NCBI GenBank assembly: GCA_046758865.1
Contig: JBHIBD010000002.1
Span: 4,128-68,127, forward strand
Length of the DNA: 64,000 bases
Direction of reading: 5' to 3'
Source of the DNA: Candidatus Brocadiales bacterium
Lineage (GTDB): Bacteria; Planctomycetota; Brocadiia; Brocadiales; Bathyanammoxibiaceae
The notes under the pieces are model-generated. The model ran no database searches and had not been told where the DNA came from. It worked only from the letters and a program-made list of their open reading frames with translations. A program made the translations under genes and the position numbers. Of the stretch, positions 1 to 64,000 are shown piece after piece. The stretch's first letter is position 1. Each line of letters opens with the position of its first letter.

Positions 1-911
1 GCTACTACAGCCTATTGATACCGGTAATGGTTGTAAAACTCTTCCCTGCAATGGTGCTGATAGCGGTGGGATTTGTTCTGGTTAAGATGAGTAAAGGCAA
101 TGAGATAGTGGCGATGCAGGTCTCTGGCCTGAGCATGTCCAGAATTCTACTTCCCCTCTTTGTTGCTGTTGGTGTTCTGTCTTTGGCGTGCTTGGCAAAC
201 CAGGAGCTTCTTATACCTGTATTTGCAGACCGGCTGGAACGTTCTAGAACCATAACATTTGACGAGAGCGAGCTCAGAAACCTCTTGGTCAAAGACTTTA
301 CCAACCGACTCGTCGTACGAGTGGCGAAATACGACATCGCAGAGGAAACCATGCATTCTGTCTTCATACTAAGAAGGACAGGCGAGGACGGCCTCACGAC
401 AGTTAGCGCCAAAGAGGGTAAGTGGATTGGCGATAACACGTGGTACCTCACAGGCCTTGTGATTAACAACTACGAAGGCGGTAAGTGGATACCCCCATCA
501 GAAGCAAAGAAGGACTATTTCTTGGAAACGGAGATTGGTCCTGAAGATATGAGAGAGAAGGAAAGAGACCCAGACCTTATAAGTCTTGTTCAACTATGGA
601 CGCTTTCCAAAAAAGACCCCAATAACCCACGTTACCCGGTCTTTTTTCACACAAGACTCGCTTATCCGTTCGTTGGCCCTGTACTGGTGCTGTTAGGTGT
701 TCCATTCATAGTAGGTTTTGAAAGGCTGAGAAAGAACATTTTCTTTAGTATAAGTGCCCTGATTGCCATAGTATGTTGTTTCTTTGTGGTTAACATATTC
801 TGCACCAACCTGGGCGTCACAGGAAACCTCCACCCCGCACTAGCCGGTTGGTTACCCGTGACGATATTTGCCATAGTAGGATTTATCATCTTCGACTGGA
901 CGAGAACCTAG
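1..911 (+). CDS. LptF/LptG-family (YjgP/YjgQ) LPS-export permease, 5' end cut by window edge
   Basis: ORF 15..911 stays open back to nt 3. TM segments at both ends flank a soluble middle domain, as in LptF/G. Confidence 0.7.
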   Translation, partial: YYSLLIPVMVVKLFPAMVLIAVGFVLVKMSKGNEIVAMQVSGLSMSRILLPLFVAVGVLSLACLANQELLIPVFADRLERSRTITFDESELRNLLVKDFTNRLVVRVAKYDIAEETMHSVFILRRTGEDGLTTVSAKEGKWIGDNTWYLTGLVINNYEGGKWIPPSEAKKDYFLETEIGPEDMREKERDPDLISLVQLWTLSKKDPNNPRYPVFFHTRLAYPFVGPVLVLLGVPFIVGFERLRKNIFFSISALIAIVCCFFVVNIFCTNLGVTGNLHPALAGWLPVTIFAIVGFIIFDWTRT

Positions 912-912
912 T

Positions 913-1722
913 ATGAAAAAAAAGCGCCTCTTGAGAGTAGCCGCTGTCCAGCTATCGTCTCAGGACGGCAAGAGACAAAATATAGAAAAGGCGCTGGAAT
1001 TTATTGATAAGGCAGGGGCGTGTGGGGCTAGATTGGTGGTACTGCCGGAGCTGTTCAATTGTTATAGTACCCTTGGGAAAATGGTGAAGAAGGCAGAACC
1101 TGTACCGGGACCGACGATAAATACGCTTGCCCAAAAGGCCCGCCGCAATAAGCTCTATCTCCTCTGTGGCAGTATTCTTGAGGCAGCAACTGGAGGCAAG
1201 TTCTTCAATACCTCTGTAATAGTTGGGCCAAGGGGAGACATCCTGGGAATCTACAGGAAGGTAAATCTCTTTGATGTAGATATTCCCGGAGGAGTGCGCT
1301 TCAAGGAGTCTGAAAGGATACTACCCGGCAGTGAGATAGTAACGGTAAATGTAAATGGGCTTGTCGTTGGGCTGACCATCTGTTACGACCTGCGTTTCCC
1401 AGAAATATTCAGCGCCCTTAACGGCAGGGGAGCAGAACTCATACTCATACCCTCCGCATTTGCTGCCCATACTGGAAAGGACCACTGGGAGGTCCTTCTC
1501 AGGGCAAGGGCCATAGAAAATCAGGCATTCGTGGTGGCCCCAAATCAGTTTGGTACACATCCAAACCGCATAACCACCTACGGACACAGTATGATAGTCG
1601 ACCCCTGGGGCATCGTACTCTCACAGGCCCCAGATAAGGTGTGTGTCATATCGTCAGAATTGGATATAGATATTTTGAAGGCGGTAAGGAAGAACATGCC
1701 GATGAAGCGACAAAAAGTGTAA
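913..1722 (+). CDS. Carbon-nitrogen hydrolase (nitrilase superfamily, Nit/omega-amidase-like)
   Basis: 269 aa. RVAAVQL N-terminus, LVVLPELF and ICYDLRFPE catalytic-Cys context. Confidence 0.85.
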   Translation: MKKKRLLRVAAVQLSSQDGKRQNIEKALEFIDKAGACGARLVVLPELFNCYSTLGKMVKKAEPVPGPTINTLAQKARRNKLYLLCGSILEAATGGKFFNTSVIVGPRGDILGIYRKVNLFDVDIPGGVRFKESERILPGSEIVTVNVNGLVVGLTICYDLRFPEIFSALNGRGAELILIPSAFAAHTGKDHWEVLLRARAIENQAFVVAPNQFGTHPNRITTYGHSMIVDPWGIVLSQAPDKVCVISSELDIDILKAVRKNMPMKRQKV

Positions 1723-1742
1723 CTACAGCTTGGAAGGGGAAA

Positions 1743-1824
1743 GGAGGGAGGCCAGATAGTGCCTATCTATCTGGCCTTTCTGGGAAAAACTGCCTGTAGT
1801 TCTGTATGGCAGGTAACAGAACCA
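1743..1824 (+). repeat. 82-bp hairpin-containing dispersed repeat, copy 1 (identical copy at 24790-24871)
   Basis: Manual alignment gives 82/82 identity at offset 23047. Stem GGCCAGATAG/CTATCTGGCC is followed by TTTCT. Confidence 0.9.
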
Positions 1825-2057
1825 CAGGTAAGTAGAGCAATTACAATGCCATGTTATAGAATGTTTACAAGACTGTTGTGGTAAGGCATTATATCTTTTT
1901 TGAGTATATCTATCGTTGTGTGAAATATAGGCTTATGTTCACAGTAATAAAAGTCTTGCAATGTCCGGTCGATATTGAGAATAGTATCATCGAGACTATT
2001 GTATGTCGGATACTACGGCATTGCTGTAGAAGTATACAGTATTTTGGTATTTAGCCC

Positions 2058-2810
2058 ATGGCATTTAGGCAATATCTAGCGGCCTTTACTAACCTCCTCT
2101 ACCCGATGCATTGCTTTGGCTGCCGAAGGAGTCTTCATGGTGAGGAGAGTCGGTATCTTTGCAAGAGCTGCTGGGGAGGAATAAGTTATATTACAGGCAC
2201 ACGATGCCCGAGGTGTGGCATGGGCCTTGGTGATTATGCCCTGATTTCTCTGGAAGGCTGCGTGGAATGTAGGACCCACAGGTTCAGGTTTGATGGCGCC
2301 TTTTCTGCTGTCTATTATGAGGGTGTCATAAAAGAGCTTATACATCAATTCAAATATGGAAGACAAGAATTTCTCGCAGCACCCCTGGCAGAAATCCTCG
2401 TGCGGTATGTCAAAGAAAGCAACCTTAGTCTAGCCAATATAGATAAAGTGGTGGCTGTACCCCTCCATTGGAGGAAGAGGACAGAGCGGGGTTTTAACCA
2501 GGCAGAGCTTTTGGGGCGAAACGTTGGAAGGTTTCTTGGTATAGATGTATGCATTGGGGGCCTACAGAGGGTCCGAAACACCCGTTCCCAGACCAGCCTT
2601 CCCTATTATCGGCGTGAAGAAAATGTTCGTGATGCCTTTTTGGTCAAAAAACCCGCCGAATTTGGAGAAAAGGACATACTTCTTGTAGACGATGTCCTGA
2701 CCTCTGGCCTTACCGCATCGGAATGTGCCAGGGTTCTTAAAGAGGCCGGAGCAAGAAGGGTCTATGTCCTTACAGTTGTGAAATCTAGACGAATGATGGC
2801 CAGAGCTTAA
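2058..2810 (+). CDS. comF: ComF-family protein (phosphoribosyltransferase domain)
   Basis: N-terminal Cys-rich zinc-ribbon motifs, GFNQAELL, and C-terminal LLVDDVLTSG PRTase motif. Confidence 0.85.
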   Translation: MAFRQYLAAFTNLLYPMHCFGCRRSLHGEESRYLCKSCWGGISYITGTRCPRCGMGLGDYALISLEGCVECRTHRFRFDGAFSAVYYEGVIKELIHQFKYGRQEFLAAPLAEILVRYVKESNLSLANIDKVVAVPLHWRKRTERGFNQAELLGRNVGRFLGIDVCIGGLQRVRNTRSQTSLPYYRREENVRDAFLVKKPAEFGEKDILLVDDVLTSGLTASECARVLKEAGARRVYVLTVVKSRRMMARA

Positions 2811-2866
2811 TACCCTTGACTACCCAGGCTCGAAAAAGTACAATAAAAGTGAAAAAAATCGGCCAG

Positions 2867-3235
2867 ATGTTCCTAAAGTTAAGAGAAAGGAACCCCCCTT
2901 TGAATATCATAGTTTCTGGAAGGCATCTCAGCATAACCGATGCCATAAAGAGCTATGCTGAGAAGAAAGTCAAGAAGTTAGAGAAGTATTTTGATAAGCT
3001 TATTAAGGTACAAGTAAACCTGGATGTGGAGAGCGAGAGGCACCGTGCAGAGATGATTGCCTCTGCAGCAAGGGGCTCGATACTTATAGCAGAGGTTATT
3101 GACCACGATATCTATGCAGCTATAGACAGGGCAACGGACAAATTAGAGAGGCAGTTAACCCGACATAAGGAAAAGCTGCACAAAAAGAGACCAAAGAAGG
3201 GGTCCCCACCGATTGGTCCAGCGGCAGGTCCATGA
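2867..3235 (+). CDS. hpf: Ribosome hibernation promoting factor (HPF/RaiA, sigma-54 modulation protein family)
   Basis: LNIIVSGRHLSITDAIKSYAEKKVKKLEKYF is typical HPF. Start is uncertain: the ORF opens at 2816, ATG at 2867, and TTG at 2900 is preceded by AAGGA. Confidence 0.85.
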   Translation: MFLKLRERNPPLNIIVSGRHLSITDAIKSYAEKKVKKLEKYFDKLIKVQVNLDVESERHRAEMIASAARGSILIAEVIDHDIYAAIDRATDKLERQLTRHKEKLHKKRPKKGSPPIGPAAGP

Positions 3236-3338
3236 GGAAGGCTGGGGAAGAGCACGCCTCTGCAGAGGCTCTTTGACGTTATTGGTTTGCTAAGATACTT
3301 GTTCAGCGGTGGGGGCTTTTTCCCAGTTGGAGGATTAG

Positions 3339-3821
3339 ATGAAGCTGACTGACTTCCTTGTCGAGGAGTCGATAATCTATGAATTAAAGTTTAGAGATAA
3401 GAAAAGCGCTATCAGGGAGATGGTTGAGGCCCTTACACGGTCTCATAAGATCCCTGCTAAGGAAGTCGATAGTGTGATGGCTGCACTCATGAAGAGGGAG
3501 CAGCTGGGCAGCACCGGAATAGGTGGCGGAGTGGCAGTACCTCACACAAAACACGGGTTCGTGTCAAGGCTGTTAGTGACGGTTGCACGCTCAGAAGAAG
3601 GCGTAGACTTCGATGCCTTGGATGGAGAGCCTGTACACCTTGTTTTTCTTCTTTTATCCCCTAATGAGACCGCTGGTGCGCACCTGCAAGCCCTCGAAAG
3701 GATAGCCACACTTATAAGGGACAATGATTTTAGACGCTTTATGACTACGGCTTCTAACAAGGAGGAAATGATAGAGATCCTCAGAGAGGTAGACAGTCAC
3801 CGCACTGGAAGCTTGACCTAA
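3339..3821 (+). CDS. ptsN: PTS EIIA-Ntr (nitrogen regulatory IIA protein)
   Basis: 160 aa. GGGVAVPH active-site His context. Lies next to hpf and HPr/EI. Confidence 0.85.
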   Translation: MKLTDFLVEESIIYELKFRDKKSAIREMVEALTRSHKIPAKEVDSVMAALMKREQLGSTGIGGGVAVPHTKHGFVSRLLVTVARSEEGVDFDALDGEPVHLVFLLLSPNETAGAHLQALERIATLIRDNDFRRFMTTASNKEEMIEILREVDSHRTGSLT

Positions 3822-3858
3822 GCCTGCTGGACCATTTTCCCATCGGTAAAACACAATC

Positions 3859-5868
3859 ATGAATCGTCAACTACGGATATTGAATGCGGACGGCCTCCAT
3901 GCCCGTCCGGCCACCCGCTTTGCAGAGATAGCAAACAAGTACTCTGCGAAGATAAAGGTGAAGGCCAAGGATAAAGAGGTCAATGGTAAGAGTGTCATAG
4001 AGCTGCTAACGCTTGGTGCTGAACGGGGTACTGATATACGCATCATGGCAGACGGCAACGACGCTAATGATGCATTGGATGCCCTCTCCAGTCTGGTAAG
4101 TGGTAACTTCGATGAACAAACGATGGTTGTCAAGAAGGGTATAGCCCTGGCACCGGGTGTGGTGATAAGAAAGGCGTTTATTTTGGAGGGAACAGGCTAC
4201 TGGGTAAAGAGGAATTTTATCCTCGAGGAACAGGTCCCCCATGAAATAAAGAGACTTAAGAAGGCTATAGAAGCGACAGAGAAGCAGATGCTGGAACTTG
4301 AAAATCAGGTTTCCTCAAGACTGGGGCATGAAATAGCAACCGTCCTTGAGGCCCACAGGATGATATTGCGGGATGAGCATCTTAAGAGGGAATTTATCTC
4401 TAAAATAGAAAATTTTTGGGTCACAGCAGAGTTTGCCGTCTCGATGGTCTTGAAAGGCTATATAAAGAAATTCCACAGCATCGAAAACCAATACATAAAG
4501 GAACGGGCAGGCGATATAGTTGATATAGAGAACAAACTGCTGGGCAACCTGATGGGGGAGAAGCGCGAAGAGTTAAAAAATCTCTCGGAAGAGGTAGTAC
4601 TTATCACCCGCGTTTTAAGGCCTTCAGAGACAGCATCTCTCGATGCAGAAAAGATAAAAGGTTTTGCTACGGAGGTCGGCGGTAGAACATCACACACTGC
4701 CATACTGGCTCGCGCCTTGGGGATACCAGGCGTAGTGGGCCTCGGCACTATCACCACGGAGATTTACCCAGGTGATACGGTCATCATCGACGGAAACAAA
4801 GGCGTGGTAATATTAAGGCCTGACGAAGAGACCATAAATGAGTATGCGGAGAGGGAAAAGACTATACATGTATTTGAGGCCAAGCTTACTCAAGAATTAC
4901 AGGACCAGCCTGCTGAGACACCAGATGGCAGGGCGATAACCATCATGGGAAACATCGATTTCCCCAGGGAAGTTAAGACCCATCTACGCTACGGTGCCAG
5001 CGGTGTTGGGCTTTACAGGACGGAGTACCTCTTCCTTGAGACGGGCAATCCTCCCACTGAAGGACATCACCTTAGGTCTTACCTTGAGTCTGTGGAGCAG
5101 CTCGGGGACAGGCCGATCGTTGTAAGGACGGTGGACCTGGGGGCCGATAAGTTCTTCAATGGCAATGACTACATGGAATCAAATCCATTTCTGGGGTGCC
5201 GTTCCATCCGTTACTGCTTTGAACACCCGAACATATTTAACACCCAGCTAAAGGCAATCCTCAGGGCATCGGCCCTGAAGAAGAACGTAAGGATACTCTT
5301 TCCGCTTATTTCCTCCCTGCAGGAGTTCCGCAGGGCAAAGAAGATGGTTAGAGAGGCAATGGAAGAATTGGAGAGAAAAGGATTACCTTTTGACGAGAAC
5401 ATACCCATGGGGATTATGATAGAGGTGCCCTCATCTGTTCTGATAGCAGATGTGCTGGCTAAAGAAGCAGACTTCTTTAGCATAGGCACCAACGACCTAG
5501 TCCAGTACTCCTTGGCCATAGATAGGGACAACGAGGGGGTGGCCAAAATGTATTGCCCAGCACACCCCGCCATACTAAGGCTACTTAAGATGACCATTGA
5601 AGTTGCCGAAAATAACAATATTCCGGTGACGATGTGTGGCGAAATGGGCAGTGAATTGGAATATTTGGTGCTTCTGATGGGTTTGGGCCTAACAGAGTTC
5701 AGTGTGGCGCCGCCTACCATAATCCCTGCACTAAAGAAGGTTATACGCACCATTACATATGAAAGGGCTAGGGAGGTGGCCGAAGAGGTGTCCAAATTCA
5801 CTGACCCGGAGAAATCGGTACGCTACCTAAGAGAAATTACCAAAGAGATTCTCCCCGAGGCCTTCTAG
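3859..5868 (+). CDS. ptsI: Fused HPr domain + PEP-protein phosphotransferase (Enzyme I)
   Basis: N-terminal ~88 aa has the HPr motif GLHARPA. The remainder is EI (GGRTSHTAILAR phospho-His loop, PEP-utilising C-terminal TIM-barrel motifs). Confidence 0.9.
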   Translation: MNRQLRILNADGLHARPATRFAEIANKYSAKIKVKAKDKEVNGKSVIELLTLGAERGTDIRIMADGNDANDALDALSSLVSGNFDEQTMVVKKGIALAPGVVIRKAFILEGTGYWVKRNFILEEQVPHEIKRLKKAIEATEKQMLELENQVSSRLGHEIATVLEAHRMILRDEHLKREFISKIENFWVTAEFAVSMVLKGYIKKFHSIENQYIKERAGDIVDIENKLLGNLMGEKREELKNLSEEVVLITRVLRPSETASLDAEKIKGFATEVGGRTSHTAILARALGIPGVVGLGTITTEIYPGDTVIIDGNKGVVILRPDEETINEYAEREKTIHVFEAKLTQELQDQPAETPDGRAITIMGNIDFPREVKTHLRYGASGVGLYRTEYLFLETGNPPTEGHHLRSYLESVEQLGDRPIVVRTVDLGADKFFNGNDYMESNPFLGCRSIRYCFEHPNIFNTQLKAILRASALKKNVRILFPLISSLQEFRRAKKMVREAMEELERKGLPFDENIPMGIMIEVPSSVLIADVLAKEADFFSIGTNDLVQYSLAIDRDNEGVAKMYCPAHPAILRLLKMTIEVAENNNIPVTMCGEMGSELEYLVLLMGLGLTEFSVAPPTIIPALKKVIRTITYERAREVAEEVSKFTDPEKSVRYLREITKEILPEAF

Positions 5869-5921
5869 GGGAAAACCTATTGCCTGTTTTTCTGGCGTAA
5901 TCCCTGGCAAATTTCTTTAAA

Positions 5922-6593
5922 TTGCAAGAGAAAAGTATTGTAGGAAGGGGCCGACACATAAGGGTTAGGCTCAGATTCCAGAAGACTGGGGTCTTGAGGC
6001 TCATCTCCCATCACGACCTAATGAGGTTGTTCGAAAGGGCTATCAGGAGGGCCAACATCCCTATCTGGATGAGCCAGGGCTTTAACCCACGGCCAAAGAT
6101 GTCTTTCCCAACGGCGCTAGCCCTGGGAATAGAGGGTATCGATGAGATTATAGAGCTAGAACTCTCCCAATGGATGGCACCTGGGAAATTGCAGGAGTGC
6201 CTGAAGGCACAGCTCCCACCGGGCCTAGTTATAACCTCAGCCGAGCCTATCACCCCTCGAAGCCCTTCCAGGGTAGATGAGTTGGTCTATCAAATTGAAG
6301 TGGACCTTCCTAAAGAGATAACACAGGAAAAGGTTGATGAATTCCTTGCTGAAAAAAAATTTCAAATATCAAGAGAGAAGAAGGGTGGAAAGAAGCTCTT
6401 TAACCTCCGCTCCTCAATAGTATCCATAACACTGGAAGACAATGTCCTCCTGTTAAAACTCAAGCCTACCAAGGAAGGCACGGCGCGTCCAGACGAAGTC
6501 CTCAAGGCCCTCGGACTAAAAATGGGTATAGGGAGTACACCGAGGATAACGAGGAGCGCTGTCCATCTTTCTTCCTCTCAGAAGGGTGATTAA
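5922..6593 (+). CDS. TIGR03936/DUF2344 radical-SAM-associated protein
   Basis: RFQKTGVLRLISHHDLMRLFERAIRRANIPIWMSQGFNPRPKMSF is the family signature. TTG start is uncertain. Confidence 0.8.
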   Translation: MQEKSIVGRGRHIRVRLRFQKTGVLRLISHHDLMRLFERAIRRANIPIWMSQGFNPRPKMSFPTALALGIEGIDEIIELELSQWMAPGKLQECLKAQLPPGLVITSAEPITPRSPSRVDELVYQIEVDLPKEITQEKVDEFLAEKKFQISREKKGGKKLFNLRSSIVSITLEDNVLLLKLKPTKEGTARPDEVLKALGLKMGIGSTPRITRSAVHLSSSQKGD

Positions 6594-8154
6594 AACCATG
6601 AGCAAAAAAATGTTAATAAATGTAGTGGAACCTGAAGAGAGCCGCATAGCCATCCTGGAAGATAATACGTTGGAAGAGCTCTATATTGAACGTATATCCA
6701 AGGGTCAGACGGTAGGAAACATCTACATGGGTAGGGTGTCCAACATAGAGCCTAGCCTGGAGGCTGCCTTTGTGGACATAGGGTTAAAAAGAAACGGCTT
6801 CCTTCACATAAGTGAGGTGCTGAATGCTGTTCTTGGTGAGGAGGAAAAAGCAGAGAAAACACGAAGCAAGAAGGAACAAAGGCGAATACAGTCACTGCTC
6901 AAGCCAGGTCAAGAACTTCTGGTACAAATAATAAGGGAGGGCGTTGGTGAAAAGGGGCCAAGCCTTACCGGCTACATAAGTCTGCCTGGCCGCTACTTGG
7001 TTCTCATGCCCTACGCCACCAGGCACGGCGTATCAAGAAAGATTTTGGACGAAGAGGAACGGGCACGACTCAAGCAGATCATCAAAGAACTAAAACCTCC
7101 AGCTAACATGGGCCTTATCGTTCGTACCGCTGGGGCGGGTCAGACCAAGAGAGAACTTTCCAAAGACCTCAACTATTTACTCCGCCTGTGGAAGGCGGTG
7201 GAGGAGCGACAAACGAACACCCTTATCCCTTCACTCATATACCAAGAGAGCGACCTGGTCATCAGGACCATCAGAGATATTTTCTCCCCGGATATTGAGG
7301 AGATAATCGTTGACTCGGAGGACACTTACAGAAAGACCAAAGATTTCCTGAAGCAGATAATGCCAAAATACGTTAAAAGTGTAAGGCTCCACAGGGCGAG
7401 AGTACCCATATTCCACAAATACCGCATCGAAGAAGAAATTGAAATGATAAACAATAGGAAGATACCCCTAAAGCAGGGGGGCTCTCTGGTTATAGAACAG
7501 ACGGAAGCCCTGGTGGCGATAGATGTAAACAGTGGACGGTTTAAAAAGGGCGCCGACCCAGAAGAGACCGCCTTTAGAACCAATATAGAAGCCACTAAGG
7601 AGATTGTCCGACAAATTCGTTTGCGTGACCTGGGGGGAGTTATTATAATAGATTTTATTGATATGCAGCAAGAGCCTCACAGGCGCGCGGTGGAAAAGGC
7701 CCTTGCTGATGCCCTGAAGAAGGACTGGGCGCGTACCAAAATGCTCAAGATGTCAAAGTTCGGCATCGTTGAGATTACGAGGCAAAGGATTAAGCGCAGC
7801 CTGAGGGATGCACTGTACGAAAGCTGCCCAGAGTGCGGGGGAACCGGGTTCACAAAGACCGTAGAAAGCCTTAGCCTCAATATAATGAGGGAAATAAGGT
7901 CTGCCCTCGATAATAAAGAACTTAAAACAATCGAGGTGGTGGCAGACAACCAGGTAGCCCAATTTCTACAGAATCAGAAGAGAAAACATATATCTGAACT
8001 TGAAGACCATTATAGTAAAAGGATAGTGGTAAAAAGCGCTGTAGAAAATGGATGGAGGGTGGGCGACATAAGGATAAATTACTTCAACTCAGACGGTCGG
8101 CCCATTGACCCTGTAAAGAAGGGGGAGACACGTGTACGCCATAATAAAGGATAG
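6586..8154 (+). CDS. rng: Ribonuclease E/G family endoribonuclease (RNase G size)
   Basis: 522 aa. S1 domain (GNIYMGRVSNIEPSLEAAFVDIG), DNase-I-like core, and CPxCxGxG zinc-link motif. Confidence 0.9.
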   Translation: MIKTMSKKMLINVVEPEESRIAILEDNTLEELYIERISKGQTVGNIYMGRVSNIEPSLEAAFVDIGLKRNGFLHISEVLNAVLGEEEKAEKTRSKKEQRRIQSLLKPGQELLVQIIREGVGEKGPSLTGYISLPGRYLVLMPYATRHGVSRKILDEEERARLKQIIKELKPPANMGLIVRTAGAGQTKRELSKDLNYLLRLWKAVEERQTNTLIPSLIYQESDLVIRTIRDIFSPDIEEIIVDSEDTYRKTKDFLKQIMPKYVKSVRLHRARVPIFHKYRIEEEIEMINNRKIPLKQGGSLVIEQTEALVAIDVNSGRFKKGADPEETAFRTNIEATKEIVRQIRLRDLGGVIIIDFIDMQQEPHRRAVEKALADALKKDWARTKMLKMSKFGIVEITRQRIKRSLRDALYESCPECGGTGFTKTVESLSLNIMREIRSALDNKELKTIEVVADNQVAQFLQNQKRKHISELEDHYSKRIVVKSAVENGWRVGDIRINYFNSDGRPIDPVKKGETRVRHNKG

Positions 8155-8446
8155 AGGCAAACAGTATAAGGTGACGCCAGGAGAAAGCATCCTCATTGAC
8201 TCACTGGAGGGCCTAAAAGAGGCTGACCGGATAGAGTTCGATGAAGTGGTGGCCGTAGGGGGCGATGATAAGGGTAAGATTGGCACACCGCTTGTCAAGG
8301 GAGCAAAGGTAGTTGGCGAGGTAGAAGGCCAAAGACAAGGAGACAAGATAACCGTCTTCAAATTTAAACGAAGAAAAGGCTACAGGAGAAAGAGGGGCCA
8401 CAGACAACGTTTTACACTGGTGAAAATAAAGGGAATTGTCGTATAA
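8132..8446 (+). CDS. rplU: 50S ribosomal protein L21
   Basis: MYAIIKDRGKQYKV start. GTG start overlaps the rng 3' end. Confidence 0.95.
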   Translation: MYAIIKDRGKQYKVTPGESILIDSLEGLKEADRIEFDEVVAVGGDDKGKIGTPLVKGAKVVGEVEGQRQGDKITVFKFKRRKGYRRKRGHRQRFTLVKIKGIVV

Positions 8447-8464
8447 TAAAAAGAGGAAGGAATC

Positions 8465-8707
8465 ATGGCACATAAGAAGGGACAAGGCTCAAGCAGGAAC
8501 GGGCGCGACAGCAACCCTCAGTACCGAGGGGTAAAACGCTATGGCGGGGAGTTTGTCACGGCCGGCTCAATAATAGTGAGGCAGTGCGGTACCAAGTTCC
8601 GTCCTGGCTTTAACGTGGGCCGCGGTCGCGATGACACCCTCTTCGCCAAGGCAAGCGGAACAGTGCGTTTCGATACAGGCAGACGTGTGAGCGTTTATTC
8701 CTCATAA
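8465..8707 (+). CDS. rpmA: 50S ribosomal protein L27
   Basis: [24 protein letters not shown]. Confidence 0.95.
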
Positions 8708-8782
8708 TCACAGCCTGGCCACAAGGGCGTTTTCTGCACATTAGGGGAGCACATCTTGCTCCCCTTTTTCTATCACGTCAAT

Positions 8783-9817
8783 ATGTTCATAGACGAAGCC
8801 ACAATCTACGTTAAGGGAGGCGACGGAGGTCACGGCTGTGTGAGTTTCCGACGGGAGAAGTTCGTGCCAAAGGGCGGCCCTGATGGTGGAGATGGAGGAA
8901 AGGGTGGTGATGTGATCCTCCGCACAAGCGCAAAGATAGATACACTCATGGACATTACTTCCAGAGTAAAATATATGGCAGAGAACGGGCGCCACGGGGA
9001 GGGTTCCAACAAGCATGGTCGCAACGGGAAGAATCTAATTATGCACCTACCAGTAGGGACAGTAGTCAAGGACAGAGATAGTGGCCGTGTGCTAAAGGAC
9101 CTCACAGAACCAGGGCAGTGGATACGCATCGCCAGGGGCGGCAGGGGCGGTAGAGGAAACAAATATTTTGCCAGTTCAACCAACAGAACGCCACGCATAG
9201 CGGAAAGGGGCGAGAAGGGCAAGGAACGCTGGCTCAAACTGGAACTAAAGCTTGTTGCCGATGTCGGAGTTATAGGGATGCCCAACGCAGGGAAATCTAC
9301 CCTCCTGTCCCGCATATCTAAAGCACACCCAAAGATTGCCGAATATCCGTTCACAACACTTTATCCCCACCTCGGCATCGTGGAGATAGAAGAATACCGA
9401 AGAATAGTGGTGGCTGACCTACCCGGACTCATCCAGGGTGCCCACAGTGGCGTAGGCCTGGGAGATGAGTTTCTTCGACACGTAGAGCGCACCAAGTTGC
9501 TGCTGCACCTCATCGACATCGCCCCCAAGAGTGGCCCAGACCCACTTGAGGCCTATCGTATCATAAGAAAGGAGCTAGAACTCTATAACCCAGAACTCTC
9601 GAAGAAAAGAGAGATAATCGCAGCCAACAAAATAGACATTATTGACGAGACCCTCTACAAGAAAAGAGTCAAGTCGTTGGAAGAAACTATATCACAACCC
9701 GTTTACGGCATCTCTGCTAAGAAGGGAAACAACCTGGAAGTGCTTCTTAAGGTTGTGGCCGAGACGCTTAGAACTTTATCCAGCGAAACCCGGTTAGAGG
9801 AAACCGCCACTATATAG
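8783..9817 (+). CDS. obg: GTPase Obg/CgtA
   Basis: MFIDEATIYVKGGDGGHGCVSFRREKF Obg fold plus GMPNAGKST P-loop. The ORF opens at 8756 but the family N-terminus matches the ATG at 8783. Confidence 0.93.
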   Translation: MFIDEATIYVKGGDGGHGCVSFRREKFVPKGGPDGGDGGKGGDVILRTSAKIDTLMDITSRVKYMAENGRHGEGSNKHGRNGKNLIMHLPVGTVVKDRDSGRVLKDLTEPGQWIRIARGGRGGRGNKYFASSTNRTPRIAERGEKGKERWLKLELKLVADVGVIGMPNAGKSTLLSRISKAHPKIAEYPFTTLYPHLGIVEIEEYRRIVVADLPGLIQGAHSGVGLGDEFLRHVERTKLLLHLIDIAPKSGPDPLEAYRIIRKELELYNPELSKKREIIAANKIDIIDETLYKKRVKSLEETISQPVYGISAKKGNNLEVLLKVVAETLRTLSSETRLEETATI

Positions 9818-9834
9818 TATAGTTAGCAATCACC

Positions 9835-10593
9835 ATGTTAATCGCCGTAGACATTGGCAATACAAACATCCACCTGGGCTTATTTGACCTCGATAGCAGG
9901 CAATTAGTCAGCCGTTTCACGGTGAGTGCCTCTAATACTCACTTGAAGAACCTCCCTGTAGATTCGTTTATACTACAGAGTGCTTCTGACTGCATATTGG
10001 CCTCTGTTAATCCGAGGGCAGAAAGTGCCTTTTGCAACTGGTTAGATTCCAGATGGGACAGAAGCCCCCTCAGGATCCCCATTGACGTACCTATCCACAT
10101 ACCAGTCCTGGTGAAAGACCCCGAGAGGGTAGGAGTGGATAGGCTGCTTAACGCCCTGGCAGCCTTCCAGAGGACCGGCACTACAACCATTGTGGTGGAC
10201 GTAGGGACTGCTATAACTATAGATGTTATATCAAACAAAGGTGAGTTTCTGGGCGGGGTAATAGCTCCAGGGCTCGAGTCCCTCAAGGAGGCACTGCACA
10301 CGCGCACGGCCTTCCTGCCTAAAGTATCAGTGCAAAGACCACAACACGTCCTGGGTAAAGACACGGAGAAGGCTGTTAGAACAGGACTCTACTGGGGTGG
10401 GGTAGGAGTGATAGAGAAGATTACAAAAAAGCTCATAGAGGAACTGGGCAATAAGCCCAGTGTTTTGGCTACCGGTGGAGATGCAGAACTCCTTGCAAAC
10501 GAAATACAATTAATAGACAGAGTGGTTCCTCATCTTACACTCGAAGGCATCCTGACCGCCTACAATGCGCAATTTAGCGGCAAAGGCATCTGA
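9835..10593 (+). CDS. coaX: Type III pantothenate kinase
   Basis: MLIAVDIGNTNIHLGLF start, VVDVGTAITID and GGDA motifs. Confidence 0.9.
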   Translation: MLIAVDIGNTNIHLGLFDLDSRQLVSRFTVSASNTHLKNLPVDSFILQSASDCILASVNPRAESAFCNWLDSRWDRSPLRIPIDVPIHIPVLVKDPERVGVDRLLNALAAFQRTGTTTIVVDVGTAITIDVISNKGEFLGGVIAPGLESLKEALHTRTAFLPKVSVQRPQHVLGKDTEKAVRTGLYWGGVGVIEKITKKLIEELGNKPSVLATGGDAELLANEIQLIDRVVPHLTLEGILTAYNAQFSGKGI

Positions 10594-10597
10594 CTAC

Positions 10598-11068
10598 CTA
10601 CTTGTCTTCCTTATCTCCTATTACCGTGCCTGTCCTCTTAACCCTGGCTATAAGCTCCCGGTACCTCTTATCGCCCCTCAGTCTTTCCAGGTCCTTATCC
10701 GTTTCTATGTGTCGAATGTCCTTATAGCCCAGCGTTATTGAAATCTCCAGTTCTTTTAGGGCGGCATCTACGTAGCCTGTAAGGCAATAACTGCAGGCAA
10801 GATTGTAGCGCACGACGGGGTCCTCGGGCCTAAGCTCCACAAGCCTCTTATCCACCTTTAATCCTTCTTCATGTCTTCCAACGGCCGTGTAGGCATTTCC
10901 AAGGTACAAGAGACAATCAGTGTAGTTCGGGTTGTTCTCCAGTACCCCCTCCAGGAACCATATTGTGAAATCCTCTCCCGGCCTCTTGAACTCATCCGAC
11001 CTCAGCTGAAAGCTGTATTGTGGCAGGGTAATAGATGGAAATTGATACGAACCAGACAGCTTATCCAT
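10598..11068 (-). CDS. TPR-repeat protein
   Basis: 156 aa with TPR-like YLGNAY / YNLACSY repeats. Confidence 0.7.
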   Translation of the reverse strand: MDKLSGSYQFPSITLPQYSFQLRSDEFKRPGEDFTIWFLEGVLENNPNYTDCLLYLGNAYTAVGRHEEGLKVDKRLVELRPEDPVVRYNLACSYCLTGYVDAALKELEISITLGYKDIRHIETDKDLERLRGDKRYRELIARVKRTGTVIGDKEDK

Positions 11069-11270
11069 AATGTAGGCCCTTTCTGCCGATATGATTTCTC
11101 AATCCAAAATCCCCTTTTTGCCCCTGTCATAAATATCCAAAAGTATGTGAGTTGTCAATGTTTAAAACGCCAGACCTTTGCAGTATAATCCTTTGACACA
11201 ACAAAGATTATATGATATAGTTCCTTAAGGGACGTTATGTAACTGTCCATATTTAAAGGGGGGGACGGAG

Positions 11271-12209
11271 TTGAGGTCAGTATTGTTAGTGCTATGCCTG
11301 TTGTTCCTCGCAAGTCTCTCTGTGGCGGAAAGCGCCACACTAGAGGCCAAGGAAGGGCCAGCGACACGAGAAACAGAAAAGTCTGCAACGGCTAAGGGGT
11401 CAGGAAAAGACCCCACTACCTCACCAGAGAAAAGAGCAGAGACCTCCACTAAGGTGTCCAAAGAAGCAAAGAAGCAACCTGCCGGCCAAGAAAGCGTCCG
11501 GAAAAGCCCTCCACCTGAATCCAAACCGAAAGTAGCAGAAAAAGGGGATACCGGGGCCTTATTTTCAGTAGAGGAGAGTGAAAGAGCACACAAAGAACAA
11601 ATTAGTATACACGAAATGGTGTCAGAAAAGGCAGGAGGTGAGTCCTTATTCTCTGTGGAGGAGGCCGAAAAAGCGGGTAAAGAACAGACTAGTATACACG
11701 AAATGGTGCCAGAGAAGGCAAAAGAGGAAAAAGACGTGTCCTTATTCTCTGTAGAGAAGGCCGAAAAAGAGGCCAAGCGTCGTATCGCCCGTCCAAAGAT
11801 AAGGGCTCGGAGGCCCCACGTAACCAGACGTAAGGCTGAAAAGGCAGAGAAAGAGGCGCGAGAAAAGGTCCCCCTAACCCGCCGTAAGGCCGAGAAGAAA
11901 AAAGACGATTGGGTGAAGATTGAACTTGGGTTTGCATACAAAGACATTCAGCTATTTCAGGGCAGCTACACCTTTGAGTCCCATTTTATTGGTGAAATGG
12001 TTAATAAGAGTGGCAGGGATTTTGGCATAGTAAAATTTATGTTTAGTGCCTACGACAGACGCGGTAAGCTAATATCCGAAGAACCCTTCCAAATAACAGA
12101 CTTTTATGATGGCCAGATAAAGACCTTTAAGGGCACTGTGGTGGACGGTTACAAGGATATAACAAGTCACAAGATAAGATTTATATCGGGGGCCCCGACC
12201 GCAGGGTGA
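11271..12209 (+). CDS. Secreted Lys/Glu-rich repeat protein with C-terminal beta-rich domain (hypothetical)
   Basis: Signal-peptide-like N-terminus (LLVLCLLFLASLSVAES), internal LFSVEExEKAxKEQxSIHEMVxEKA repeats, TTG start after a G-rich RBS. Confidence 0.6.
   Translation: MRSVLLVLCLLFLASLSVAESATLEAKEGPATRETEKSATAKGSGKDPTTSPEKRAETSTKVSKEAKKQPAGQESVRKSPPPESKPKVAEKGDTGALFSVEESERAHKEQISIHEMVSEKAGGESLFSVEEAEKAGKEQTSIHEMVPEKAKEEKDVSLFSVEKAEKEAKRRIARPKIRARRPHVTRRKAEKAEKEAREKVPLTRRKAEKKKDDWVKIELGFAYKDIQLFQGSYTFESHFIGEMVNKSGRDFGIVKFMFSAYDRRGKLISEEPFQITDFYDGQIKTFKGTVVDGYKDITSHKIRFISGAPTAG
11557..11780 (+). repeat. In-frame tandem repeat, ~2.5 units of ~87-96 bp, inside CDS 11271-12209
   Basis: TTATT(T/C)TC(A/T)GT(A/G)GAGGAG...AGTATACACGAAATGGTG recurs. 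Confidence 0.75.
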
Positions 12210-12219
12210 TAGACTATTT

Positions 12220-12837
12220 ATGACAATAGAAGACTCGCACCCGCAAGAAGAACAAGCTACGCAGGAAGAACAAAGTACTGAAATTATCCCCCCCACAAGA
12301 GAGAAAAGCCCCACAGAAGGAGACCTCAAAGAGATTCGGCCCATTCTTGAGGCCCTGCTTTTTGCAACTGACCAACCCGTAACGATAAAGAGACTTACAG
12401 AGATAGTGGGTGCAGAAAAGGGTAAAATCCTCAAGGCCATTGAGGAGTTGCGTAAAGAGTATGACAGCATGGGAAGGGCATTCCAGATAGAAGAGATAGC
12501 AGGTGGCTTTCTAATCCTTTCCAGGCCGGAATACCATCAGTGGATTGCTGGACTAGAGAAAAAGGTTCGAGAGTCGAAACTTTCGCCAGCGGCCATGGAG
12601 ACGCTATCCATTATCGCCTACAAGCAACCTATCCTTCGTTCTACTGTAGAGGCCATAAGGGGCGTAGAATCCAGCCAGACGCTGCGGAGCCTCTTAGAAA
12701 AGGGCCTGGTAAAGATAGTGGGGCGAGACGAAACGCTGGGACGCCCACTCCTTTACGGAACCACAAAAAAATTCCTTGAATACTTTGGTCTCCGTTCCCT
12801 CCGCGACCTCCCCAGAACCCGGGAAGTATCTTCCTAG
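12220..12837 (+). CDS. scpB: Segregation and condensation protein B
   Basis: ILEALLFATDQPVTIKRL and LSPAAMETLSIIAYKQPI winged-helix motifs. Confidence 0.9.
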   Translation: MTIEDSHPQEEQATQEEQSTEIIPPTREKSPTEGDLKEIRPILEALLFATDQPVTIKRLTEIVGAEKGKILKAIEELRKEYDSMGRAFQIEEIAGGFLILSRPEYHQWIAGLEKKVRESKLSPAAMETLSIIAYKQPILRSTVEAIRGVESSQTLRSLLEKGLVKIVGRDETLGRPLLYGTTKKFLEYFGLRSLRDLPRTREVSS

Positions 12838-12842
12838 AATAT

Positions 12843-13904
12843 ATGGAACTTTTGGTAAAGACTATCAATAACATCGAAGAGGTCGAGATAGACCCACAGG
12901 GAGAGATACGGGCAAGGATGGATGAATGGGCCATCCCCAGAGGTAGTCTGGGCCGGTTGGAGGAACTGGCCATACTTTATGCCTCGATAAGGGCAGTGCC
13001 TGAGAAGAAAATTAGGGACAAGGTAGTATTTACCATGGCAGGCGACCATGGTGTGGTGGCTGAGGGAGTAAGCGCCTTTCCCCAGGAAGTGACCAAACAG
13101 ATGGTGAGAAATTTTCTAAGCGGTGTTGCCGCTATAAACGTCCTGGCAAGACATGTGGGCGCAAGGGTGGTGGTCGTAGACTGTGGTGTGGCAGGCGAAC
13201 TTCCCCCCGCCCCAGGGTTAAAAACAAAAAAGATAAGCCATGGCACCAGGAACATAGCAAAGGGTCCGGCAATGTCCCCTGAGGAAGCCGTAAAGTCTAT
13301 AGAACTGGGCATAGAAGCCCTGGAAGAAGAACTTCGGTATGGTACTGATTTAGTTGCCGTGGGGGATATGGGCATAGGAAACACCACACCTAGCAGTGCA
13401 GTACTTGCTGCCTTGAGTGGCGCAGACATAAAAGATGTGACAGGGCAGGGGACGGGTGTTGATGGCGCTGGTCTGGCCCGTAAACTCAAGGTAGTCGAGA
13501 TGGCCCTAAATGCAAATCAGCCGAACCCCAAAGACCCAATGGATGTCCTAGCAAAGGTTGGGGGGTACGAAATAGGCGCCATTGCAGGGGTATGCCTTGG
13601 GGCGGCGAGGCACAGGCGCCCCGTAATTATAGACGGCTTCATATCCACAGCAGGTGCCCTCCTGGCCTCTCACATAGAACCCAAGGTGAAGGACTATTTG
13701 ATGGCATCCCATCTCTCCACCGAAAGAGGCCACCGCCTCATGCTGGAGAAGCTCGGCAAAAGGCCCGTACTCGACCTGGAAATGCGGCTGGGAGAAGGCA
13801 CCGGGGCAGTACTGGCCATGGGACTTGTGGAGGCCTCTGTAAAACTTCTGACACAGATGACCACGTTTAGCGAGGCAGGGGTTAGCAGGGCCTTGACCCA
13901 GTAG
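12843..13904 (+). CDS. cobT: Nicotinate-nucleotide--dimethylbenzimidazole phosphoribosyltransferase
   Basis: GSLGRLEELA, GDMGIGNTT and MRLGEGTGA motifs. Confidence 0.9.
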   Translation: MELLVKTINNIEEVEIDPQGEIRARMDEWAIPRGSLGRLEELAILYASIRAVPEKKIRDKVVFTMAGDHGVVAEGVSAFPQEVTKQMVRNFLSGVAAINVLARHVGARVVVVDCGVAGELPPAPGLKTKKISHGTRNIAKGPAMSPEEAVKSIELGIEALEEELRYGTDLVAVGDMGIGNTTPSSAVLAALSGADIKDVTGQGTGVDGAGLARKLKVVEMALNANQPNPKDPMDVLAKVGGYEIGAIAGVCLGAARHRRPVIIDGFISTAGALLASHIEPKVKDYLMASHLSTERGHRLMLEKLGKRPVLDLEMRLGEGTGAVLAMGLVEASVKLLTQMTTFSEAGVSRALTQ

Positions 13905-13953
13905 TTTCATCCGAATATGCTAAACCCATTACCTCTAGCCCGAGAGGTAGAAG

Positions 13954-15027
13954 GTGAGACTTGGTATTATAGGCCTCCCTAAGAGTGGGAAGACGACGGT
14001 GTTTGACGCCGTTGTAGGTCCCCATAAGGAAAGACATGCCCCACCTGACAGCGCTGTACAAAATATTGCGGTCGTCAAGGTCCCCGATGAACGCCTGAAC
14101 CTTCTAAAAAAGATATTTCCCGAAAAGAAGGCCACGCCTGCCACCGTGGAGCTGCTTGAGCTGCATGGCATATTCCCCAGCCCCTGGGAGGCACGCACAG
14201 ATGCCGCATCTTCCCTTGCACTCCTCAGGGAAATGGATGCGATAATAGAAGTGGTCAGAGTTTTTGTGAGCGAAGTTGTTCCCCACCCAAAGGGTTCCGT
14301 TGACCATGAAAGAGATATAAAGGACATGGACCAGGAGCTCATTCTCAACGACCTCCTCCTCGTGGATAAGAGGATTGAGAAGCTGGAAATCTCTGTAAAG
14401 AAACCTACCCGTACCCAGCAGAGTGATAAGGAGGAACTCGACGTACTCCGCCAGTGTAAGGAGGCCCTGGAAAAAAGCAGGGAGATAATAGATATTGACC
14501 TCACCCCCGAGCAGAAGAAGCTTATAAGGGGATTCTGCTTCCTCACTGAAAAGCAGAGGATTGTGGTAGAAAATGTAGGGGAAGACCAGTTGGGTGAGGC
14601 CGTCAAAGAATCTCCCAGCCGTGCAAAGGAGGTCCTGGCATTTTGTGCAAAGCTGGAGCAAGAGATGTGGGACCTGGATGACAAGGAGCGCCAGGAATTT
14701 CAGAAGGAATGGGGTATCGTTGAACCCGCGTCAGATAGACTGCTTAAGGCATGCTGGCACATCCTGGACCTGGTATCCTTTTATACTATTGAGGGGGATG
14801 AAATGAGGGTATGGCCCCTGCCCAAGGGCCAGACGGCACATACTGCCGCTGGAAAGATTCATACAGATATTGCCAGGGGCTTTATAAAGGCCGAAGTAAT
14901 GGCCCTCACTGACTTAGTGGAGCTGGGATCCATAAAGGAGGTGAAGGCCCACGGGAAGCTCCACCTGGTGGGCAAGGATTATATAGTCCAAGACGGCGAC
15001 ATCGTCACCTTTCGCTTTCATGTATGA
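13954..15027 (+). CDS. ychF: Redox-regulated ribosome-binding ATPase YchF
   Basis: GIIGLPKSGKTT P-loop and C-terminal TGS-like DGDIVTFRF. GTG start. Confidence 0.9.
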   Translation: MRLGIIGLPKSGKTTVFDAVVGPHKERHAPPDSAVQNIAVVKVPDERLNLLKKIFPEKKATPATVELLELHGIFPSPWEARTDAASSLALLREMDAIIEVVRVFVSEVVPHPKGSVDHERDIKDMDQELILNDLLLVDKRIEKLEISVKKPTRTQQSDKEELDVLRQCKEALEKSREIIDIDLTPEQKKLIRGFCFLTEKQRIVVENVGEDQLGEAVKESPSRAKEVLAFCAKLEQEMWDLDDKERQEFQKEWGIVEPASDRLLKACWHILDLVSFYTIEGDEMRVWPLPKGQTAHTAAGKIHTDIARGFIKAEVMALTDLVELGSIKEVKAHGKLHLVGKDYIVQDGDIVTFRFHV

Positions 15028-16268
15028 AGACAGCAGAGATAATTGCTACAGGCAGCGAGCTCGTCCAGGGTGAGGTTGTAAACACCAATGCAGCCCATAT
15101 AGCCGAGGAACTCACCCGAATAGGAGTAACCGTGCTCCATCACACCACAGTTGGAGATGAGCTTGTAGCGATAGGCTCGGCCATGGAGAGGGCACTGGAG
15201 AGGGCCGACCTTATCATAGTTACTGGTGGCCTTGGACCCACTCATGACGACGTCACCAGAGATGCCGCTGCAATGGCCTCGGGTAAGAGGCTAGTTGCGG
15301 ACGAGAACGCCCTCTCCCAGATAAAGAAATCCTTTCGCTGCCAAGATACGGAGATGCCCCCTTCTAACATCCGCCAGGCCATGATACCGGAAGGCGCAAC
15401 CGTGATACCAAACAAGATAGGCACGGCACCAGGTTTTTCCCTCAAACACAATAACAAGGAGATAATCTGCATCCCAGGCGTGCCGCAGGAGATGAAGCGG
15501 ATGTTCGAAGACTGGGTGGTGCCACACGTGCGTGAGGCATTGGACACCCAGGTAGTTCGGCTCCATAGGAAGATACATGTCTTTGGCCTCCCAGAGGCGT
15601 TGGTGGGTGAGAAGATAGGGCACCTGATGTCACCGGAGTCAAACCCATCTGTCAGCACAATGGTACACGATGGTGTCATCACCATTCGCCTGATGGCGGA
15701 GGCGCGGGAGGAGGTTTGGGCCAGGGCATACCTGGGTAAGGCCGAGGCTGAGATACGCAGGCTTCTGGGGAATGCCGTTTACGGCACTGATGACGATACG
15801 CTTGAAGGCGTAGTGGCTGCGTTACTAAAAAAACATGACAAGACTATCGCAGTGGCAGAGTCCTGCACGGGTGGCTTGATAGGGAATCTACTCACTGACA
15901 TCCCGGGGATGTCAGAGCACCTTCTGGAAGACGTGGTCACATACACCATAAGGTCCAAGGCACATTTTCTGGAAGTGCCAGAGGAACTTATGAGAAAGAC
16001 AGGTGTGGTAAACGTCGAGACGGCCAGTATGATGGCCCAGGCAGTAAGAGAGAAGACTGGGGCCGATATAGGCCTCTCCATCACCGGCGTAGCAGGCCCC
16101 ACAAGCCAACACCCGAAAGAACCTGTGGGCCTTGTGTATGCCGCCCTCGCCACAGCAGAGGGTGTAAAGCACAGGGACTTCCATTTCCGAGGCACCAGAA
16201 AATGGATAAAGCTCCTGGCTGCCAAGTATGCCCTGGATATGGTAAGACTGAAATTGCTGACCATGTAG
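15024..16268 (+). CDS. cinA: CinA (MoCF-type domain + nicotinamide-nucleotide amidohydrolase PncC domain)
   Basis: 414 aa. IIATGSELVQGEVVNTN start, TGGLGPTHDD, and C-terminal AESCTGG. Confidence 0.9.
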   Translation: MKTAEIIATGSELVQGEVVNTNAAHIAEELTRIGVTVLHHTTVGDELVAIGSAMERALERADLIIVTGGLGPTHDDVTRDAAAMASGKRLVADENALSQIKKSFRCQDTEMPPSNIRQAMIPEGATVIPNKIGTAPGFSLKHNNKEIICIPGVPQEMKRMFEDWVVPHVREALDTQVVRLHRKIHVFGLPEALVGEKIGHLMSPESNPSVSTMVHDGVITIRLMAEAREEVWARAYLGKAEAEIRRLLGNAVYGTDDDTLEGVVAALLKKHDKTIAVAESCTGGLIGNLLTDIPGMSEHLLEDVVTYTIRSKAHFLEVPEELMRKTGVVNVETASMMAQAVREKTGADIGLSITGVAGPTSQHPKEPVGLVYAALATAEGVKHRDFHFRGTRKWIKLLAAKYALDMVRLKLLTM

Positions 16269-16291
16269 TTATAATAATAAGGAGCAAAGTT

Positions 16292-16546
16292 ATGTTCACT
16301 AGCGCACTCTATTACCCCTACATCTTGATACCTGATAATTTGTGGCTAAGAAGGGCAATTCTGTACTGGGATAGTATAAATCCTATTATTCCTCGGAAAG
16401 TTGCGCACGAAATTCCTGAAAGTCATATTTCTAGGGAATTACAGAGTTATGGCGCACTTACATTTATTTACCCTGAGGATATTCTGGAAGATCAGGAAGG
16501 ACACGATCTTTCTGATGTCTTTAATGTAAAAAGCAAGCTAGGTTAA
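16292..16546 (+). pseudogene. Short AT-rich ORF, probably an N-terminal remnant of a larger hypothetical protein
   Basis: 84 aa (MFTSALYYPYILIPDNLWLRRAILYWDSINPIIP...). I recall similar N-termini in ~300-aa DUF6236-type proteins but cannot verify that. Lies in a visibly AT-richer islet. Confidence 0.35.
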
Positions 16547-16589
16547 AATGGTGTATTTCTCATTAGCCGCAGGGGGGTTCCATAAATAG

Positions 16590-16889
16590 ATGGAAATAGA
16601 GATAATTCAGGCTAAGATAAGAGACGGAGAATACCGATTTTCTGACCATGCTGTGAAGAAGATGATTGAGAGGACAATAAACCGTGCTGATGTGGAAGAG
16701 GCCGTACTTTCAGGCGAGATTATCGAGGAATATCCTCACGATAAATACTCACCGAGTTGCCTTATCTATGGAAAGACAAACAAAGGCAGGCATATGCACG
16801 TTCAGATCTCGCAACCCCCAAGCGTAGTTATTATTACTACTTATGAACCCAGCACATCGGAATGGGTAGATTATAAGGTCAGGAGGTAG
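16590..16889 (+). CDS. DUF4258-domain toxin-like protein
   Basis: RFSDHAVKKMIERTI...HMHVQIS...VIITTYEP pattern of DUF4258. Confidence 0.75.
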   Translation: MEIEIIQAKIRDGEYRFSDHAVKKMIERTINRADVEEAVLSGEIIEEYPHDKYSPSCLIYGKTNKGRHMHVQISQPPSVVIITTYEPSTSEWVDYKVRR

Positions 16890-16896
16890 GATTGTC

Positions 16897-17130
16897 ATGA
16901 GATGTACCTTTTGTGGCGGAAAGGTAGAAAAGAAGAGCGTAACATTCAGTTACGAAGAGGCAGATAAGTTTCTCCTGGTGGAAAACGTACCGGCAGAGGT
17001 CTGCACCAAATGTGGGGAAAAGACCTATTCGCCCGAAGTAACTGATGAGTTGTTACGCTTTGCCAAGGCCGAGGCCAAGCCTACAAAAACCCTTACAGTC
17101 CCTGTATTTGATTTTGCAATGAAGGATTGA
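16897..17130 (+). CDS. YgiT/MqsA-type zinc-ribbon antitoxin-like protein
   Basis: CTFCGG...VPAEVCTKCGE zinc ribbon, 77 aa, starts 8 nt after DUF4258. Confidence 0.75.
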   Translation: MRCTFCGGKVEKKSVTFSYEEADKFLLVENVPAEVCTKCGEKTYSPEVTDELLRFAKAEAKPTKTLTVPVFDFAMKD

Positions 17131-18515
17131 TTATAAAGGGTCGGGATATAAACGTGGTCAAATCATCGGTCTCTTACGTCTGTCAGGCGTGCGGTTGGCG
17201 CTCAAAGAAGTGGTTGGGTAGATGTGGTGGCTGTGGGGAGTGGGACTCCCTGATTGAGGAATATGAACCATCTGAATCTGCACCGAAGCATGTCACACTC
17301 CCGGGCGAAGAGCCGCGCCCGCTCTCTGAGATAGGCTTAACAGAGGAAGCACGCACCATTACCGGCATAGAGGAATTTGACCGGGTGTTGGGCGGGGGCG
17401 TTGTAAAGGGCTCGGCCGTCTTGATAGGCGGGCCGCCAGGGATAGGGAAGTCAACCCTGTTGCTACAGGTCTGCCACTCGATGGGCCAAAAGGGCCAGAC
17501 ACCGCTCTATATAACCGGCGAGGAATCACTTGTACAGGTAAGGCTGAGGGCGGACAGGCTGGGGATTGATTCGGGGGAAAAGATCCTGCTCGGCGTAGAG
17601 ACCAGCCTAGAGAATATCTTGGGGCATATCGAGACACTAAAACCCACCCTCACGGTGATAGACTCTATTCAGATGATATCCAAGGCCGGGCTCCCGTCCG
17701 CGCCAGGCACGCTTTCTCAGGTGAGTCAGTGTGCAAATGAGCTGGTCTTTGCAGCGAAGGCAGGAGGGTCGGCCGTCTTTATTGTGGGTCATGTGACCAA
17801 GCAGGGCATGCTGGCAGGCCCCAGGGTGCTGGAGCACATGGCCGATACGGTGCTCTACTTCGAGGGGGAGAAGGCCCGTCCCTTTAGGATATTGAGGGCG
17901 GTAAAGAACCGCTTTGGCCCCACCGACGAGGTAGCCATCTTCGAGATGAGGGCAGAGGGCCTGGGCCGGGTTGATGACCTTTCGAGGCTATTTCTCTCCT
18001 CTAATAATACGGTGACCTCCGGCACGGCGGTAATATCTGCCATGGAGGGGACCAGGGCGCTGCTACTTGAGGTCCAGGCCCTGGTTACTCGGACCAACTT
18101 CGGCACACCTGAGCGCAGGGTGAGCGGGGTAGACCGCAACCGTGTCTCCATGCTTATAGCAGTGCTCGAGAAACGCCTCGGCCTCCACCTGGGTAACCAG
18201 GACGTGTTTGTAAATGCTGTGGGGGGTGTGAGGGTGGATGAACCCGCGGCCGATATGGGCATCGCCATGAGCATAGCCTCGAGTTTTAAGGAGAAACCTA
18301 TCCCATCCGGTGTGGTACTTCTGGGTGAGGTGGGTCTGGCAGGCGAGGTAAGGGCTATTAGCTACGTTGGCACAAGGCTCCGCGAGGCGGCCCGTCACGG
18401 CTTTAAGAGGGCGATAATTCCTATAGACGGCTCAGGAGAGCTGGGAGACATTGGTGACATAGAGCTAATCAAGGTTTCAAATCTCACAGGGGCCGTGAAG
18501 CGTCTGTGGGGCTAG
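17127..18515 (+). CDS. radA: DNA repair protein RadA/Sms
   Basis: YVCQACGWRSKKWLGRCGGCGEWDS zinc finger, GGPPGIGKST Walker A, KNRFG, Lon-like C-terminus. The true start may be the GTG at 17154. Confidence 0.93.
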   Translation: MIIKGRDINVVKSSVSYVCQACGWRSKKWLGRCGGCGEWDSLIEEYEPSESAPKHVTLPGEEPRPLSEIGLTEEARTITGIEEFDRVLGGGVVKGSAVLIGGPPGIGKSTLLLQVCHSMGQKGQTPLYITGEESLVQVRLRADRLGIDSGEKILLGVETSLENILGHIETLKPTLTVIDSIQMISKAGLPSAPGTLSQVSQCANELVFAAKAGGSAVFIVGHVTKQGMLAGPRVLEHMADTVLYFEGEKARPFRILRAVKNRFGPTDEVAIFEMRAEGLGRVDDLSRLFLSSNNTVTSGTAVISAMEGTRALLLEVQALVTRTNFGTPERRVSGVDRNRVSMLIAVLEKRLGLHLGNQDVFVNAVGGVRVDEPAADMGIAMSIASSFKEKPIPSGVVLLGEVGLAGEVRAISYVGTRLREAARHGFKRAIIPIDGSGELGDIGDIELIKVSNLTGAVKRLWG

Positions 18516-18527
18516 GGTGTATCTTTT

Positions 18528-18784
18528 GTAGCGTCCGTTCTCCGCAACGGACGTAAGAAGGACGTCGCATACGGAGATACGACGCTACAAAATCTGAGGT
18601 GTGTAGGGTGCGTCTCGACGTACTTTACCTTGGTAGACAATGACCGTTAGGCTGAGCCGCTCACGGCCGAAGCCTTTATGGTCATTGGTTCAACGAAGTA
18701 AACTTCGTTGTCTACCACTTGCTCCAACGTTTTTGGGCTAAATGTCAACGTACGGTTGTAGGGGCGGGGTGACCCCGCCCCTAC
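18528..18784. repeat. Cluster of GTAG...CTAC palindromic (REP-like) elements
   Basis: GTAGCGTC...GACGCTAC (18528-18588), GTAGACAA...TTGTCTAC (18633-18715), GTAGGGGCGGGGTGACCCCGCCCCTAC (18758-18784). Confidence 0.85.
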
Positions 18785-19673
18785 GGGACGGGCTGGGTGT
18801 TAGGATGTCGCTGGAGGGGCCGTGCATCCTGAATCTTTTATGCGCTAAATCTTTGTTTATGTTGGCGTAGCAGTACATGCAGCCGTGTGGACAGGTATCG
18901 TAGGCCCCAATATCCCTGCTTATGACGCACCGACACCCCTTTCGTGTGGGGTTTATTTTTGTCTGCCTCGGCTTATGCGGGAAGAGTTCAAAGAGTAGCT
19001 CGCCGTCCACGCACTGCGCCTGCCTCACCCCGCCTGCGGCCAGGACCGCGTCACAGCAGGAGTAAAGCGTGATGCCGTATTTGCGAGCTGTTTCCTGTAA
19101 CTTTCTGGTCAGGAGTATTTTGTCCATGTCAGATGGGTCGTAGCAGGTAATATTGTGTTTATTCGCGAGTGACTTGAGGTTCCTACGGACTTTTGAGTAC
19201 AGGCATACGAAGCTGAAGTAGCAGCGTTCCGTAGCCCCCTGTAGCCTGGAGGCTATTTCTTCAAAACGCCTTGTGTAATAGTCAGGCCCCGTAATATTGG
19301 AGATAACGATTGGGTCGAATCTCCACTGGATACGCCTGGGTCCGTAGCGCCCTGCCAGCAGGCGGAAGTTTGCAACCGCATCGTCAACGGGTGTGACAAG
19401 ATTTTCAAATATCTTGGGGAGCCCTGTTATGGTGAAGTGGAAATAGAAGTCGTAGCCCCTCTCCTCAAGCTCAGGGAGGTATTTTATTAATGGCCCGTAA
19501 TTCTTTGACCAGAACACGAATGCGTGCACGTCCTTAGGTAGCAGGGATATCTCGTGCTCCTGCCCACCGAAGGGGTTGAGATATCGGGCGTATCCCTCCC
19601 GTACACGCCTCATAAACCAGTCGGCGTAAAAGGCGGGTACATCCGTGCGCCTGCTTACAGAAACAATATTCAT
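18738..19673 (-). CDS. DUF1848-domain protein
   Basis: MNIVSVSRRTDVPAFYADWFMRRVREGY start and C-terminal Cys cluster (CRCV...CPHGCMYCYAN). The last ~15 codons run through a REP hairpin. Confidence 0.75.
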   Translation of the reverse strand: MNIVSVSRRTDVPAFYADWFMRRVREGYARYLNPFGGQEHEISLLPKDVHAFVFWSKNYGPLIKYLPELEERGYDFYFHFTITGLPKIFENLVTPVDDAVANFRLLAGRYGPRRIQWRFDPIVISNITGPDYYTRRFEEIASRLQGATERCYFSFVCLYSKVRRNLKSLANKHNITCYDPSDMDKILLTRKLQETARKYGITLYSCCDAVLAAGGVRQAQCVDGELLFELFPHKPRQTKINPTRKGCRCVISRDIGAYDTCPHGCMYCYANINKDLAHKRFRMHGPSSDILTPSPSRRGGVTPPLQPYVDI

Positions 19674-19808
19674 TGTTAAGAATAGGGTGTTAGGTTAAAC
19701 TGTATGGCCAAATAATCTTGTCAAACTGATTAGGATATATTATAACCCACACCAGATTTTTAATCACTGCCATAATGGGGGCGAGAAAACCTTGGAGATG
19801 ACGCCAAT

Positions 19809-20819
19809 ATGAGAAACCGACTACTGTTCGTGCAAGCTTTATTGATAAGCGTATCTTGTCTTATAATTGCTGGTGGCAATATGATTGGCGGTGTGGGTTA
19901 TGCCCAGCCTGGAGTAGCTCAAGGGTCAGAGGGAGAGTTATTAGAGGTAAGTATAGAAGAGCTTGGCCAGAGGCCCTTTGAACCCCTTTATGTGTATATG
20001 GACGCGGATGAGCTTGGAAAGGCCATCAGGGCCTGTAAGGACTTACTCACATATTATAATAAGCAGGAATCTCCGCGAGAGTATGGCGTGTTGCAGATAC
20101 GCCTTGGCTTCAGTTATCTTGCACTACAGACGGCGCAAAGGGAGGAGGACGTTCGTTCAGCAGCCGAGCACTTTGATGAGGCAATCAGGGTTTGCGGCGA
20201 AAAGGGGCTTGTGAAGGAGTATTATGGGGCAAAGATTGGCCTGGGCCTGGCCCTTATAGAGTTATCAGACGGGGATAAGGTTGACAACCTGCATGAGGCG
20301 GTCAATATGCTTAGCGAAGGGGCCGAATTCTCTAGGAAAGAAGGCCCTCCCCTGGCTTATGTTATTGCAAGTAACGGCCTTGGTTTTGCCCACATGCATC
20401 TTTACAATCTGGCCGGGCAGAAAAAGGAGGATGTGAGTGCGGCGGAAGGTTATTTTAAAGAGGCGCTTTCGATAACTAACTATGAGAGGTTTCCAGTAGA
20501 GTATGCAAAGGCCCAGATGGGTCTAGGAACCTTATATGCGAGTTTGCCCGGTGCGGGCAGAGAGGGTCTGGAGGATAAGGCACTCCATGCACTGTGGGAT
20601 GCTCGAAACGTTTTTAGTGAGAAATTCTTCCCGACTTTTTACACCAACACTCTCTTCTTGACGGGCCTGGTGCATGCTGGAAAAGGGGATTATGAGGAGG
20701 CAGAGAAATTTATTGAGAAAACAATCGAGGCCGCAGGAAAAACTGACGACCCAAATCTCCAGAGGTATATGAACTATCTTTATGCCATCCAGGCCAGCAG
20801 CAGCTTAGACGATCCTTAA
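19809..20819 (+). CDS. Secreted TPR-like hypothetical protein
   Basis: Signal-peptide-like N-terminus. Repeated Y..A...LG.AY helical-repeat pattern. Confidence 0.6.
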   Translation: MRNRLLFVQALLISVSCLIIAGGNMIGGVGYAQPGVAQGSEGELLEVSIEELGQRPFEPLYVYMDADELGKAIRACKDLLTYYNKQESPREYGVLQIRLGFSYLALQTAQREEDVRSAAEHFDEAIRVCGEKGLVKEYYGAKIGLGLALIELSDGDKVDNLHEAVNMLSEGAEFSRKEGPPLAYVIASNGLGFAHMHLYNLAGQKKEDVSAAEGYFKEALSITNYERFPVEYAKAQMGLGTLYASLPGAGREGLEDKALHALWDARNVFSEKFFPTFYTNTLFLTGLVHAGKGDYEEAEKFIEKTIEAAGKTDDPNLQRYMNYLYAIQASSSLDDP

Positions 20820-20987
20820 TTTCATTGTACTGACTAAGCACCGTCAGGAATTCGGTGCAGGGAGGTCTTTTTAAGTCAGGTCGCCTTTGGCGAGATAGAC
20901 CCATGTTGTATTGTGCGCATTAAGCAGGTCTGGTGGGTGCGAAGCATAGACCTGACACCTAAAAAAACCGGTCTTTCTGCGCTTGGA

Positions 20988-21392
20988 TTAGTGTACCCCG
21001 TGTGGTCCGGCGGCCTTTTTCGCTTCTACTTTTACACCCAGCTCTTTCAGTAGCGACCCAATCTCGTCCATATCGAGCTTGAGTGTGGCCAGCTTATGAC
21101 CGAGTTCGTTAAGGGCCTTAGCGCGTTCTTCAGCCTTTGGGTCGGTATTTTGTGCTGCCTGAACGGTGCTGTCTTCGTTAACCTCAAGCCCCATGGCCGA
21201 TAACTTTGCCTCAAGTGCCCTGTATTTCTGTACCATGGTTACGCTAAAGGCCAGACACAGCACAGCAAGCAGTACCAATATGAAGTTCGTTGAGCCTAGT
21301 TTGCCTGCAGGACAACTCTCTCCATGGGAATCTGCTGTTTTATGACCTTCATGGCCCTCAGGACCTTTATGTGTATGCTCCTGCGGTTGCAT
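20988..21392 (-). CDS. Single-TM hypothetical protein with His-rich N-terminus and coiled-coil C-terminus
   Basis: HTHKGPEGHEGHKTADSHGESC, then one TM segment, then heptad-like sequence. Confidence 0.5.
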   Translation of the reverse strand: MQPQEHTHKGPEGHEGHKTADSHGESCPAGKLGSTNFILVLLAVLCLAFSVTMVQKYRALEAKLSAMGLEVNEDSTVQAAQNTDPKAEERAKALNELGHKLATLKLDMDEIGSLLKELGVKVEAKKAAGPHGVH

Positions 21393-21528
21393 TTATCTTT
21401 CCCCCTCTAACTATTGCAAGACCGTTATCACGGCCTTGAACTAACATGCTTAGTAAAGTATACTGGTGACGAAAATTACAGTCAATTAAAAAAACTCCGG
21501 CAACAACACAATAATCACGCAAGATACT

Positions 21529-21873
21529 ATGAGAACTCCCTCCGTGCTGATTTTGCTGGTCTTCCTTATAGGATGTCCGTCTTGTGGCGCTGTTAAGGAC
21601 ACATACAGGAGGAGTTCCTATATTGGCGAAAACCCTGAGCTTACGACGCTCCAGAGGGATGACATCCGCAAGGGCAGGCTCCAGGTGGGAATGACAAGGG
21701 AAATGGTAAGGGCCTCTCTGGGAGAGCCCACAGAGACCTCTGCAAAGACTGCCTTAGGCGGGACCGTTAAAGAGCGGTGGTTTTATGACAAGGAGGACGA
21801 GACTCTGACAGTAGAACTCCAGGACGGCAAGGTGGTAGGCTGGACCCAGGAGAGGAAAGAGGTTGGCGGATGA
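21529..21873 (+). CDS. SmpA/OmlA (BamE-like) lipoprotein
   Basis: Lipobox LLVFLIGC and GMTREMVRASLGEPTE motif. Confidence 0.65.
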   Translation: MRTPSVLILLVFLIGCPSCGAVKDTYRRSSYIGENPELTTLQRDDIRKGRLQVGMTREMVRASLGEPTETSAKTALGGTVKERWFYDKEDETLTVELQDGKVVGWTQERKEVGG

Positions 21874-22985
21874 TAGAGTTTGATAAGTTTGGCCCTGAAA
21901 AGGTCTTGGAGGTATACGAGCCAAGGAGTGGGCTACACGGGTTTTTAGTTATAGACAATACCGCCTTGGGCCCTGGCAAGGGTGGGATAAGGATGACGTC
22001 CGCAGTTACTGTGGAGGAAATCTTCCGGCTTGCCAGGACCATGACCTGGAAGTCTGCCCTTGCGGGTATACCCTTTGGTGGTGCCAAATCAGGCATAGTG
22101 GCAGAACCCAAGAAGTTGGCTTTGGAGGAAAAGAAGGCGCTTGTAGAGGCATTTGCCAGGGCACTTAAGCCGCTCTCCCCTAAGCTTTACATCGCAGGGC
22201 CAGATGCGGGCACGGGTATGGAAGAGATGCGCTGGTATGCAGAGGCAAATGGGTGTCTTACCTCCTGCACGGGTAAGCCTGCGGATATGTGCGTGAAGTC
22301 AGGAGAGAAGTGCGGCATACCCCATGAGTTTGGCTCTACCGGTTTCGGTGCTGCCCAGGCGGCGCTGGAGGCGGCAAACCATATTGGCATGGATATAAAG
22401 GGTGCCACAGTAGCCGTTGAAGGATTTGGGAATGTGGGTACATTTGTTGCCAAATACCTGTGTGAGCTCGGTGCGCAGGTGGTGGCGGTGAGCGATAGAA
22501 AAGGGACCATATATAATGAAAAAGGTTTAGACGCAGAGGGACTCCTCAGGGTAAAGAAATCAACGGGCAGCGTGGTGAATTATACGCCCGGTGGAGTACT
22601 CCAGGGGAAGGACATCTTTGAACTTGAGGTTGATATACTTGTCACTGCGGCCCTCTCGGATGTTATTACCGGTGAGAATGTGGACAGAGTGCGGGCAGGG
22701 ATAGTGGTAGAGGCATCGAACATACCCATGGAGCCGGAGACGGAGGGGGTGCTGTTTAAAAGGGGCGTCCTGGTGGTGCCTGACTTTGTGGCAAACGCCG
22801 GCGGTGTAATATCCTCCTACGCGGAGTACAAGGGGTATAATCCGAAACAGATGTTCAAAACGGTCGAGACGAAGGTGAGGAAGAACGTAAGATTAGTGCT
22901 GCAGACCTCCAGGGAGAAGAAACAGAAGCCCAGAGACGTTGCACTGGACATTGCTAAAGAAAGGGTGCAGAGGGCCATGGAGTAA
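21870..22985 (+). CDS. Glu/Leu/Phe/Val dehydrogenase family (short glutamate/leucine dehydrogenase type)
   Basis: GPGKGGIRM, PFGGAKSGI, and GFGNVG NAD(P) fold. Confidence 0.88.
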   Translation: MIEFDKFGPEKVLEVYEPRSGLHGFLVIDNTALGPGKGGIRMTSAVTVEEIFRLARTMTWKSALAGIPFGGAKSGIVAEPKKLALEEKKALVEAFARALKPLSPKLYIAGPDAGTGMEEMRWYAEANGCLTSCTGKPADMCVKSGEKCGIPHEFGSTGFGAAQAALEAANHIGMDIKGATVAVEGFGNVGTFVAKYLCELGAQVVAVSDRKGTIYNEKGLDAEGLLRVKKSTGSVVNYTPGGVLQGKDIFELEVDILVTAALSDVITGENVDRVRAGIVVEASNIPMEPETEGVLFKRGVLVVPDFVANAGGVISSYAEYKGYNPKQMFKTVETKVRKNVRLVLQTSREKKQKPRDVALDIAKERVQRAME

Positions 22986-23028
22986 AAGGAACCTGCTGAC
23001 AGGGGCCAGCTCATGAGCCGTGTGAGCC

Positions 23029-23691
23029 ATGAATGACGACGAAAAATTTGCCCAGGCCTTTTATGAAGACCTGGAAGGGGGCCGGCTGGGGCTATTATCT
23101 GTGGTGGCCAAGGTGGTCTTTGACCTTAGTGGTTATTTTTATGCCAGTAATTTCATCAGGAAGGCCCATCTGAAAACTTCTGACCGTGTGCTTGAGGTGG
23201 GATGCGGTACAGCGAGTATATTGATGAGGGCCCATGGCTTCAGAGATTCTACGAAAAGATACTACGGGGTGGACATTTCCATTACTATGCTTGATAGGGC
23301 CAGGCATAATATCAAGAGGAAGCGCCTGGAGGATTCTATCTCTATTGTTGCCGGTCCCGCCTCGTCCCTACCCTTTAAGGACGAGAGTTTTAGCGTGGTC
23401 CTATTTGCATACGTTATAAAACATCTTTTTGATGGGACACTAGTTTCTGCGCTCAGAGAGGCACACCGTGTTTTGGTGCCGGGTGGCAGATTGGTGGTGT
23501 GGGAGTTTGTGCCTTCCTCTATGCAATGGGCAAACCGTTATGTATACTCCGTGACCAGGGCCGTGCGACTTCGTGACCTGGAGGAGGTAACATCATTCCT
23601 CGAAAAGACCTCATTTTCCCATCCTGAACCATTTACTATTATTGCCCCCTGGATGCCTACCGGGACATTTGCGGTGGTTGTAACGAAATGA
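23029..23691 (+). CDS. Class I SAM-dependent methyltransferase
   Basis: VLEVGCGTA motif I and the PGGRLVVWE post-motif. Confidence 0.8.
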   Translation: MNDDEKFAQAFYEDLEGGRLGLLSVVAKVVFDLSGYFYASNFIRKAHLKTSDRVLEVGCGTASILMRAHGFRDSTKRYYGVDISITMLDRARHNIKRKRLEDSISIVAGPASSLPFKDESFSVVLFAYVIKHLFDGTLVSALREAHRVLVPGGRLVVWEFVPSSMQWANRYVYSVTRAVRLRDLEEVTSFLEKTSFSHPEPFTIIAPWMPTGTFAVVVTK

Positions 23692-23738
23692 GCCGAAGAA
23701 TTATTCAAGACCCCTGCAAAAATCAACCCTGTGCCATG

Positions 23739-23840
23739 TGTCATTCTGAGCGAAGCAAAGTCACGCCAAAGGCGGATTCGCCTTGGCGAAAATCTGGCGT
23801 TGTGGAGATTCTTCGGTCGTTTCACTCCCTCAGAATGACA
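23739..23840. mobile_element. MITE-like element with TGTCATTCTGAG / CTCAGAATGACA terminal inverted repeats
   Basis: 12-bp perfect TIRs. The internal TTCGGTCGTTTCACT block is shared with the element at 33201-33396. Confidence 0.65.
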
Positions 23841-24647
23841 ATTATGCGGGGCTTTTCAGTGGTCTCTATCCACTTGTTTGTTATTTTGCTCTCCCTCCTC
23901 TTTGTAATCCCCTCGGTTGGGGCCGAGGAGGCCATAGAACATTACCAGTTAGGACAGTCCTATTATGAAGAAGACCGATTGGAAGAGGCCCTTTCTGAGT
24001 TGGAAGAGGCCATAGAGCTGGAACCTAAGAACGGCGAGTTTTATTTCCTGCTAGGGCAGATACGTGCGGCGATGGGCAATCACGAGCGGGGGGTTGAGGC
24101 GTATGAGAAGGCCGTAAAGTTTGAGAAGAAACGGGCTGATTTCCACCTTGCCCTGGGCGATGCGTACTTTCGTGTAGGTAAATACAAAAAGGCCATTAAG
24201 CCGTTCAAGAAGGCTATAAAACGCGACCGCAGCCTTGCAAGGGCCTATATGTCGCTCGGTCAGACATATTTTGTCTTAAGAGATTTTGGCAAGGCTATGA
24301 AGGAGATGAAAAAGGCCATAGAGATGGATGCTGGTAATGCAGACTGGTATAGGTTCCTCGGCAGTGCGTACTTTGCCACTCGCAGGTACGATGAGGCCAT
24401 AGGAGAGTACCGCCACGCCCTGGATGTAGACCCGCAACTGGCAGAAGCCCACATGCTTATCGGCAGGGCCTACTTCGAGAAAGGGGAATACGAGAAGGCC
24501 GTGAACGAATACAAGAGGGCAATAGAGACAGACCCCGACGACCCCCTGGCACACTACCATCTCTCTCAGGCATATAAACGTATGGGGATGTTCGAGGAGG
24601 CCGAGAAAGAAGACCAATTGCGCAGAAGGTCTATGAGGAGAGATTAG
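23835..24647 (+). CDS. Secreted TPR-repeat protein
   Basis: Signal-anchor segment followed by about six TPR units. The ORF opens at 23688, but codons upstream of 23835 are encoded by the repeat element, so the start is placed at ATG 23835 or 23844. Confidence 0.75.
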   Translation: MTIMRGFSVVSIHLFVILLSLLFVIPSVGAEEAIEHYQLGQSYYEEDRLEEALSELEEAIELEPKNGEFYFLLGQIRAAMGNHERGVEAYEKAVKFEKKRADFHLALGDAYFRVGKYKKAIKPFKKAIKRDRSLARAYMSLGQTYFVLRDFGKAMKEMKKAIEMDAGNADWYRFLGSAYFATRRYDEAIGEYRHALDVDPQLAEAHMLIGRAYFEKGEYEKAVNEYKRAIETDPDDPLAHYHLSQAYKRMGMFEEAEKEDQLRRRSMRRD

Positions 24648-24789
24648 CATGCAGGGTGCACCATAGTACACCACACCTACTCTGGTGGAAACGAATTTAG
24701 GCCAAGAATTTCCTTGTCGGATTTGTATTTTACGCTAAAATCTCTCTTCAATCAGGATGTATTTATGAATCATAAATTTAGAAGGAATG

Positions 24790-24871
24790 GGAGGGAGGCC
24801 AGATAGTGCCTATCTATCTGGCCTTTCTGGGAAAAACTGCCTGTAGTTCTGTATGGCAGGTAACAGAACCA
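24790..24871 (+). repeat. 82-bp dispersed repeat, copy 2
   Basis: Identical to 1743-1824. Confidence 0.9.
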
Positions 24872-24899
24872 AATTATGGGAACGTGAAGGAGAGTAAAA

Positions 24900-25238
24900 A
24901 TGCTTCTAGTAAAAACGCTATTATTATGCTGTGCTCTGGCCGGGTTTTTGTTCTTAGCAGGTTGTGCACCTGAGGTAAAAGAAGTCGCAGCACCGGCGGT
25001 TGAAGAAGTAGCAGCACCAGCGGCTGCACCGGCGGTTGAGGAAGTCACAGCACCAGCGGCTGCACCGGCGGTTGAGGAAGTCACAGCACCAGCGGTCGAG
25101 GAAGTCGCAGCACCGGCGGCTGAAGAAGTCACAGCACCGGCGGTCGAGGAAGTCACAGCACCGGCGGTTGAAGAAGTAGCAGCACCAGCGGCTGCACCAG
25201 AGGCTGAAGAGGCCCCAGCACCGGAGGCTGGAGAATGA
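24900..25238 (+). CDS. Lipoprotein with Ala/Pro/Glu/Val tandem repeats
   Basis: Lipobox FLAGC followed by reiterated APAVEEV(A/T). Confidence 0.65.
   Translation: MLLVKTLLLCCALAGFLFLAGCAPEVKEVAAPAVEEVAAPAAAPAVEEVTAPAAAPAVEEVTAPAVEEVAAPAAEEVTAPAVEEVTAPAVEEVAAPAAAPEAEEAPAPEAGE
24970..25235 (+). repeat. 24-bp in-frame tandem repeat array (GCACCGGCGGTTGAGGAAGTCACA-like units with occasional 12-bp APAA inserts)
   Basis: Read directly from the sequence. The repetitive minus-strand ORF 24770-25156 is its mirror image. Confidence 0.85.
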
Positions 25239-25287
25239 GCAGCGGGAAATTGAAGGAGGACCTACAGATAGAATAAACAATCAGCTA

Positions 25288-25317
25288 GCCATGAAGCCCT
25301 TTAAAGGGCTTCATGGC
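25288..25317. terminator. Perfect 30-nt palindrome GCCATGAAGCCCTTTAAAGGGCTTCATGGC between convergent genes
   Basis: 13-bp stem followed by ATCATTCTTT. Could terminate either flanking gene. Confidence 0.5.
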
Positions 25318-25443
25318 ATCATTCTTTAGAGTACGTCCAGCCAACTAAGTTTGTGCGATAGTAAACTCCCAGGAACGTTGCTTAAAGTACGCAGGTACAT
25401 CATATCGTAAGTCCCGCCTCTAGCGGGACGCCTTCTACTATCC

Positions 25444-26043
25444 TTACGTCCCTCTCTTCCGGCGTTTTTGGAAGTCCTCTATCTTCTGCGCCAGTTTTGC
25501 CGCATCCTCTTTACCAAGTATCTTTTCTGCGAGCTCGGTGGCCAGCTCGGCTGCCTGACTGGCAGAGATGCCCCTGACGCAGGTTATCCTCCACCGCCCA
25601 TCCTCCACGGCCAGTTCACAAATCCCGTGTCTTTCTCTCATGGGCAGGGTGCCGTGCTCGTGCATGACCCCTACCGCGGCCTCGCTTCTGGCTATGTCAA
25701 GGGTTTTCCCCATGTCCGGTACTACAGAGTCCACCTCCACCACGGCCTTGCCCCCATTAATGGTTGTCTTGACAATCTGCTGCCTGGAAAGGAAGTGTGC
25801 CAGGTCAATCATGGAGACTATGGGCGCGGGAGCCTCACGCCTGATGTACCTTATTAGTTCCAGCCACTCGATAATGGTATTATCTGTGCGTGAGATGTAC
25901 GTGTAGGCCGTCTCATAGTCGCCTGCTCGTACTGCCTTCAGGTATTTCTCAACCACCGCATCGGGTGAGTCCTGCAAGTCACCCAGATTGATAAGCACCA
26001 AAAGGGCCATTACAAGGATAACTAATGTAATTCGTTCATTCAT
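25444..26043 (-). CDS. Membrane-anchored hypothetical protein (DUF4878/NTF2-like N-terminal region)
   Basis: MNERITLVILVMALLVLINLG anchor and VVEKYLKAVRAGDYETAY. The ORF opens at 26136, but that extension lies in REP sequence. Confidence 0.55.
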   Translation of the reverse strand: MNERITLVILVMALLVLINLGDLQDSPDAVVEKYLKAVRAGDYETAYTYISRTDNTIIEWLELIRYIRREAPAPIVSMIDLAHFLSRQQIVKTTINGGKAVVEVDSVVPDMGKTLDIARSEAAVGVMHEHGTLPMRERHGICELAVEDGRWRITCVRGISASQAAELATELAEKILGKEDAAKLAQKIEDFQKRRKRGT

Positions 26044-26069
26044 GATTAACCACCTTTTCCTTATTAGAT

Positions 26070-26268
26070 GTAGCGTGCGAGCCACGCCGGAGGCGGGTCT
26101 GCCTCTGGCATGATTTATCTCGCACGTGTGACACAAGCCCGCCCAAAAAAATGGCGGGTCTGCCTATGGCACTAGTCGCACGCTACACGCAAATATGAGG
26201 GTGCCGCAGGGCTTCAGCCCTGCGGAGATAAAACATTACATAATCCGTACCCAGGGCTAAAGCCCTGG
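26070..26268. repeat. REP-like palindromic cluster
   Basis: GTAGCGTGCGA...TCGCACGCTAC (26070-26186), plus CCGCAGGGCTTCAGCCCTGCGG and CCCAGGGCTAAAGCCCTGGG hairpins. Confidence 0.8.
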
Positions 26269-26293
26269 GCCACCCATCTGTGATGATTATACC

Positions 26294-28024
26294 TCATTCC
26301 TCCAGCGTGGACAGGTCTCCTTCCGGGAGGCCGAGTTCGCGTGCCTTGAGAAGACGGCGCATTATCTTTCCGCTTCTGGTCTTGGGGACGCTCTCGCAGA
26401 ATTCTATCTCCCTTGGGTATGCGTGTCCGGAGAGTCGATGCTTGATAAACTCCTTGATGTCGTCCTCCAGCTCCTCCGATGGGCTAAACCCCTTACGCAA
26501 GACCAGAAAAGCCTTTATTATCTGTCCCCTCTCCGGATCGGGCTTTCCTATAACGCCTGCCTCTGCCACGGCCTTGTGCTCAACGAGTGCACTTTCCACC
26601 TCAAACGGGCCCACTCTGTGGCCTGCGGTCATTATAACATCATCCGCCCTGCCGATAAACCAGAAGTAGCCGTCCTTATCCATATAGGCAGTGTCGCCCG
26701 TTACGTACCATTCCGGGATGTGAAAATATTCCCTGTATCGTTTCTCATCTCCCCAGATGGTCCGCATCATAGATGGCCAGCCGGGCCTGAGGGCCAGTAT
26801 GCCAGAATTCCCCGGGGGTAGCGTTTTGCCCTGACCGTCAATAATTGCCGCTTCAACACCTGGGAATGGCCTTCCCATAGAGCCTGGACGTACCGGCATG
26901 GAGGGGTAGTTGGATATCATAATAGAGCCCGTCTCGGTCTGCCACCAGTTGTCATGGATGCAGAGGCCGTAGACATCCATCCCCCAGCGTATCACCTCTG
27001 GGTTCAGGGGCTCGCCCACACTGCATATATATCTGAGGGCACTGAGGTCATATCTTTTTACCAGTTCATCCCCGGCCTTCATCAGCATCCTCAGGGCCGT
27101 TGGGGCCGTGTACCAGACGGTTACGCCGTAGTGTTCCATGATGGAGTACCAGCGCTCGGCGTCGTACCTGCCCTCAAAGACTACCTGGGAGGTGCCGTTA
27201 AGCCACGGGCCCCACAGCCCGTACACGGTGCCGGTCACCCACCCAGGGTCCGCCGTGCACCAGTACACGTCCTCTTCATGCAAGTCAAGCACCCATTTGG
27301 TGGTGATATAATGCGAGACCATATCATTCTGGACGTGTACTACCCCCTTGGGCCTCCCAGTGGTGCCCGATGTGTAGAGCATATACAATGGGTCCTCCAG
27401 GGACATCGGCTCTATCTCTAAACCATGCGAGGCCTTTTCTATCTCCTGTTCATAACTTATCTCACCCCTCCTTAGCCGTTCTCCCTCTGGGGCGCGTGTC
27501 ACTATCACCGTCTTTAGTTCAGGCAGCTCATCCCAGACCTGGTGCACCCTTTCCCTAAGAGACAAGTCTGTTATAAGCACCTTGGCGTTGCTGTCCTTCA
27601 GCCGGTCGCGGATGGCCTCAGGGCCAAATGCGCTGAACATGGGGCCTGCCACCGCGCCTATTTTTGCAATGCCGATTATGCTTATGTAGAGCTCTGGGAT
27701 GCGGGGCAGGAACACAAACACCCGGTCGCCGTTTCTGACACCGAGTGACTTGAGCACGTTGCCCACCCGGTTTGACTCCTGCCTCATCTCGCTGAAGGTA
27801 TATCTCTTGCGCTCCCCCCTGGAGCCCTCCCAGTAGAGGGCTATCTTGTCCCTGCGCCGGGTGTCAGCGTGGGAATCGATGGCATTTGTGGCGATATTGA
27901 TGCCGCCTTTGGTGTCCAGCCCAAGTTCTTTTTTGATGTCTTCCCAGCGGAATTCCTTGTAGGTCTTGGTATAGTCCTTCAGGTTCGGCGGGATTTTGTT
28001 ATTCTTGCGTATCTCTTTTTCCAT
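26294..28024 (-). CDS. AMP-forming acyl-CoA synthetase (acetyl-CoA-synthetase-like)
   Basis: 576 aa. YTSGTTGRPKGV AMP-binding motif, YVTGD, and C-terminal SGKIMRR. Confidence 0.88.
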   Translation of the reverse strand: MEKEIRKNNKIPPNLKDYTKTYKEFRWEDIKKELGLDTKGGINIATNAIDSHADTRRRDKIALYWEGSRGERKRYTFSEMRQESNRVGNVLKSLGVRNGDRVFVFLPRIPELYISIIGIAKIGAVAGPMFSAFGPEAIRDRLKDSNAKVLITDLSLRERVHQVWDELPELKTVIVTRAPEGERLRRGEISYEQEIEKASHGLEIEPMSLEDPLYMLYTSGTTGRPKGVVHVQNDMVSHYITTKWVLDLHEEDVYWCTADPGWVTGTVYGLWGPWLNGTSQVVFEGRYDAERWYSIMEHYGVTVWYTAPTALRMLMKAGDELVKRYDLSALRYICSVGEPLNPEVIRWGMDVYGLCIHDNWWQTETGSIMISNYPSMPVRPGSMGRPFPGVEAAIIDGQGKTLPPGNSGILALRPGWPSMMRTIWGDEKRYREYFHIPEWYVTGDTAYMDKDGYFWFIGRADDVIMTAGHRVGPFEVESALVEHKAVAEAGVIGKPDPERGQIIKAFLVLRKGFSPSEELEDDIKEFIKHRLSGHAYPREIEFCESVPKTRSGKIMRRLLKARELGLPEGDLSTLEE

Positions 28025-28120
28025 AAAATGGGGCCACGATTATATTATTCAAGGCATTCTAGTCTACAATATTACGCTTGTCAAATGTGTGCTGTCCTGG
28101 AGAGGCTCTACAGTATGTCC

Positions 28121-28149
28121 TTGACTTATCTCTATCGCTCTGTTGTAAT
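28121..28149 (+). promoter_or_regulatory. Candidate sigma-70 promoter for hicAB (TTGACT-N17-TGTAAT)
   Basis: Hexamers read at 28121-28126 and 28144-28149. The ATG of hicA is 13 nt downstream. Confidence 0.3.
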
Positions 28150-28161
28150 TATGAAGCAATT

Positions 28162-28362
28162 ATGAAATTTAGTGAGCTTGTCAGGCTTCTTGAAAAGAAC
28201 GGTTTTGTACTTTTAAGAGAGAAGGGTTCAGTCCGTTACTATGGCAAACCAGGTGTAGAAAAGTTGATTCGTATTGACTATCATGGAGCCAAGAAAGTTC
28301 CAACTGGTACGTGTAAAGCAGTCTTGAAAGCTGCTGGCCTGAAAGAAGGAGGTAGAAAATAA
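28162..28362 (+). CDS. hicA: HicA mRNA-interferase toxin
   Basis: RLLEKNGFVLLREKGSVRYY...DYHGAKKVPTGT. Confidence 0.8.
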   Translation: MKFSELVRLLEKNGFVLLREKGSVRYYGKPGVEKLIRIDYHGAKKVPTGTCKAVLKAAGLKEGGRK

Positions 28363-28611
28363 ATGCTAGACTTAAAGTATTCTTTAATCATAGAAGCAAC
28401 TAAGGACCCAAACTTCTTTGGATTCTACTCTCCCGACCTGGAGGGTTTTAGCGGGGTTGGCAGTTCAATAGAGGACTGCCTGTACAAGGCAAAATGGGGC
28501 ATGGAAGAACATATCAGCCTTTTAAAAGAGAGGGGTCTACCTGTTCCAAAGGAAAATCCCAACCCGACGGTTGTGATACAGAATGAGAGGAAACTGGTGG
28601 AGGTTACATAA
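28363..28611 (+). CDS. hicB: HicB-family antitoxin (UPF0150)
   Basis: 82 aa, abuts the hicA stop codon. YSLIIEATKDPNFFGFYSPDLEGFSGVGSSIEDC fold signature. Confidence 0.8.
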   Translation: MLDLKYSLIIEATKDPNFFGFYSPDLEGFSGVGSSIEDCLYKAKWGMEEHISLLKERGLPVPKENPNPTVVIQNERKLVEVT

Positions 28612-28671
28612 CCTATTCGCTAACATAATAATGTAGGTTGCATCACAACGCACCTTACGCATTTTGAGTTT

Positions 28672-29742
28672 TTGTTTTTAAGGGATAATCCCGTGGAGTT
28701 TGCCTTTCCAGATACGACAACATACCCGGCCTTACTCATCCCCAAAGGGCCGTCCCCTGAGAACTCTGTGGGCATTACCACCACCGTGCCCATCGAGATA
28801 ATCTTCGCAGCGGGATTGGTGCCTGTGGACCTTAATAATATTTTTATAACTGATGATGACCCCTCCCGGCTGGTAGAAAAGGCCGAAAGCACGGGCCTCC
28901 CCCGAAATAACTGTGCCTGGATAAAGGGTATCTTCTCCGCGGTACAAAAGCTGAATATAAAGAGGATAGTCGGTGTCATAGAGGGAGACTGCAGTAATAC
29001 CCATGCCCTTATGGAGGTGCTTGGGGCAGAGGGTGTGGATGTAACCCCCTTCAAGTATCCGTATGGAAGGGACAGGGTGCTCTTGCAGGCACAGCTCAAT
29101 GCACTCGCTGACGCACTTGGCACAGACATGGACAAGGCGGAGGCCGTAAAGCGGGAGCTAGAGCGGGTGCGTGCCTATGTCCACGAGGTAGACCGCCTCA
29201 CCTACCAAGAGGCAAAGGTCACCGGTGAGGAGAACCACATATGGAACGTCTCTACTAGCGACATAATGGGCAATGTGGGGCTATTTGAGGAGAAGGTAAA
29301 GACATTTCTTGTGGAGGCGAAGAATAGGGTACCTATGCAGCACACAGTGAGATTGGGCTATATAGGCGTCCCTCCAATATGTGGTGGGATATATAACTTT
29401 TTAGAAGAGCTTGGTGTCCATGTGGTCTTTAACGAGATACAGCGGCAGTTTAGTATGCCGTACCCGACGGATAATCTGGTGGAACAGTACTCTCGATACA
29501 CGTATCCATACGACGCCCGGGGCAGGCTGGAGGACATAGCCTGCGAGGTCAAGCGGCGGAATATACACGGCATAATCCACTATGTCCAAAGCTTTTGTTT
29601 CAGGAATATTTATGACGCCGTCTTCAGAAGGGGCCTGGACGTACCCATCTTGACCCTCGAGTGCGACCGTCCGGGTGGGGTTGACGGCCAGATGCGCACC
29701 CGCATCGAGGCCTTTGTGGAGATGCTGAGAAAGAAAGAATAA
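28672..29742 (+). CDS. 2-hydroxyacyl-CoA dehydratase (HgdB/BcrC/BadD) family protein
   Basis: 356 aa. TTTVPIEIIFAAGLVPV and C-terminal HGIIHYVQSFCF motifs. Start is uncertain. Confidence 0.7.
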   Translation: MFLRDNPVEFAFPDTTTYPALLIPKGPSPENSVGITTTVPIEIIFAAGLVPVDLNNIFITDDDPSRLVEKAESTGLPRNNCAWIKGIFSAVQKLNIKRIVGVIEGDCSNTHALMEVLGAEGVDVTPFKYPYGRDRVLLQAQLNALADALGTDMDKAEAVKRELERVRAYVHEVDRLTYQEAKVTGEENHIWNVSTSDIMGNVGLFEEKVKTFLVEAKNRVPMQHTVRLGYIGVPPICGGIYNFLEELGVHVVFNEIQRQFSMPYPTDNLVEQYSRYTYPYDARGRLEDIACEVKRRNIHGIIHYVQSFCFRNIYDAVFRRGLDVPILTLECDRPGGVDGQMRTRIEAFVEMLRKKE

Positions 29743-29952
29743 CATATTGGTTGGCGAACAATGGCCGTTTGCTATTTCTCAACCCCGCTTTTATTTATTT
29801 TTACATAGGTTTTGGAGGAGACATGGGCCCGGAGGGTTTCAAGAAGCTTGTTGTAAGTTATATCGTTTTCATGTTGATAGCGATGGGCGTTATGGGGGCC
29901 ATACTTGTCTCGCGGTTTCACCTCTTCGGCTTTTGAGGCTTTGAGGCCAAAA

Positions 29953-30342
29953 ATGCTCAAGGGCTTTACGCTTACACTGTGGGTGGGATTTGGTGGGTTC
30001 TTAGGTAGCATAATGCGCTACTGGCTTGCCCATGGAATGCAAAAACTCTTAGGCACGACATTTCCCTATGGCACCCTGCTTGAGAATCTCATAGGCTGTT
30101 ACCTTATAGGCCTTTTTGGCACAATGGCAGGGGAAAGGATTTTCCTCAACCAGTCTCTTAGGCAGTTCTTGTTTATAGGCATCTTGGGCGGTTTTACCAC
30201 ATTTTCCAGTTTTAGTTATGAGGCCCTTGAGCTCTTTAAGGAGCGGAGTTTTTTACTGGGGGCCATCTATATAGGAGGCCACTATATTTTTTGTCTCATC
30301 TTTGTGTGGCTTGGTTACGTAACGGTGTTGAGGTTGCTATGA
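29953..30342 (+). CDS. crcB: Fluoride ion channel CrcB/FluC
   Basis: Four-TM protein with GGFLGSIMRY and GILGGFTTFSSF motifs. The ATG at 29953 is preferred over the ORF start at 29905. Confidence 0.88.
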   Translation: MLKGFTLTLWVGFGGFLGSIMRYWLAHGMQKLLGTTFPYGTLLENLIGCYLIGLFGTMAGERIFLNQSLRQFLFIGILGGFTTFSSFSYEALELFKERSFLLGAIYIGGHYIFCLIFVWLGYVTVLRLL

Positions 30343-30671
30343 CGAAAAAGGTAGAGGAAGGAAAACGGCTGAGGATTTTTGTGGGGGAGAACCACCGCTA
30401 TAAGGGCGTACCGCTATTTGAGGCCATTATCCAGAGGGCGAGGGAGCAGGGTCTAGCGGGTGCAACCATACTTAAAGGGGTAGAGAGTTTCGGTCGCCAT
30501 CACAAGATACATACAACCAAGGTCCTCAGGCTCGCTGAAGACATGCCCATGGTAATCGAGATTGTTGACAGCCATGAGAAGATTGATGCCTTTCTTCCGT
30601 GTCTGGACGAGATGATGGAGGAGGGGACGGTTACCATATCGGACGTGAAGATGATTAGGTACTCACCTTAG
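30339..30671 (+). CDS. DUF190-domain protein (frequent crcB partner)
   Basis: LRIFVGENHRYKGVPLFEAIIQRAREQGLAGATILKGVESFG. ATGA overlap with the crcB stop. Confidence 0.8.
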   Translation: MTKKVEEGKRLRIFVGENHRYKGVPLFEAIIQRAREQGLAGATILKGVESFGRHHKIHTTKVLRLAEDMPMVIEIVDSHEKIDAFLPCLDEMMEEGTVTISDVKMIRYSP

Positions 30672-30705
30672 AGGAGACGCCTCACGGAGGTTCTTTTTTG
30701 TCCGA

Positions 30706-31788
30706 ATGACCAGTTCTGGGAAACTATCCAGGGACAGCCACGCCTACAAGGTCTATAGACTGATGGCGGAGAAATTTTCTGCCGCGACCTCGCCGCAGTC
30801 GAATAGAGACCCGGCTATATCTGTATCCGAGAAAAACCCTGCCGCTACTCAATACTCCCCTCTTGAGTCTAGTCCTGCTGCGAGGCAGATGTTTCACCGC
30901 ATCGGGCTTGTGAAGACCCTAAAGGACTCACGCACTACCAGGGAGCGCATCCAGAAGATAATTGGTGATGCCACCGCTATCTCAGGTGATGAGGAGTTCA
31001 CTGTAGAGGCCGTTTTTGCTGCCTATGCCGATGGGCCTCATGCCGTGTGCAGACAAACTCCCCTTTGCGGGGAGTGTACGCTCACCGAGCTCTGTAAGTA
31101 CTTTCGCAAGCGACCAACCATAAAGGAGCTTCCCCAGGCAGAGAGACCCAGGGAGCGACTCATCACCGTGGGAGAGGAATCCCTCTCAGATGCCGAGCTC
31201 CTGGGGATAATCATCAGGGACGGCACCCCTGATGCAAGCGCTGTGGATTTAGCCAAAAAGATTTTGGCGAAATATGGTGATTTTCGAAACTTAGCCACAA
31301 AGACCACTAGTGAACTCGCCAGGATAAAGGGCATTGGGCCGGCAAAGGCCGCCCAGGTCAAGGCCGCTATGGCTATTGCAAAGCGCTTTGCCACCACCCC
31401 CCTCACAAGCGGGGAGCAAGTGAGGTCGAGTAAGGATATCTTTAATCATCTGCACGAACGGCTCAGGGACAGGCGCCAGGAGACATTTCTTTTATTACTC
31501 CTTGACAGTAAGAACAGGATAATAAAAGACTTACAGGTGTCGGCCGGTAGCCTCTCCTCCAGTCTGATTCACCCAAGGGAGGTGTTTGCCCCTGCCATAA
31601 GGGAGTCGGCCGCATCCGTCATATTCGTCCATAATCACCCGAGTGGCGACCCTACGCCCAGCCAGGAGGATTTGGATATTACACACCGACTCCGAGAGGT
31701 GTCGGATGTGGTGGGCATCAAGGTGCTGGACCATGTGATAATAGGGGCGGGGAGATACGTAAGCCTAAAGGACAAAAGGCTTTTGTAG
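30706..31788 (+). CDS. radC: RadC-family JAB-domain protein with ~140-aa N-terminal extension
   Basis: The C-terminal 220 aa are canonical RadC (ERPRERL, HhH GIGPAKA, HNHPSGDPTPSxxD JAMM motif). The extension carries CX5CX2CX5C. Confidence 0.85.
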   Translation: MTSSGKLSRDSHAYKVYRLMAEKFSAATSPQSNRDPAISVSEKNPAATQYSPLESSPAARQMFHRIGLVKTLKDSRTTRERIQKIIGDATAISGDEEFTVEAVFAAYADGPHAVCRQTPLCGECTLTELCKYFRKRPTIKELPQAERPRERLITVGEESLSDAELLGIIIRDGTPDASAVDLAKKILAKYGDFRNLATKTTSELARIKGIGPAKAAQVKAAMAIAKRFATTPLTSGEQVRSSKDIFNHLHERLRDRRQETFLLLLLDSKNRIIKDLQVSAGSLSSSLIHPREVFAPAIRESAASVIFVHNHPSGDPTPSQEDLDITHRLREVSDVVGIKVLDHVIIGAGRYVSLKDKRLL

Positions 31789-31904
31789 CCTCTTATCGGG
31801 CAAAAGCGCCTGCAAATATTGGGCCAATTTAGAGTTTTTCTTGACTTTTGGCCTCGTGAGGTATATACTTCTGCTGATTCCCCAAATATATCTGGACAAC
31901 AAGT

Positions 31905-31978
31905 GCGCCCATAGCTCAATTGGATAGAGTCACGGACTACGAATCCGGAGGTTGGAGGTTCGAGTCCTCCTGGGCGCG
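31905..31978 (+). tRNA. tRNA-Arg (anticodon ACG)
   Basis: Hand-folded cloverleaf: acceptor GCGCCCA/TGGGCGC, anticodon loop CTACGAA, T-arm GGAGGTTCGAGTCCTCC. Confidence 0.9.
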
Positions 31979-32002
31979 CTTCTATATGGCGGAGAGGGGT
32001 GT

Positions 32003-32497
32003 TTGTTGGAGACCCACCAGCACTATATGCGCGAGGCCCTGAATCAGGCGGAAAAGGCCTTGGAGGCCGACGAGGTCCCGGTGGGGGCGGTGATAGTGCA
32101 CGAGGGGCACATAATAGCCAGGGCCCACAACCAGCGCGAGACGCTGCGCGACCCCACTGCCCATGCCGAGATGATTGCCATCACCCAGGCGGCCGAGAGC
32201 CTAGACAACTGGCGGCTTGAGGGCACTACCCTGTACGTTACTAAGGAGCCGTGCGCCATGTGCGCAGGCGCTATGGTACAGGCCCGTGTAGAGACACTTG
32301 TCTGTGGCGCAAGGGACGAGAAGGCCGGGGCGGCAGGCTCCGTAGTTAATCTGGTTGAAGACCCCAGGTTCAACCACCGGGTGAAGGTGGTAGCCGGGGT
32401 GCTTGCGGAGGAGTCGGTTAGAATTCTCCATGAATTTTTCCAGGAGAGATGCCGGAGCGGACGAACGGGGCGGTCTCGAAAACCGCTGTCCGCGTAA
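32003..32497 (+). CDS. tadA: tRNA adenosine(34) deaminase TadA
   Basis: VPVGAVIV, HAEM and TKEPCAMCAGA zinc motifs. The start is placed at TTG 32003/32006 after GGAGAGGGG because the ORF start at 31952 lies inside tRNA-Arg. Confidence 0.88.
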   Translation: MLETHQHYMREALNQAEKALEADEVPVGAVIVHEGHIIARAHNQRETLRDPTAHAEMIAITQAAESLDNWRLEGTTLYVTKEPCAMCAGAMVQARVETLVCGARDEKAGAAGSVVNLVEDPRFNHRVKVVAGVLAEESVRILHEFFQERCRSGRTGRSRKPLSA

Positions 32498-32532
32498 GCG
32501 GACCGGGGGTTCGAATCCCTCTCTCTCCGCCA
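32443..32532 (+). tRNA. tRNA-Ser (anticodon CGA), CCA encoded
   Basis: Acceptor GGAGAGA/TCTCTCC, anticodon stem-loop GCGGT-CTCGAAA-ACCGC, long variable arm, T-loop TTCGAAT. Confidence 0.88.
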
Positions 32533-32563
32533 GATAAAAATTGCTGTAAAGGAGAAACGTTAA

Positions 32564-32751
32564 CGTGCCAGCAAGCTGGCACGCTACACAAACAAATTGT
32601 TGCAGGTGTGGCGTCGTTCTCTGAACGGATGAAAGTAGGGGCACGTTGCAACGTGCCCCTACGATATGACATACCGGATGTATGACACAAGGACGTATGT
32701 AGTTGCCCGATTTATCGGGCCGTGTATTAGCGTAATAGATTGCGCAACTAC
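32564..32751. repeat. REP-like palindromic cluster between the two tRNA-Ser genes
   Basis: CGTGCCAGCAAGCTGGCACGCTAC, GTAGGGGCACGTTGCAACGTGCCCCTAC (32635-32662), GTAGTTGC...GCAACTAC (32699-32751). Confidence 0.85.
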
Positions 32752-32767
32752 AAATATGGCGGCTGCG

Positions 32768-32859
32768 GGAGAGGTGTCCGAGTGGCCGAAGGAGCACGCT
32801 TGGAAAGCGTGTAGGCGGCTAAAACTGCCTCGTGGGTTCGACTCCCACCCTCTCCGCCA
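32768..32859 (+). tRNA. tRNA-Ser (anticodon GGA), CCA encoded
   Basis: Acceptor GGAGAGG/CCTCTCC, anticodon stem-loop CACGC-TTGGAAA-GCGTG, long variable arm, T-arm GTGGGTTCGACTCCCAC. Confidence 0.88.
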
Positions 32860-32916
32860 TGATGGTTGCCATTTTATGATGGGTTTAACGAGGCAACGGT
32901 ACGGTTGAAAAAGAAC

Positions 32917-33190
32917 TTGGCCGTGCTAGACGGGGAGCTAGCGGTTCCTTGTAACCTGAAATCCGCTTATGCAGGGTCAATTGCTTTTTTGAGGTCCTTC
33001 GGACCCTCGGTTGCATTTCTGTAAGCGGCGTTGAAGGTTGGGTCTCATGCAATAAGGCAGTGTGAACCTGGTCAGAGGCGGAAGCCAGCAGCCATAAGCA
33101 TCTGTACTTATGTGCCGTGAGGTTGCCTGGCCCGAGCTGGCTGCAGGCGTGTGTCGAGGGAAAGGGGATCGAGAAAAAGTGCACGGCCAG
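32917..33190 (+). ncRNA. ffs: Signal recognition particle RNA, long (Alu-domain-containing, Bacillus-type) form
   Basis: Domain IV CCTGGTCAGAGGCGGAAGCCAGCAGCC with a GGAA tetraloop. The 5' GGCCGTGCTAGACGGGGAGCTAGCGG Alu-domain motif pairs with the 3' GTGCACGGCC. Canonical position upstream of dnaX. Confidence 0.85.
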
Positions 33191-33200
33191 CTACTTCTTG

Positions 33201-33396
33201 TGTCATTCTGAGCGAAGCGAAGAACCTATTGATGCTAGAATGAGATTGCCTCGGGGCTTTGCCCCTCGCAATGACAGACCATTTGTCATTGCGAGTGAAG
33301 CGAAGCAATCTAATGTCTTAATCTGGATTTTTCGGTCGTTTCACTTCACGCCAGAGGCGAACTCGCCACGTTGTTGGGCGAGCCCTCAGAATGACA
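33201..33396. mobile_element. Composite MITE-like element (TGTCATTCTGAG...CTCAGAATGACA with nested TGTCATTGCGAG unit)
   Basis: Same TIRs and the same internal TTCGGTCGTTTCACT block as 23739-23840. Ends 17 nt before the dnaX ATG. Confidence 0.65.
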
Positions 33397-33412
33397 GTTG
33401 TGCGGAGATTTT

Positions 33413-35098
33413 ATGTCTTACACCGTATTTGCAAGAAAGTATAGGCCACAGGGCTTTGATGAGGTGGTGGGGCAGGACCCAATCGTCACCACCCTTAGGA
33501 ATGCCCTGAAGCAGGGTCGAGTGGCCCACGCCTATCTGTTTACAGGGCCTAGGGGCGTTGGGAAGACCTCTGTGGCCAGGATACTGGCTAAGACCCTTAA
33601 CTGCCAGAAAGGGCCAGCGGAGAAGCCCTGTAACAGGTGTGACATCTGCCAGTCAATCTCAGAGGGCAGGGATATGGACGTTCTCGAGATAGACGGTGCA
33701 TCCAACAGGGGTATTGATGAGGTCAGGGCTATACGTGAAAACGTTAAGTACCTGCCCAGCCGCTCCCGGTTCAAGATATATATAATAGACGAGGTTCACA
33801 TGCTGACGCGTGAGGCCTTTAACGCCCTGTTGAAGACCCTTGAGGAGCCTCCCTCCCACGTGAAGTTCTTCTTTGCCACCACCGCCCCGAGTAAACTCCC
33901 CGAGACGGTACAGTCCCGTTGTCAGCGTTTTGATTTGAGGAACGTCTCCCCGTCAGACATAGTGAAGCGCCTGACGCAGATTGCCAAGAAGGAGGGGCTA
34001 GACATAGAAGAAGGGGCACTTAAGGCCATCGCAAGGCACTCCAAGGGTGGGCTAAGGGATGGACAGTCATTACTGGACCAGTTAGGCGCATTCTCCGACG
34101 GTGAGATAACCCTTGAGGACGTGCGGAGGCTACTCGGCACTGTCAGTGAGGAGGGCATAGAGGCCTTGGTGGACAGTTTCATCAAGAAGGATGCTCAAAG
34201 TGCGCTAAGGATATTGCACGGGGTGATGGACGAAGGTGGAGACCTGGGCGTCTTCGTTGACCAATTAGTGTGGTATCTGAGGGACCTGTTGGTAGTCTCT
34301 ACCTGTGGCTACAATGCGGCACTGCTGGAAAACCCCTGGCGGGAGGCGCAACTTTTGGAACGGCAGGCGAAAGACCTCTCAGGAGTTACCTTGATGTATG
34401 TGATTCAGACCCTTACTGAGGTGAAAAGAAGGGCCATGGATGACTTGCAGGAGAGAATCTTTTTGGAGATGGCGGTGGTGAGACTGGCAAGGATGGAGAA
34501 CCTAGAGCCCCTTGAGAATATCCTCCATAGGCTTGAGGAGCTTGAGAAAAAGATTTCCCACGCGGCGGTGGGTCCTGCTGGTGTGGCAACTCCTGTGAGA
34601 CCTCCTACAGGTGAATATAAAGACTCTGATATAAAATCAGGTATACAGAAAAAGCAGCCCCCGAAGAGCGTACCGGAGGCAACTCATATTGAAGGAGAGA
34701 AAAAGGGAGTTTCTGCACAGGATGTCAACGAGGTGTGGGACAAGGTTATGAACCACTTCCGTAGTGTTAGGCCTTCCATGTGGTCACGGCTGAGAGAGGG
34801 AAAGTTGGCCAGACTTGGAAGTGGAGAGGCAGTGATAGCCTTTCCAAAGGGACGCCCGTTCTCCAAAAAATCTTTGGAAGAAAACACCGCGGCGATGGGG
34901 TTAATAGAGGATTGTTTAGAAGGTGTAACTGGTAATAGGTTGCGCCTTAGAGTGGTGCTTTCTGAGGATGTTCCAGTTACAACAAACGAAGGAGGGCCTG
35001 CGCCAAATGCACCGGTTGATGGATCTCCTGTAGGGTCTCCAGACAAATCAAAGATTGAGAAGGTTGTGTCACTTTTTGGGGGAGAAATCCTTAAGTAA
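33413..35098 (+). CDS. dnaX: DNA polymerase III subunit gamma/tau
   Basis: MSYTVFARKYRPQGFDEVVGQ, GPRGVGKTS and IIDEVHML motifs. Confidence 0.93.
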   Translation: MSYTVFARKYRPQGFDEVVGQDPIVTTLRNALKQGRVAHAYLFTGPRGVGKTSVARILAKTLNCQKGPAEKPCNRCDICQSISEGRDMDVLEIDGASNRGIDEVRAIRENVKYLPSRSRFKIYIIDEVHMLTREAFNALLKTLEEPPSHVKFFFATTAPSKLPETVQSRCQRFDLRNVSPSDIVKRLTQIAKKEGLDIEEGALKAIARHSKGGLRDGQSLLDQLGAFSDGEITLEDVRRLLGTVSEEGIEALVDSFIKKDAQSALRILHGVMDEGGDLGVFVDQLVWYLRDLLVVSTCGYNAALLENPWREAQLLERQAKDLSGVTLMYVIQTLTEVKRRAMDDLQERIFLEMAVVRLARMENLEPLENILHRLEELEKKISHAAVGPAGVATPVRPPTGEYKDSDIKSGIQKKQPPKSVPEATHIEGEKKGVSAQDVNEVWDKVMNHFRSVRPSMWSRLREGKLARLGSGEAVIAFPKGRPFSKKSLEENTAAMGLIEDCLEGVTGNRLRLRVVLSEDVPVTTNEGGPAPNAPVDGSPVGSPDKSKIEKVVSLFGGEILK

Positions 35099-35111
35099 GG
35101 AGGGATATTAG

Positions 35112-35465
35112 ATGAAGGGTTTTGGCAACTTTGCACAGATAATGAAGGAGGCCCAGAAACAGGCCCAGGTGATGCAGAAGAAGATGGAAGAGATGCAGCA
35201 TGAGCTAAAGGAGCGTGTGGTGGAAGCAAGCTCTGGTGGAGGTATGGTCACGGCTCAGATGAACGGGCGCCAGGAGCTTTTGTCCGTAAAGATAGACCCC
35301 GAGGTAGTTGACCCCAGTGATGTAGAGATGCTCGAAGACCTTGTGGTGGCTGCGGTGAACCAGGCCATGAAAAAGTCCCAAGAATTATATGAACAAGAGA
35401 TGGCAAAGCTCACCGGCGGATTAAATATACCGGGCCTCTCAGGGCTGCCTTTCGGCAAACCTTAG
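35112..35465 (+). CDS. ybaB: Nucleoid-associated protein YbaB/EbfC
   Basis: 117 aa. GGGMVTAQMNGRQELLSVKIDPEVVDP signature. Confidence 0.9.
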   Translation: MKGFGNFAQIMKEAQKQAQVMQKKMEEMQHELKERVVEASSGGGMVTAQMNGRQELLSVKIDPEVVDPSDVEMLEDLVVAAVNQAMKKSQELYEQEMAKLTGGLNIPGLSGLPFGKP

Positions 35466-35533
35466 GAGGTTTGCACCGTTCCGGTTGAGGCCATGCAGAA
35501 TAGACGCTTTATTAGAGATAGGGACAGACGATA

Positions 35534-36142
35534 TTGAAGACCTATCCACAATATATGGAGCGATTAATAAAAGAGCTGGCGAAGATGCCTGGCATAGGGC
35601 GGAAAACGGCTGAAAGGCTGGCTTATTATATACTCAGGCTTCCTGCGCAGGAGGCCAGAGAGCTCTCAAGCGCTATAGATGAACTCAAAAAGAGTATCAA
35701 AAACTGTTCCAGGTGCTTCGGTATTACAGTAGATGAACCCTGCCAGATATGCGCGGACCCCAGACGTGATAGGACTGTGATATGCGTGGTGGAGGAACCC
35801 AAGCACCTCTTTAGCATAGAAAGGACCGGACGCTACAAAGGGCTTTATCACGTGTTGCTGGGACATATCTCCCCACTGGATAACATCCATCCTGAGGATC
35901 TCACTATCGAGAGACTTATAGGCAGGATTAATGATGGCACGGTGAGGGAGGTAATTCTGGCTACCAATTTAAATGTAGAGGGAGATACTACCGCCTCGTA
36001 TATTCAGAAGAGGCTATCTGCCCTGGGCCGACAGGATATAAAGATTACCCGTCCGGCTAGGGGTATACCACAGGGAAGCTATCTCGAGTATCTGTCCGGT
36101 ACTGTGCTGGCAGAGGCTATGGATGCAAGGATGACCTTTTAG
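35534..36142 (+). CDS. recR: Recombination protein RecR
   Basis: LAKMPGIGRKTAERLAYY HhH, CSRCFGITVDEPCQIC zinc finger, Toprim. The TTG start gives MKTYPQY..., parallel to the Bacillus RecR N-terminus. Confidence 0.92.
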   Translation: MKTYPQYMERLIKELAKMPGIGRKTAERLAYYILRLPAQEARELSSAIDELKKSIKNCSRCFGITVDEPCQICADPRRDRTVICVVEEPKHLFSIERTGRYKGLYHVLLGHISPLDNIHPEDLTIERLIGRINDGTVREVILATNLNVEGDTTASYIQKRLSALGRQDIKITRPARGIPQGSYLEYLSGTVLAEAMDARMTF

Positions 36143-36155
36143 TGGGTGATATGCC

Positions 36156-37574
36156 ATGAAGATGGAAATGACTCCGCGAATGCAGCTTCAACTGAAGATG
36201 AAGCTGGCGCCGCAGATAATCCAATCAATAGAGATACTCCAGCTTCCTCTTCTGGCCCTGCTTGAACACGTGCAGGCGGAGCTGGAGGAAAACCCTATAC
36301 TTGAAGAGGTAACGGCTGTGGATAGTGGAGCCGAGGATAATCCTACCGCTGACCAGGAGACGCAAAATACAGAGGGGGAGGAGCGTGTTGATGTCCTCCC
36401 CGAAGAGTGGCAGGAGCCCCCCAGGCTACGAAGCAGGGCCATGAGGCGTGCGGAAACGGACCAGAAGCAGGAGGCACTGGAAAACACCTCGGCCAAGCCC
36501 ATCTCTTTTCATGAGTATCTCCTCGGGCAGCTATCTCTTATGGAGGTGCCTGAGTCCCTCCGAGAGGCCTGCGCACACGTAATATACAATCTAGACGACA
36601 ATGGTTACCTCTCTACACCATTGGAGGATATCATAAAGAACCTTGATACGCCAGTTACCATCCAAGATGCAGGAAATGCCCTGCGTTTAGTGCAGTCAAT
36701 GGAGCCTCCGGGGGTAGGGGCCAGGAGTCTTGAAGAATGCCTCCTGCTCCAACTGGATAAGAGATGCGAGGATTACGAGCTAGCGGAAGAGATGATAAAC
36801 CACTATCTCAAGGATATAGAGATGAAAAAGTATCCCCAGATAGCCAAGAAAATGGGTAAGAGTCTGGAGACCATAAAGAAGGTAGTTGAGCACATCCAAA
36901 GATTGAACCCCAAGCCGGGTTCAATCTTTTCCTGTGAGCCGATAGCATACGTGGTGCCAGATGTTAGGGTCGAATATATCGACGGTCAGTATGAGGTTAC
37001 CCTTAACGAGGACTACACCTTACCACACCTCTCCGTTAACAATGTTTACAGAGAGTATCTCAGTCAGCGCACAACAGACACACAGACCAGAGAGTATATA
37101 AAGAGGAAGCTTGAATCGGCCAGGTGGCTGATGGACGCCATAGAGCAGAGGAGGGCCACGCTCTATAGGGTAGCTACCAACCTTGTAGAGTTGCAAAAGG
37201 ATTTCTTTGAGGAGGGTGTTTCCAGCCTTAAGCCCCTCAAGATGCAGGAGCTGGCAGACCGTTTGGGCATACATGTCTCCACGGTAAGCCGCGCCTTAGC
37301 GCGTAAGTACATGCAGACGCCCAGGGGCATATTCGAGATGAAGTTCTTCTTCACGGGCGGTTTCAGTGGTAGGGACGGTGACACGGAGTCCTGGGTGGCC
37401 ACCAGGCAAAAGCTGAAAGAGATAATAGATGGGGAGGACAAGAGACATCCCCTAAGCGATGAGGAATTAGTGGCTGCGCTTAAGGCCAAGGGTGTTGCCG
37501 TAGCAAGACGTACCGTGACCAAGTACAGGAAGCTTATGAAGATACCCTCCTCCAGACGGAGGCGGCAGTATTGA
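36156..37574 (+). CDS. rpoN: RNA polymerase sigma-54 factor
   Basis: N-terminal Q/L-rich region I, C-terminal HTH, and an ARRTVTKYR RpoN box. Confidence 0.93.
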   Translation: MKMEMTPRMQLQLKMKLAPQIIQSIEILQLPLLALLEHVQAELEENPILEEVTAVDSGAEDNPTADQETQNTEGEERVDVLPEEWQEPPRLRSRAMRRAETDQKQEALENTSAKPISFHEYLLGQLSLMEVPESLREACAHVIYNLDDNGYLSTPLEDIIKNLDTPVTIQDAGNALRLVQSMEPPGVGARSLEECLLLQLDKRCEDYELAEEMINHYLKDIEMKKYPQIAKKMGKSLETIKKVVEHIQRLNPKPGSIFSCEPIAYVVPDVRVEYIDGQYEVTLNEDYTLPHLSVNNVYREYLSQRTTDTQTREYIKRKLESARWLMDAIEQRRATLYRVATNLVELQKDFFEEGVSSLKPLKMQELADRLGIHVSTVSRALARKYMQTPRGIFEMKFFFTGGFSGRDGDTESWVATRQKLKEIIDGEDKRHPLSDEELVAALKAKGVAVARRTVTKYRKLMKIPSSRRRRQY

Positions 37575-37608
37575 GACTGAAGTCCTTACACTAACTCAGA
37601 TAAATCGG

Positions 37609-37893
37609 GTAGCACAGGTCTTTAGACCTGTGCTACCCGCTATATTTCTCTAGAGATTTTACATTACCCCCCCTTTGTCAAGGAAAAGCTTTCGTAGGGA
37701 CAGACCTTTAGGTCTGTCCGCTGACGGACAGGTTTAAAAACCTGTCCCTACGTTGGGACCCGCTTGATTTATCTGGTAGCCAACGAAATTTATTTCGTTG
37801 AATCAACGACCATAAAGGTCGTTGTCTACCAAGGCCCCATAAATGAGGCAACTACAAGTAGGGTATTGACGTGGCAGCAAGCTGCCACGCTAC
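37609..37893. repeat. Dense REP-like palindrome cluster downstream of rpoN
   Basis: GTAGCACAGGTCTTTAGACCTGTGCTAC (37609-37636), GTAGGGACAG...CTGTCCCTAC (37694-37751), GTAGCCAAC...GTCTAC (37776-37829), GTAGGGTATTGACGTGGCAGCAAGCTGCCACGCTAC (37858-37893). Confidence 0.85.
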
Positions 37894-37965
37894 ACACTCC
37901 TCCCTTTCTCTCCTAATCCCCATCCCCTTGAATGCAGACCAATAAGGCTTATAATCTAATCGGTT

Positions 37966-39594
37966 GTGGAAAATGCCTTTGACATAGTTATCAGGAACGG
38001 GACTGTTATAGACGGCACGGGTACCCCCGGTAGGATATCAGACCTTGCCATAAGGGGCGACAAGATAGCCTTCGTAGGGAGGCTGGAACAAGGCAGGGAG
38101 AGACGGGAAGGTTTGTCCCTGCAAGGTTGTCCTACTATAATAGACGCCACGGGGCTTGTGGTGGCCCCTGGGCTTATAGACATCCATTCCCACAGCGACT
38201 TCCTTTGCCTGGTCAGCCCCAGGAGCGAGAGCAAGGTCCTCGATGGCGTGACCACTGAGGTCTGTGGAAACTGCGGCTCTTCCCCCTTCCCACTCTCGAA
38301 GGAAACACTAAAGAGGAAGCAGGAAGGTTACAGCAAGTACGGACTGGTTATAGACTGGCAGGACGCCGATGGCTTCTTCACCAGAGTGGAATCACAGCCC
38401 AGCTCGATAAATAGAGGCTTCCTTGTGGGCCACTCAAGCATCAGGGATTTTGTCATTGGGTATGACAGAAGGTCACCCACTGACCGAGAACTATCTGAGA
38501 TGAGGGATGAGCTTACCAGAGCGATGGGGGCCGGTGCCCTCGGACTCTCCAGCGGTCTTATATATCCACCGGGGTGCTATGCCAGCAGGGAGGAGCTTAT
38601 AGAGATTTGCCGAGAGGTTAGTCGGCTCGGCGGTGTGTATGCTACACACATGCGGAGCGAGGGGAAGGGACTCCTTGAGGCGGTGAAAGAGGCTATAGAG
38701 GTTTCACGCAGGACCAGGGTGAGTCTTCAAATATCCCACATTAAGACCGCCGGGAGGGAAAATTGGTCAAAGCTAGGGTCTGTGAAGGAGCTCCTCGATT
38801 TAGCTATAGCGGAGGGCCTCGATGTCTCGTGTGATAGATACCCTTATGTAGCGGCGGCGACAGACCTTAATGTAATCCTCCCTAACTGGGCGCAGGAGGG
38901 CGGGATGGAAAAACAGGTGGAGAGGCTTACCAGTCCACGCACACGCAAGAGGATTATAGAGGAGATACTGGATAGAAGTAATGACGAATGGTATGGTGAG
39001 TCTATAGTTATTTCGGATGTACACGCCTCTTCACCCAGCTACAAGGCCGAGCTTATAGGAAAGACCCTTGCCGAACTATCCGGGGGGCAGAATAAGTCTC
39101 CTGTGGAATTGGCGCTTGACCTGTTGGTCGAGCAGAGGGGGCGCGTGTGGATACTGGCCTTTAGCATGTGTGAAGAGAACCTGGAAGAGATTTTGAGGTG
39201 GGATTTTGTCAGCATCGGCTCCGACAGCTCCCTTCGGGCACGAGAGGGCCTGTTAGGGCAAGGTAGACCGCATCCCCGCACTTATGGTACATTTTCACGG
39301 GTGCTTGGCCGGTATTCAAGGGATAGAGGAATATTGTCCCTGGAGGAGGCAGTTCACAGGATTACGGGACTTTCTGCAAGAAAAATGCGTCTGGATAAGA
39401 GGGGGGAGATTAGGGAGGGTTACTTTGCGGATATCGCTGTGTTTGACCCGAGGCGGGTGACGGACAGGGCTACGTATCAAGAACCCCATCAGTATTCGAC
39501 GGGTATAGAGTATGTAATAGTGAACGGCTGCATCACTGTAGAAAAGGGGAGCCACAACGGGGCGATGGAGGGAAAGGTTCTCAGGAGAAGATGA
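37966..39594 (+). CDS. N-acyl-D-amino-acid deacylase (D-aminoacylase, amidohydrolase superfamily)
   Basis: FDIVIRNGTVIDGTG, VAPGLIDIHSHSD, HMRSEG. Confidence 0.85.
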   Translation: MENAFDIVIRNGTVIDGTGTPGRISDLAIRGDKIAFVGRLEQGRERREGLSLQGCPTIIDATGLVVAPGLIDIHSHSDFLCLVSPRSESKVLDGVTTEVCGNCGSSPFPLSKETLKRKQEGYSKYGLVIDWQDADGFFTRVESQPSSINRGFLVGHSSIRDFVIGYDRRSPTDRELSEMRDELTRAMGAGALGLSSGLIYPPGCYASREELIEICREVSRLGGVYATHMRSEGKGLLEAVKEAIEVSRRTRVSLQISHIKTAGRENWSKLGSVKELLDLAIAEGLDVSCDRYPYVAAATDLNVILPNWAQEGGMEKQVERLTSPRTRKRIIEEILDRSNDEWYGESIVISDVHASSPSYKAELIGKTLAELSGGQNKSPVELALDLLVEQRGRVWILAFSMCEENLEEILRWDFVSIGSDSSLRAREGLLGQGRPHPRTYGTFSRVLGRYSRDRGILSLEEAVHRITGLSARKMRLDKRGEIREGYFADIAVFDPRRVTDRATYQEPHQYSTGIEYVIVNGCITVEKGSHNGAMEGKVLRRR

Positions 39595-40313
39595 GGCCTG
39601 TAATAGGTATAAATTGTAATTATGAAGTGAGAGAGGGTACGTCTCCACGCTACTTTTTGGATGAAGACTACTGCGCGGCCGTGGAGCTTGCAGGTGGAGT
39701 GCCGGTGCTTCTCCCTACCTTATGTAGAGAAGAAGATAATACTGAAGGCCTCTTGGGCATGCTGGATGGTCTAATCCTGAGCGGTGGCAAGGATATAAAC
39801 CCCTCCCGTTATGGGCAGGAGCGACATAAGAACACGACACCCGTGGTGGCGGAAAAGGAGGAATTTGATTTTAAATTGGTCAGAAGTGCCCTGGAGATGG
39901 ACATGCCCATTTTGGGGATATGTTACGGCGGGCAGCTATTAAATGTCAGCCTGGGGGGCAGTCTCATCCAAGATATACCATCCAAATTAGGTACGTCTAT
40001 TGAACACCGTAACCCCCCTGGAGGACGCCATAAGGTATTAATAGAGAAGGATACAGTGCTTTATCGGCTGTTGGGTGTGGAGGCCATGGAGACCAATAGT
40101 ACCCATCATCAGACAATAGACCGCCTGGGTGAGGGCCTCAGGGTGTGCGCAAGGGCGGAGGATGGGGTGATTGAGGCTGTGGAGAGTGAGAGACACACGT
40201 TTGTGCTGGCAGTACAGTGGCACCCTGAGAGGATGCTGGATGAGCCGATAGAGAGGCGCCTGTTCTCGGGGTTTATGAAGGAGGCAAGGGCCTATGCCTC
40301 TCAAAGAATCTAG
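39591..40313 (+). CDS. Class I glutamine amidotransferase, peptidase C26 / gamma-glutamyl-GABA hydrolase-like
   Basis: LSGGKDINP, GICYGGQLL nucleophile elbow, HHQ. Confidence 0.82.
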   Translation: MRPVIGINCNYEVREGTSPRYFLDEDYCAAVELAGGVPVLLPTLCREEDNTEGLLGMLDGLILSGGKDINPSRYGQERHKNTTPVVAEKEEFDFKLVRSALEMDMPILGICYGGQLLNVSLGGSLIQDIPSKLGTSIEHRNPPGGRHKVLIEKDTVLYRLLGVEAMETNSTHHQTIDRLGEGLRVCARAEDGVIEAVESERHTFVLAVQWHPERMLDEPIERRLFSGFMKEARAYASQRI

Positions 40314-41715
40314 GGTGCGACTTCTTTTTAGAATACTCTCAGGGATACTGCTATTAATGGTACCTTCATGTGCAGTTGATAAGGGTCCGGACAAGCTAGA
40401 GAGTGATATAGCCCGCTACAAGAGGGAGCTGAGGGTCCTGCCGGATGACACCGAGGCACGCTACAGACTGGGTGTTTCCCATTATCAGAAGAGAGATTAT
40501 GAGGCCTCGATTGAGGAATTAAAGGATACTATTGGGAGCGACCCCAATCTTCCCATGGTTTACAATAATCTGGGTCTGGCCTACGTGGGTGAGGGGGAGT
40601 TGGGGAAGGCCATAACTGCATACTTGAAGGCCCTGCAGTTGGACCGCGATTTTACGCCAGCAAGGGCAAATCTAGGGGTGGCTTATTACCTAGCAGGTAT
40701 GTTTGAGGAAGCTGGTTCACACTTCAAGAAGCTGTTGAAGAAGGACCCGAACCACGTTGGTGCCCATCAGGGTCTTGGTCTCAGTCTTGTTCGAAGGGGC
40801 CGACTTGACGAAGCCATCGCCGAATTCAGGAAAGTCTTGGAACTTGACCCAAGTAACCCTGATGCGCATAAGCATCTTGCTATGGCCTACGAAGAACGGG
40901 GCGATATTGGCGAGGCAATAGCGGTTTTTAGAGAGGCGTTGAGGCTTAACCCCCATGACGGAGAGACCCACTGGCACTTGGCGAATATCTATTATGAACA
41001 AGGCTATCTTGAGGGCGCACTGAGAGAGTATACCCATGTGGTTGATATTAAGCCCGACTTTACAGACGCACACTTCTGGAGGGCAATGGTGTTGAAGGAG
41101 ATGGAATCCTTTCTAGAGGCGAGTGCAGTGTTTGAACACGTGGCGGAGCTGGACGCTGATTACCCGGATGTCTATTACCAACTGGGCTCCATCTACCAAG
41201 AGAGAGGGATGGTGGACGATGCTATATCCGAGTATGAAAGAGAGTTAAAGAACCATCCCGATAATGTTAAGGTGCACAGAAAGTTGGGCGAATTGTATTT
41301 GAATAAGGGAGAGCATGAGGACGCCCTCCATCATTATGTCAGGATTGTAGAGATTGACCCAACTAACGCACAGGCGCTCTATGAGCTTGGCGATGCCTAC
41401 GCCAGGACTGGTAGGTTTGCCTTGGCGCTTGCTCAGTGGAGGAGGGCTGCGGAAATTGAGCCAGCAATGGCGATAAAGGTGTGGAAACGGGCCCTGGAAC
41501 TTGACCCCTCAATGGTGGAGGCACACTACAGACTCGGCCTGGCCTACATGAACGAGGGCAAGGTGGCAGTGGCCATCAATTCCTTAGAAGCGGCTGTAAA
41601 TGCAAGACCAAAGAATGTTGCCTTCCGCCAGGCCCTGAGCAGGGCGTATAAGGAGCGAGAAAAGGTCTTAGAAAAAGAGGGAAGGGAGCGTATGGAGGAG
41701 GAGTGGTGGCCCTAG
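40294..41715 (+). CDS. TPR-repeat lipoprotein
   Basis: Lipobox LLMVPSC followed by more than 10 TPR units. Confidence 0.75.
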   Translation: MPLKESRVRLLFRILSGILLLMVPSCAVDKGPDKLESDIARYKRELRVLPDDTEARYRLGVSHYQKRDYEASIEELKDTIGSDPNLPMVYNNLGLAYVGEGELGKAITAYLKALQLDRDFTPARANLGVAYYLAGMFEEAGSHFKKLLKKDPNHVGAHQGLGLSLVRRGRLDEAIAEFRKVLELDPSNPDAHKHLAMAYEERGDIGEAIAVFREALRLNPHDGETHWHLANIYYEQGYLEGALREYTHVVDIKPDFTDAHFWRAMVLKEMESFLEASAVFEHVAELDADYPDVYYQLGSIYQERGMVDDAISEYERELKNHPDNVKVHRKLGELYLNKGEHEDALHHYVRIVEIDPTNAQALYELGDAYARTGRFALALAQWRRAAEIEPAMAIKVWKRALELDPSMVEAHYRLGLAYMNEGKVAVAINSLEAAVNARPKNVAFRQALSRAYKEREKVLEKEGRERMEEEWWP

Positions 41716-42152
41716 TCCTTAAACTCTAGTAGGTCCAGCGTGGTCTTTTCATCAAACTGTCTCTTTACCGACAGACCTTTTAGCTCAATTATTACCGCCT
41801 CTATAGTGAGATATATCTTTGCATCCTTCCTTATGCAGCCCAGGTTAGTGGCGTTGTCCCTTCCTATTCCACTGTGGATGTGAATCTTTGGTTCGTTGTC
41901 CTTCCAAAAAATAGTACCCAGACCCAACACCTCCCTGCCGTCCGCAAAATCTCTCCACATCGGTACGGGTGGTACCTCTGCCTTTTTGGGTCCAACCACT
42001 ATTCGGGCCTTCTCTAAGGCACCGACAAAGTGCAATAAACCTGCCCTGATGTCTTCTCTTTTAATAAGTGCCGTGAGCTCAGCCAGGAGGTCATCCTCAT
42101 GGTCAAACCTGGCCACGAACACCCTTCCAACCGTACACTGTGTGTATTCCAT
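41712..42152 (-). CDS. PPC (DUF296) domain protein
   Basis: GRVFVARFDHEDDLLAELTALIKREDIRAGLLHFVGAL pattern. Confidence 0.75.
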   Translation of the reverse strand: MEYTQCTVGRVFVARFDHEDDLLAELTALIKREDIRAGLLHFVGALEKARIVVGPKKAEVPPVPMWRDFADGREVLGLGTIFWKDNEPKIHIHSGIGRDNATNLGCIRKDAKIYLTIEAVIIELKGLSVKRQFDEKTTLDLLEFKD

Positions 42153-42199
42153 TATTTATTTACTCCAGAATAATTTGAGCTTTGCAGTTGACCACCTCA

Positions 42200-42298
42200 G
42201 GTGAATCTGCCTCTGGCACGACTCGATTTATCGAGCCTTATGAGGCCCCATAAATGGGGCAACTACATAGCCCGTGGATGCGTTGAGACGCACCCTAC
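42200..42298. repeat. REP-like palindromes
   Basis: TCTGCCTCTGGCACGACTCGATTTATCGAG, GGCCCCATAAATGGGGCAACTACA (near-copy at 37832-37856), GAGACGCACCCTAC (inverse of 18603-18616). Confidence 0.75.
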
Positions 42299-42431
42299 AT
42301 TATTATTATTTATTTATGGATAGAGGGGAAAATTTTGACCCATCCTACAGGTGGTGTATCAAAAAATCAACGTGAAATTGTAGGTGTTTGTGGGGTATTA
42401 GGCGGGGGTAGTGCTTCTACGCAGAGGTCGC

Positions 42432-43817
42432 TTATTTAAACTCAAACCTCCTCTCGGTAAAAAGCCTCAAGCAGGCGTCCACCGCATCGGCATCATAAAG
42501 GACGCCCCTATTTCGAGAGATTTCCTCAAGGGCCTTATCTATGCCAAGGGCTGGTCTGTAGGATCGCGGAGAGGCCATAGCCTCAACAACATCGGCTACG
42601 CCCAGGATTCTTGACTCCAGGATAATCTCATCGCCCGATAGACCTGAAGGATACCCAGAGCCATCCAACCTTTCGTGGTATTGGAACACAATTTGGGCAA
42701 CCGGCCATGGAAATTCTATCTCCTTCAATATTTCGTAACCGACCTTAGGATGAGTTTTAATCACATCGAATTCGGTCTTAGTTAGTCGGCTAATACGCGA
42801 ACCACCTTGCCAATCCCAAGCTGGCTTGTTGAAAATATTAGCAGGTATAGCTATCTTGCCGATATCGTGGATAGCCCCGGCCATGCGGATTCCATCAATC
42901 TGCTCCTCTGAAAGGCCCATCTCCGTTGCTATGGCACGGGCAAGATCGGCCACCCGGCGCGGGTGGCCAACTGTGTAGGGGTCCCTTGTCTCGACCATCA
43001 ATACTAGGGCCTGGAGGGTTCCCCCAAGTGCCTTTCGCAATTTATCCATGCTTTGTTTAAGTTTTTCCTCTGCCCGCTTTTGCTCGGTGGTTTTCACCCA
43101 CTTTTGCGTGGCGATTTCCTCCCGCAGTTCCTCGGTTGTCTTCACCAGCTCCGCCGCGCGCTTGGCCACGTGTTGTTCTAGGAATTCATTAAGCGTTCCA
43201 AGTTCTGCCTCTACCCGCTCGCGCTTGGTGATTTCCTTTGCAAGTCTTTCTTCTTTCATGTGCAGTTTATAAAAGGCCTCATAGAGTGCGGCGATTGTCT
43301 TTGCTATAATCTCAACCTGGCTCTTTGCTGCATCCAGGGCAAATTTTGGGCGGTCCTGGTGTTCGGCTAAGGCCGTTTGTACGTCTTCCACACTAAGCTT
43401 AAATTTTTTAGCAACCTTCTTGATTGTTTCTGCATCTCTGGGTGGGTTAGACACTGCGGCGACAGCCGCACCTATCGGCTCTCCACCAAACATAATGGGG
43501 ACGGAATATATTATTAGCCCTCCAGAACATTCATCGGCATACGGTGCCTTGAGGTCAATGGATTTCTTAGAGACGCGCCAGCGGTCTTCACAGCAAATTC
43601 CCTTACCCTTTCCGGCCCTGGCCTCACAGGCCTCGGCAAGGCATTTGCAATACTGAGATGTTATCATGCTGGCTGCACGACTTCCGTCAATTTCGTATAT
43701 TGTGGCCGAAGTGTGGAGGTAATTCAGGTAAGATTCCTGGAGATTCTCAAGCAGGCTTACCGGCACTAGGTCAACAATCTTTGGCAAGGGTTTTGTGGTC
43801 ATATTGCTGAGAGGCAC
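42432..43817 (-). CDS. HD-GYP domain phosphodiesterase with N-terminal Cys-rich PocR-like sensor and coiled coil
   Basis: HDIGKIAIP and HHERLDGSGYP motifs. The N-terminal 140 aa look PocR-like (IYEIDGS..., C..CLAEAC, ECSGGLIIYSVPI). Confidence 0.8.
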   Translation of the reverse strand: MPLSNMTTKPLPKIVDLVPVSLLENLQESYLNYLHTSATIYEIDGSRAASMITSQYCKCLAEACEARAGKGKGICCEDRWRVSKKSIDLKAPYADECSGGLIIYSVPIMFGGEPIGAAVAAVSNPPRDAETIKKVAKKFKLSVEDVQTALAEHQDRPKFALDAAKSQVEIIAKTIAALYEAFYKLHMKEERLAKEITKRERVEAELGTLNEFLEQHVAKRAAELVKTTEELREEIATQKWVKTTEQKRAEEKLKQSMDKLRKALGGTLQALVLMVETRDPYTVGHPRRVADLARAIATEMGLSEEQIDGIRMAGAIHDIGKIAIPANIFNKPAWDWQGGSRISRLTKTEFDVIKTHPKVGYEILKEIEFPWPVAQIVFQYHERLDGSGYPSGLSGDEIILESRILGVADVVEAMASPRSYRPALGIDKALEEISRNRGVLYDADAVDACLRLFTERRFEFK

Positions 43818-44074
43818 TATTTATGAGACCTCCAAAAACAGTCACCCTTACGATGGAGACAGGCTCATTTCTCTATATAAGCCGTGCCTGACAATTTCGT
43901 GTATGAAGCGCCGAAATATCGGAAATAGTGTACTTTAAGGAACGGTAAGCAATTTAAAAGAATTATACCACAGTGACAAAAAGTGACAAATTTATTTTTC
44001 AATAGTCTCGAATTGATTTCGCAGCTACAGAGTCGTATAATCTGGACTTTCTTCACGAGGGTGGACACTTATAC

Positions 44075-45127
44075 ATGTCTTCGAAAAGGGAATATGACGT
44101 AGTGGTGATAGGTGCCGGGCCCTCTGGGGCGGCGGCGGCAAGGGTGATGGTGGATGCCGGCCTCAGGGTCCTGGTGGTGGAGAGAAAAAAGCTGCCCCGG
44201 TACAAAATATGTTCCGGCCTTATAAACGAAAAATCCCTGAAGCTCACCGAAAGGCATTTTGGCAACATCCCTGAGATAAGCTACTGCAGGCCCAGGATAA
44301 TAAAGGGTGTCAGGCTGTGGTACGATGCGAAACGTTTCAGGAATTGGCCCTTTGGTGAGAAGGGTGCGCCCAATGTGTGGCGTGCACAATACGATGAGTG
44401 GCTTGTAAAGCGCTCCGGGGCTGAAGTGAGGGACATGTGTCTCCTCAAGGATTTTGCGATGAATGGCGACGGGGTCAAGTTATACTGCCAGGACCGTAGG
44501 GAGGGGTCCATAGAAATAGATTGTAAGTACCTAGTCGGTGCGGAGGGATGCCTCTCCTCAATACGTGCCAAGCTAAACCCTGAACTTGAAAAAAGGTCCC
44601 AATGGTTCCTGGCATATCAGAATTACTATGAAGGAAGCTCGGAGCTTGACCCCGAATGGTATCATGGCTTCCTAGACCCCAGATTTGGAGAGATATATGG
44701 GTGGTTTAACGTTAAGGATGATTATGTGATATTTGGCACATCATGCAAGAAGGGCGGCAGGTTTACGCCGTATCTCGATAATTTTAGCGGCTTTCTTAAG
44801 GAACACTTTGGTTTGAGGTTAGGGAGATTGGTAAGGAAATCAAGCTGCCTGGGTACTAATATGTGTGCAACAGGGAATTTCTACCTTGGCAGAGACAGGG
44901 CGCTACTGGTAGGGGAGGCAGCCGGCTTTCTTAATATGTTTGGTGAAGGTATATCCTCGGCGCTGGCCACGGGGCTGCTGGCTGGGCAGGCAATCTCTCA
45001 GGCGGGTCTCAACTCCGGCACGGAAGCCCTTGAGATTTATACTGAACTCTCAAGTCGTGAGCGGAGGGAGACCCTGGTATCATGGAAACTTGCATCCAGG
45101 CTGGCAGGACGGCCGGTGATGATTTAG
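44075..45127 (+). CDS. FAD-dependent oxidoreductase (geranylgeranyl-reductase-like)
   Basis: YDVVVIGAGPSGAAAA dinucleotide fold and a GEAAGF motif. Confidence 0.78.
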   Translation: MSSKREYDVVVIGAGPSGAAAARVMVDAGLRVLVVERKKLPRYKICSGLINEKSLKLTERHFGNIPEISYCRPRIIKGVRLWYDAKRFRNWPFGEKGAPNVWRAQYDEWLVKRSGAEVRDMCLLKDFAMNGDGVKLYCQDRREGSIEIDCKYLVGAEGCLSSIRAKLNPELEKRSQWFLAYQNYYEGSSELDPEWYHGFLDPRFGEIYGWFNVKDDYVIFGTSCKKGGRFTPYLDNFSGFLKEHFGLRLGRLVRKSSCLGTNMCATGNFYLGRDRALLVGEAAGFLNMFGEGISSALATGLLAGQAISQAGLNSGTEALEIYTELSSRERRETLVSWKLASRLAGRPVMI

Positions 45128-45155
45128 GTAAAATCTTACTGTATACCATTTTGTG

Positions 45156-45183
45156 TTTGACATTTGCTTCAAAATCGTTATAA
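45156..45183 (+). promoter_or_regulatory. Consensus sigma-70-type promoter TTGACA-N16-TATAAT upstream of Rieske/cyt b cluster 1
   Basis: Hexamers read at 45156-45161 and 45178-45183, about 205 nt upstream of the first ATG of the cluster. Confidence 0.45.
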
Positions 45184-45389
45184 TTGTTGCCCTTCCGCAG
45201 CGGGAGGGGGTAGAATAGCCTGTTCGCCCGCTGAGCAAACAAATTAGTTCATACCTGCACAAGTCAGCGTATTGGGCTACAGCTATGTTAAAGGGACAAA
45301 CTGCCTTAATTGCCTGAGAATTTAAACTTGCGTTTTATCCCTGTTGGCGTTATAGTTAGGGGCATCGTGAGTTCTTGAGGAGGAGGGCA

Positions 45390-47288
45390 ATGGCGGAGGC
45401 TCCCGAGGTAAGTGTCACCGTAGGATTCAAACAGCCAGAGCTCCTTGTATCCATACAAGAAGAACCCATAATAAGATATAAGGGTTCCCACAAACAGCTA
45501 CTCGAAGACAAGAAGTACGACGTAACTACCTCTTTAGACCAGAGTTGGTTTCCTCACAACATACCCTGTAGAGTGGGCTGCCCTATCGGTACTGACGCCA
45601 GGTCTTACTCACTGGCAATTTCTGAGGGCAAGAATCAGCTTGCCTACCTTCTCGCCAGACAGAATAACCCCTTTGTATCCGTCCTAGGAAAGGTCTGTAA
45701 CGCACCCTGTGAGCCCGTCTGCCAGAGAGCAAAGATAGATTCACCCGTGTCAATAAGGGCGCTCAAGGGCTTTGCCGTTGAAAAGAGCAGGTTTAGCACA
45801 AGAGAGGTTTACGAGTGGCTGAACACAAAGAAATCGAAGGTAAACCTGCCCCAGGGGGACAGACCCCCGCGTGTCGCTATTGTGGGAGGAGGCCCAGCGG
45901 GTCTATCTGCTGCACATGACCTGGCCCTTATGGGTTACAAGGTCAAGGTCTTTGAGGCATCCAGCAGGCTGGGAGGCATGCTAAACGCCATACCTCCATA
46001 CAGGCTGGATAGTGAGACTATAAAGAAGGATATTGATGGCATACTCTATTTGGGTGTTGAGGTTGAGACAAACAAGACCTGCGGGAAGGATTTTGGGATA
46101 GATGAACTCCTTGGGCAGTTTGATGTCGTTCTCTTAGCTACCGGTCTTCAGAAGGGCAAGTTACCAAGTATACCCGGCACAGGGCTTCAGGGTGTGCTTC
46201 ATGGAGTAGAGTTTATGAAGTGCGTTGTCTCTGGAGAGAGGGTGGAGCTGGGAAGAAATGTGGTGGTCTTGGGAGGAGACAACGTTGCTGTAGATATTGC
46301 CCGCACGGCCCTACGGCTGGGAGGAAGAAATGCACGGGTTAGCGTGGTTTGTGTTGAGGCCACAAAGGGTTCGAGGCCATACAGCCCAGAGGATGAGATG
46401 CCAGCCGATGCATCCAGGGTATCCGAGGCCAGGAAAGAGGGAGTCGTATTCCGCACCTCTCTAGCACCAGAGGAGATTCTGGGGGAGCGTGGCAGGGTTA
46501 ATGGGTTGAGGGTAAGGTCTGTTATCACAGTTTATGACAGTGATGGGCGTTTTAACCCTACATATAAGAGTGGAAAACGGCGAGTCTTGGGGGCTGATAT
46601 GGTTATCCTCAGCTTGGGCCAGGAGCTGGACCTGTCGTTCATAGAAAGATGCAAGGGCCTTGAGCCTACGGCTGATGGCGGGTTGGAGATGGACCCGGCG
46701 ACCATGATGACCGCCAAGAGAGGGGTATTCTTGTGTGGGGACATGGCTAAAGCCGGACATATTGTAGACGCTATAGCCTCTGGCCAGAAGGCCGCTCAGT
46801 CTATCCACCAGTATCTTGGAGGGACGGGTTCCCTGGGGCTGAAGGGCCCGAATGGAATTGAACCTGTTCACCACCATGAGAAGCATGACACCTTTGCCAT
46901 AAGGTGCTCAATATGGAAATTACTCCCGCCCGCGTTGTCCCCAAATAAAAGCAGGGGAAATATGGCGCTTGTGGAGGGAAGTTACTCCGATTACGAGGCA
47001 CGAAGACAGGGGCAGAGGTGCATTGACTGTAGTATAAGCCCTATGATTAGTCCTTATAATCCCTGTACCCTCTGTGGTGATTGTGTGGACTCGTGTCCGA
47101 CCGAGTGTATATCTATGAAGTTTATAAATAGGGCGGACCTTAATGGAGTACTGGGGGAGACCCGGGGTAACGGCCCCTGGGTGAGTCTCTTAATAGACGA
47201 CAGCGAATGTGTCCACTGTGGCGCGTGTGCAGAGGCGTGCAGCTCGGACTCTATATATATGGTGAGGTTTAAAGAGGTTAGTGGATAG
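45390..47288 (+). CDS. GltD-like FAD/NAD(P)-binding oxidoreductase with N-terminal FeS region and C-terminal 2x[4Fe-4S] ferredoxin domain (cluster 1)
   Basis: VAIVGGGPAGLSAAHDL, a second Rossmann fold, CTLCGDCVDSCP and CVHCGACAEAC. ATG 45390 follows GAGGAGGAGGG. Confidence 0.85.
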   Translation: MAEAPEVSVTVGFKQPELLVSIQEEPIIRYKGSHKQLLEDKKYDVTTSLDQSWFPHNIPCRVGCPIGTDARSYSLAISEGKNQLAYLLARQNNPFVSVLGKVCNAPCEPVCQRAKIDSPVSIRALKGFAVEKSRFSTREVYEWLNTKKSKVNLPQGDRPPRVAIVGGGPAGLSAAHDLALMGYKVKVFEASSRLGGMLNAIPPYRLDSETIKKDIDGILYLGVEVETNKTCGKDFGIDELLGQFDVVLLATGLQKGKLPSIPGTGLQGVLHGVEFMKCVVSGERVELGRNVVVLGGDNVAVDIARTALRLGGRNARVSVVCVEATKGSRPYSPEDEMPADASRVSEARKEGVVFRTSLAPEEILGERGRVNGLRVRSVITVYDSDGRFNPTYKSGKRRVLGADMVILSLGQELDLSFIERCKGLEPTADGGLEMDPATMMTAKRGVFLCGDMAKAGHIVDAIASGQKAAQSIHQYLGGTGSLGLKGPNGIEPVHHHEKHDTFAIRCSIWKLLPPALSPNKSRGNMALVEGSYSDYEARRQGQRCIDCSISPMISPYNPCTLCGDCVDSCPTECISMKFINRADLNGVLGETRGNGPWVSLLIDDSECVHCGACAEACSSDSIYMVRFKEVSG

Positions 47289-47297
47289 AAAAGGCTT

Positions 47298-47795
47298 ATG
47301 GGTAAGTCTGCAGTGAAGGCAGAAAATATAGCGAAAGTCAGCCGGCGTGAGGCCATGAGGAAGGGCATCTTCTGGGCCTGTTGGGGCACGTTCATAGGTT
47401 TTGCAGGTATGTTGGGCGCCAGCATAGTGCGCTATGCGTATCCGAGGATAGTTTTTGAGCCATCAAGCCTATTTAAGATAGGTAAGCCAGATGAATATGC
47501 GATGGGCTCGGTCACCCTGATAGAAGGCCGCAGGGTGTTCATTGTTCGGGACGAGAAGGGCTTTTATGCCCTTTCGGCCATATGCACCCATCTGGGCTGT
47601 CAGCCCATCTGGGAGGAGGATAAACAGATATTCATGTGTCCCTGCCACGGCGGGCGTTTCTACAAGGACGGGATAAACTTTGCGGGCCCGCCCCCAAGGC
47701 CCCTGCCCAGGCTACACATGGGTTTTGCCCCTGACGGCCGCCTCATGGTCGATAAGTCCAAAGAGGTCGGAATGGATTTTATATTAGTGGTCTGA
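47298..47795 (+). CDS. Rieske [2Fe-2S] subunit (cluster 1)
   Basis: CTHLGC and CPCHGG boxes, SRREAM Tat-like motif, TM anchor. Confidence 0.9.
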   Translation: MGKSAVKAENIAKVSRREAMRKGIFWACWGTFIGFAGMLGASIVRYAYPRIVFEPSSLFKIGKPDEYAMGSVTLIEGRRVFIVRDEKGFYALSAICTHLGCQPIWEEDKQIFMCPCHGGRFYKDGINFAGPPPRPLPRLHMGFAPDGRLMVDKSKEVGMDFILVV

Positions 47796-47805
47796 GAACT
47801 TTGCT

Positions 47806-48426
47806 ATGAAATGGGTTCCATTAGGTCTTGTTAGATATACGTTCTGTCTGGGCGGGCTTAGTGTCTTCTTTTTCCTGATATGCATACTTACCGGGCCATT
47901 CCTGATGATGTATTACATACCCAGCGTTGACAGGGCGTGGGCAGACGTCCAGGACCTGAGCAACGTGGTGCCGTTTGGCAGGTTTGTCAGGAACATCCAC
48001 AGGTGGTCAGCATGTCTCATGGTTATATGTGTACCAGCCCACATGCTGAGGGTGTTTCTCCAGGCAGCTTACAAGCCACCGAGGCAGCTCAACTGGCTGG
48101 TGGGGGTTACGCTGCTTTTGCTGACATACTTAATGGCCTTTACGGGGTATCTCCTGCCCTGGGATAACGAGGCCTACTGGGCGGCCACTGTAGGTATGAC
48201 CATGGCAGAGAACAGTCCAATACTTGGGGCCAAGGGTCCATTTAGTGTGTTGGGCCCGGATACGGACATACATTATATGTTACTGGGGGGTACAGTCTTG
48301 GACCAGCCATCTCTTACACGGTTCTTCTTTGCCCACTGCGTGGCTATACCCGGGGCTATGGCTGGATTAATGGGACTCCATTTTTATAATATCCACAGGG
48401 CAGGTGGGATGTCCGGCCCTCTATAA
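47806..48426 (+). CDS. Cytochrome b6-like subunit (N-terminal cyt b, cluster 1)
   Basis: H-x13-H (helix B) and H-x14-H (helix D) heme ligands, FCLGG cysteine, PWD(N/Q) motif. Confidence 0.9.
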   Translation: MKWVPLGLVRYTFCLGGLSVFFFLICILTGPFLMMYYIPSVDRAWADVQDLSNVVPFGRFVRNIHRWSACLMVICVPAHMLRVFLQAAYKPPRQLNWLVGVTLLLLTYLMAFTGYLLPWDNEAYWAATVGMTMAENSPILGAKGPFSVLGPDTDIHYMLLGGTVLDQPSLTRFFFAHCVAIPGAMAGLMGLHFYNIHRAGGMSGPL

Positions 48427-48470
48427 TGATTGAGGTTATTGTTTGGTGAGTACACTGTGCGGAGGTCCTT

Positions 48471-48498
48471 GTAGTGGTCGAGCGAGCTCGACCACTAC
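48471..48498. repeat. REP-like hairpin GTAGTGGTCGAGCGAGCTCGACCACTAC inside cluster 1
   Basis: Lies in the 130-nt cyt b6/subunit IV spacer. The paralogous spacer in cluster 2 is 12 nt. Confidence 0.85.
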
Positions 48499-48556
48499 AA
48501 GACTAATCCGCCCAAGACGGACTATACAAATTAACTGGCTGGAGGTTTAAACGACA

Positions 48557-49336
48557 GTGGCTGGTGGACCGCATACTGGTAAAGAAAGATACAGGGTGAT
48601 GACGGTCGTCAAGGGTGAGGCCCTGAAGTCCAGGGATATATACGAGAGGCCGCCCAAGTATGAACTTTTCTTCCCGAATTTTGTTATGAAGGAGCTATGT
48701 GTCGGGCTGGCCTTCCTAATTATCCTCTTTGTTTGGGCCTACTTTAGGAATGCCCCCCTATATGAGCTGGCCGATCCAGGAGAGACCCCGGAGCACATAA
48801 AGGCCGCTTGGTACTTTGTTGGATTGCAAGAGATGCTGGCCTATTTTGACCCCTATTTGGCAGGGGTGATTATCCCAAGTGCTATATTGGCAGGACTTTA
48901 TCTTGCTCCCTTCCTTGATCCGGACCCCGTAAAGGGAATAGGCCGTTTCGCCTGGAAGGAGAGGAGGTTCGCCATGTGCACCTTCCTTGGGGGGTTTGTG
49001 TTTTGGTGGATGCTGATAATAGTAGGGTGGTATTTTAGAGGACCTTTGTGGGCCTTTTACTGGCCGTGGGAGGACCATTCTGTAGTCAAGGCCACAGAGG
49101 CTGTACAGTGGAACTTTCCTTTACCTGCGGGGATAGCCTACATAGTCGTCTTTTTTACCCTAGGAAACATTATACCTGCAATTATCTTTCCAAGGTTCTT
49201 TTACCGTCTGGGGATTGTTAGATACGTCATAACCATGTCCCTGTGGACGGGAATGATTTTTGTTGTGGCTAAGATGTTTCTGAGAAACGCCTTTGGCATT
49301 AAGTACATTTTAGTAACTCCATGGTTTAACGTGTGA
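48557..49336 (+). CDS. Cytochrome b C-terminal / subunit IV-like membrane subunit (cluster 1)
   Basis: KAAWYFVGLQEMLAYFDP (PEWY-like motif), multiple TM segments, GTG start. Confidence 0.82.
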   Translation: MAGGPHTGKERYRVMTVVKGEALKSRDIYERPPKYELFFPNFVMKELCVGLAFLIILFVWAYFRNAPLYELADPGETPEHIKAAWYFVGLQEMLAYFDPYLAGVIIPSAILAGLYLAPFLDPDPVKGIGRFAWKERRFAMCTFLGGFVFWWMLIIVGWYFRGPLWAFYWPWEDHSVVKATEAVQWNFPLPAGIAYIVVFFTLGNIIPAIIFPRFFYRLGIVRYVITMSLWTGMIFVVAKMFLRNAFGIKYILVTPWFNV

Positions 49337-49348
49337 GAGTGATGGGAT

Positions 49349-50692
49349 ATGATACCATTTCCAATTAATCTGTCCATTCCCTGGCTCATAGCGTTTCTGG
49401 TATTTGCGTGTGGCCTCGTAGCAACTTGTACTATATGGATATTTACCGAGTGGGGCGAGCCTGAGTGGAAGAAATATCAGCGGATAGAGCTAACGGAGAT
49501 GCGAGAAAACCTTGAAAAACAGTTACCCGTGCTGGAAGACCCCAAGTGGGGCGACCCCTCACAGGCCAAGATAGTAAGGGCCTCTATAGAGTTTCTCCGT
49601 AAACCGGACTACCAGATAAAGCAGATAATACTAAAGGGCCGAGGTAGCTGGAAGGAAGGCACAACCGGCATACCGGTGGACAGGTGCATGACCTGTCACA
49701 TAGACGAAGACAAGCTTACCAAGCAACACCCCTACACCAAAGACCACTTTGCCTATGACATCTATGGCTGCACGGTCTGCCACGAGGGCCAGGGCAGGGT
49801 GCTGACGAAGGAAGGTGCCCACGAGGGAATGTTGCGCAACAAGAGAGATATGATGCAGAGGATACAGAAGCCAGAGGAGATGGTGGCTTTATGGGAGAGG
49901 ATGGCCAAACTCTCTGTAGAGGAGGGAGATACGGCCTTTGATTTTAGGGATTATAGCGCTGCCGGAGAGAAGCTTGTGTACATGGGCAGCTTTGGCTGTC
50001 TTAAGTGCCATAGAAAACTTACCCCACGCCACGTTGAGGTGTGGGCGGATAACAAGTTCAAGACCTGGGAAAAGGTGCAAGCGGCAGAAGATTATGTTGA
50101 AGGTGACGAGAATTACCAGAAAAAGTGTTTGAAGTGCCACACCACGGGTTATGACGAAAAGACCGGTGAGTACGCCGAAGAGAACGTCACCTGTGAGGCC
50201 TGTCACGGACCGGGTGAGATGTATGTCAAGTTCATGAGCGAGGGAAAGCTGGCAGAGGCCGCTGTGGTGACCTACGAAGTGTTTAGTTTCAAGGTCTGCG
50301 GGAGATGTCATGTGTCGCGCAGACACGAGATGAGAGAGGCCATGCTGTTGGCTGTAGAGGAGGAGGAGGAGTTCTCAGAATGGCTGGCATCGTCCTTTGT
50401 TGAGGAATCAGATGCCCTTCACGCCAGCATTTCTGAAGAGACGGAGGCCTTCGGGTTAGAAGAACTGAAGGGATTGGAAGAGGTAGCTAACTCGTTGGAT
50501 ATGATGCTGGAGGATTTAAGGACATTGTTGCCTGAGCAAGAAGAAACTGTTCAAACTGCCGAGGAAGTGGAGCCTGACGGTGAAGGACCGCCACATCCAC
50601 TGAGGGCCAGACTAGAGGCCCCTGAGCCTTTCATGCAAGAGGCCCAGGCAGAGACGGCCAAAGAACCATTTAGTGGTAAGGGTGTGTATTAA
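49349..50692 (+). CDS. Membrane-anchored hexaheme cytochrome c with acidic C-terminal tail (cluster 1)
   Basis: N-terminal TM and six CXXCH motifs (CMTCH, CTVCH, CLKCH, CLKCH, CEACH, CGRCH). Confidence 0.88.
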   Translation: MIPFPINLSIPWLIAFLVFACGLVATCTIWIFTEWGEPEWKKYQRIELTEMRENLEKQLPVLEDPKWGDPSQAKIVRASIEFLRKPDYQIKQIILKGRGSWKEGTTGIPVDRCMTCHIDEDKLTKQHPYTKDHFAYDIYGCTVCHEGQGRVLTKEGAHEGMLRNKRDMMQRIQKPEEMVALWERMAKLSVEEGDTAFDFRDYSAAGEKLVYMGSFGCLKCHRKLTPRHVEVWADNKFKTWEKVQAAEDYVEGDENYQKKCLKCHTTGYDEKTGEYAEENVTCEACHGPGEMYVKFMSEGKLAEAAVVTYEVFSFKVCGRCHVSRRHEMREAMLLAVEEEEEFSEWLASSFVEESDALHASISEETEAFGLEELKGLEEVANSLDMMLEDLRTLLPEQEETVQTAEEVEPDGEGPPHPLRARLEAPEPFMQEAQAETAKEPFSGKGVY

Positions 50693-50697
50693 CCCGG

Positions 50698-50791
50698 GTA
50701 GGGGCACGGCATGCCGTGCCCCTTACTGGAGGTTGTCTGTAGCGTTGGAGCTTGCTCCAACGTTGAACGTGGCAGCAAGCTGCCACGCTAC
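50698..50791. repeat. REP-like hairpins inside cluster 1
   Basis: GTAGGGGCACGGCATGCCGTGCCCCTTAC (50698-50726) and GTAGCGTTGGAGC...GCTGCCACGCTAC (50739-50791). Confidence 0.85.
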
Positions 50792-50914
50792 ATTAAAAAT
50801 ATTTTTGCAATAAATGGATAACCGAGTGTAAAGAAAGGGGGTGGTGAAAAGGTATAAAAGAAGGCTAGTAGATCTCTCGTTACTAGAGGGAAATTTAAAA
50901 AAGGGGGATTAAGT

Positions 50915-52642
50915 ATGAAACAATGGAGCTTGCTTGCAGTGTTACTCTGTACGGGCTTGATTCTGGGAGTAGCGCCCAGTGCGGCGGTAGCCGAGGGGCC
51001 CTTCGCTGGTGATCCCAACGCCACCGTGGCAGCAGACCTTCCTCCTCTCAACCTGATGTACCCAGATAAGATGAAACCGGCCTGGGAGGAGTGGGTAGGT
51101 CTTGAGATGGGCGGTGGGCCTTTTAGGAAGCTTTATAGGCCCATACCCATGCACATGTACATTGCTCCCACAAAGCACTATATCAGGCCTGACATGTCTG
51201 GGTTTGCTGAGTTGTTCAAGAAGTTCCAGCCCGGCCAGTGCGAGGAGTGCCATATGGAGGTAACTCCCGGCTGGGTCCACCAGTGGGAAGATTCTGCCCA
51301 CGGCAACCCGAAGCACAAGGCAAAGTGGGCCGAGAAGACGAAGGCAATAGAAAAGAAGCTGGGCAGGACACTTGACAAGGTGGGCTGCGCTGAGTGTCAC
51401 GGCTCAAGCCACGACAGGCTTCAGATGCCCAACCTGGACAACTCCTGCGCACACTGCCATGAGCAGCAGGCCAAGGAGTTTGTCGCCGGGAAGAAGCAGG
51501 GCAGACCGAGCCACTTTCACAGTTGGATCTCAAATATTGTACCCCCCTGGTATATTGAGAACTACAGGAGGGGTGAAGGTGCAGGCATGATTGGCTGCGA
51601 CGTCTGTCACCCTGAGATGCAGCGCTGTGACGGCTGCCACATGAGGCATCTCTTCGGCACCAAGATGGCCAAGAAGCCCGGCACCTGCGGAAAGTGTCAC
51701 ATGGGTTATGACCACCCGGACTATGAGTCCTATACCAAGTCCGCTATGGGTGTTATCTATCAAGATACTGGCGCCGAATGGAACTGGGACTTGAACATGG
51801 AGGACATAGTCCCTGGTAAGGACTGGAGGGCGCCGACCTGTGCCTACTGCCATATGTATCAAGGCGGTGGGAAGTGGGGCCACACCGAGAACATCAATGG
51901 CATCTGGCGCATGGGTGTCTATAAGCCCAAGCAGAGGAACTATGAGTACAAGTCCAGCTTGAAGAATTCTCCCTACGGGATAAACATCCCGCCTCTTAAC
52001 AGGATTGTGGATGTTGACTCACCTGAGCTCAAGAAGAGAAGGGAGAACTGGATTGAACTCTGCTCCAACTGCCACAGCCCACGCTTCTCCAGGCTCTGGC
52101 TGGAGAACCTGGACGAGTTCATGCTGATAGGCTGGCAGCACACGGATGCAAGTATGGCCGTGTTGGACGACCTGTATAAGGCAGAGGCTATTATACCCAC
52201 GCCGGAGAATCGTGACCCATGGTTTCTTGGTGACGTGCTTGCCGACATACTGGGGCCGAAGAAGCTGGGTGAGACCCTTTACAACGCCTTCAAGACCACA
52301 CAGGGCCACTTCCCGATTTATGGGCCTATCCTTGCTACCGGCGACCAATATGTGACAGGTCCAGGCCGGCCGCACGAGATAGAGCTTTACCTTAATGAGC
52401 AGTGGTTCAGTCATCTGCTGAAGGCCTTCAAGGGTACTGCCCATGCCCAGCAGGATTACTCCTGGTGGTACGGTTGGTCGCCGATGTTGAAGGACCAGGC
52501 CAGGATACAGTCTAACGCCGTTAACCTCTACAGGCTGCTGGCTATAGAGAAGAAGCTAGGTATCAAGGCCAGTGGAGAACTGCCCAGCGACAAGAAGATT
52601 TACGGGCATACTCCTCTCTACACCAGCGGTAAGAGGAAGTAG
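50915..52642 (+). CDS. Octaheme hydroxylamine-oxidoreductase-like (HAO-family) cytochrome c (cluster 1)
   Basis: Signal peptide and eight CXXCH motifs (CEECH, CAECH, CAHCH, CDVCH, CDGCH, CGKCH, CAYCH, CSNCH). Confidence 0.88.
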   Translation: MKQWSLLAVLLCTGLILGVAPSAAVAEGPFAGDPNATVAADLPPLNLMYPDKMKPAWEEWVGLEMGGGPFRKLYRPIPMHMYIAPTKHYIRPDMSGFAELFKKFQPGQCEECHMEVTPGWVHQWEDSAHGNPKHKAKWAEKTKAIEKKLGRTLDKVGCAECHGSSHDRLQMPNLDNSCAHCHEQQAKEFVAGKKQGRPSHFHSWISNIVPPWYIENYRRGEGAGMIGCDVCHPEMQRCDGCHMRHLFGTKMAKKPGTCGKCHMGYDHPDYESYTKSAMGVIYQDTGAEWNWDLNMEDIVPGKDWRAPTCAYCHMYQGGGKWGHTENINGIWRMGVYKPKQRNYEYKSSLKNSPYGINIPPLNRIVDVDSPELKKRRENWIELCSNCHSPRFSRLWLENLDEFMLIGWQHTDASMAVLDDLYKAEAIIPTPENRDPWFLGDVLADILGPKKLGETLYNAFKTTQGHFPIYGPILATGDQYVTGPGRPHEIELYLNEQWFSHLLKAFKGTAHAQQDYSWWYGWSPMLKDQARIQSNAVNLYRLLAIEKKLGIKASGELPSDKKIYGHTPLYTSGKRK

Positions 52643-52656
52643 TGAGTGATTATTAT

Positions 52657-52699
52657 GGGGGAGCCGCCTGCTCAAGAGTAGGCGGCCCCTCCATTTTTT
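52657..52699 (+). terminator. Rho-independent terminator after HAO-like gene 1
   Basis: GGGGGAGCCGCCT / AGGCGGCCCCTCC stem (one mismatch), 10-nt loop, then ATTTTTT. Confidence 0.6.
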
Positions 52700-52800
52700 A
52701 GATTTGTGTTGTTGTGTCTTTCTACGGGTGTTTGTTTTTTTCTCCGGGGGTATAGGATCGAGGAGTTTAGGTGGCTTAATAGTTTTTGCAGGGGACTTTG

Positions 52801-53300
52801 ATAAGGGTTCCATTCTAAACTGCGTTAAAAGGAGGAGGACCGCCAATGCCACTTAGGGGCGAGACTGATGCTACTACTTCATTGGATGTGAAAAGTGCAA
52901 TAGACCTTCAGCCCACGGAGCTGAAGATTAACCCTGCTGGAAAGGTGACTCTCACCCTCCCCGGGATGAAGATAAGGCTGCCCGATGTTAAGGTGAAGCT
53001 CTGGTTTATGCCCCTTATCCGAGTGAGTGGCATGGAGGTGACTACGGAGCCTGCAAACCTCGAGGTGGATTTGTCGGATACGACAATGGAGGCCAGGGTA
53101 GAGCGTGCTACAAAGATAGAGATTCTTACTAATGGAGAGGTAAAGGCGCACGCCAAGCTGGAGGGTTCGGGTAGCCTCCAAGGCGGACCTATGAGCCTGG
53201 AGATTCCCGCAGATTAACTTCTTCCTGAGTCGAGAACAAGTCAGTAGATCACGGGTTTTATGTTGTGGCCTATGAACGTTTCTCTGTGCCTGTATCTAAA
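52801..53300 (+). repeat. 500-bp perfect direct repeat, copy 1 (copy 2 at 62362-62861)
   Basis: Line-by-line comparison at offset 9561 shows no mismatch. Identity drops sharply at both ends. Confidence 0.9.
52846..53217 (+). CDS. Orphan 123-aa acidic, beta-rich hypothetical protein (copy 1)
   Basis: Strong RBS AAAGGAGGAGG 8 nt before the ATG. No signal peptide, TM segment or Cys. Identical second copy and one degraded third copy. Confidence 0.6.
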   Translation: MPLRGETDATTSLDVKSAIDLQPTELKINPAGKVTLTLPGMKIRLPDVKVKLWFMPLIRVSGMEVTTEPANLEVDLSDTTMEARVERATKIEILTNGEVKAHAKLEGSGSLQGGPMSLEIPAD

Positions 53301-53516
53301 GAGAGTAATGGGTTTTAGTTGGGAAAGACTGCCATTCATGTGCCCTCATGTCTGACCTCCCAGCCCTTTCTGGGCCTGCTTGCCCTAAGTAGTTCTTAAG
53401 GAAAGAGGACCACTACCACAACCCTCTTTAAGGTTAAAGATCAACTCTCCACCCGCCTTGACTTTTTTAAAAAAAGTTCTTGCAAATACTATTTTGTGTG
53501 GTATAGTTTTCGACAT

Positions 53517-53675
53517 GATGTTGAGAATAGTATCATCTAAACTATACATGTCGAATAATACGGCATCTGTCGTAAGACTATACAGTTTTCTGGTATTCAG
53601 CTTATGGTGTTTAGGCAATATCTAGCGGCCTTCGTTGGCCCCCTCTATCCAATGCATTGCTTTGGCTATCGAGGG
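53517..53675 (+). pseudogene. Diverged copy of the comF upstream region plus its first ~22 codons
   Basis: Aligns without gaps to 1971-2129. About 80% identity by eye (59/72 over the coding part). Confidence 0.8.
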
Positions 53676-53689
53676 AAGGCACACGCAGG

Positions 53690-54199
53690 GGGCCTGCTAA
53701 TTCTGTAACAATAAACTTTAAGACTGTAGCAAAAACCTCACCTTAAAACGGCAGGAATAATGATGAGGGATAGTAGGCGAAGCATCCTTCAACAATCCAG
53801 CCTTGCCTCTGGTACGGCCGTTACCCTCGGTCTTTCAACGTCTACCCCCTCTTACGAGTTAACATACTCTGATTTGAACCCCCTCAAACAAAAATGGCAA
53901 GTGGTGATAGTCTCATTTTCTTATAGAGAGAAGATGTGTACAAAGGGCCTGCTAATTCTGTAACAATAAACTTTAAGACTGTAGCAAAAACCTCACCTTA
54001 AAACGGCAGGAATAATGATGAGGGATAGTAGGCGAAGCATCCTTCAACAATCCAGCCTTGCCTCTGGTACGGCCGTTACCCTCGGTCTTTCAACGTCTAC
54101 CCCCTCTTACGAGTTAACATACTCTGATTTGAACCTCCTCAAACAAAAATGGCAAGTGGTGATAGTCTCATTTTCTGATAAAGGGAAGATATGCGCAGA
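53690..54199 (+). repeat. Two tandem 255-bp units, each containing a Tat-signal-like 5' gene fragment
   Basis: Period 255 (53693 aligns to 53948). Produces the twin 67-aa ORFs 53760.. and 54015.. (MMRDSRRSILQQSSLASGTAV...). Confidence 0.88.
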
Positions 54200-54347
54200 G
54201 AGCCTGTCAATTCTATAGCAATAGACTTCAAAGAAGATGCATTCTCGATATCTCTAGAAGAGCTCTCCCTAATAAGGGCCAAGCATCTGGAGGCCGCACG
54301 GCGATCTGCGCTGAGTGATATACCTATAGCCACCTCTGTGAATAAGG
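54145..54347 (+). pseudogene. 5' fragment copy B of the cluster-2 oxidoreductase gene (leader plus ~52 codons)
   Basis: Aligns to 54782-54984 at offset 637. ORF 54191 encodes MRREPVNSIAIDFKEDAFSISLEELSLIRAKHLEAARRSA.. Confidence 0.8.
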
Positions 54348-54348
54348 G

Positions 54349-54544
54349 ACTTTGTAAGAGTCCCATTCTATCTAACTGTGTAAAGGAGGGGACCGACAAT
54401 GCCACTTAGGGGCGAGACGGACGCTACTGTTTCATTTTCTAAGGAGATGAAGGTAAAGGCCAAGGATAAAGAGGTCAATGGTAAGGGCATCATAGAGCTG
54501 TTAACACTTGGCGCTGAGCAGGGTACTGATATACGCATCATTGC
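54349..54544 (+). pseudogene. Chimeric fragment: RBS plus first ~12 codons of the 123-aa ORF joined to a 99-bp internal piece of the HPr gene
   Basis: 54349-54435 resembles 52796-52883. 54446-54544 aligns to 3951-4049 (KVKAKDKEVNGK..IELLTLGAE.GTDIRI). Confidence 0.8.
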
Positions 54545-54584
54545 TAGACGAAAATGTCTTAATTGTAAACGGTGTAAACAATGT

Positions 54585-54768
54585 GAGAGGGAAAATATGC
54601 ACAGAGAACCTGCCAATTCTATAACAATAAACTTCAAGGAAGGTGCATTCTCGATATCTCTGGAAGAGCTCTCCCTGATGAGGGCCAAGTAACCACAGAG
54701 GCCGCACGGCAGCCTCCAGGGCGGACCTATGAGCCCAGAGATTCCTGTGAATTAGCTTCTTTCAGAGG
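54585..54768 (+). pseudogene. 5' fragment copy C of the cluster-2 oxidoreductase gene joined to the 3' end of the 123-aa ORF
   Basis: 54597 ATG...MHREPANSITINFKEGAFSISLEELSLMRAK. 54711-54768 resembles 53173-53230 (SLQGGPMS.EIP). Confidence 0.75.
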
Positions 54769-54827
54769 AGTGGATAGTCTTAAAAATGGTAAGTGGTGAT
54801 AGTCTCATTTTCTTATAAAGGGAAGAT

Positions 54828-56795
54828 ATGCGCAGAGAGCCTGTCAGTTCTATAACAATAAACTTCAAGGAAGAAGCATTCTCAATATCTCTAGAAGAGC
54901 TCTCCCTGATGAGGGCCAAGCATCTGGAGGCCGCGCGGCAATCTGCGCGGAGCGATATACCTATAGCCACCTCTGTGGATAAGGAATGGTTTAGTGAAAA
55001 TGTACCCTGTCGCCGCACCTGTCCGGCTCGCACCAATGCCAGGGGCTATGTAATGGCCATTGCTGAAGGCAGGTACCAGGAGGCCTATCTGATTGCCAGG
55101 AGGAATAACCCCTTTGTTTCCGTCTGCGGCAAGGTCTGTGGTGCGCCCTGTGAGTCGGCCTGCCGGAGGGGCAAGGTGGATGAGGCGGTATCTATAAGGG
55201 CCTTGAAGGATTTTGCCGTAGAAAGCAACCGCCTGAGTACTGAAGAGGTTTATCGCTGGCTGGGGCAGAAGATGGAGAGGGTGGTGCCGGTGGTGAGGGG
55301 GAGGAAGTCTCCCCGTCTCGTTTCAGTTTGTAGTGAGCGCACTCTTTCAAGCCAACCCGTTTGCTCCCCGGCCCGGGTGGCAATAGTTGGTGCGGGGCCC
55401 GCCGGTCTTTCGGCCGCCCATGACCTGACCCTCATGGGCTATCAGGTAAAGCTCTATGAGGCCAGCAGTAACCCTGGTGGTATGCCTGCCAATGCACTGC
55501 CCTTCTTCAGGCTGGATAGAGAGGCGGTGAGGAAGGATGTGGAATCCATACTCTCTCTGGGCATAGAGCTGGAAGTTAATAAGGTCTGCGGAAAGGACTT
55601 CAGCATTGACCAGCTCTGGGAGGAGTTTGATGCAGTCCTTATAGCAGTGGGGCTCCAGAAGGGGAGGGTTATCCCCATCCCAGGGGTGGAGTTGTCGGGG
55701 GTCTTATCGGGGTTGGACCTCTTGATGGACGTAGCGGCTGGCCGAAAGGTTACTTTGAGTCAGAAGGTAATGGTAGTGGGAGGGGGATGCGTGGCTACGG
55801 ATGTAGCCAGGGCAGCGGTGAGATTGGACTCCACCAGGGAGGTGCACCTGGTATGCCTAGAGGCCATGAAGGGCTGTAGACCCGATGATCCCAGGGAGGA
55901 GATGCCTGCCTGGGTCGGTGACGTTGTAGATAGTAAGGAGGAAGGAATCATCTTTGATACCTCCTGTAGCCCCAAGAGGGTGGTGGGTCAGAATGGCAGG
56001 GTCAAAGGTCTAGAGGTGATAAGGGTAAGCTCTGTTTACGACTCTGAGGGTCGTTTCAAACCCACCTATATCCCAGGTACAGAACGTATCATAGAATGCG
56101 AGAACATCCTCTGGGCCGTGGGTCAGGCCCCTGATATGAGTTTCCTGGAAGGTAGTCAGGGTTTTGAGCTTAACCAGAGGAAGATGCTAAAGGTAGACCC
56201 CGTTACCCAGGCCACTTCCAAGCCTGGAGTCTTTGCCTGTGGTGACATCCTGGGTCCTGGCCTGGTAATAGACGCAGTAGCCTCGGGTCAACGGGCTGCC
56301 CAGGCCATCCATCAGTACCTGGGAGGTAGCGGCTTCCTGGGGTTGAGCAGACAGGTGCGCATGGAGGCTATACCCGTTCCCCGTAGGTTTGAGAGGTTCT
56401 TCCCCGGAATCTCCTTGAAAAGGCTACTTCCTGCCCTGCTGCCTCCCAAGGAGAGGCTCAAGGGATGGGAGGCCGCAGAGATACCTTACTCGGAATACGA
56501 TGCCCGGGAACAGGGCCGGCGGTGCCTCAACTGCAATGTCAGCCCGATAATAGGGCGGGAGAGGCCGTGTATCCTCTGTGGGGGTTGTGTAGACGTCTGC
56601 CCCACCAGGGCTATCTCTATGGTCTATCTGGATGATTCAGTGGTGAAAGAGTCAGCCCTCTTGGATGGCGGGGCAGGTGGTGGGCCCTGGGTAGGGCTGA
56701 CAAAAGATGAGGAGCTTTGCATCCACTGCGGGCTGTGTGACTATCGCTGTCCTGTTGATGCCATTTCAATGGTGAAGTTTGAGGAAATCTTGTAG
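54828..56795 (+). CDS. GltD-like FAD/NAD(P)-binding oxidoreductase with FeS domains (cluster 2)
   Basis: Paralogue of 45390-47288. VAIVGAGPAGLSAAHDL, CILCGGCVDVCP, CIHCGLCDYRCP. Confidence 0.85.
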   Translation: MRREPVSSITINFKEEAFSISLEELSLMRAKHLEAARQSARSDIPIATSVDKEWFSENVPCRRTCPARTNARGYVMAIAEGRYQEAYLIARRNNPFVSVCGKVCGAPCESACRRGKVDEAVSIRALKDFAVESNRLSTEEVYRWLGQKMERVVPVVRGRKSPRLVSVCSERTLSSQPVCSPARVAIVGAGPAGLSAAHDLTLMGYQVKLYEASSNPGGMPANALPFFRLDREAVRKDVESILSLGIELEVNKVCGKDFSIDQLWEEFDAVLIAVGLQKGRVIPIPGVELSGVLSGLDLLMDVAAGRKVTLSQKVMVVGGGCVATDVARAAVRLDSTREVHLVCLEAMKGCRPDDPREEMPAWVGDVVDSKEEGIIFDTSCSPKRVVGQNGRVKGLEVIRVSSVYDSEGRFKPTYIPGTERIIECENILWAVGQAPDMSFLEGSQGFELNQRKMLKVDPVTQATSKPGVFACGDILGPGLVIDAVASGQRAAQAIHQYLGGSGFLGLSRQVRMEAIPVPRRFERFFPGISLKRLLPALLPPKERLKGWEAAEIPYSEYDAREQGRRCLNCNVSPIIGRERPCILCGGCVDVCPTRAISMVYLDDSVVKESALLDGGAGGGPWVGLTKDEELCIHCGLCDYRCPVDAISMVKFEEIL

Positions 56796-56809
56796 AGAGG
56801 TCGTATGCG

Positions 56810-57328
56810 ATGTTTAAGTCTAAGTCTATGACTCATAGAGAGGGAGCTATACCCCTGGGGCTCAAGAGGCCCTCCAGACGGCAGGCCCTGTGGACTGCGC
56901 TCTGGTGGAGTGGCTGGGGGGTAATCTTTGGCATGCTCTGTGTTGCAGGGGCAACCCTGGTGCGGTTCCTCTACCCCAGGGCCACTTATGAGCCCTCTAA
57001 GGTCTTTAAGGCCAAGAGGCCTGAGCAGTACGCAATGGGCTCGGTAAACCTGGTGCCCGGCCGAAAGGTCTGGATAATACGGGAAGAGAGGGGCTTTTAT
57101 GCCCTCCTGGCCATATGTACCCATCTGGGTTGCCAGCCGGTGTGGTATGAAAGCCAGCAGATATTTAAATGCCCCTGCCACGGCAGCCGCTTTTATAAGG
57201 ATGGGATAAACTTCGCTGGCCCGGCCCCCAGGCCCCTGGAGCGCATGGAGATTACCTTGGCTAGCGATGGGCGGCTGGTGGTGAATGAGGGCAAGGCAGT
57301 GGATATAGACTACTTCCTGAATGTCTAG
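56810..57328 (+). CDS. Rieske [2Fe-2S] subunit (cluster 2)
   Basis: CTHLGC and CPCHGS boxes, SRRQAL Tat-like motif. Confidence 0.9.
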   Translation: MFKSKSMTHREGAIPLGLKRPSRRQALWTALWWSGWGVIFGMLCVAGATLVRFLYPRATYEPSKVFKAKRPEQYAMGSVNLVPGRKVWIIREERGFYALLAICTHLGCQPVWYESQQIFKCPCHGSRFYKDGINFAGPAPRPLERMEITLASDGRLVVNEGKAVDIDYFLNV

Positions 57329-57351
57329 CTATTCCTTTTAGGAGGAGAGCG

Positions 57352-58086
57352 ATGAATATATTCGTCCAGATATGGAGGTCTATATTCAGGACTGGTGTCT
57401 CTGACAGCCCCCTCCACCGGGTCTTCCGGGTGGTGGCAAATTTTATCCTCCATATCCATCCGTCCCGGGTGAGCAAGGAAGGCATAAAGTTTAATTACAC
57501 CTTCTGCCTGGGTGGGCTCAGCCTCTTCTTTTTTGTAGTCACTGCCATAACCGGTGGGTTTCTGATGATTTATTATGTACCCGATGTGGATAAGGCCTAT
57601 TCCAGCATGAAGGACCTGGACGATGTAGTACCTTTCGGCACATTTCAGAGAAACCTCCACCGCTGGGCAGCCCACCTGATGGTCGTCTTTGTGCCCCTGC
57701 ACATGCTAAGGGTATTTTTGACCAGCTCTTATAAACCACCCAGAGAGTTTAACTGGGTCATCGGGGTGGGCCTGCTTATGATAACCTTCTTGCTCAGTTT
57801 TACGGGCTATCTACTGCCATGGGACCAGTTGTCTTTTTGGGCAGTAACGGTAGGAGCTACCATGGGGGAAAATACCCCTCTTCTGGGCGCTAAAGGCCCT
57901 TTTAGCCTCTTGGGTCCGGAAGAGGATGTCCATTTTATCCTTTTGGGTGGCACCGCCATAGACCAGCCTACCCTCATCCGCTTTTATTTTGCCCACTGTG
58001 TGGGCCTGCCAGGGGCCGCAGCGGGATTAATGGCCATCCACTTCTGGAGGATTAGAAAGGCAGGAGGCATCTCTAGGCCCTTGTAG
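57352..58086 (+). CDS. Cytochrome b6-like subunit (cluster 2)
   Basis: H-x13-H, H-x14-H, FCLGG. 38 aa longer at the N-terminus than copy 1. Confidence 0.9.
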   Translation: MNIFVQIWRSIFRTGVSDSPLHRVFRVVANFILHIHPSRVSKEGIKFNYTFCLGGLSLFFFVVTAITGGFLMIYYVPDVDKAYSSMKDLDDVVPFGTFQRNLHRWAAHLMVVFVPLHMLRVFLTSSYKPPREFNWVIGVGLLMITFLLSFTGYLLPWDQLSFWAVTVGATMGENTPLLGAKGPFSLLGPEEDVHFILLGGTAIDQPTLIRFYFAHCVGLPGAAAGLMAIHFWRIRKAGGISRPL

Positions 58087-58098
58087 TGTCTTAGACCA

Positions 58099-58875
58099 AT
58101 GGCTGAGAAAACAGAAAGCAAAGAAAAGGTTAGACTCCTTACCGTGGTGAGAGAGGACGTCCTGCTCAGGCAGCGGGATGTCTATCCTAAGGAAGTGAAG
58201 GTAGACACCTGGCCCCACTTGGTGAAGAGGGAACTCATAGCCCTGCTGGCGGCCTCCGTAGTGCTGATGGTCTGGAGCCTGGTACAGGATGCCCCCCTGG
58301 AGGAGCTGGCCAATCCTAGTGAGACCCCCAAGGAGGCCAAGGCCCCCTGGTATTTCGTGGGCCTGCAGGAACTGCTGGTATATTTTGACCCCTGGATAGC
58401 AGGGGTGGTGCTGCCTACGGTCATCCTTATTGGCCTGGCCATTATACCCTATATAGACCCTGACCCTGTAAAGGGGGTGGGCCGCTACACCCTTGGGAAG
58501 AGAAAGTTTGCCGTGTCCTGCTTCATTGGTGGCTTTGCTATGTGGTTTGTCTTGGTGGTAGTGGGACAGTATTTTCGGGGTCCCTTCTGGAGCTTTTACT
58601 GGCCCTGGGAGGGCCGGGAGGTGGTGAAGCCCATGGAGGCGGCCCTGGTCAGTTTCCCCCTGCCAGTAGGCATAGCCTTTCTGGTATGTTATGGGGCCCT
58701 GGTGCTCATCCTCCCTGCTATCTTCTTCAAGAATTTCTTCTTCAGGCTGGGCCTTATACGATATTTCATTACCATGAATCTATTTGCTGGCCTGCTCTTT
58801 GTGCCTATCAAGATATTCCTGAGGCACATCTTGCATGTCAAATACATACTGGTAACCCCCTGGTTTAACGTGTGA
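58099..58875 (+). CDS. Cytochrome b C-terminal / subunit IV-like subunit (cluster 2)
   Basis: KAPWYFVGLQELLVYFDP. Paralogue of 48557-49336. Confidence 0.82.
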   Translation: MAEKTESKEKVRLLTVVREDVLLRQRDVYPKEVKVDTWPHLVKRELIALLAASVVLMVWSLVQDAPLEELANPSETPKEAKAPWYFVGLQELLVYFDPWIAGVVLPTVILIGLAIIPYIDPDPVKGVGRYTLGKRKFAVSCFIGGFAMWFVLVVVGQYFRGPFWSFYWPWEGREVVKPMEAALVSFPLPVGIAFLVCYGALVLILPAIFFKNFFFRLGLIRYFITMNLFAGLLFVPIKIFLRHILHVKYILVTPWFNV

Positions 58876-58887
58876 AGGTAAAGCGAT

Positions 58888-60216
58888 ATGGCATGGAGGA
58901 TACCCTTTGTTGTCTTATCGGTAGCCCTGCTGGGCCTGCTCATCATCTGGATTATCAGGGAGATTAACCCCCAGTGGAAGGGCCATCAGGAGGCCGCTTA
59001 TGCCCAACAGGTGGAGAGACTGGAGCAGGAGTTGGAGAGGTGGTCCGACCCTAAATGGGGGGACCCTGTCACGGCAGAAAAGGTGAGACAGAGGATTGAG
59101 GCCCTAAAAAGACCCCACCTGGGAGTAAAACAGATACTCCTTAAAGGCACCGGGCTCTGGAAGGAGGGGGAAAACGGGGAGAAGGTGGACAGGTGTATGA
59201 CCTGCCATATAGATGAAGACAAATTGGTAGAACTGCACCCCAAAACATTTGATTATTTCCCTTATGACATCTATGGCTGTACGGTCTGCCACGGAGGTCA
59301 TGGCGAATCCCTCCGGCTGGAGAAGGCCCATAAGGGCATGCATACCGACAGGAAAGAGATGATAGGTACGATAGACACCGCTGACGCCGTGCTGGAACTG
59401 TGGAAGGAACTGGCCAAACTCTCCCCGAAGGAGGACCAAAGGGCCTCAGATTATAAGTATTACAGCATAACCGGCGAGAAGGCGGTCTACGTGGGCAGCA
59501 TCACCTGCCTCAGGTGTCACAAGGGCCTCACCACCTGGCACATTAACCGCTGGAAGGACAACAAGTTTGTCACAATGGAACGGGTCAAAAAGGCCAGAGA
59601 TTTTATAGAGGGTGATGAAGACTACAGGAAGAAGTGTTACAAGTGCCATACCACCGGGTACGATGAAGAGAGCGGCAAATATGTAGAGGAAGGTGTGACC
59701 TGTGAGGCCTGCCACGGACCCGGCCAGCTTTACGTTTATTTTATGAGTATGGGAAAGGTAGAAGAGGCCCAGAGGCTCAGCAAGCTGGGCTTTAGCTACG
59801 AGGTCTGTGGCAGATGCCATATGGCCAGGCACCACGAGATGAGGGCTCAATTCCTGGCCAAGATTCAATCCGAAGGCCCGAAGTCCCAGGTTCTGGCGCA
59901 GGAAGTAGAAAAGAAAGAGGCCCTTCAGAAAGAAACCTCTCAGGAAGAGGTGATACCTGTTTCCTTACAGGTGCCCGTATTTGAGGTGTCTCCAGAGATA
60001 TCCCCCTTCTCGGAAGACAACACCATCAGGGAAATTAAACTGGTAATCCCTGAAGTAGGGGCTGCCCCTCCGGCCCAGAAGGCTGAGGAGCAAGAAGCCG
60101 TGTCTTTGGATATAGATAATAGAAGTACCCACAGTGGAAAGGAGGGATTACCCCTTAAAACCCAGACTGAAGCCTTACAAGAAGCAGCGACCACACCTCG
60201 AGGCGAAGACCCATAG
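58888..60216 (+). CDS. Membrane-anchored hexaheme cytochrome c (cluster 2)
   Basis: Six CXXCH motifs (CMTCH, CTVCH, CLRCH, CYKCH, CEACH, CGRCH). Confidence 0.88.
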   Translation: MAWRIPFVVLSVALLGLLIIWIIREINPQWKGHQEAAYAQQVERLEQELERWSDPKWGDPVTAEKVRQRIEALKRPHLGVKQILLKGTGLWKEGENGEKVDRCMTCHIDEDKLVELHPKTFDYFPYDIYGCTVCHGGHGESLRLEKAHKGMHTDRKEMIGTIDTADAVLELWKELAKLSPKEDQRASDYKYYSITGEKAVYVGSITCLRCHKGLTTWHINRWKDNKFVTMERVKKARDFIEGDEDYRKKCYKCHTTGYDEESGKYVEEGVTCEACHGPGQLYVYFMSMGKVEEAQRLSKLGFSYEVCGRCHMARHHEMRAQFLAKIQSEGPKSQVLAQEVEKKEALQKETSQEEVIPVSLQVPVFEVSPEISPFSEDNTIREIKLVIPEVGAAPPAQKAEEQEAVSLDIDNRSTHSGKEGLPLKTQTEALQEAATTPRGEDP

Positions 60217-60269
60217 TCCCCAGGGAGGTTAAGTGGGAGTAGAAAAAACCTTATAAGGAGGGAAGCGTT

Positions 60270-61877
60270 ATGAGATTACTGTTCATCATAGGGTTGGCCA
60301 CAGCAGTTATTTTGCTAGGGCCGAGTCAAGTCCAGGCCCAACAGGCCCCTGAGGGGAAGTCTTATACCTATCCCTCAGAGTCTCTTAAGAAGATGTACGA
60401 AGAGCACGTGGGGCTGGATAAGGGAGATGGCCCCTTTGCTGAGGCCTATAAGCCCATACCTCTCTACATGTATATGAGTCCTGCCAGGCACTACATACGG
60501 CCAGACATCAAGATGTTTGCTGAGCTGCTGGAAAAATTTCAGCCCGAGCAGTGTATAGAATGCCACACCGAGGTCACCCCGGGGATAGTCAAGGCTTGGC
60601 AGAGCTCCACCCATGCCCAGCCCAAGAAAAATGGGTATTTCGCCGCAAAGACCGCTGAGATAGAGAAGCGCCTGGGACGGGAGATAAAAGAGGTATACTG
60701 TGGGGATTGCCACGGCAAGAACCATGATGTGCTGCAGATGCCCACCGTGGATAATTCCTGCGGAGAGTGCCATGTGCAGCAGGCAGAGGAGTTTGCCTCT
60801 GAGAGGGAGTATGGTCGGCCCAACCACATCCAGAGTTGGGAGTCCAACGTGGTGGTGCCCTGGTATATAGAGATATACCGCCAGGGGGAGGGCGCCTCCC
60901 TGATAGGCTGTGACCTGTGCCATGTGGAGATGGCCAGATGCGACGGATGCCACACCAGGCATAGCTTCTCAGCCGCTGAGGGCAGGAGGCCCCAGGCATG
61001 CGGTAGTTGCCACATGGGACCAGACCACCCCGATAGGGAGACCTACAGCTATTCTAAGATGGGCACTATTTACGACCTGGAGGGTGAACACTGGCCCTGG
61101 GACAAGCCCTTGAAGGATGTCGTTCCTGGAGAGGACTATAAGAGCCCCACCTGTCAGTATTGCCATATGTATAAGGGGGGTGGGGAATGGTGGATTAACC
61201 CCGTCAGCAAGGGCATCTGGCGCATGGGCACCGTACCTCCGAAGGAGGTAGAGTATCAGTCCAGCCTCAAGGATTATCCCTACGGAATTACTATCCCTCC
61301 TTTGAATAAGAAGCTGGAGATATATTCCCCACAGAATCTCCAGAAACGAGAGCAGTGGATAGAACTGTGTGGCAGGTGCCACAGCAGCCGCTTTGCCCGA
61401 CTGTGGCTGGAAAACCTTGACCAGTATATGTTCCTGTCCTTCAAGAAGCAAGACCAGGCCCAGAAGATACTTGATGAGGTCATTGCCGAGGGGCTGCTTG
61501 ACCCAGCTCCTGGAGACAGGGCCATCTTCCCTATGGGGGATGTACTGGCCGAGGCCCTGGGTCCAGATAATTTAGGGATGGGTATCTACAAGGCCTTTAA
61601 GGAGAGTAAGGGGCATATCCCTGTAGTAGGCCCCATCCTGGGGGTCTACTCTGCTTTCATCACGGGACCCGGCAATCCCAGTACTATAGAGAGGGAGTAC
61701 TCGGAGATGTGGTTCTGGTACAAGCTCAAGGGCTACAAGGGCACAGCCCATGCCCAGCAGGACTACTCCTGGTGGTATGGTTGGTCACACATGATTGGTT
61801 CACTAGCCCACATCCAGGATGAGGCCGACAAGCTCAGGAGGCTCAAGGCCCTGGAGGTGACAACCAAGCTTAAGTAA
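60270..61877 (+). CDS. Octaheme HAO-like cytochrome c (cluster 2)
   Basis: Signal peptide and eight CXXCH motifs (CIECH, CGDCH, CGECH, CDLCH, CDGCH, CGSCH, CQYCH, CGRCH). Confidence 0.88.
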   Translation: MRLLFIIGLATAVILLGPSQVQAQQAPEGKSYTYPSESLKKMYEEHVGLDKGDGPFAEAYKPIPLYMYMSPARHYIRPDIKMFAELLEKFQPEQCIECHTEVTPGIVKAWQSSTHAQPKKNGYFAAKTAEIEKRLGREIKEVYCGDCHGKNHDVLQMPTVDNSCGECHVQQAEEFASEREYGRPNHIQSWESNVVVPWYIEIYRQGEGASLIGCDLCHVEMARCDGCHTRHSFSAAEGRRPQACGSCHMGPDHPDRETYSYSKMGTIYDLEGEHWPWDKPLKDVVPGEDYKSPTCQYCHMYKGGGEWWINPVSKGIWRMGTVPPKEVEYQSSLKDYPYGITIPPLNKKLEIYSPQNLQKREQWIELCGRCHSSRFARLWLENLDQYMFLSFKKQDQAQKILDEVIAEGLLDPAPGDRAIFPMGDVLAEALGPDNLGMGIYKAFKESKGHIPVVGPILGVYSAFITGPGNPSTIEREYSEMWFWYKLKGYKGTAHAQQDYSWWYGWSHMIGSLAHIQDEADKLRRLKALEVTTKLK

Positions 61878-62129
61878 GTCACCCCACTGGTGACTGAGGA
61901 GAGGGCCCCCCCTGCCCCAGGCATGCCAACCTGGGTCAGACAGAGCCCACCTCTGTAAGTCCACCCTCCGTGTGGGTAAGGGCTCTCTCCTTTTCTATCA
62001 TAAATATGCGTGCCCATTTCGCATGTGTCGGGTTTTTCGGAGGGTTCGTATGGTTTAAGGCCCATTTCTACGGGTGTTTGTTTTCTCTCCGGGGTGCAGG
62101 TTCGGGGGGTTTAGGTAACTTAATAGTTT

Positions 62130-62340
62130 TTGTATTGAGAGCTGTGAAAAAGTTTATAGTACCGTTTTAAATCTTCCCCCTCCCTTGAGGGGAGGGGGAC
62201 AGGGGGAGGGTGATGCCAGAACATTCTAAATATTCCTGGTGTAAGTGAATATGTCAAGGTTAACAACCACCCCCACCCTTACCCTCCCCCCTCAAGGGGG
62301 AGGGAGAACTGGGTTTGAACCCCTGGAAAAGACACTTTTG
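62130..62340. mobile_element. ~200-bp MITE-like insertion with CCCCCTCCCTTGAGGGGAGGGGG / CCCTCCCCCCTCAAGGGGGAGGG hairpin ends
   Basis: Absent from the homologous position in copy 1 (52785-52795). Flanked by TTTTG on both sides. Confidence 0.6.
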
Positions 62341-62361
62341 CAGAGGTCTCATTGGACTTTT

Positions 62362-62861
62362 ATAAGGGTTCCATTCTAAACTGCGTTAAAAGGAGGAGGA
62401 CCGCCAATGCCACTTAGGGGCGAGACTGATGCTACTACTTCATTGGATGTGAAAAGTGCAATAGACCTTCAGCCCACGGAGCTGAAGATTAACCCTGCTG
62501 GAAAGGTGACTCTCACCCTCCCCGGGATGAAGATAAGGCTGCCCGATGTTAAGGTGAAGCTCTGGTTTATGCCCCTTATCCGAGTGAGTGGCATGGAGGT
62601 GACTACGGAGCCTGCAAACCTCGAGGTGGATTTGTCGGATACGACAATGGAGGCCAGGGTAGAGCGTGCTACAAAGATAGAGATTCTTACTAATGGAGAG
62701 GTAAAGGCGCACGCCAAGCTGGAGGGTTCGGGTAGCCTCCAAGGCGGACCTATGAGCCTGGAGATTCCCGCAGATTAACTTCTTCCTGAGTCGAGAACAA
62801 GTCAGTAGATCACGGGTTTTATGTTGTGGCCTATGAACGTTTCTCTGTGCCTGTATCTAAA
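62362..62861 (+). repeat. 500-bp perfect direct repeat, copy 2
   Basis: Identical to 52801-53300. Confidence 0.9.
62407..62778 (+). CDS. Orphan 123-aa hypothetical protein (copy 2, identical)
   Basis: Same sequence as 52846-53217. Confidence 0.6.
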   Translation: MPLRGETDATTSLDVKSAIDLQPTELKINPAGKVTLTLPGMKIRLPDVKVKLWFMPLIRVSGMEVTTEPANLEVDLSDTTMEARVERATKIEILTNGEVKAHAKLEGSGSLQGGPMSLEIPAD

Positions 62862-62963
62862 AAGGGTAATAGTTTTTAGTTGGGAAAGACTGCTATTTAT
62901 GAAAAAGTTTTGGGTAAAAGGGCGTTTATTTACAACTGTGTCTCAATAAGGGGGTATTCTATA

Positions 62964-63608
62964 ATGCGCAATGAGTTTTGTGTTGTTCTATGTTCGATAG
63001 TACTTTACTTCGGTCTGACAATACCGTTAGACGTCAGCGCAGGTGGAGAAGACACAGAGCCTTGGAATGAGCCTAGTGGAGAGATAGAGAGGATCTATAA
63101 ACGTTTTGCCGAGATAAGTGCTACGATGCTTGTCTCCGTCCGTAATGTCATTGCAAAGTACCAGGGACTCATAAACCAGGACCCCGAGACAGGGAACTAC
63201 CATTTCAAGGGTTTTGTGCCAGCGATTGTTGGGAGCTATGTTGCCAACGATTTCAACCTCAGGACAGGATACAAGTTGAGGCAGACGGCCCTAAAGGTTA
63301 GAAACCCCAAAAATAAGCCAGACGAGTGGGAAGTAAAGGCGCTCGGCATACTTGAAAAGGATAAAACGAAAAAGGACTTTGGGGAAATAACCAAGGTAGA
63401 GAAGAAGGATGTTTATCGCTACATGAAGCCTCTGTATATGGAGAAGGAATGTGTATTGTGCCATTCCGTTCCTGAGGTCATGCCCCCGGAGATCAGGGCA
63501 TACATCGAGAAGTATTATGCCGCTGATGAGGCACTGGGGTACAAGGAAGGTGACCTGCGTGGGGGTATAAGTATTACAGTCCCAATAACAGAGTGGTTTA
63601 TTCCTTGA
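62964..63608 (+). CDS. DUF3365-domain single-heme c protein (Tll0287-like sensor fold)
   Basis: Signal peptide, RNPKNKPDEWE, one CVLCH motif, GDLRGGISITVP. ATG 62964 is preferred over the ORF start at 62880. Confidence 0.75.
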   Translation: MRNEFCVVLCSIVLYFGLTIPLDVSAGGEDTEPWNEPSGEIERIYKRFAEISATMLVSVRNVIAKYQGLINQDPETGNYHFKGFVPAIVGSYVANDFNLRTGYKLRQTALKVRNPKNKPDEWEVKALGILEKDKTKKDFGEITKVEKKDVYRYMKPLYMEKECVLCHSVPEVMPPEIRAYIEKYYAADEALGYKEGDLRGGISITVPITEWFIP

Positions 63609-64000
63609 AGTTCATACACGTTTTGGTATAAACCAGCTGTGCTGGTTCATGTTGATTGCGCTGGTGCCATTGACGATTGCAGGTACGGTCTGCTACTTCT
63701 TAGTTTTCATGTTTTATCACACTACGACTTTGGGGGCTTGTAGTTGCTCGATTTTCGGCGTAGGCGGTTCTGCCTCTGGCACGACCTTCGGCGCCTCAGG
63801 CCGCCAGAGGCGGCCCTGTGGGCTACTTCAAGGCCCACCACAGGCGGGATAATATTTGGGCATTTTGCAGTGGTCTCATAGAACCTGTCCCCTTCCATTA
63901 TTACCCTTCATTGCCCTTCCGGGATAAAATCTAGGCAAAAAAGGTTTCTCAACACTCTCCTTTTAGGGTAAAATGCCTCATTCACGCTGTGGAGAATAGA

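Follow-up and report, generated by a model that had tools for sequence, protein, structure and literature searches.

Old paralogues of an R/b-3-like gene module, probably adjoined recently and functionally diverged, in an anammox-type Brocadiales genome

The two gene clusters and their surroundings

The window, i.e. the whole stretch of 64,000 nucleotides that was analysed, comes from a chromosomal contig (ca. 50% G+C) of an anammox-type Brocadiales MAG that branches deeply. Among its nearest identified relatives is nzgw511, in which hzs and hzoA are present; a MAG labelled Hypogeohydataceae YC41 holds identical genes (nzgw511 lineage). The window carries two co-linear clusters on the + strand, A (45390-52642) and B (54828-61877), each with six genes in the same order: a GltD-like FAD/FeS oxidoreductase, a Rieske protein, cytochrome b6, subunit IV, a hexahaem cytochrome c, and an octahaem HAO-like protein. 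All twelve open reading frames were verified at these coordinates, and the CXXCH counts are alike in both copies (6 in the hexahaem, 8 in the HAO-like protein). Domain assignments and haem counts thus bear out the original prediction of two anammox-type Rieske/cytochrome b clusters with an NAD(P)-type flavoprotein and an HAO-like octahaem protein.

Some 200 nt 5' of the first gene of cluster A lies a candidate promoter (45157-45184, +; TTGACA-16-TATAAT, 12/12, judged by consensus match only). A1 (45390-47288; 632 aa) is a GltD-like FAD/NAD(P) and FeS oxidoreductase with Pfam domains Fer4_20, Pyr_redox_2, and Fer4_7, the C-terminal part carrying 2x[4Fe-4S] (NCBIfam PRK12771, E 6e-111); its longest frame opens at TTG 45375, and ATG 45390 is the start in a gene call made independently on Logan contigs. 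It is followed by A2 (47298-47795; Pfam Rieske), with the type-A motif CPCHGGRF in the alignment and PDB 9rk4, which probably is Kuste4569, as best structural match (E 4e-33); the cytochrome b6-like A3 (47806-48426; 206 aa; Pfam Cytochrome_B and alignment); the subunit-IV-like A4 (48557-49336; Pfam Cytochrom_B_C), with the aligned Qo motif KAAWYF; A5 (49349-50692), a hexahaem cytochrome c that is anchored in the membrane and has an acidic tail at its C-terminus (Pfam Cytochrome_C554 and related multihaem families); and A6 (50915-52642; Pfam Multi-haem_cyto), an exported octahaem protein that the tree places with the kustc0458/kuste4574 (HAOr) type. A G+C-rich hairpin and a T run 3' of A6 (52657-52700, +), read from the sequence, look terminator-like; a consensus scan did not flag them.

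Cluster B comprises B1 (54828-56795; 655 aa; PRK12771, E 2e-119), an oxidoreductase like A1 and a 100% match to a protein of an NCBI Brocadiales MAG; the type-B Rieske protein B2 (56810-57328), aligned motif CPCHGSRF; the cytochrome b6-like B3 (57352-58086; 244 aa), whose alignment has the full N-terminus with the LHIHP histidine; the subunit-IV-like B4 (58099-58875), aligned Qo motif KAPWYF; the membrane-anchored hexahaem cytochrome c B5 (58888-60216); and the exported B6 (60270-61877), of HAOr type in the tree. For B3 and B4 Pfam was run on the identical Logan genes, and an NCBIfam search of B1, B5, and B6 agrees with the Pfam picture of copy A. Further downstream lies a Tll0287-like gene that travels with B (62964-63608, +; PF11845), with a likely start at ATG 62964 (longest frame from TTG 62880).

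The best solved relative of B6 is PDB 6h5l (E 1.7e-179), which we take to be kustc0458. A6, B6, and the copies in relatives all have eight CXXCH motifs, keep the Asp-His pair, and carry Trp at the position of the cross-link Tyr of NeHAO; by these residues they are HAO-like proteins of the kustc0458/kuste4574 type that lack the cross-link. HAOr is a nitrite reductase forming NO; for Kuste4574 no activity is known in the literature.

Each cluster is followed on the + strand by an ORF of 123 aa (52846-53217 and 62407-62778), the two being 100% identical. In relatives, too, the ORF stands after the HAO gene at loci of both types, its family (18 clusters) is confined to Brocadiales MAGs wherever a source is named, and dN/dS is 0.10-0.24; on this sequence record the module has in it a seventh, conserved gene. 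No family could be detected for the protein, and the model of its structure cannot be relied on (pLDDT 38). The ORFs lie in direct repeats of 548 bp, R1 (52793-53340) and R2 (62354-62901), spaced 9561 bp apart and 98.7% identical: the first 437 bp are the same, with 7 differences in the last ca. 110 bp. The 3' end of R1 (53279-53333) corresponds in sequence to the flank native to A in Bea_3_bin.8. Between R1 and B1 lies a mosaic spacer (53341-54827), the upstream region native to B, with homology to L060 1-1600 and to L009 4319-5780, where IS3-family orfA remnants occur. Within the spacer are two tandem units of 255 nt (53690-54199), further copies of the 5' end of B1 (53890-53977, 54145-54347, and 54588-54711), and a chimeric 97-aa ORF (54399-54692). 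The original prediction was silent on the ORF pair, the 548-bp DNA repeat, and this mosaic of duplicated gene 5' ends.

Age of the paralogues and their relation to the Kuenenia complexes

The claim that the paralogues are old, with synonymous differences throughout, stands up to pairwise alignment and dS estimation. Protein identities between A and B, for genes 1 to 6, are 48.6, 54.5, 63.5, 52.9, 46.4, and 52.3%; dN is 0.28-0.48, dS is saturated (1.9-2.7 or not computable), and third-position identity is 0.36-0.43. A by-eye count over the 52-residue stretch of the Rieske core returns the 42/52 identities given earlier. Both copies and the 123-aa gene are under purifying selection.

Gene content and order had been said to match both Kuenenia R/b-2 and R/b-3, and this did not hold. 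R/b-2 (from the literature and the fetched locus) lacks an HAO-like subunit and consists of Rieske, cytochrome b, flavoprotein, subunit IV, and a 945-aa octahaem protein. R/b-3, in Kuenenia as in Brocadiaceae loci, has the hexahaem and HAO-like proteins and the same six-gene content as A and B, but in Kuenenia its Rieske gene precedes the flavoprotein gene whereas in the window the flavoprotein comes first; moreover, A1 and B1 belong to a GltD lineage other than that of kuste4570/kustd1483. A5 is 46-47% identical to the R/b-3 hexahaem proteins of Kuenenia and Brocadiaceae. In neighbour-joining trees of all six subunits A and B are monophyletic, with Kuenenia R/b-2 and R/b-3 outside (the HAO tree has the topology of the other five, A and B being sisters); the trees are distance-based, and support is 87-92 for gltD, 92 for the hexahaem, and 58-85 for cytochrome b, falling to weak values for the short subunits Rieske (42-56) and subunit IV (31-58). 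Evidently, A and B are variants of the R/b-3 complex, and neither is R/b-2.

Origin of the tandem layout

Among relatives the two types occupy separate loci. CSMAG_3136 has A on contig L001 and B on L009, at coverages of 9.0 and 8.96, and nzgw511 has them on L062 and L002, respectively. Wherever the 3' flank of A is visible (L001, L038, L048, L061, and L062/L063), the 123-aa gene is followed by non-B genes, which are Na+/H+ exchanger genes in four of the five (all except L048), and never by B. Type B is found with the 123-aa and Tll0287 genes downstream and IS3 orfA upstream in L060 and L009 (the Tll0287 orthologue adjoining B in CSMAG_3136). In the window the A-native locus resumes after B at 63910-64000, which matches the sequence just upstream of the exchanger genes in relatives (80-82% identity to L061 4031-4122, L001 10455-10522, and L038 4259-4325).

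Since the flank of A in relatives is without B, and A-native sequence resumes at 63910, B appears to have been inserted next to A secondarily; the separate loci in relatives imply that the paralogy is old and was kept. The tandem layout thus seems derived, a recent juxtaposition and not the original duplication. The A/B duplication would have come before the window and nzgw511/YC41 lineages parted, both types being kept since, normally apart; ca. 10.6 kb (B with its upstream region, 123-aa gene, and Tll0287) would then have been inserted into the A locus between the 123-aa gene and the exchanger genes, and the two 123-aa genes would either have been homogenised later over 548 bp or have taken part in the insertion itself. 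Of the earlier statement that the module was duplicated in place and kept, the second half survives and the first does not.

That A and B are orthologues of R/b-2 and R/b-3, or arose by duplication in place and have stood back to back ever since, is thus contradicted already by gene content, gene order, and phylogeny, and we regard it as highly improbable, although the clusters are adjacent, co-linear, and old, the two Kuenenia Rieske structures match B2 with nearly the same score (106 bits for 9rk4, 103 for 9rk3), and metagenome contig L048 has an A-type cluster 4.4 kb from an R/b-2-like Rieske/cytochrome b/subunit IV set. A somewhat less remote, still improbable reading is that both clusters are real and their adjacency is an artefact, a short-read assembler having mis-threaded its path through the 437 identical bp, as could happen; the true state would be a chromosomal A-123aa-Tll0287-Na/H locus with a separate circular or tandem 9.56-kb B unit, or a chimera of two strains. 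The exact 9561-bp spacing of repeats with identical cores would fit this, and among independent assemblies no contig spans the A-to-B junction, Logan contigs of the same samples ending at the repeat on the A side and on the B side. The dS history of the B island also differs from that of the A locus: against CSMAG_3136, dS is 0.62-0.89 for A and 0.18-0.30 for B with Tll0287 (0.23 for Tll0287), which may be due to a MAG mixing several populations and not to transfer. However, the 7 differences near the repeat ends and the different unique sequence beyond each mark two distinct loci; both insertion boundaries (53341-53396 and 63618-63909) lie in unique sequence with A-native sequence past the right one, which one misjoin through the repeat would not yield; B and Tll0287 adjoin in CSMAG_3136 and L060 too; and the remaining contig is ordinary chromosome (dnaX, rpoN, obg, RNase G). 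A circular B unit would still be compatible with these data.

Functional divergence of types A and B

By analogy with the hypothesis for Kuenenia R/b-3, the A and B complexes may bifurcate quinol electrons to nitrite and NAD(P)+: the Qo site would oxidise menaquinol, and the electron not bound for nitrite would travel via the b haems and reach the FeS/FAD subunit on the cytoplasmic side, for the reduction of NAD(P)+. Bifurcation involving NAD(P)H is a proposal in the literature, unproven even in Kuenenia.

Type A departs from type B at several places of such a route. Its Rieske motif has neither the Ser nor the Tyr that each raise the potential (by ca. 130 and 65 mV, respectively, in yeast mutants), while B2 has the Ser, with Phe in place of Tyr. 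The Qo motif is AAWY in type A and APWY in type B. A3 lacks the N-terminal ca. 40 residues, including the equivalent of His43 (with the same truncation in L001, L008, L039, L040, and L062), and also the equivalent of Arg247; it retains the haem-cn Cys (TFCLGG) and all four b-haem His. In a published AlphaFold3 model an additional haem b, on the way to the flavoprotein, is bound by His43 and Arg247 of Kuste4571. The type-A signatures were present in all 6 A-type loci read for Rieske, cytochrome b, and subunit IV. Judged by these residues, type A is functionally diverged from B.

A and B could instead be redundant isoenzymes that catalyse the same reaction and differ in regulation alone (e.g. 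by the level of nitrite, NO, or oxygen), the changes being neutral drift. The two have the same subunits, haem counts, and catalytic Asp-His pair, and anammox genomes are known to be rich in HAO paralogues and to hold several candidate nitrite reductases; nevertheless, we think redundancy unlikely, if less so than an assembly artefact, because the type-A changes are fixed in every A-type locus read, across a deep divergence and with purifying selection on both types, and fall at critical places (the second-sphere Ser/Tyr of the Rieske cluster, the Qo motif, the cytochrome b N-terminus, and the Arg247 equivalent).

Taken as a whole, the evidence is best explained, in our view with a fair balance of probability in its favour, by ancient A/B paralogues of a seven-gene R/b-3-like module that were recently adjoined and are functionally diverged. 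To judge from the Rieske protein, Qo motif, and cytochrome b, A and B probably differ in redox set point or in their partners and are not redundant. Type A keeps the flavoprotein yet lacks the ligands of the modelled haem b, so either electrons would take another route in A or the model is wrong. The consistent A/B differences offer a test, set up by nature, of the working of this poorly understood complex.

Gene content and relation to known complexes

Clusters A (45390-52642) and B (54828-61877) each hold six genes, numbered here 1 to 6, for a flavoprotein, a Rieske protein, cytochrome b, subunit IV, a hexahaem cytochrome and an HAO-like octahaem protein; all twelve open reading frames of the original prediction were found in place on the + strand. 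By Pfam, the flavoprotein of copy A is of the GltD/DPD-like type (Fer4_20, Pyr_redox_2 and a C-terminal two-cluster ferredoxin domain), and its remaining genes encode Rieske, Cytochrome_B, Cytochrom_B_C, a multihaem c and Multi-haem_cyto proteins; the NCBIfam and precomputed Pfam annotations of copy B agree with these assignments. In A and B alike the hexahaem protein has six CXXCH motifs and the HAO-like protein eight. The HAO-like and hexahaem proteins have hydrophobic N-termini (by eye an export signal and a membrane anchor), which would fit the proposed topology. The hexahaem proteins end in acidic low-complexity tails of about 110 residues (50300-50692 in A; 59850-60216 in B) that are missing in the shorter Kuenenia and Brocadiaceae homologues (358-363 aa). 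The paralogues of A and B are 46-64% identical, with dN of 0.28-0.48 and dS of 1.9-2.7 or past the computable range, so the duplication is ancient, as had been predicted. Elsewhere the window carries the genes of an ordinary chromosome, among them those for LptF/G, RNase G, Obg, DnaX and RpoN, which rules out a plasmid or phage origin. Genes for hydrazine synthase and hydrazine dehydrogenase are absent from the 64-kb window; the related nzgw511, a bona fide anammox MAG, carries hzs and hzoA.

In Kuenenia, the R/b-3 complex is encoded by kuste4569 (Rieske), kuste4570 (flavoprotein), kuste4571 (cytochrome b), kuste4572 (subunit IV), kuste4573 (hexahaem) and kuste4574 (HAO-like octahaem), and R/b-2 (kustd1480-85) has no HAO-like subunit. 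The Kuenenia-type R/b-2 locus fetched through the Kustd1480 Rieske sequence has the order Rieske, cytochrome b, flavoprotein, subunit IV and a 945-aa octahaem protein. Judged by these published gene lists and the fetched locus, A and B are both of R/b-3-like predicted content, and neither is of R/b-2 content; the pairing of one copy with R/b-2 and the other with R/b-3 has to be given up, and the flavoprotein-first order is unlike either. In common with R/b-3 the window has the Rieske protein, a split, four-helix b6-type cytochrome b and a long subunit IV (by Pfam in both copies and by alignment with the Kuenenia R/b-3 locus), a membrane hexahaem c homologous to kuste4573 (six CXXCH in both copies, 46-49% identical to R/b-3 hexahaems), an HAO-like octahaem of predicted cross-link-less type as the last gene (eight CXXCH, a Trp at the Tyr position and a local motif as in kuste4574 orthologues), and an FAD/FeS NAD(P)-type oxidoreductase. 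In the hexahaem and HAO trees A+B adjoin the R/b-3 proteins, and in the hexahaem tree A, B and Kuenenia-type R/b-3 form a clade with 89% support. Unlike in R/b-3, the flavoprotein gene stands first rather than between those for Rieske and cytochrome b; its product, no orthologue of kuste4570, comes from another GltD lineage, split from the kuste4570/kustd1483 clade with 94-100% support. The high-potential Rieske signature of Ser plus Tyr (CPCHGSKY in R/b-3) gives way to Ser/Phe in B (CPCHGSRF) and Gly(Ala)/Phe in A. Further, the window module has a 123-aa seventh gene, and its lineage holds two paralogous versions, unlike Kuenenia R/b-3. R/b-2 is like the window in its Rieske, b6, subunit IV and GltD-like flavoprotein, and its Rieske is Ser/Phe as in type B, but it has the octahaem of about 945 aa (locus L056) in place of hexahaem and HAO-like proteins, and another gene order.

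The window clusters also resemble cytochrome b6f: their cytochrome b is split (b6 plus subunit IV) and has four b-haem His and, in TFCLGG, the haem-cn Cys, and their Rieske fold is b6f-like. But they differ in a subunit IV of about 258 aa, in a Qo motif of A(P/A)WY for PEWY and in the additional multihaem, HAO and flavoprotein subunits; with KAPWYF in B, KAAWYF in A and no cytochrome f gene, a b6f identity is ruled out. Clusters of Aminicenantes, Nitrospirae/Thermodesulfovibrionia and Bryobacteraceae have the window's order (flavoprotein, Rieske, cytochrome b, multihaem) and the nearest flavoprotein lineage, but their cytochrome b is fused (413-518 aa), their multihaem proteins are distant, and no match to the HAO-like gene was found in the locus flanks scanned. 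Flavoprotein-Rieske-fused cytochrome b clusters, most with a multihaem c match, were seen in MAGs of Aminicenantes, Bryobacteraceae, Nitrospirae and Thermodesulfovibrionia (L015, L021, L023, L027, L033, L034), so NAD(P)-linked Rieske/cytochrome b complexes are not confined to anammox bacteria.

The solved structure closest to B6 is PDB 6h5l (E 1.7e-179), which we take to be kustc0458, the HAOr nitrite reductase. Eight haem motifs, the catalytic Asp-His pair and a Trp at the cross-linking Tyr position of Nitrosomonas HAO are present in A6, B6, the kuste4574 orthologues and kustc0458 alike, and we infer from the alignment that A6 and B6 would be without the Tyr cross-link. HAOr, which converts nitrite to NO, is soluble and paired with a dihaem protein, whereas the HAO gene of the window sits in a Rieske/cytochrome b operon behind the hexahaem gene, as kuste4574 does; for this operon-linked type no activity is reported.

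Each HAO gene is followed by one of two identical open reading frames of 123 aa (52846-53217 and 62407-62778). Both lie inside a 548-bp direct repeat (52793-53340 and 62354-62901) that is 98.7% identical overall and fully identical over its first 437 bp. The protein matches no Pfam or NCBIfam family, and its AlphaFold2 model (17-sequence alignment) is unreliable, with a pLDDT of 38. The family comprises 18 homologue clusters, the source-named ones all from Brocadiales MAGs, and its dN/dS of 0.10-0.24 means that the gene is under purifying selection. It lies directly behind the HAO gene in A-type relatives (L001, L038, L041, L048, L061, L062) and in B-type relatives (L042-L047, L060), and was not found after HAO in the Kuenenia/Brocadiaceae R/b-3 loci; we treat it as a presumptive part of the module. 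The dS values do not discriminate the direction of conversion between the two copies; the 3' flank common to both looks A-native. The A-type fragment L038 (6-3765) holds the C-terminal part of an A-type HAO at the contig end, the 123-aa gene, a second full-length A-type HAO and three Na+/H+ exchanger genes.

Phylogeny and signatures of types A and B

A scan of species-representative genomes and JGI metagenomes recovered A-type clusters at 62-95% identity, B-type clusters at 59-91%, and the R/b-3 loci of Kuenenia and Brocadiaceae. In neighbour-joining trees (200 bootstraps, one tree per subunit), A-type and B-type proteins are each monophyletic and are sisters of one another for every subunit, the HAO tree having the same topology as the others; support for A+B is 87-92 for the flavoprotein, 92 for the hexahaem protein, 58-85 for cytochrome b, 42-56 for Rieske and 31-58 for subunit IV. 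Neither Kuenenia complex, R/b-3 or R/b-2, branches within A+B. A and B thus arose by duplication in this lineage and do not correspond to R/b-2 and R/b-3, and the suggestion that each copy is orthologous to one of these finds no place in the trees. The A and B flavoproteins group with those of the gltD-Rieske-cytochrome b clusters of Aminicenantes, Nitrospirae and Bryobacteraceae, apart from a clade (95% support) that holds both the kuste4570-type and the kustd1483-type; consistent with this, non-Brocadiales proteins at 40-44% identity rank above Kuenenia proteins among the database matches to the window flavoprotein.

Both types occur in one MAG, on different contigs, in CSMAG_3136 (coverage 9.0 and 8.96) and in nzgw511. 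The A-type genes of nzgw511 also occur, unchanged, in a MAG labelled Hypogeohydataceae YC41. The pair of R/b-3-like modules is lineage-wide, with type A diverged and the two probably joined recently in this genome. The literature that we covered, which is incomplete, contained no description of such pairs of R/b-3-like clusters in these lineages. On L048 (1-8334) an A-type cluster with two 123-aa genes is followed, 4.4 kb on, by R/b-2-like Rieske, cytochrome b and subunit IV genes, and in nzgw511 (L002, 1593-3263) a flavoprotein gene of the kuste4570/kustd1483 type lies directly upstream of the B-type cluster.

The two types differ consistently. In all six A-type loci in which Rieske, cytochrome b and subunit IV could be read (the window, L001, L008, L039, L040 and L062), cytochrome b has 206 aa, starts with MKWVPLGL and is without the N-terminal 40 or so residues, and hence without the LH(L/I)HP histidine; the same six have a His at the Arg247-equivalent position, the Rieske motif CPCHG(G/A)(R/K)F and the Qo motif KAAWYF in subunit IV. 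The cytochrome b N-terminus and KAPWYF are retained in B-type clusters, in Kuenenia R/b-3, in R/b-2 and in the outgroups. According to a 2025 Rieske study, the potential owes about 130 mV to Ser and about 65 mV to Tyr, as judged from yeast mutants; the study also places an extra haem b en route to the flavoprotein, modelled as bound by His43 and Arg247 of Kuste4571. Type A retains the flavoprotein and, in cytochrome b, the haem-cn Cys and all four b-haem His. It probably has a Rieske centre of lower potential and is probably missing the modelled haem-b site.

The junction of the two clusters

Upstream of A lie an HD-domain regulator and a geranylgeranyl-reductase-like gene, an order common to L001, L008 and L040. 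Where the window has the geranylgeranyl-reductase-like gene, nzgw511/YC41 (L062, 3321-9462) has genes for an acyl carrier protein, a FabA-like protein, two ketoacyl synthases, an amine-oxidase-like and a B12/radical-SAM protein before its A-type cluster. Downstream, A and the 123-aa gene lead to Na+/H+ exchanger genes in four relatives: CSMAG_3136 (L001), Ga0155546 (L038), nzgw511/YC41 (L062/L063) and Bea_3_bin.8 (L061), the last being the closest relative found here (86% nucleotide identity). B-type clusters in relatives (L060, L009) have a small TAT-signal-like open reading frame and IS3-family orfA remnants upstream, and the 123-aa gene followed by Tll0287-like genes downstream. In the window, the A-native flank extends to about 53333 and the native upstream region of B begins at 53397; beyond B come its own 123-aa gene and the Tll0287-like gene (62964-63608, +), and the window closes with 91 bases (63910-64000) that match what lies just upstream of the Na+/H+ exchanger genes in L061, L001 and L038. 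The simplest reading of these flanks would be that a 10.6-kb B island was inserted into the A locus. An ancestral tandem layout is the less simple account, as it would require several independent separations, and adjacency is not common to the relatives with both copies (CSMAG_3136 and nzgw511). The original proposal of a duplication in place conflicts both with the exchanger genes that follow A in the four relatives and with the return of A-native sequence after B. A Campbell-type integration via the 123-aa gene is rejected, since the Tll0287-like gene would then adjoin the first copy of the repeat, and in the window it does not.

Compared with CSMAG_3136, the B genes and Tll0287 have a dS of 0.18-0.30 (window 54828-63608 against L009) and the A genes and their neighbour one of 0.62-0.89 (window 44075-52642 against L001). 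The dS of the B island being about three times lower, with dN similar, suggests a more recent common history for the island, by transfer or mobility; a MAG of mixed populations would be another explanation of the lower B values. That the adjacency of A and B is an assembly artefact we consider rather improbable. Logan contigs from two runs carry the A and B pieces at 100% identity and end at the repeat, so the repeat is real; exact-protein look-ups with B1, the 123-aa and 97-aa chimeric open reading frames and the Tll0287-like protein put no independent contigs over the junctions on record. Against a simple misjoin, the two copies of the repeat are distinguished by seven positions near the 3' end and run on into different unique sequence; both edges of the insertion lie in unique DNA, and A-native sequence returns past the right one; and Tll0287 accompanies B in relatives too. 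A possible variant of the artefact reading would be a chromosome with A, the 123-aa gene and Tll0287 in a row, and in addition a separate B circle of 9.56 kb.

The spacer between the clusters (53341-54827) is a patchwork of repeated pieces. A 255-nt tandem duplication (53690-54199) carries in each unit a 67-aa open reading frame starting with a twin-arginine-like signal, MMRDSRRSILQQ. There are three extra copies of the B1 5' end, one of which (54191-54409) encodes the first 52 or so residues of B1. In a chimeric 97-aa open reading frame (54399-54692), the two ends of the 123-aa gene enclose another B1 5' piece and part of a PTS HPr domain, the latter about 89% identical to window 3950-4054; spacer 53517-53676 is about 80% identical to window 1971-2130. 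In relatives, IS3-family orfA remnants lie at the corresponding place (L060 840-1139, L009 4912-5259). About 200 nt upstream of A1 is a perfect sigma-70 consensus (TTGACA, 16 nt, TATAAT; 45157-45184), and upstream of B1 no comparably good match was seen; in the promoter and terminator scan, sites were no more frequent than in shuffled sequence, and only the perfect consensus before A1 stands out. An Rfam search of 44-64 kb gave no matches. Elsewhere in the window, a sequence of 82 nt (1743-1824) recurs unchanged and in the same orientation 23 kb further on (24790-24871); it is not a tRNA, the window's tRNAs lying at 31905-32859.

Proposed mechanism and significance

The unusual anammox R/b complexes have been proposed to produce NAD(P)H through electron bifurcation and to deliver NO by way of an HAO-like subunit, a scheme unproven even in Kuenenia. 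Carrying the published R/b-3 hypothesis over to both modules by analogy, menaquinol would be oxidised at the Qo site, one electron passing through Rieske and hexahaem to the HAOr-type octahaem, where nitrite would be converted to NO, and the other by way of the b haems, the FeS clusters and FAD to NAD(P)+. What the sequence itself shows is the parts list together with the signatures. Tentatively, and with less than even confidence, type A might be a fourth class of anammox R/b complex with a low-potential Rieske, an altered Qo pocket and no extra interfacial haem b site, features for which it could couple quinol, N-oxide and NAD(P) otherwise than R/b-3, for example with a lower-potential acceptor at the HAO subunit or running towards quinone reduction; in that case type B would be an IS-associated island of respiratory genes that moves between related anammox lineages.

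The feature is real and more structured than originally seen, and its interpretation is in part to be replaced. For the annotation of deep-branching anammox MAGs this is a correction, to two R/b-3-like types and not R/b-2 plus R/b-3. The organization of the locus further suggests that respiratory modules may be mobile in their entirety, as islands. One genome with two naturally diverged versions of an HAO-bearing complex is a natural experiment on an open bioenergetic question: type A is without exactly the residues that hold the new haem b of the recent structural model, and also without those that raise the Rieske potential, and the modelling claim thereby becomes a testable comparison of two Rieske potentials, two complexes and two expression patterns.

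Follow-up and report, generated by a model that had tools for sequence, protein, structure and literature searches.

The window, i.e., the whole stretch of 64,000 nucleotides analysed here, comes from a Candidatus Brocadiales bacterium and carries two related respiratory gene clusters. The features that frame the locus are listed first, with coordinates counted from the window's first letter.

45375-52642, + strand: cluster 1, a Rieske/cytochrome b operon (Pfam; orthologs in L004 and L006-L009; octahaem tree)
52655-52700, + strand: intrinsic terminator, after the cluster-1 octahaem gene and ahead of the cassette described below (hairpin of -31.2 kcal/mol, z -5.2, then U6)
53341-54827, + strand: mosaic region upstream of cluster 2 (repeat comparisons; partly conserved upstream of cluster 2 in L018)
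54828-61877, + strand: cluster 2, a paralogous Rieske/cytochrome b operon with the gene order of cluster 1 (Pfam; Logan contig L001)
62964-63608, + strand: Tll0287-like gene 3' of the second repeat copy (Pfam; same family and same position in L018)
63910-64000, + strand: intergenic sequence that lies about 400 bp past the small gene in cluster-1-only sister loci (80-82% matches)

Cluster 1 encodes an NAD(P) oxidoreductase-FeS protein, a Rieske protein, cytochrome b6-like and subunit IV-like proteins, a hexahaem protein and an HAO-like octahaem protein. The Kuste4569-4574 complex of Kuenenia stuttgartiensis consists of NAD(P) oxidoreductase-like, Rieske, split cytochrome b, multihaem and HAO-like octahaem subunits (PMC12954380), and comparison of Pfam domains finds the expected subunits in both clusters: an FeS flavoprotein, a Rieske protein, a four-helix cytochrome b, a subunit IV-like protein, a hexahaem and an HAO-like octahaem protein. 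Unlike the Kuste4569-4574 system (PMC12954380), the window has two operons in tandem, with a gene for a 123-aa orphan protein after each. Clusters 1 and 2 share about 65% DNA identity and 48-64% protein identity, and the octahaem tree shows a deep split between cluster-1 and cluster-2 types, at about 50% amino acid identity. Cluster-2 orthologs occur in L010, L012, L014, L018 and L023, and the Logan contig L001 covers 54894-62297 at 100% identity.

The sequence that trails each operon, here called the cassette, contains a perfect repeat and is laid out as follows.

52719-52800, + strand: cassette upstream element at copy 1 (older homology, about 84% to copy 2; outside the perfect tract)
52801-53300, + strand: perfect repeat, copy 1 (500/500 against 62362-62861; Logan contigs L002 and L003 end at 52830)
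52846-53217, + strand: small conserved orphan gene (123 aa), copy 1, 3' of cluster 1 (Brocadiales homologs; codon-position pattern)
53301-53340, + strand: right flank of copy 1 (L004-like; about 85% identical to 62862-62901, with 53340 the last homologous position)
62065-62132, + strand: cassette upstream element at copy 2 (85.7% to 52719-52788; joined to cluster 2 without a break, as in L018)
62133-62353, no strand assigned: MITE-like insertion of 221 bp (absent from copy 1, L004 and L018)
62362-62861, + strand: perfect repeat, copy 2 (identity to copy 1; second NCBI accession of the protein on the same contig)
62407-62778, + strand: small conserved orphan gene (123 aa), copy 2, 3' of cluster 2 (identical to copy 1; same position in L018)
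62862-62901, + strand: right flank of copy 2 (about 85% to 53301-53340)

In the perfect repeat, the 123-aa gene is preceded by a 45-nt 5' leader that includes the ribosome-binding site AAGGAGGAGG, and is followed by 83 nt of 3' sequence. Homologs of the protein (45-89% identity) were found only in Brocadiales MAGs, and in deep-branching Brocadiales the gene is located behind Kuste4569-4574-type Rieske/cytochrome b operons. The family is narrow and well conserved (mean column identity 79%); the protein has no match in Pfam, NCBIfam or the PDB, and no homolog appeared under a Kuenenia, Brocadia or Scalindua name, all finds being from deep-branching Brocadiales MAGs. The codon-position pattern indicates purifying selection: in the nearest ortholog, that of L004, 48 of the 369 coding nucleotides differ, with 94% identity at codon positions 1 and 2 and 73% at position 3.

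Compared position by position, 52801-53300 matches 62362-62861 at all 500 bases, in direct orientation and at an offset of 9561. The repeats are 9,061 bp (about 9.1 kb) apart and bracket cluster 2. A mismatch stands directly beyond each edge: 52800 G versus 62361 T on the left, and 53301 G versus 62862 A on the right. The homology is wider than the repeat. One BLAST block pairs 52793-53340 with 62354-62901 (98.7% of 548 nt) and includes the 40-nt right flank, where the copies are about 85% identical; a second block, on the left side, pairs 52719-52788 with 62065-62132 (85.7%), and in copy 2 the 221-bp insertion lies between both. The tract is discrete: 500/500, then about 85% in 52719-52800 and 53301-53340, with homology continuing. 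At 85% identity, 500 matches in succession have a chance of about 5e-36, and 0 differences in 500 nt place the 95% upper bound on divergence at about 0.6%, versus 16% to the closest sister. The longest exact match between the two clusters outside the repeat is 20 nt. At the right flank of copy 1, L018 is not alignable. A preliminary description of this DNA had reported the perfect match with its sharp edges, the direct orientation and the bracketing of cluster 2, all of which hold, and its flank coordinates agree with BLAST to within about 10 nt; it overlooked that the repeat is a protein-coding cassette, that a cassette is native to both sites, and that an insertion lies at the left edge of the tract.

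Does the cassette belong to cluster 1, to cluster 2, or to both? The operon is followed by the small gene in the cluster-1 orthologs L004, L007, L008, L009 and L019, and the same order is found in the cluster-2 orthologs L010, L012, L014, L018 and L023. In L018, the upstream element and the small gene are contiguous with cluster 2: positions 6859-9009 align without a break to window 60007-62131, and 9016-9449 to 62354-62784. The upstream element is common to L004, in a cluster-1 context, and L018, in a cluster-2 context. The cassette is native to both cluster-1 and cluster-2 sites.

With L004 as the cluster-1 ortholog locus and L018 as the cluster-2 ortholog locus, the identities over the repeat are 83.6% for the window versus L004, 78.3% for the window versus L018, and 72.9% for L004 versus L018, whereas the paralogs within the window are 100% alike. 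The paralogs are thus closer to each other than either is to its ortholog. This also holds where sequence is free to change: the copies agree at each of the 128 non-coding and 123 third-codon positions, and at the 128 non-coding positions L004 and L018 have diverged. In the small-gene tree, cluster-1 and cluster-2 contexts are intermingled and the octahaem split is not followed, so that the tract and the flanking duplicated genes have conflicting phylogenies; both trees are neighbour-joining trees of short sequences without bootstrap, the small protein having ~120 residues.

The insertion at 62133-62353 lies between the upstream element and copy 2, and its right end is 8 nt short of the perfect tract. 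It contains two GGGGAGGG/CCCTCCCC hairpins and an inverted repeat (62175-62212 / 62268-62305), is bounded by imperfect 17-nt terminal inverted repeats, and folds at -44.2 kcal/mol (z -4.0). Partial matches occur in L011 and L012; within the window, there is no second copy, and no clear target duplication was found. By these features the element appears MITE-like.

Since native cassettes at the two kinds of site are only 72.9% identical in L004 versus L018, the 500-bp repeat is probably best explained as a recent intrachromosomal gene-conversion tract between two pre-existing cassettes. Of the two causes put forward in the preliminary description, recent gene conversion and very strong constraint on DNA or RNA, it is the former that is favoured by repeats that are 100% alike, by orthologs at 78-84%, and by native cassettes at both sites.

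How would such a tract arise? Each anciently diverged operon natively ends with a cassette comprising the upstream element, the ribosome-binding site, the 123-aa gene, and a short 3' region. In this genome, the cluster-2 block lies 9.5 kb downstream of the cluster-1 cassette, so that the cassettes form close direct repeats. In a non-reciprocal homologous recombination, one copy would then serve as the template and the other would be overwritten. Leftward extension of the heteroduplex may have been blocked by the MITE-like insertion in copy 2, and rightward it would have stopped about 40 nt short of the end of the homology. We infer recombination as the mechanism, an insertion older than the last conversion, and conversion that has recurred. 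Recombination between sequences about 15% diverged is normally inefficient, and the model must therefore suppose that conversion was frequent in the past or that the event was a rare one. The case for recurrent concerted evolution is based on the tree incongruence of a 120-residue protein, because the analysis met no other genome in which both cassettes lie on resolved contigs.

Another question concerns the assembly. The source is a short-read MAG contig, and it is conceivable, if rather unlikely, that the repeat is an artefact. Perhaps similar copies were collapsed on one graph edge that was traversed twice; or, the repeat was misresolved and clusters 1 and 2 are not adjacent, in which case the path would run cluster 1 - repeat - Tll0287, and cluster 2 would sit on a 9,561-bp circle or at a separate locus. 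Short-read assemblers pop SNP bubbles, and copies that differ at few sites may be output as identical; "100%" could therefore mean at least about 98%. A perfect 500-nt repeat exceeds the typical read length, and a sister MAG carries SPAdes-style NODE contig names and has low coverage. In addition, in the cluster-1-only loci L007, L019 and L004, the small gene is directly followed by the sequence of window 63910-64000 (matches of 80-82% at L004 4031-4122, L006 6516-6582 and L007 10455-10522). The exact 123-aa protein was on no Logan contig searched and is missing from the Logan gene calls, though the organism is present in those runs; fragmentation of the repeat in the graphs, or 500-bp contigs left unindexed, could explain this.

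At NCBI, the same 123-aa protein has two accessions nine apart, MFQ5861637.1 and MFQ5861646.1, on one contig of 70,007 bp, and the feature therefore does not stem from the choice of window. Evidence against an artefact comes from the Logan assemblies of two separate runs, SRR29324601 and SRR29324603, in which the contigs end exactly at window position 52830 = 52800 + 30. With a Logan k that we take to be 31, this is 52800 + (k-1), where a branch in the de Bruijn graph is expected if the shared sequence starts at 52801; the break in two runs shows that the raw data contain two different left neighbours for the repeat, or at least for its first 31 nt. The graph evidence bears on the left edge, and the contig path A-R-B...C-R-D, with R the repeat, rests on synteny: L018 is a single contig that reads upstream mosaic - cluster 2 - cassette - Tll0287-like, and this order speaks for the C-R-D junction as assembled, which leaves A-R-B by elimination. 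Bubble collapse, moreover, can remove a few SNPs but cannot turn about 85% identity into at least about 98%, so that the core finding survives either version of the artefact.

Could the arrival of cluster 2 have made the repeats de novo, through Campbell-type integration of a circle via a shared 500 bp or through a cassette-copying duplication at insertion, with no later conversion needed? In comparison with the cluster-1-only sister loci, the cluster-2 block looks inserted between the cluster-1 cassette and a downstream Na+/H+ exchanger region, and L018 has a transposase-like HTH gene upstream of cluster 2. However, homology of about 85% continues beyond the perfect tract on both sides, and the duplicated sequences are therefore older than their identity. 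The upstream element at copy 2 is native to cluster 2, as L018 shows; a single crossover in the cassette would put Tll0287 after copy 1, which is not the observed order; and the repeat has no transposase, terminal inverted repeats or target-site duplication. Such an origin is accordingly improbable. A composite transposon or other mobile element bounded by the repeats was also considered and rejected: the protein of the repeat is a conserved non-transposase orphan, the ends of the perfect repeat carry no inverted repeats, and the flanks are homologous to each other rather than target duplications.

As a by-product of conversion, cluster 2 would lie between perfect direct repeats that RecA-type recombination could use to delete or duplicate it, and repeats of this kind (500 bp, perfect, direct, 9.1 kb apart) would be expected to undergo RecA-dependent recombination. 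Were the repeats selected as a copy-number switch, by which the 9.56-kb unit is excised or amplified and members of the population differ in their dose of the second complex? Besides the perfect repeats on either side of cluster 2, this very doubtful reading can draw on a scar upstream of cluster 2, 54145-54984, that contains the following elements.

54145-54347, + strand: 203-bp direct repeat (93% identical to 54782-54984)
54346-54767, + strand: degraded third cassette (5' and 3' ends 82-89% identical to the repeat)

The 203-bp repeat consists of the upstream region and the first 52 codons of the cluster-2 oxidoreductase gene; its two copies, 54145-54347 and 54782-54984, flank the degraded cassette, and it is single-copy in L018. 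The resulting order, oxidoreductase 5' fragment - degraded cassette - full oxidoreductase gene, is that expected when the cluster-2 unit is duplicated in tandem and an internal deletion follows, and the scar looks like an earlier duplication followed by deletion. However, possible excision or amplification is a property of any pair of direct repeats, and at 83-93% identity the scar is old. Unrelated fragments are jumbled in its interior, an HPr-like fragment and an oxidoreductase 5'-end fragment having replaced the interior of the cassette, and sporadic illegitimate recombination fits equally well. The switch is a structural possibility, and nothing indicates that it is a regulated one.

Extreme purifying selection on the DNA or RNA, for example on an embedded structured RNA or a regulatory site that holds the copies identical, has a negligible chance of being right and is refuted by comparison with the orthologs. 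In its favour, the narrow protein family is well conserved and the leader and 3' region are also identical between copies; against it, the orthologs are free to diverge at synonymous and non-coding sites (third-position identity of 73% for L004, 67% for L006, 62% for L007 and 52% for L009), the 500 bp are 78-84% identical to L018 and L004, no Rfam family matches the repeat, and the 3' region is without unusual folding (z +1.15).

Concerted evolution of paralogs by gene conversion is known from tufA/tufB in Salmonella and E. coli and from rRNA operons. The gene conversion proposed here shares with these cases paralogs closer than orthologs, identity at synonymous and non-coding sites, sharp edges, and a phylogenetic conflict between tract and flanks. 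It differs in that a small trailing cassette is converted in operons otherwise at about 50% protein identity, and in that the copies are direct repeats 9.5 kb apart with a tract edge abutting a MITE-like insertion. Ammonia-oxidising bacteria have multi-copy amo and hao operons in which whole operons are near-identical. There too, nitrogen-cycle respiratory genes occur in several copies with within-genome identity far above that between species; however, here the paralogs are old and diverged and homogenisation is confined to 500 bp. Direct repeats, among them rrn operons and IS copies, also give rise to deletion, duplication and amplification that depend on RecA. As in those systems, a segment lies between long perfect direct repeats, and unequal crossing-over could delete or amplify it; unlike them, the repeats here are a functional gene cassette, and the likeness is one of sequence geometry. 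Gene conversion is a known, ordinary kind of bacterial recombination; prokaryotic cases of gene conversion have been surveyed (PMC6053082), and gene conversion in repeats is hidden by short reads (PMC12046097).

Besides the degraded cassette, the mosaic region at 53341-54827 includes a sigma-70-like promoter, a 255-bp tandem duplication, several 5' ends of the cluster-2 NAD(P) oxidoreductase gene, and sequence copied from the gene at 2058, namely its promoter and 5' end.

How alike are the two repeats that bracket cluster 2, and where does their likeness end? The preliminary description had claimed perfect identity over 500 bp with sharp edges, and direct comparison on the assembled contig bears this out: 52801-53300 and 62362-62861 agree at 500 of 500 bases, with mismatches right outside both ends (52800 G against 62361 T; 53301 G against 62862 A). 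By BLAST, 52793-53340 and 62354-62901 are 98.7% identical over 548 nt, the 40-nt right flank being ~85% identical, and 52719-52788 matches 62065-62132 at 85.7%. These two homologous blocks are separated in copy 2 by 221 additional bases (62133-62353), and within the window BLAST finds no similarity past 53340/62901. Given an identity of 85%, the probability of 500 matches in a row is ~5e-36. The clusters themselves are ~65% identical in DNA, and their longest exact match besides the repeat is 20 nt. Each copy holds a 45-nt leader with a strong ribosome-binding site (AAGGAGGAGG), a 123-codon ORF and 83 nt of 3' sequence.

Operons and small genes in the window:
45375-52642, cluster 1, six genes in common with cluster 2
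52655-52700, strong intrinsic terminator (-31.2 kcal/mol, z -5.2, then U6) between cluster 1 and its cassette
52846-53217, 123-codon ORF of copy 1
54828-61877, cluster 2, six genes in common with cluster 1
62407-62778, 123-codon ORF of copy 2

The shared genes encode an NAD(P) oxidoreductase-like FeS flavoprotein, a Rieske protein, the N-terminal part of cytochrome b, a subunit IV-like C-terminal part of cytochrome b, a hexahaem cytochrome and an HAO-like octahaem cytochrome. This composition has been described for Kuste4569-4574 of Kuenenia stuttgartiensis (PMC12954380), and both window clusters match it. The paralogous proteins are 48-64% identical, and in a tree of the octahaem subunit from many genomes the cluster-1 and cluster-2 types form two deep clades. 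For anammox-related bioenergetics, this means that two Rieske/cytochrome b operons of the Kuste4569-4574 type can stand in tandem. Towards the octahaem gene's 3' end, a block of ~60 nt shows 89-93% DNA identity between the two cluster types and between genomes (52417-52479 and 61724-61786 in the window; L007 8745-8801, L008 9541-9610, L009 8953-9013 and L013 9155-9215 in related loci). The 63-nt window pair (89%) was considered as a further conversion patch and rejected: it encodes KGTAHAQQDYSWWYGW, and since its codons are mostly of low degeneracy and it is kept in every ortholog of both types, it reflects protein constraint. In the sister locus L006 (1081-6022), two tandem cluster-1-type octahaem genes lie on either side of the small gene; their C-terminal parts (~233 aligned residues) are 84% identical, and they constitute another rearrangement at the same spot as in the window.

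Are both copies genuine? The 123-aa product has two NCBI accessions nine apart (MFQ5861637.1 and MFQ5861646.1) on one 70,007-bp contig, the entry carrying the locus tag ACE5IC_00840 and the name 'Candidatus Brocadiales bacterium'. Two contigs, L002 and L003, from Logan assemblies of two sequencing runs (SRR29324601 and SRR29324603) are 100% identical to the window and stop at 52830. A de Bruijn contig ends k-1 bases inside a repeat, and with the Logan k, which we take to be 31, this end implies that the raw data of each run have the shared sequence beginning at 52801. Positions 54894-62297 are matched exactly by another Logan contig, L001. An artefact was considered in view of the tract's round start (52801) and its length of exactly 500 nt; the two accessions on one contig, the Logan breaks at 52830 and L001 speak against it. 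An assembly artefact more generally is unlikely: it can explain why the identity is perfect instead of near-perfect, and a wrong path is conceivable, but it gives no account of the identity step, of the branch at 52801 in independent data, or of the synteny with L018, the cluster-2 ortholog locus. Because short-read assemblers pop SNP bubbles, the true value behind the "100%" may be anything from about 98% upwards; the step up from ~85% would be unaffected. Users of MAGs are reminded that perfect repeats in short-read bins require read-level confirmation. The Tll0287-like gene (two start codons tried) and the 123-aa protein are not on record in Logan. As for the ends of L001, the contig terminates at 62297 within the 221-bp MITE-like insertion, which suggests more copies of this element elsewhere in the genome; no exact repeat of at least 31 nt within the window accounts for its end at 54894.

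Other genomes bear on the history of the repeat: both locus types there have the small gene behind the octahaem gene.

Related loci with the small gene:
Cluster-1 type: L004, L006, L007, L008, L009, L011, L013, L019, L022
Cluster-2 type: L010, L012, L014, L018, L023

On a single contig, L018 (GCA_044240385.1) holds a homolog of 53397-54347, cluster 2 (85.6% DNA identity), the upstream element and small gene without interruption, and two Tll0287-like genes; its positions 6859-9009 align to 60007-62131 of the window, and 9016-9449 to 62354-62784. Cluster 2 thus natively owns a cassette (upstream element, ribosome-binding site, small gene and short 3' region), and the assembled order of cluster 2, cassette and Tll0287 is syntenic elsewhere. 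Cluster 1 likewise has its own cassette in its ortholog locus L004 (GCA_046759685.1), including the upstream element and the 3' flank. Over the repeat, these native cassettes are 72.9% identical to each other, whereas the window copies are 100% identical; to L004 the window sequence shows 83.6% identity, to L018 78.3%. From these values, the window cassettes would be expected to differ by ~15-27% without homogenisation, as their immediate flanks do.

Recent gene conversion, as had been proposed, fits this pattern because the identity is perfect at coding, synonymous and non-coding sites, the edges are sharp, older homology lies beyond them, both sites have native cassettes, and the orthologs diverge normally. 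With no difference in 500 nt, the copies have diverged by at most ~0.6% (95% bound), which makes the homogenisation younger than the split from the closest sister by a factor of at least 25. The tract ends on the right 40 nt short of the end of homology, and on the left 8 nt past the 221-bp insertion of copy 2. This insertion, not present in copy 1, L004 or L018, has imperfect terminal inverted repeats and two G/C-rich hairpins, and fragments of it occur in L011 and L012. Because so large a heterology would be expected to halt heteroduplex extension, the insertion most likely predates the last conversion and fixed the left limit of the tract. Where L004 and L018 differ, the repeat agrees with L004 at 74 sites and with L018 at 48; the affinity is mixed, with a 5' leader closer to L018 and a 3' end closer to L004, a pattern hinting that several conversion events built a mosaic. 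The small-gene tree (~120 residues, no support values) does not follow the cluster-1/cluster-2 split, suggesting that operon-to-operon exchange may have occurred more than once. The tuf genes and rRNA operons are cases of concerted evolution through gene conversion between paralogs. The repeat is probably a new instance of this well-known process (PMC6053082); for genome evolution, its value lies in a clean, textbook-quality bacterial tract with an end attributable to heterology.

How did the two cassettes come to lie so close together? In the cluster-1-only sister loci L007, L019, L004 and, in part, L006, the small gene is followed by ~400 bp and then by a homolog of 63910-64000, upstream of a Na+/H+ exchanger gene. 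Given this layout, the window looks like a cluster-1 locus with an inserted cluster-2 block: the whole block (mosaic, cluster 2, cassette, Tll0287) would have been inserted behind the cluster-1 cassette, leaving two cassettes no more than 9.5 kb apart, a geometry favouring conversion. That the insertion event itself made the repeats de novo is quite improbable, since older homology exists outside the tract and cluster 2 of L018 has a native cassette. No second genome with both cassettes in tandem was found in genome and metagenome collections and 12 contigs examined. An intergenic sequence of ~70-90 nt in the same area is 80-82% conserved between genomes (63914-63981, with the window ending inside it; L004 4031-4122; L006 6516-6582; L007 10455-10522, upstream of the Na+/H+ exchanger gene). 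It has no match in Rfam; a role as leader or regulatory element is possible.

Upstream of cluster 2, the region 53341-54827 is a patchwork.

Components of the patchwork:
Within 53341-54827, the 5' end of the oxidoreductase gene of cluster 2, present several times
53480-53507, sigma-70-like promoter (promoter-like site TTGCAA-16-TGnTATAGT) in a stretch 82% identical to L018 (186-297)
53517-53676, duplicate of the promoter region and initial ~24 codons of the double-zinc-ribbon gene at 2058 (80% to 1971-2130)
53690-54199, 255-bp tandem duplication (97% identity)
54145-54347 and 54782-54984, 203-bp direct repeats around the degraded cassette (93%), single-copy in L018
54346-54767, degraded third cassette, its interior swapped for an HPr-like fragment and another oxidoreductase fragment
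54445-54550, HPr-like fragment (89% to 3950-4054, the HPr domain of the PTS enzyme I-HPr fusion gene 3859-5868)

The copy of the 2058 gene sits just downstream of the promoter-like site and upstream of cluster 2, which may be driven by a captured promoter. Each 255-bp unit contains a 67-aa ORF with a twin-arginine-like N-terminus (MMRDSRRSILQQSSLASGTAV...), which may be a fragment of a gene for a Tat-exported protein. A chimeric 97-aa ORF (54399-54692) joins the ribosome-binding site and first 11 codons of the small gene to the HPr-like fragment and an oxidoreductase 5' fragment; it is probably a pseudogene patchwork.

Can the repeats act as a copy-number switch? The order of an oxidoreductase 5' fragment, a cassette remnant and a complete operon is as expected after tandem duplication of the cluster-2 unit followed by internal deletion, and hints, weakly and indirectly, that this unit may have changed copy number in the past. 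RecA-dependent recombination is expected, at some low rate, between perfect 500-bp direct repeats that lie 9.1 kb from each other. It would yield a deletion that leaves cluster 1, cassette and Tll0287, a circle of 9,561 bp, or a duplication. Mechanistically, this layout makes it easy for one complex to be lost or amplified. Read from the sequence, a switch is a speculative, purely structural possibility, with regulation or selection not indicated; one maintained by selection has a slim chance.

Very strong constraint on DNA or RNA, the other reading offered at first, is refuted and has practically no chance of keeping the copies identical, as the orthologous 500 bp diverge freely at synonymous and non-coding sites, Rfam holds no family matching the repeat or its flanks, and the folding of the 3' region is not unusual. 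Simple promoter and terminator scans near the repeats gave nothing above background.

What is the product of the small gene? By its homologs and codon-position pattern, the ORF qualifies as a real gene: homologs with 45-89% identity occur in Brocadiales MAGs, and against its nearest ortholog, in L004, identity is 94% at codon positions 1 and 2 and 73% at position 3, the codon differences being 28 synonymous and 13 non-synonymous. The family, very small and restricted to this lineage, consists of 39 clusters at the 90% identity level, all of them bearing names of Brocadiales, Hypogeohydataceae or Tripitaka MAGs, and an exhaustive HMM search of 1.84 billion proteins gave nine representatives. 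The protein has no match in Pfam, NCBIfam or the PDB, and its AlphaFold2 model is uninformative (pLDDT 33.5). That this conserved gene consistently trails such operons in deep-branching Brocadiales is of interest for anammox-related bioenergetics, and its product could be an additional subunit of the Rieske/cytochrome b complex or an assembly factor for it. A broader proposal would make it an unrecognised shared component or assembly factor of HAO-containing Rieske/cytochrome b complexes in these deep-branching lineages, interchangeable between both operons via recurrent conversion; the direct repeats would make cluster 2 excisable or amplifiable, its copy number would vary in natural populations, and the scar upstream would be the trace of such cycles. 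Taken together, these points are rather improbable.

In a more distant Brocadiales group, two diverged small genes stand in tandem behind the operon, ~45% and ~58% identical to the window protein. As these fall into separate clades, the family has at least three subtypes.

Tandem small genes:
L011, 1681-2612
L013, 9527-10360
L016, 193-1055
L021, 737-1665
L022, 1471-2434

In a representative library, the small-protein profile also matches five separate stretches each of P0045 (1905 aa) and P0046 (1456 aa), which hints at a relationship between the 123-aa protein and a repeat module found in giant proteins.

Other repeats are present in the window. A second perfect direct repeat, of 82 nt, occupies two intergenic regions 23 kb apart (1743-1824 and 24790-24871); it is rich in short hairpins (ggccagatagtgcctatctatctggcc), and is possibly a REP- or MITE-like element, or else a regulatory or terminator module common to both regions. 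A small ORF (24900-25238) has a hydrophobic, signal-peptide-like N-terminus and imperfect tandem repeats coding for AAPAVEEV-like units, and contains exact repeats of 43-48 nt.

Follow-up and report, generated by a model that had tools for sequence, protein, structure and literature searches.

The small Rieske/cytochrome b (R/b) subunits PetG/L/M/N and the subunit-IV-like proteins are single transmembrane helices. The R/b complexes of anammox bacteria have been modelled without any protein of the kind described here, and the HAO-like subunit was not placed in these models (PMC12954380). Another small protein, Kustc1130 (Broful02728), is an anammox-specific assembly factor of about 10 kDa for hydrazine dehydrogenase, which belongs to the HAO family, and it has an endogenous signal sequence (PMC6469936). 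Our literature search returned nothing on kuste4575, and the R/b papers contained no mention of a protein like the one described here.

The window, by which we mean the whole stretch of 64,000 nucleotides that was analysed, carries two paralogous R/b clusters, A and B, whose proteins are 45–55% identical. Both have the order GltD-like FAD/FeS protein, Rieske protein, N part and C part of cytochrome b, multihaem cytochrome c and HAO-like octahaem protein. The HAO-like genes are located at 50915–52642 (A) and 60270–61877 (B), and each of them is followed by a copy of the same small gene, as had been originally predicted. The features of the region are listed below.

45375–52642, + strand: R/b cluster A, assigned with Pfam; the same gene order is found in L003, L008, L012, L013 and L018.
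52655–52694, + strand: intrinsic-terminator hairpin and U-run after the HAO-like gene of cluster A (dG -31.2 kcal/mol, z -4.9).
52730–52788, + strand: intergenic element lying after both HAO terminators, 75% identical to 62074–62132 by sequence comparison.
52801–53300, no strand: 500-nt tract identical to 62362–62861 (0 mismatches, ungapped comparison).
52833–52838, + strand: Shine-Dalgarno sequence AGGAGG, 7 nt before the ATG; the equivalent in copy 2 is at 62394–62399.
52846–53217, + strand: small-protein gene, copy 1 (123 aa), recognised from its ORF, homologues, dN/dS and conserved ATG and Shine-Dalgarno sequence.
54346–54767, + strand: copy 3 of the small gene, a mosaic pseudogene (DNA comparison, Pfam PF00381).
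54828–61877, + strand: R/b cluster B, assigned with Pfam; orthologues are found in L005, L015 and L025.
62006–62028, + strand: hairpin resembling a weaker terminator, downstream of the HAO-like gene in cluster B, missed by a stricter scan.
62407–62778, + strand: second copy of the small-protein gene, with the same sequence as copy 1, following the HAO-like gene in cluster B.

A gene for a Tll0287-like protein with one CxxCH motif lies right after copy 2 (62880–63608); in L015 its homologue (25–318) is located upstream of the B-type cluster instead. Further away, the window contains two tRNA genes and a large bacterial SRP RNA (31905–33186; Rfam RF01854, 181 bits).

Compared with the described systems, the protein shares with the small R/b subunits its size and its location with or near R/b genes, but it has no hydrophobic stretch that could form a transmembrane helix and its hydropathy is beta-type throughout. 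It resembles Kustc1130 in being small, cofactor-free, anammox-specific and tied to an octahaem enzyme of the HAO family, and by this analogy Kustc1130 would be the closest functional precedent for a role in assembly. The two sequences are unrelated, as the profile of 44 family members matched 0 of all PDB chains at E <= 10. Kustc1130 is exported and acts inside the anammoxosome, whereas the window protein has no export signal, and Kustc1130 is not described as being encoded beside its partner. Kustc1130 is also reported to be highly expressed and to organise an enzyme of the HAO family (PMC6469936).

The ORF at 52846–53217 is a genuine protein gene that is under purifying selection across its whole length of about 120 aa. 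Pairwise dN/dS in the + frame ranged from 0.07 to 0.25, with third-position changes predominating, and a strong Shine-Dalgarno sequence and a conserved ATG were present in 24 of the 24 family genes examined. A first homologue search recovered 18 clusters with 45–100% identity, which were 120–123 aa long apart from two fragments and, where named, all came from Brocadiales metagenome genomes. Profile searching extended these to about 46 clusters of 82–145 aa, again all from Brocadiales metagenome genomes, and a third iterated search found nothing new, so that the family closes at about 46 clusters, with no fused domains. An exhaustive phmmer search of 1.84 billion representatives returned only 7 matches. 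One of these, a Big_3/SLH surface protein (P0025, phmmer E 1.4e-4), was rejected as a relative, with an hhalign probability of 2%. In the alignments, the members share a single domain of 102–123 aa with the core G-K-x4-(L/I)-P … K-L-W-F-x-P … T-E-P … (D/N)-L, and the synteny tables place the gene directly 3' of the HAO-like gene in R/b clusters that begin with the GltD-like gene (GltD-first clusters). The original prediction, which had argued against a chance ORF, is thus borne out by the 46 homologue clusters, the selection in the + frame and the conservation of ATG, Shine-Dalgarno sequence and length, and the ribosome-binding site that it called near-ideal is indeed AGGAGG at 7 nt ahead of the ATG.

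No library that we searched offered a name for the protein. The window protein had no match above threshold in Pfam, NCBIfam, PHROGs or PADLOC, which together with the empty PDB search agrees with the earlier view that it belongs to no recognised family. The family is small and confined to Brocadiales, with no detectable relative in any curated library.

The protein is predicted to be soluble and cytoplasmic, with a mass of about 13 kDa and a hydropathy pattern typical of short beta strands with Pro/Gly turns between them. Neither Cys nor Tyr occurs in its 123 aa, and Trp, Phe and His occur once each. Its N-terminus (MPLRGETDATT…) is polar, conserved and without a hydrophobic h-region, and no other hydrophobic stretch is present, so the earlier description of a protein with no Cys, no signal peptide and no transmembrane segment holds. 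Since the start is the first possible one after a stop codon and there is no upstream in-frame start, no longer form hides a signal peptide. A catalytic N-terminal proline, as in the tautomerase idea, was rejected, because the stand-alone subfamilies begin with MQ or MA. Alignment-averaged hydropathy showed a beta-type periodicity along nearly the whole chain, with a peak at 150 degrees. AlphaFold2 reached a pLDDT of 33.5 with 18 sequences and 42.4 with 44 sequences, and both models contained only short beta strands; the all-beta pattern noticed in the original prediction therefore agrees with both hydropathy and low-confidence secondary structure, and is still a predicted one. A Foldseek search of PDB with the low-confidence model gave a best E of 0.28 and TM scores below 0.26, which are meaningless. 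No internal repeat was found, the weak echo between the N-terminal and C-terminal parts having an E of 0.21. The invariant or nearly invariant positions in the alignments are G32, K33, P39, F54, P56, T67, E68 and L76. These are mostly Gly, Pro or hydrophobic, with some charged residues among them and no conserved histidine; such a pattern would be expected of a structural or binding protein rather than of an enzyme or a cofactor binder.

The evidence that ties the gene to the R/b-HAO clusters comes from other genomes. In every GltD-first cluster for which downstream sequence was available (about 20 loci), one or two family genes were located directly after the HAO-like gene and on the same strand. 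These loci are the window (twice), L003, L005, L008, L010–L013, L015–L018, L024–L029, L053, L063, L091 and L092, of which L024–L029, L053 and L063 came from a metagenome scan with an HAO alignment, and L091 is Ca. Tripitaka sp. YC43. The carriers belong to Ca. Bathyanammoxibiaceae and Ca. Tripitaka, and include Ca. Bathyanammoxibius and the Rifle genomes FULL_50_35 and FULL_52_36, which have been placed in Ca. Bathyanammoxibiaceae (PMC9723696). The genes beyond the small gene vary from locus to locus and include antiporters, DNA ligase, radical SAM, amidase and a porin-like gene. As these change while the small gene stays, the small gene moves with the cluster.

The linkage has a clear boundary. 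Among the R/b-HAO clusters that begin with the Rieske gene (L037–L041, L048 and L049), which is the order of Kuste4569-4574 (PMC12954380), a family gene was found in 0 of 7, with up to 6 kb of downstream sequence available; these loci are on contigs of about 40% GC. Stand-alone HAO-like genes had no family gene beside them either. The most divergent members of the family (102–121 aa, 25–39% identical) are single genes in unrelated contexts on contigs of 32–42% GC. The Rieske-first clusters therefore indicate that the R/b complex as such needs no family gene in cis and, together with the distant stand-alone members, that the protein cannot be a universal R/b subunit; the distant members further suggest that the basic function of the family may be independent of R/b. 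The tie to the R/b-HAO clusters is thus tight, ancient and robust, yet specific to the lineages with the GltD-first architecture. Of the original claim that the gene persists beside both complexes, for which co-occurrence with R/b-HAO clusters across Brocadiales had been named as a check, the part that stood is the adjacency in some 20 GltD-first loci of other genomes and the window, while the general co-occurrence failed at the Rieske-first clusters and the stand-alone members.

Several variants of this arrangement were observed. Tandem paralogues, 'a' followed by 'b' with about 45% mutual identity, are located after the HAO-like gene in L001, L008, L016, L018, L024, L063, L091 and L092, and such pairs in deeper-branching genomes hint at a heteromeric pair; the lineage of the window has the 'b-like' type only. 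In genomes like FULL_50_35 (L011, 3285–6085; L022, 989–3765), HAO575-like genes flank the small gene on both sides, the second HAO-like paralogue lying about 600 nt downstream. One B-type lineage (L026–L029 and L053; for example L027, 7589–7843) has a shortened, divergent version of 85 aa that contains only the family core and matches the family profile with E values of 1e-15 to 1e-18. The A-type loci L010–L013 and L018 share, downstream of the family gene, a block with two or three cation/proton-antiporter-like and several universal-stress-protein-like genes, a position that cluster B occupies in the window.

The small gene is probably a transcription unit of its own. A strong hairpin with a U-run follows the stop codon of the HAO gene in 12 of 16 loci, and a terminator-like hairpin between the HAO gene and the small gene would usually mean separate transcription, or transcription by read-through only. 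The original prediction had noted the terminator ahead of copy 1 and a possible own promoter, and the hairpin at 52655–52694 and its equivalents elsewhere fit a separate unit. The element at 52730–52788 may serve the small gene as promoter or regulatory region, and in the closest relative, L010, it is just partly recognisable. In the 123-aa group (window 52776–52832; L010, L012 and L013), a short GGG…CCC hairpin followed by CCCATT(C/T)TA is located about 25–50 nt before the ATG and may be a 5' stem-loop, an attenuator or a -10-like box. The leader of copy 2 additionally contains a MITE-like insert at 62175–62305, with 38-nt GC-rich inverted repeats (62175–62212 and 62268–62305, 79% complementary) separated by 55 nt. 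It lies within about 210 nt that are absent from copy 1 and are flanked on both sides by TTTTG, and it occurs once in the window.

The perfect identity of copies 1 and 2 had been taken as a sign of a dedicated function, and this argument did not survive. Homology between the two regions extends over 52793–53340 overall, with 6 mismatches in the 40 nt beyond the identical tract and no similarity thereafter. The upstream elements at 52730–52788 and 62074–62132 are 75% identical, which corresponds to the general divergence of A and B. In the tree, copy 2 groups with the genes linked to A-type clusters, apart from the genes found behind B clusters elsewhere, and these B-type followers are 52–65% identical to the window protein and form branches separate from the A-type followers. 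Because a tract of 500 identical nt lies inside a region of 75% identity and copy 2 has A-type affinity, we read the identity as a recent gene-conversion tract, in which one copy would have overwritten the other within an older paralogous region of about 75% identity; the B clusters of other genomes carry a different member. Beyond hinting that the B-type protein can be replaced by its A-type counterpart, such a conversion is uninformative about function. The identical tract is exactly 500 nt long with limits on round coordinates of the window, which is probably a coincidence, and this perfect repeat sits within a contig assembled from a short-read metagenome.

A third, broken copy that keeps the ribosome-binding site and the first 10 codons (MPLRGETDAT) at 54399 had also been predicted, and it proved to retain the last ~16 codons as well. 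Its parts are as follows.

54346–54436, + strand: 5' leader, ribosome-binding site and 13 codons of the small gene, 84% identical.
54445–54550, + strand: fragment of the HPr domain of the gene at 3859–5868, with 88.7% DNA identity.
54588–54710, + strand: copy of the 5' end of the GltD-like gene at 54828–56795, from DNA comparison.
54690–54692, + strand: in-frame stop, read from the sequence.
54708–54767, + strand: 3' end of the small gene, 82% identical, with the last ~16 codons at 54708–54755.

From these comparisons, copy 3 is a mosaic pseudogene, the middle of which was replaced by an HPr fragment and the 5' end of the next gene. The insert scored 28.6 bits against the Pfam HPr model PF00381, above the cut-off of 23 bits. 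It covers only positions 27–64 of 81, short of a complete domain with its N-terminal phospho-histidine region, and is therefore a fragment and not a functional HPr. The donor gene of this fragment, a fused HPr-enzyme I (3859–5868), belongs to a nitrogen-PTS-like set at 2816–5868 that also contains a ribosome hibernation factor-like gene and an EIIA-Ntr-like gene (3339–3821). The region between clusters A and B (53341–54827) is a 1.5-kb patchwork of short, diverged duplications, comprising two tandem 255-nt units (53690–54199, 95–97%), four to five copies of the 5' region of the GltD-like gene (near 53692, 53947, 54204, 54610 and 54841), a piece 80% identical to 1971–2130, and the HPr fragment. 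As these copies are 80–95% identical, they look like old scars of illegitimate recombination rather than assembly errors.

We tentatively propose that the protein stays in the cytoplasm and, without being redox-active itself, binds to the R/b-HAO module as a partner or helps in its assembly, and we give this reading a probability of roughly 35%. With no means of binding a redox cofactor and no export, it is probably a non-catalytic binding protein. The small gene would be transcribed from its own promoter behind the cluster terminator and translated from a very strong ribosome-binding site, and the protein would act on the cytoplasmic side as a peripheral partner or as an assembly or escort factor of the GltD-first R/b-HAO module. 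The HAO-like protein is exported, and as the small protein carries no signal for export, it is unlikely to bind mature HAO directly; the candidate partners would be the GltD-like subunit on the NAD(P) side, or the not yet exported precursors of the HAO-like or Rieske protein. Binding may occur by pairing of beta strands, which would fit the failure of AlphaFold2 to fold the lone chain. The terminator that separates the small gene from the cluster counts against a partner, and the main reasons for caution are the stand-alone paralogues and the Rieske-first clusters without the gene.

The main rival reading, possible if on balance doubtful, is that the protein is a small beta protein acting autonomously, such as a structural or scaffold protein that assembles with itself, or a stress protein, and that its place after the HAO-like gene reflects inherited gene order and no functional tie to the R/b complex. 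The stand-alone paralogues in unrelated contexts would then be natural, as would the terminator-bounded unit with its very strong ribosome-binding site, which suits an abundant protein, and the several paralogues per locus. The failure of AlphaFold2 to fold the monomer would be expected if folding needs self-association, and Usp genes are frequent further downstream in A-type loci. However, in lineages ranging from Bathyanammoxibiaceae to Ca. Tripitaka the gene remains adjacent to HAO although all that follows it differs, each of the paralogous clusters A and B has retained a family gene, and the sequence has neither an internal repeat nor a bactofilin-like signal.

A bolder version of the partner reading, which we consider unlikely, is that the protein has a new beta fold that forms only on its partner, and that it is a stoichiometric subunit on the cytoplasmic side, docking or regulating the GltD-like NAD(P) module on the Rieske/cytochrome b-HAO complex in deep-branching anammox lineages only.

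A distant relationship to LmeA-like (PF11209) or AMIN (PF11741) domains, which would make the protein a beta domain that binds lipid or the envelope, is quite improbable. P0014, which is 72% identical to the window protein, matched LmeA over residues 19–107 (E 7.8e-4, 20 bits), and nine members of a 118-aa subfamily matched AMIN over residues 4–46 (E 0.0056–0.19). All these matches are below the curated cut-offs: the LmeA score of 20.0 bits, against a cut-off of 27.3, came from 1 of 44 members and aligned only positions 49–131 of a beta-rich model of 217, and the best AMIN score was 17.2 bits (P0032) against 20.5. The window protein and most of the family match neither model, and alternating beta patterns could yield such scores from composition alone. 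AMIN is likewise an all-beta module of about 100 aa, and the weakly matching first ~45 residues of the one subfamily include a motif of the '…LxLPG…' type, but AMIN domains are exported and form the N-terminal part of amidases and secretins, whereas the family is single-domain and the window protein is stand-alone and predicted to be cytoplasmic, with no signal peptide and no upstream in-frame start. We treat both similarities as possible leads and not as assignments.

A RiPP precursor, in which a short core at the C-terminus would follow a long conserved leader and a Gly-Gly-type site (…QGGP…), is highly improbable. The conserved G-G-P lies 3–9 residues from the C-terminus and radical-SAM genes adjoin in L005, L009 and L019, but such a neighbour, the expected conserved maturase, is missing from the window and most loci, the very short tail is conserved rather than hypervariable, and purifying selection extends over all 120 aa. 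No NHLP or Nif11 match was obtained, nor any NCBIfam family at E <= 1 for three members.

That the conservation stems from an RNA element or an antisense gene is barely credible: the antisense -2 frame is open in nearly all orthologues (0–1 stops over about 120 codons) and shares its wobble positions with the + frame, but it is open because the sense protein has no Tyr and is scarce in His and Gln, it has a stop throughout the 123-aa group and no conserved start, and its dN/dS was the higher in 12 of 12 pairs (0.13–0.28 against 0.08–0.18), whereas the + frame has 0 stops in 16 of 16 orthologues and conserved positions of ATG, Shine-Dalgarno sequence and stop. Rfam gave no match at the locus, and RNAalifold on a MAFFT alignment found no consensus structure in the 5' leader; conservation better explained by an RNA structure on either strand had been named in the original prediction as a refutation.

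The family described here is clade-restricted, small and predicted to be all-beta, and next to GltD-first R/b-HAO clusters it has a candidate role as their partner. If it were unrelated to the complex, it would be one more clade-restricted protein family. In either case, the gene serves as a lineage marker that separates the GltD-first from the Rieske-first cluster types. For the anammox Rieske/cytochrome b complexes, the small protein is a candidate extra partner; if the stoichiometric-subunit reading were true, it would belong to the machinery that has been proposed to connect quinol oxidation with nitrite reduction and NAD(P)H formation.
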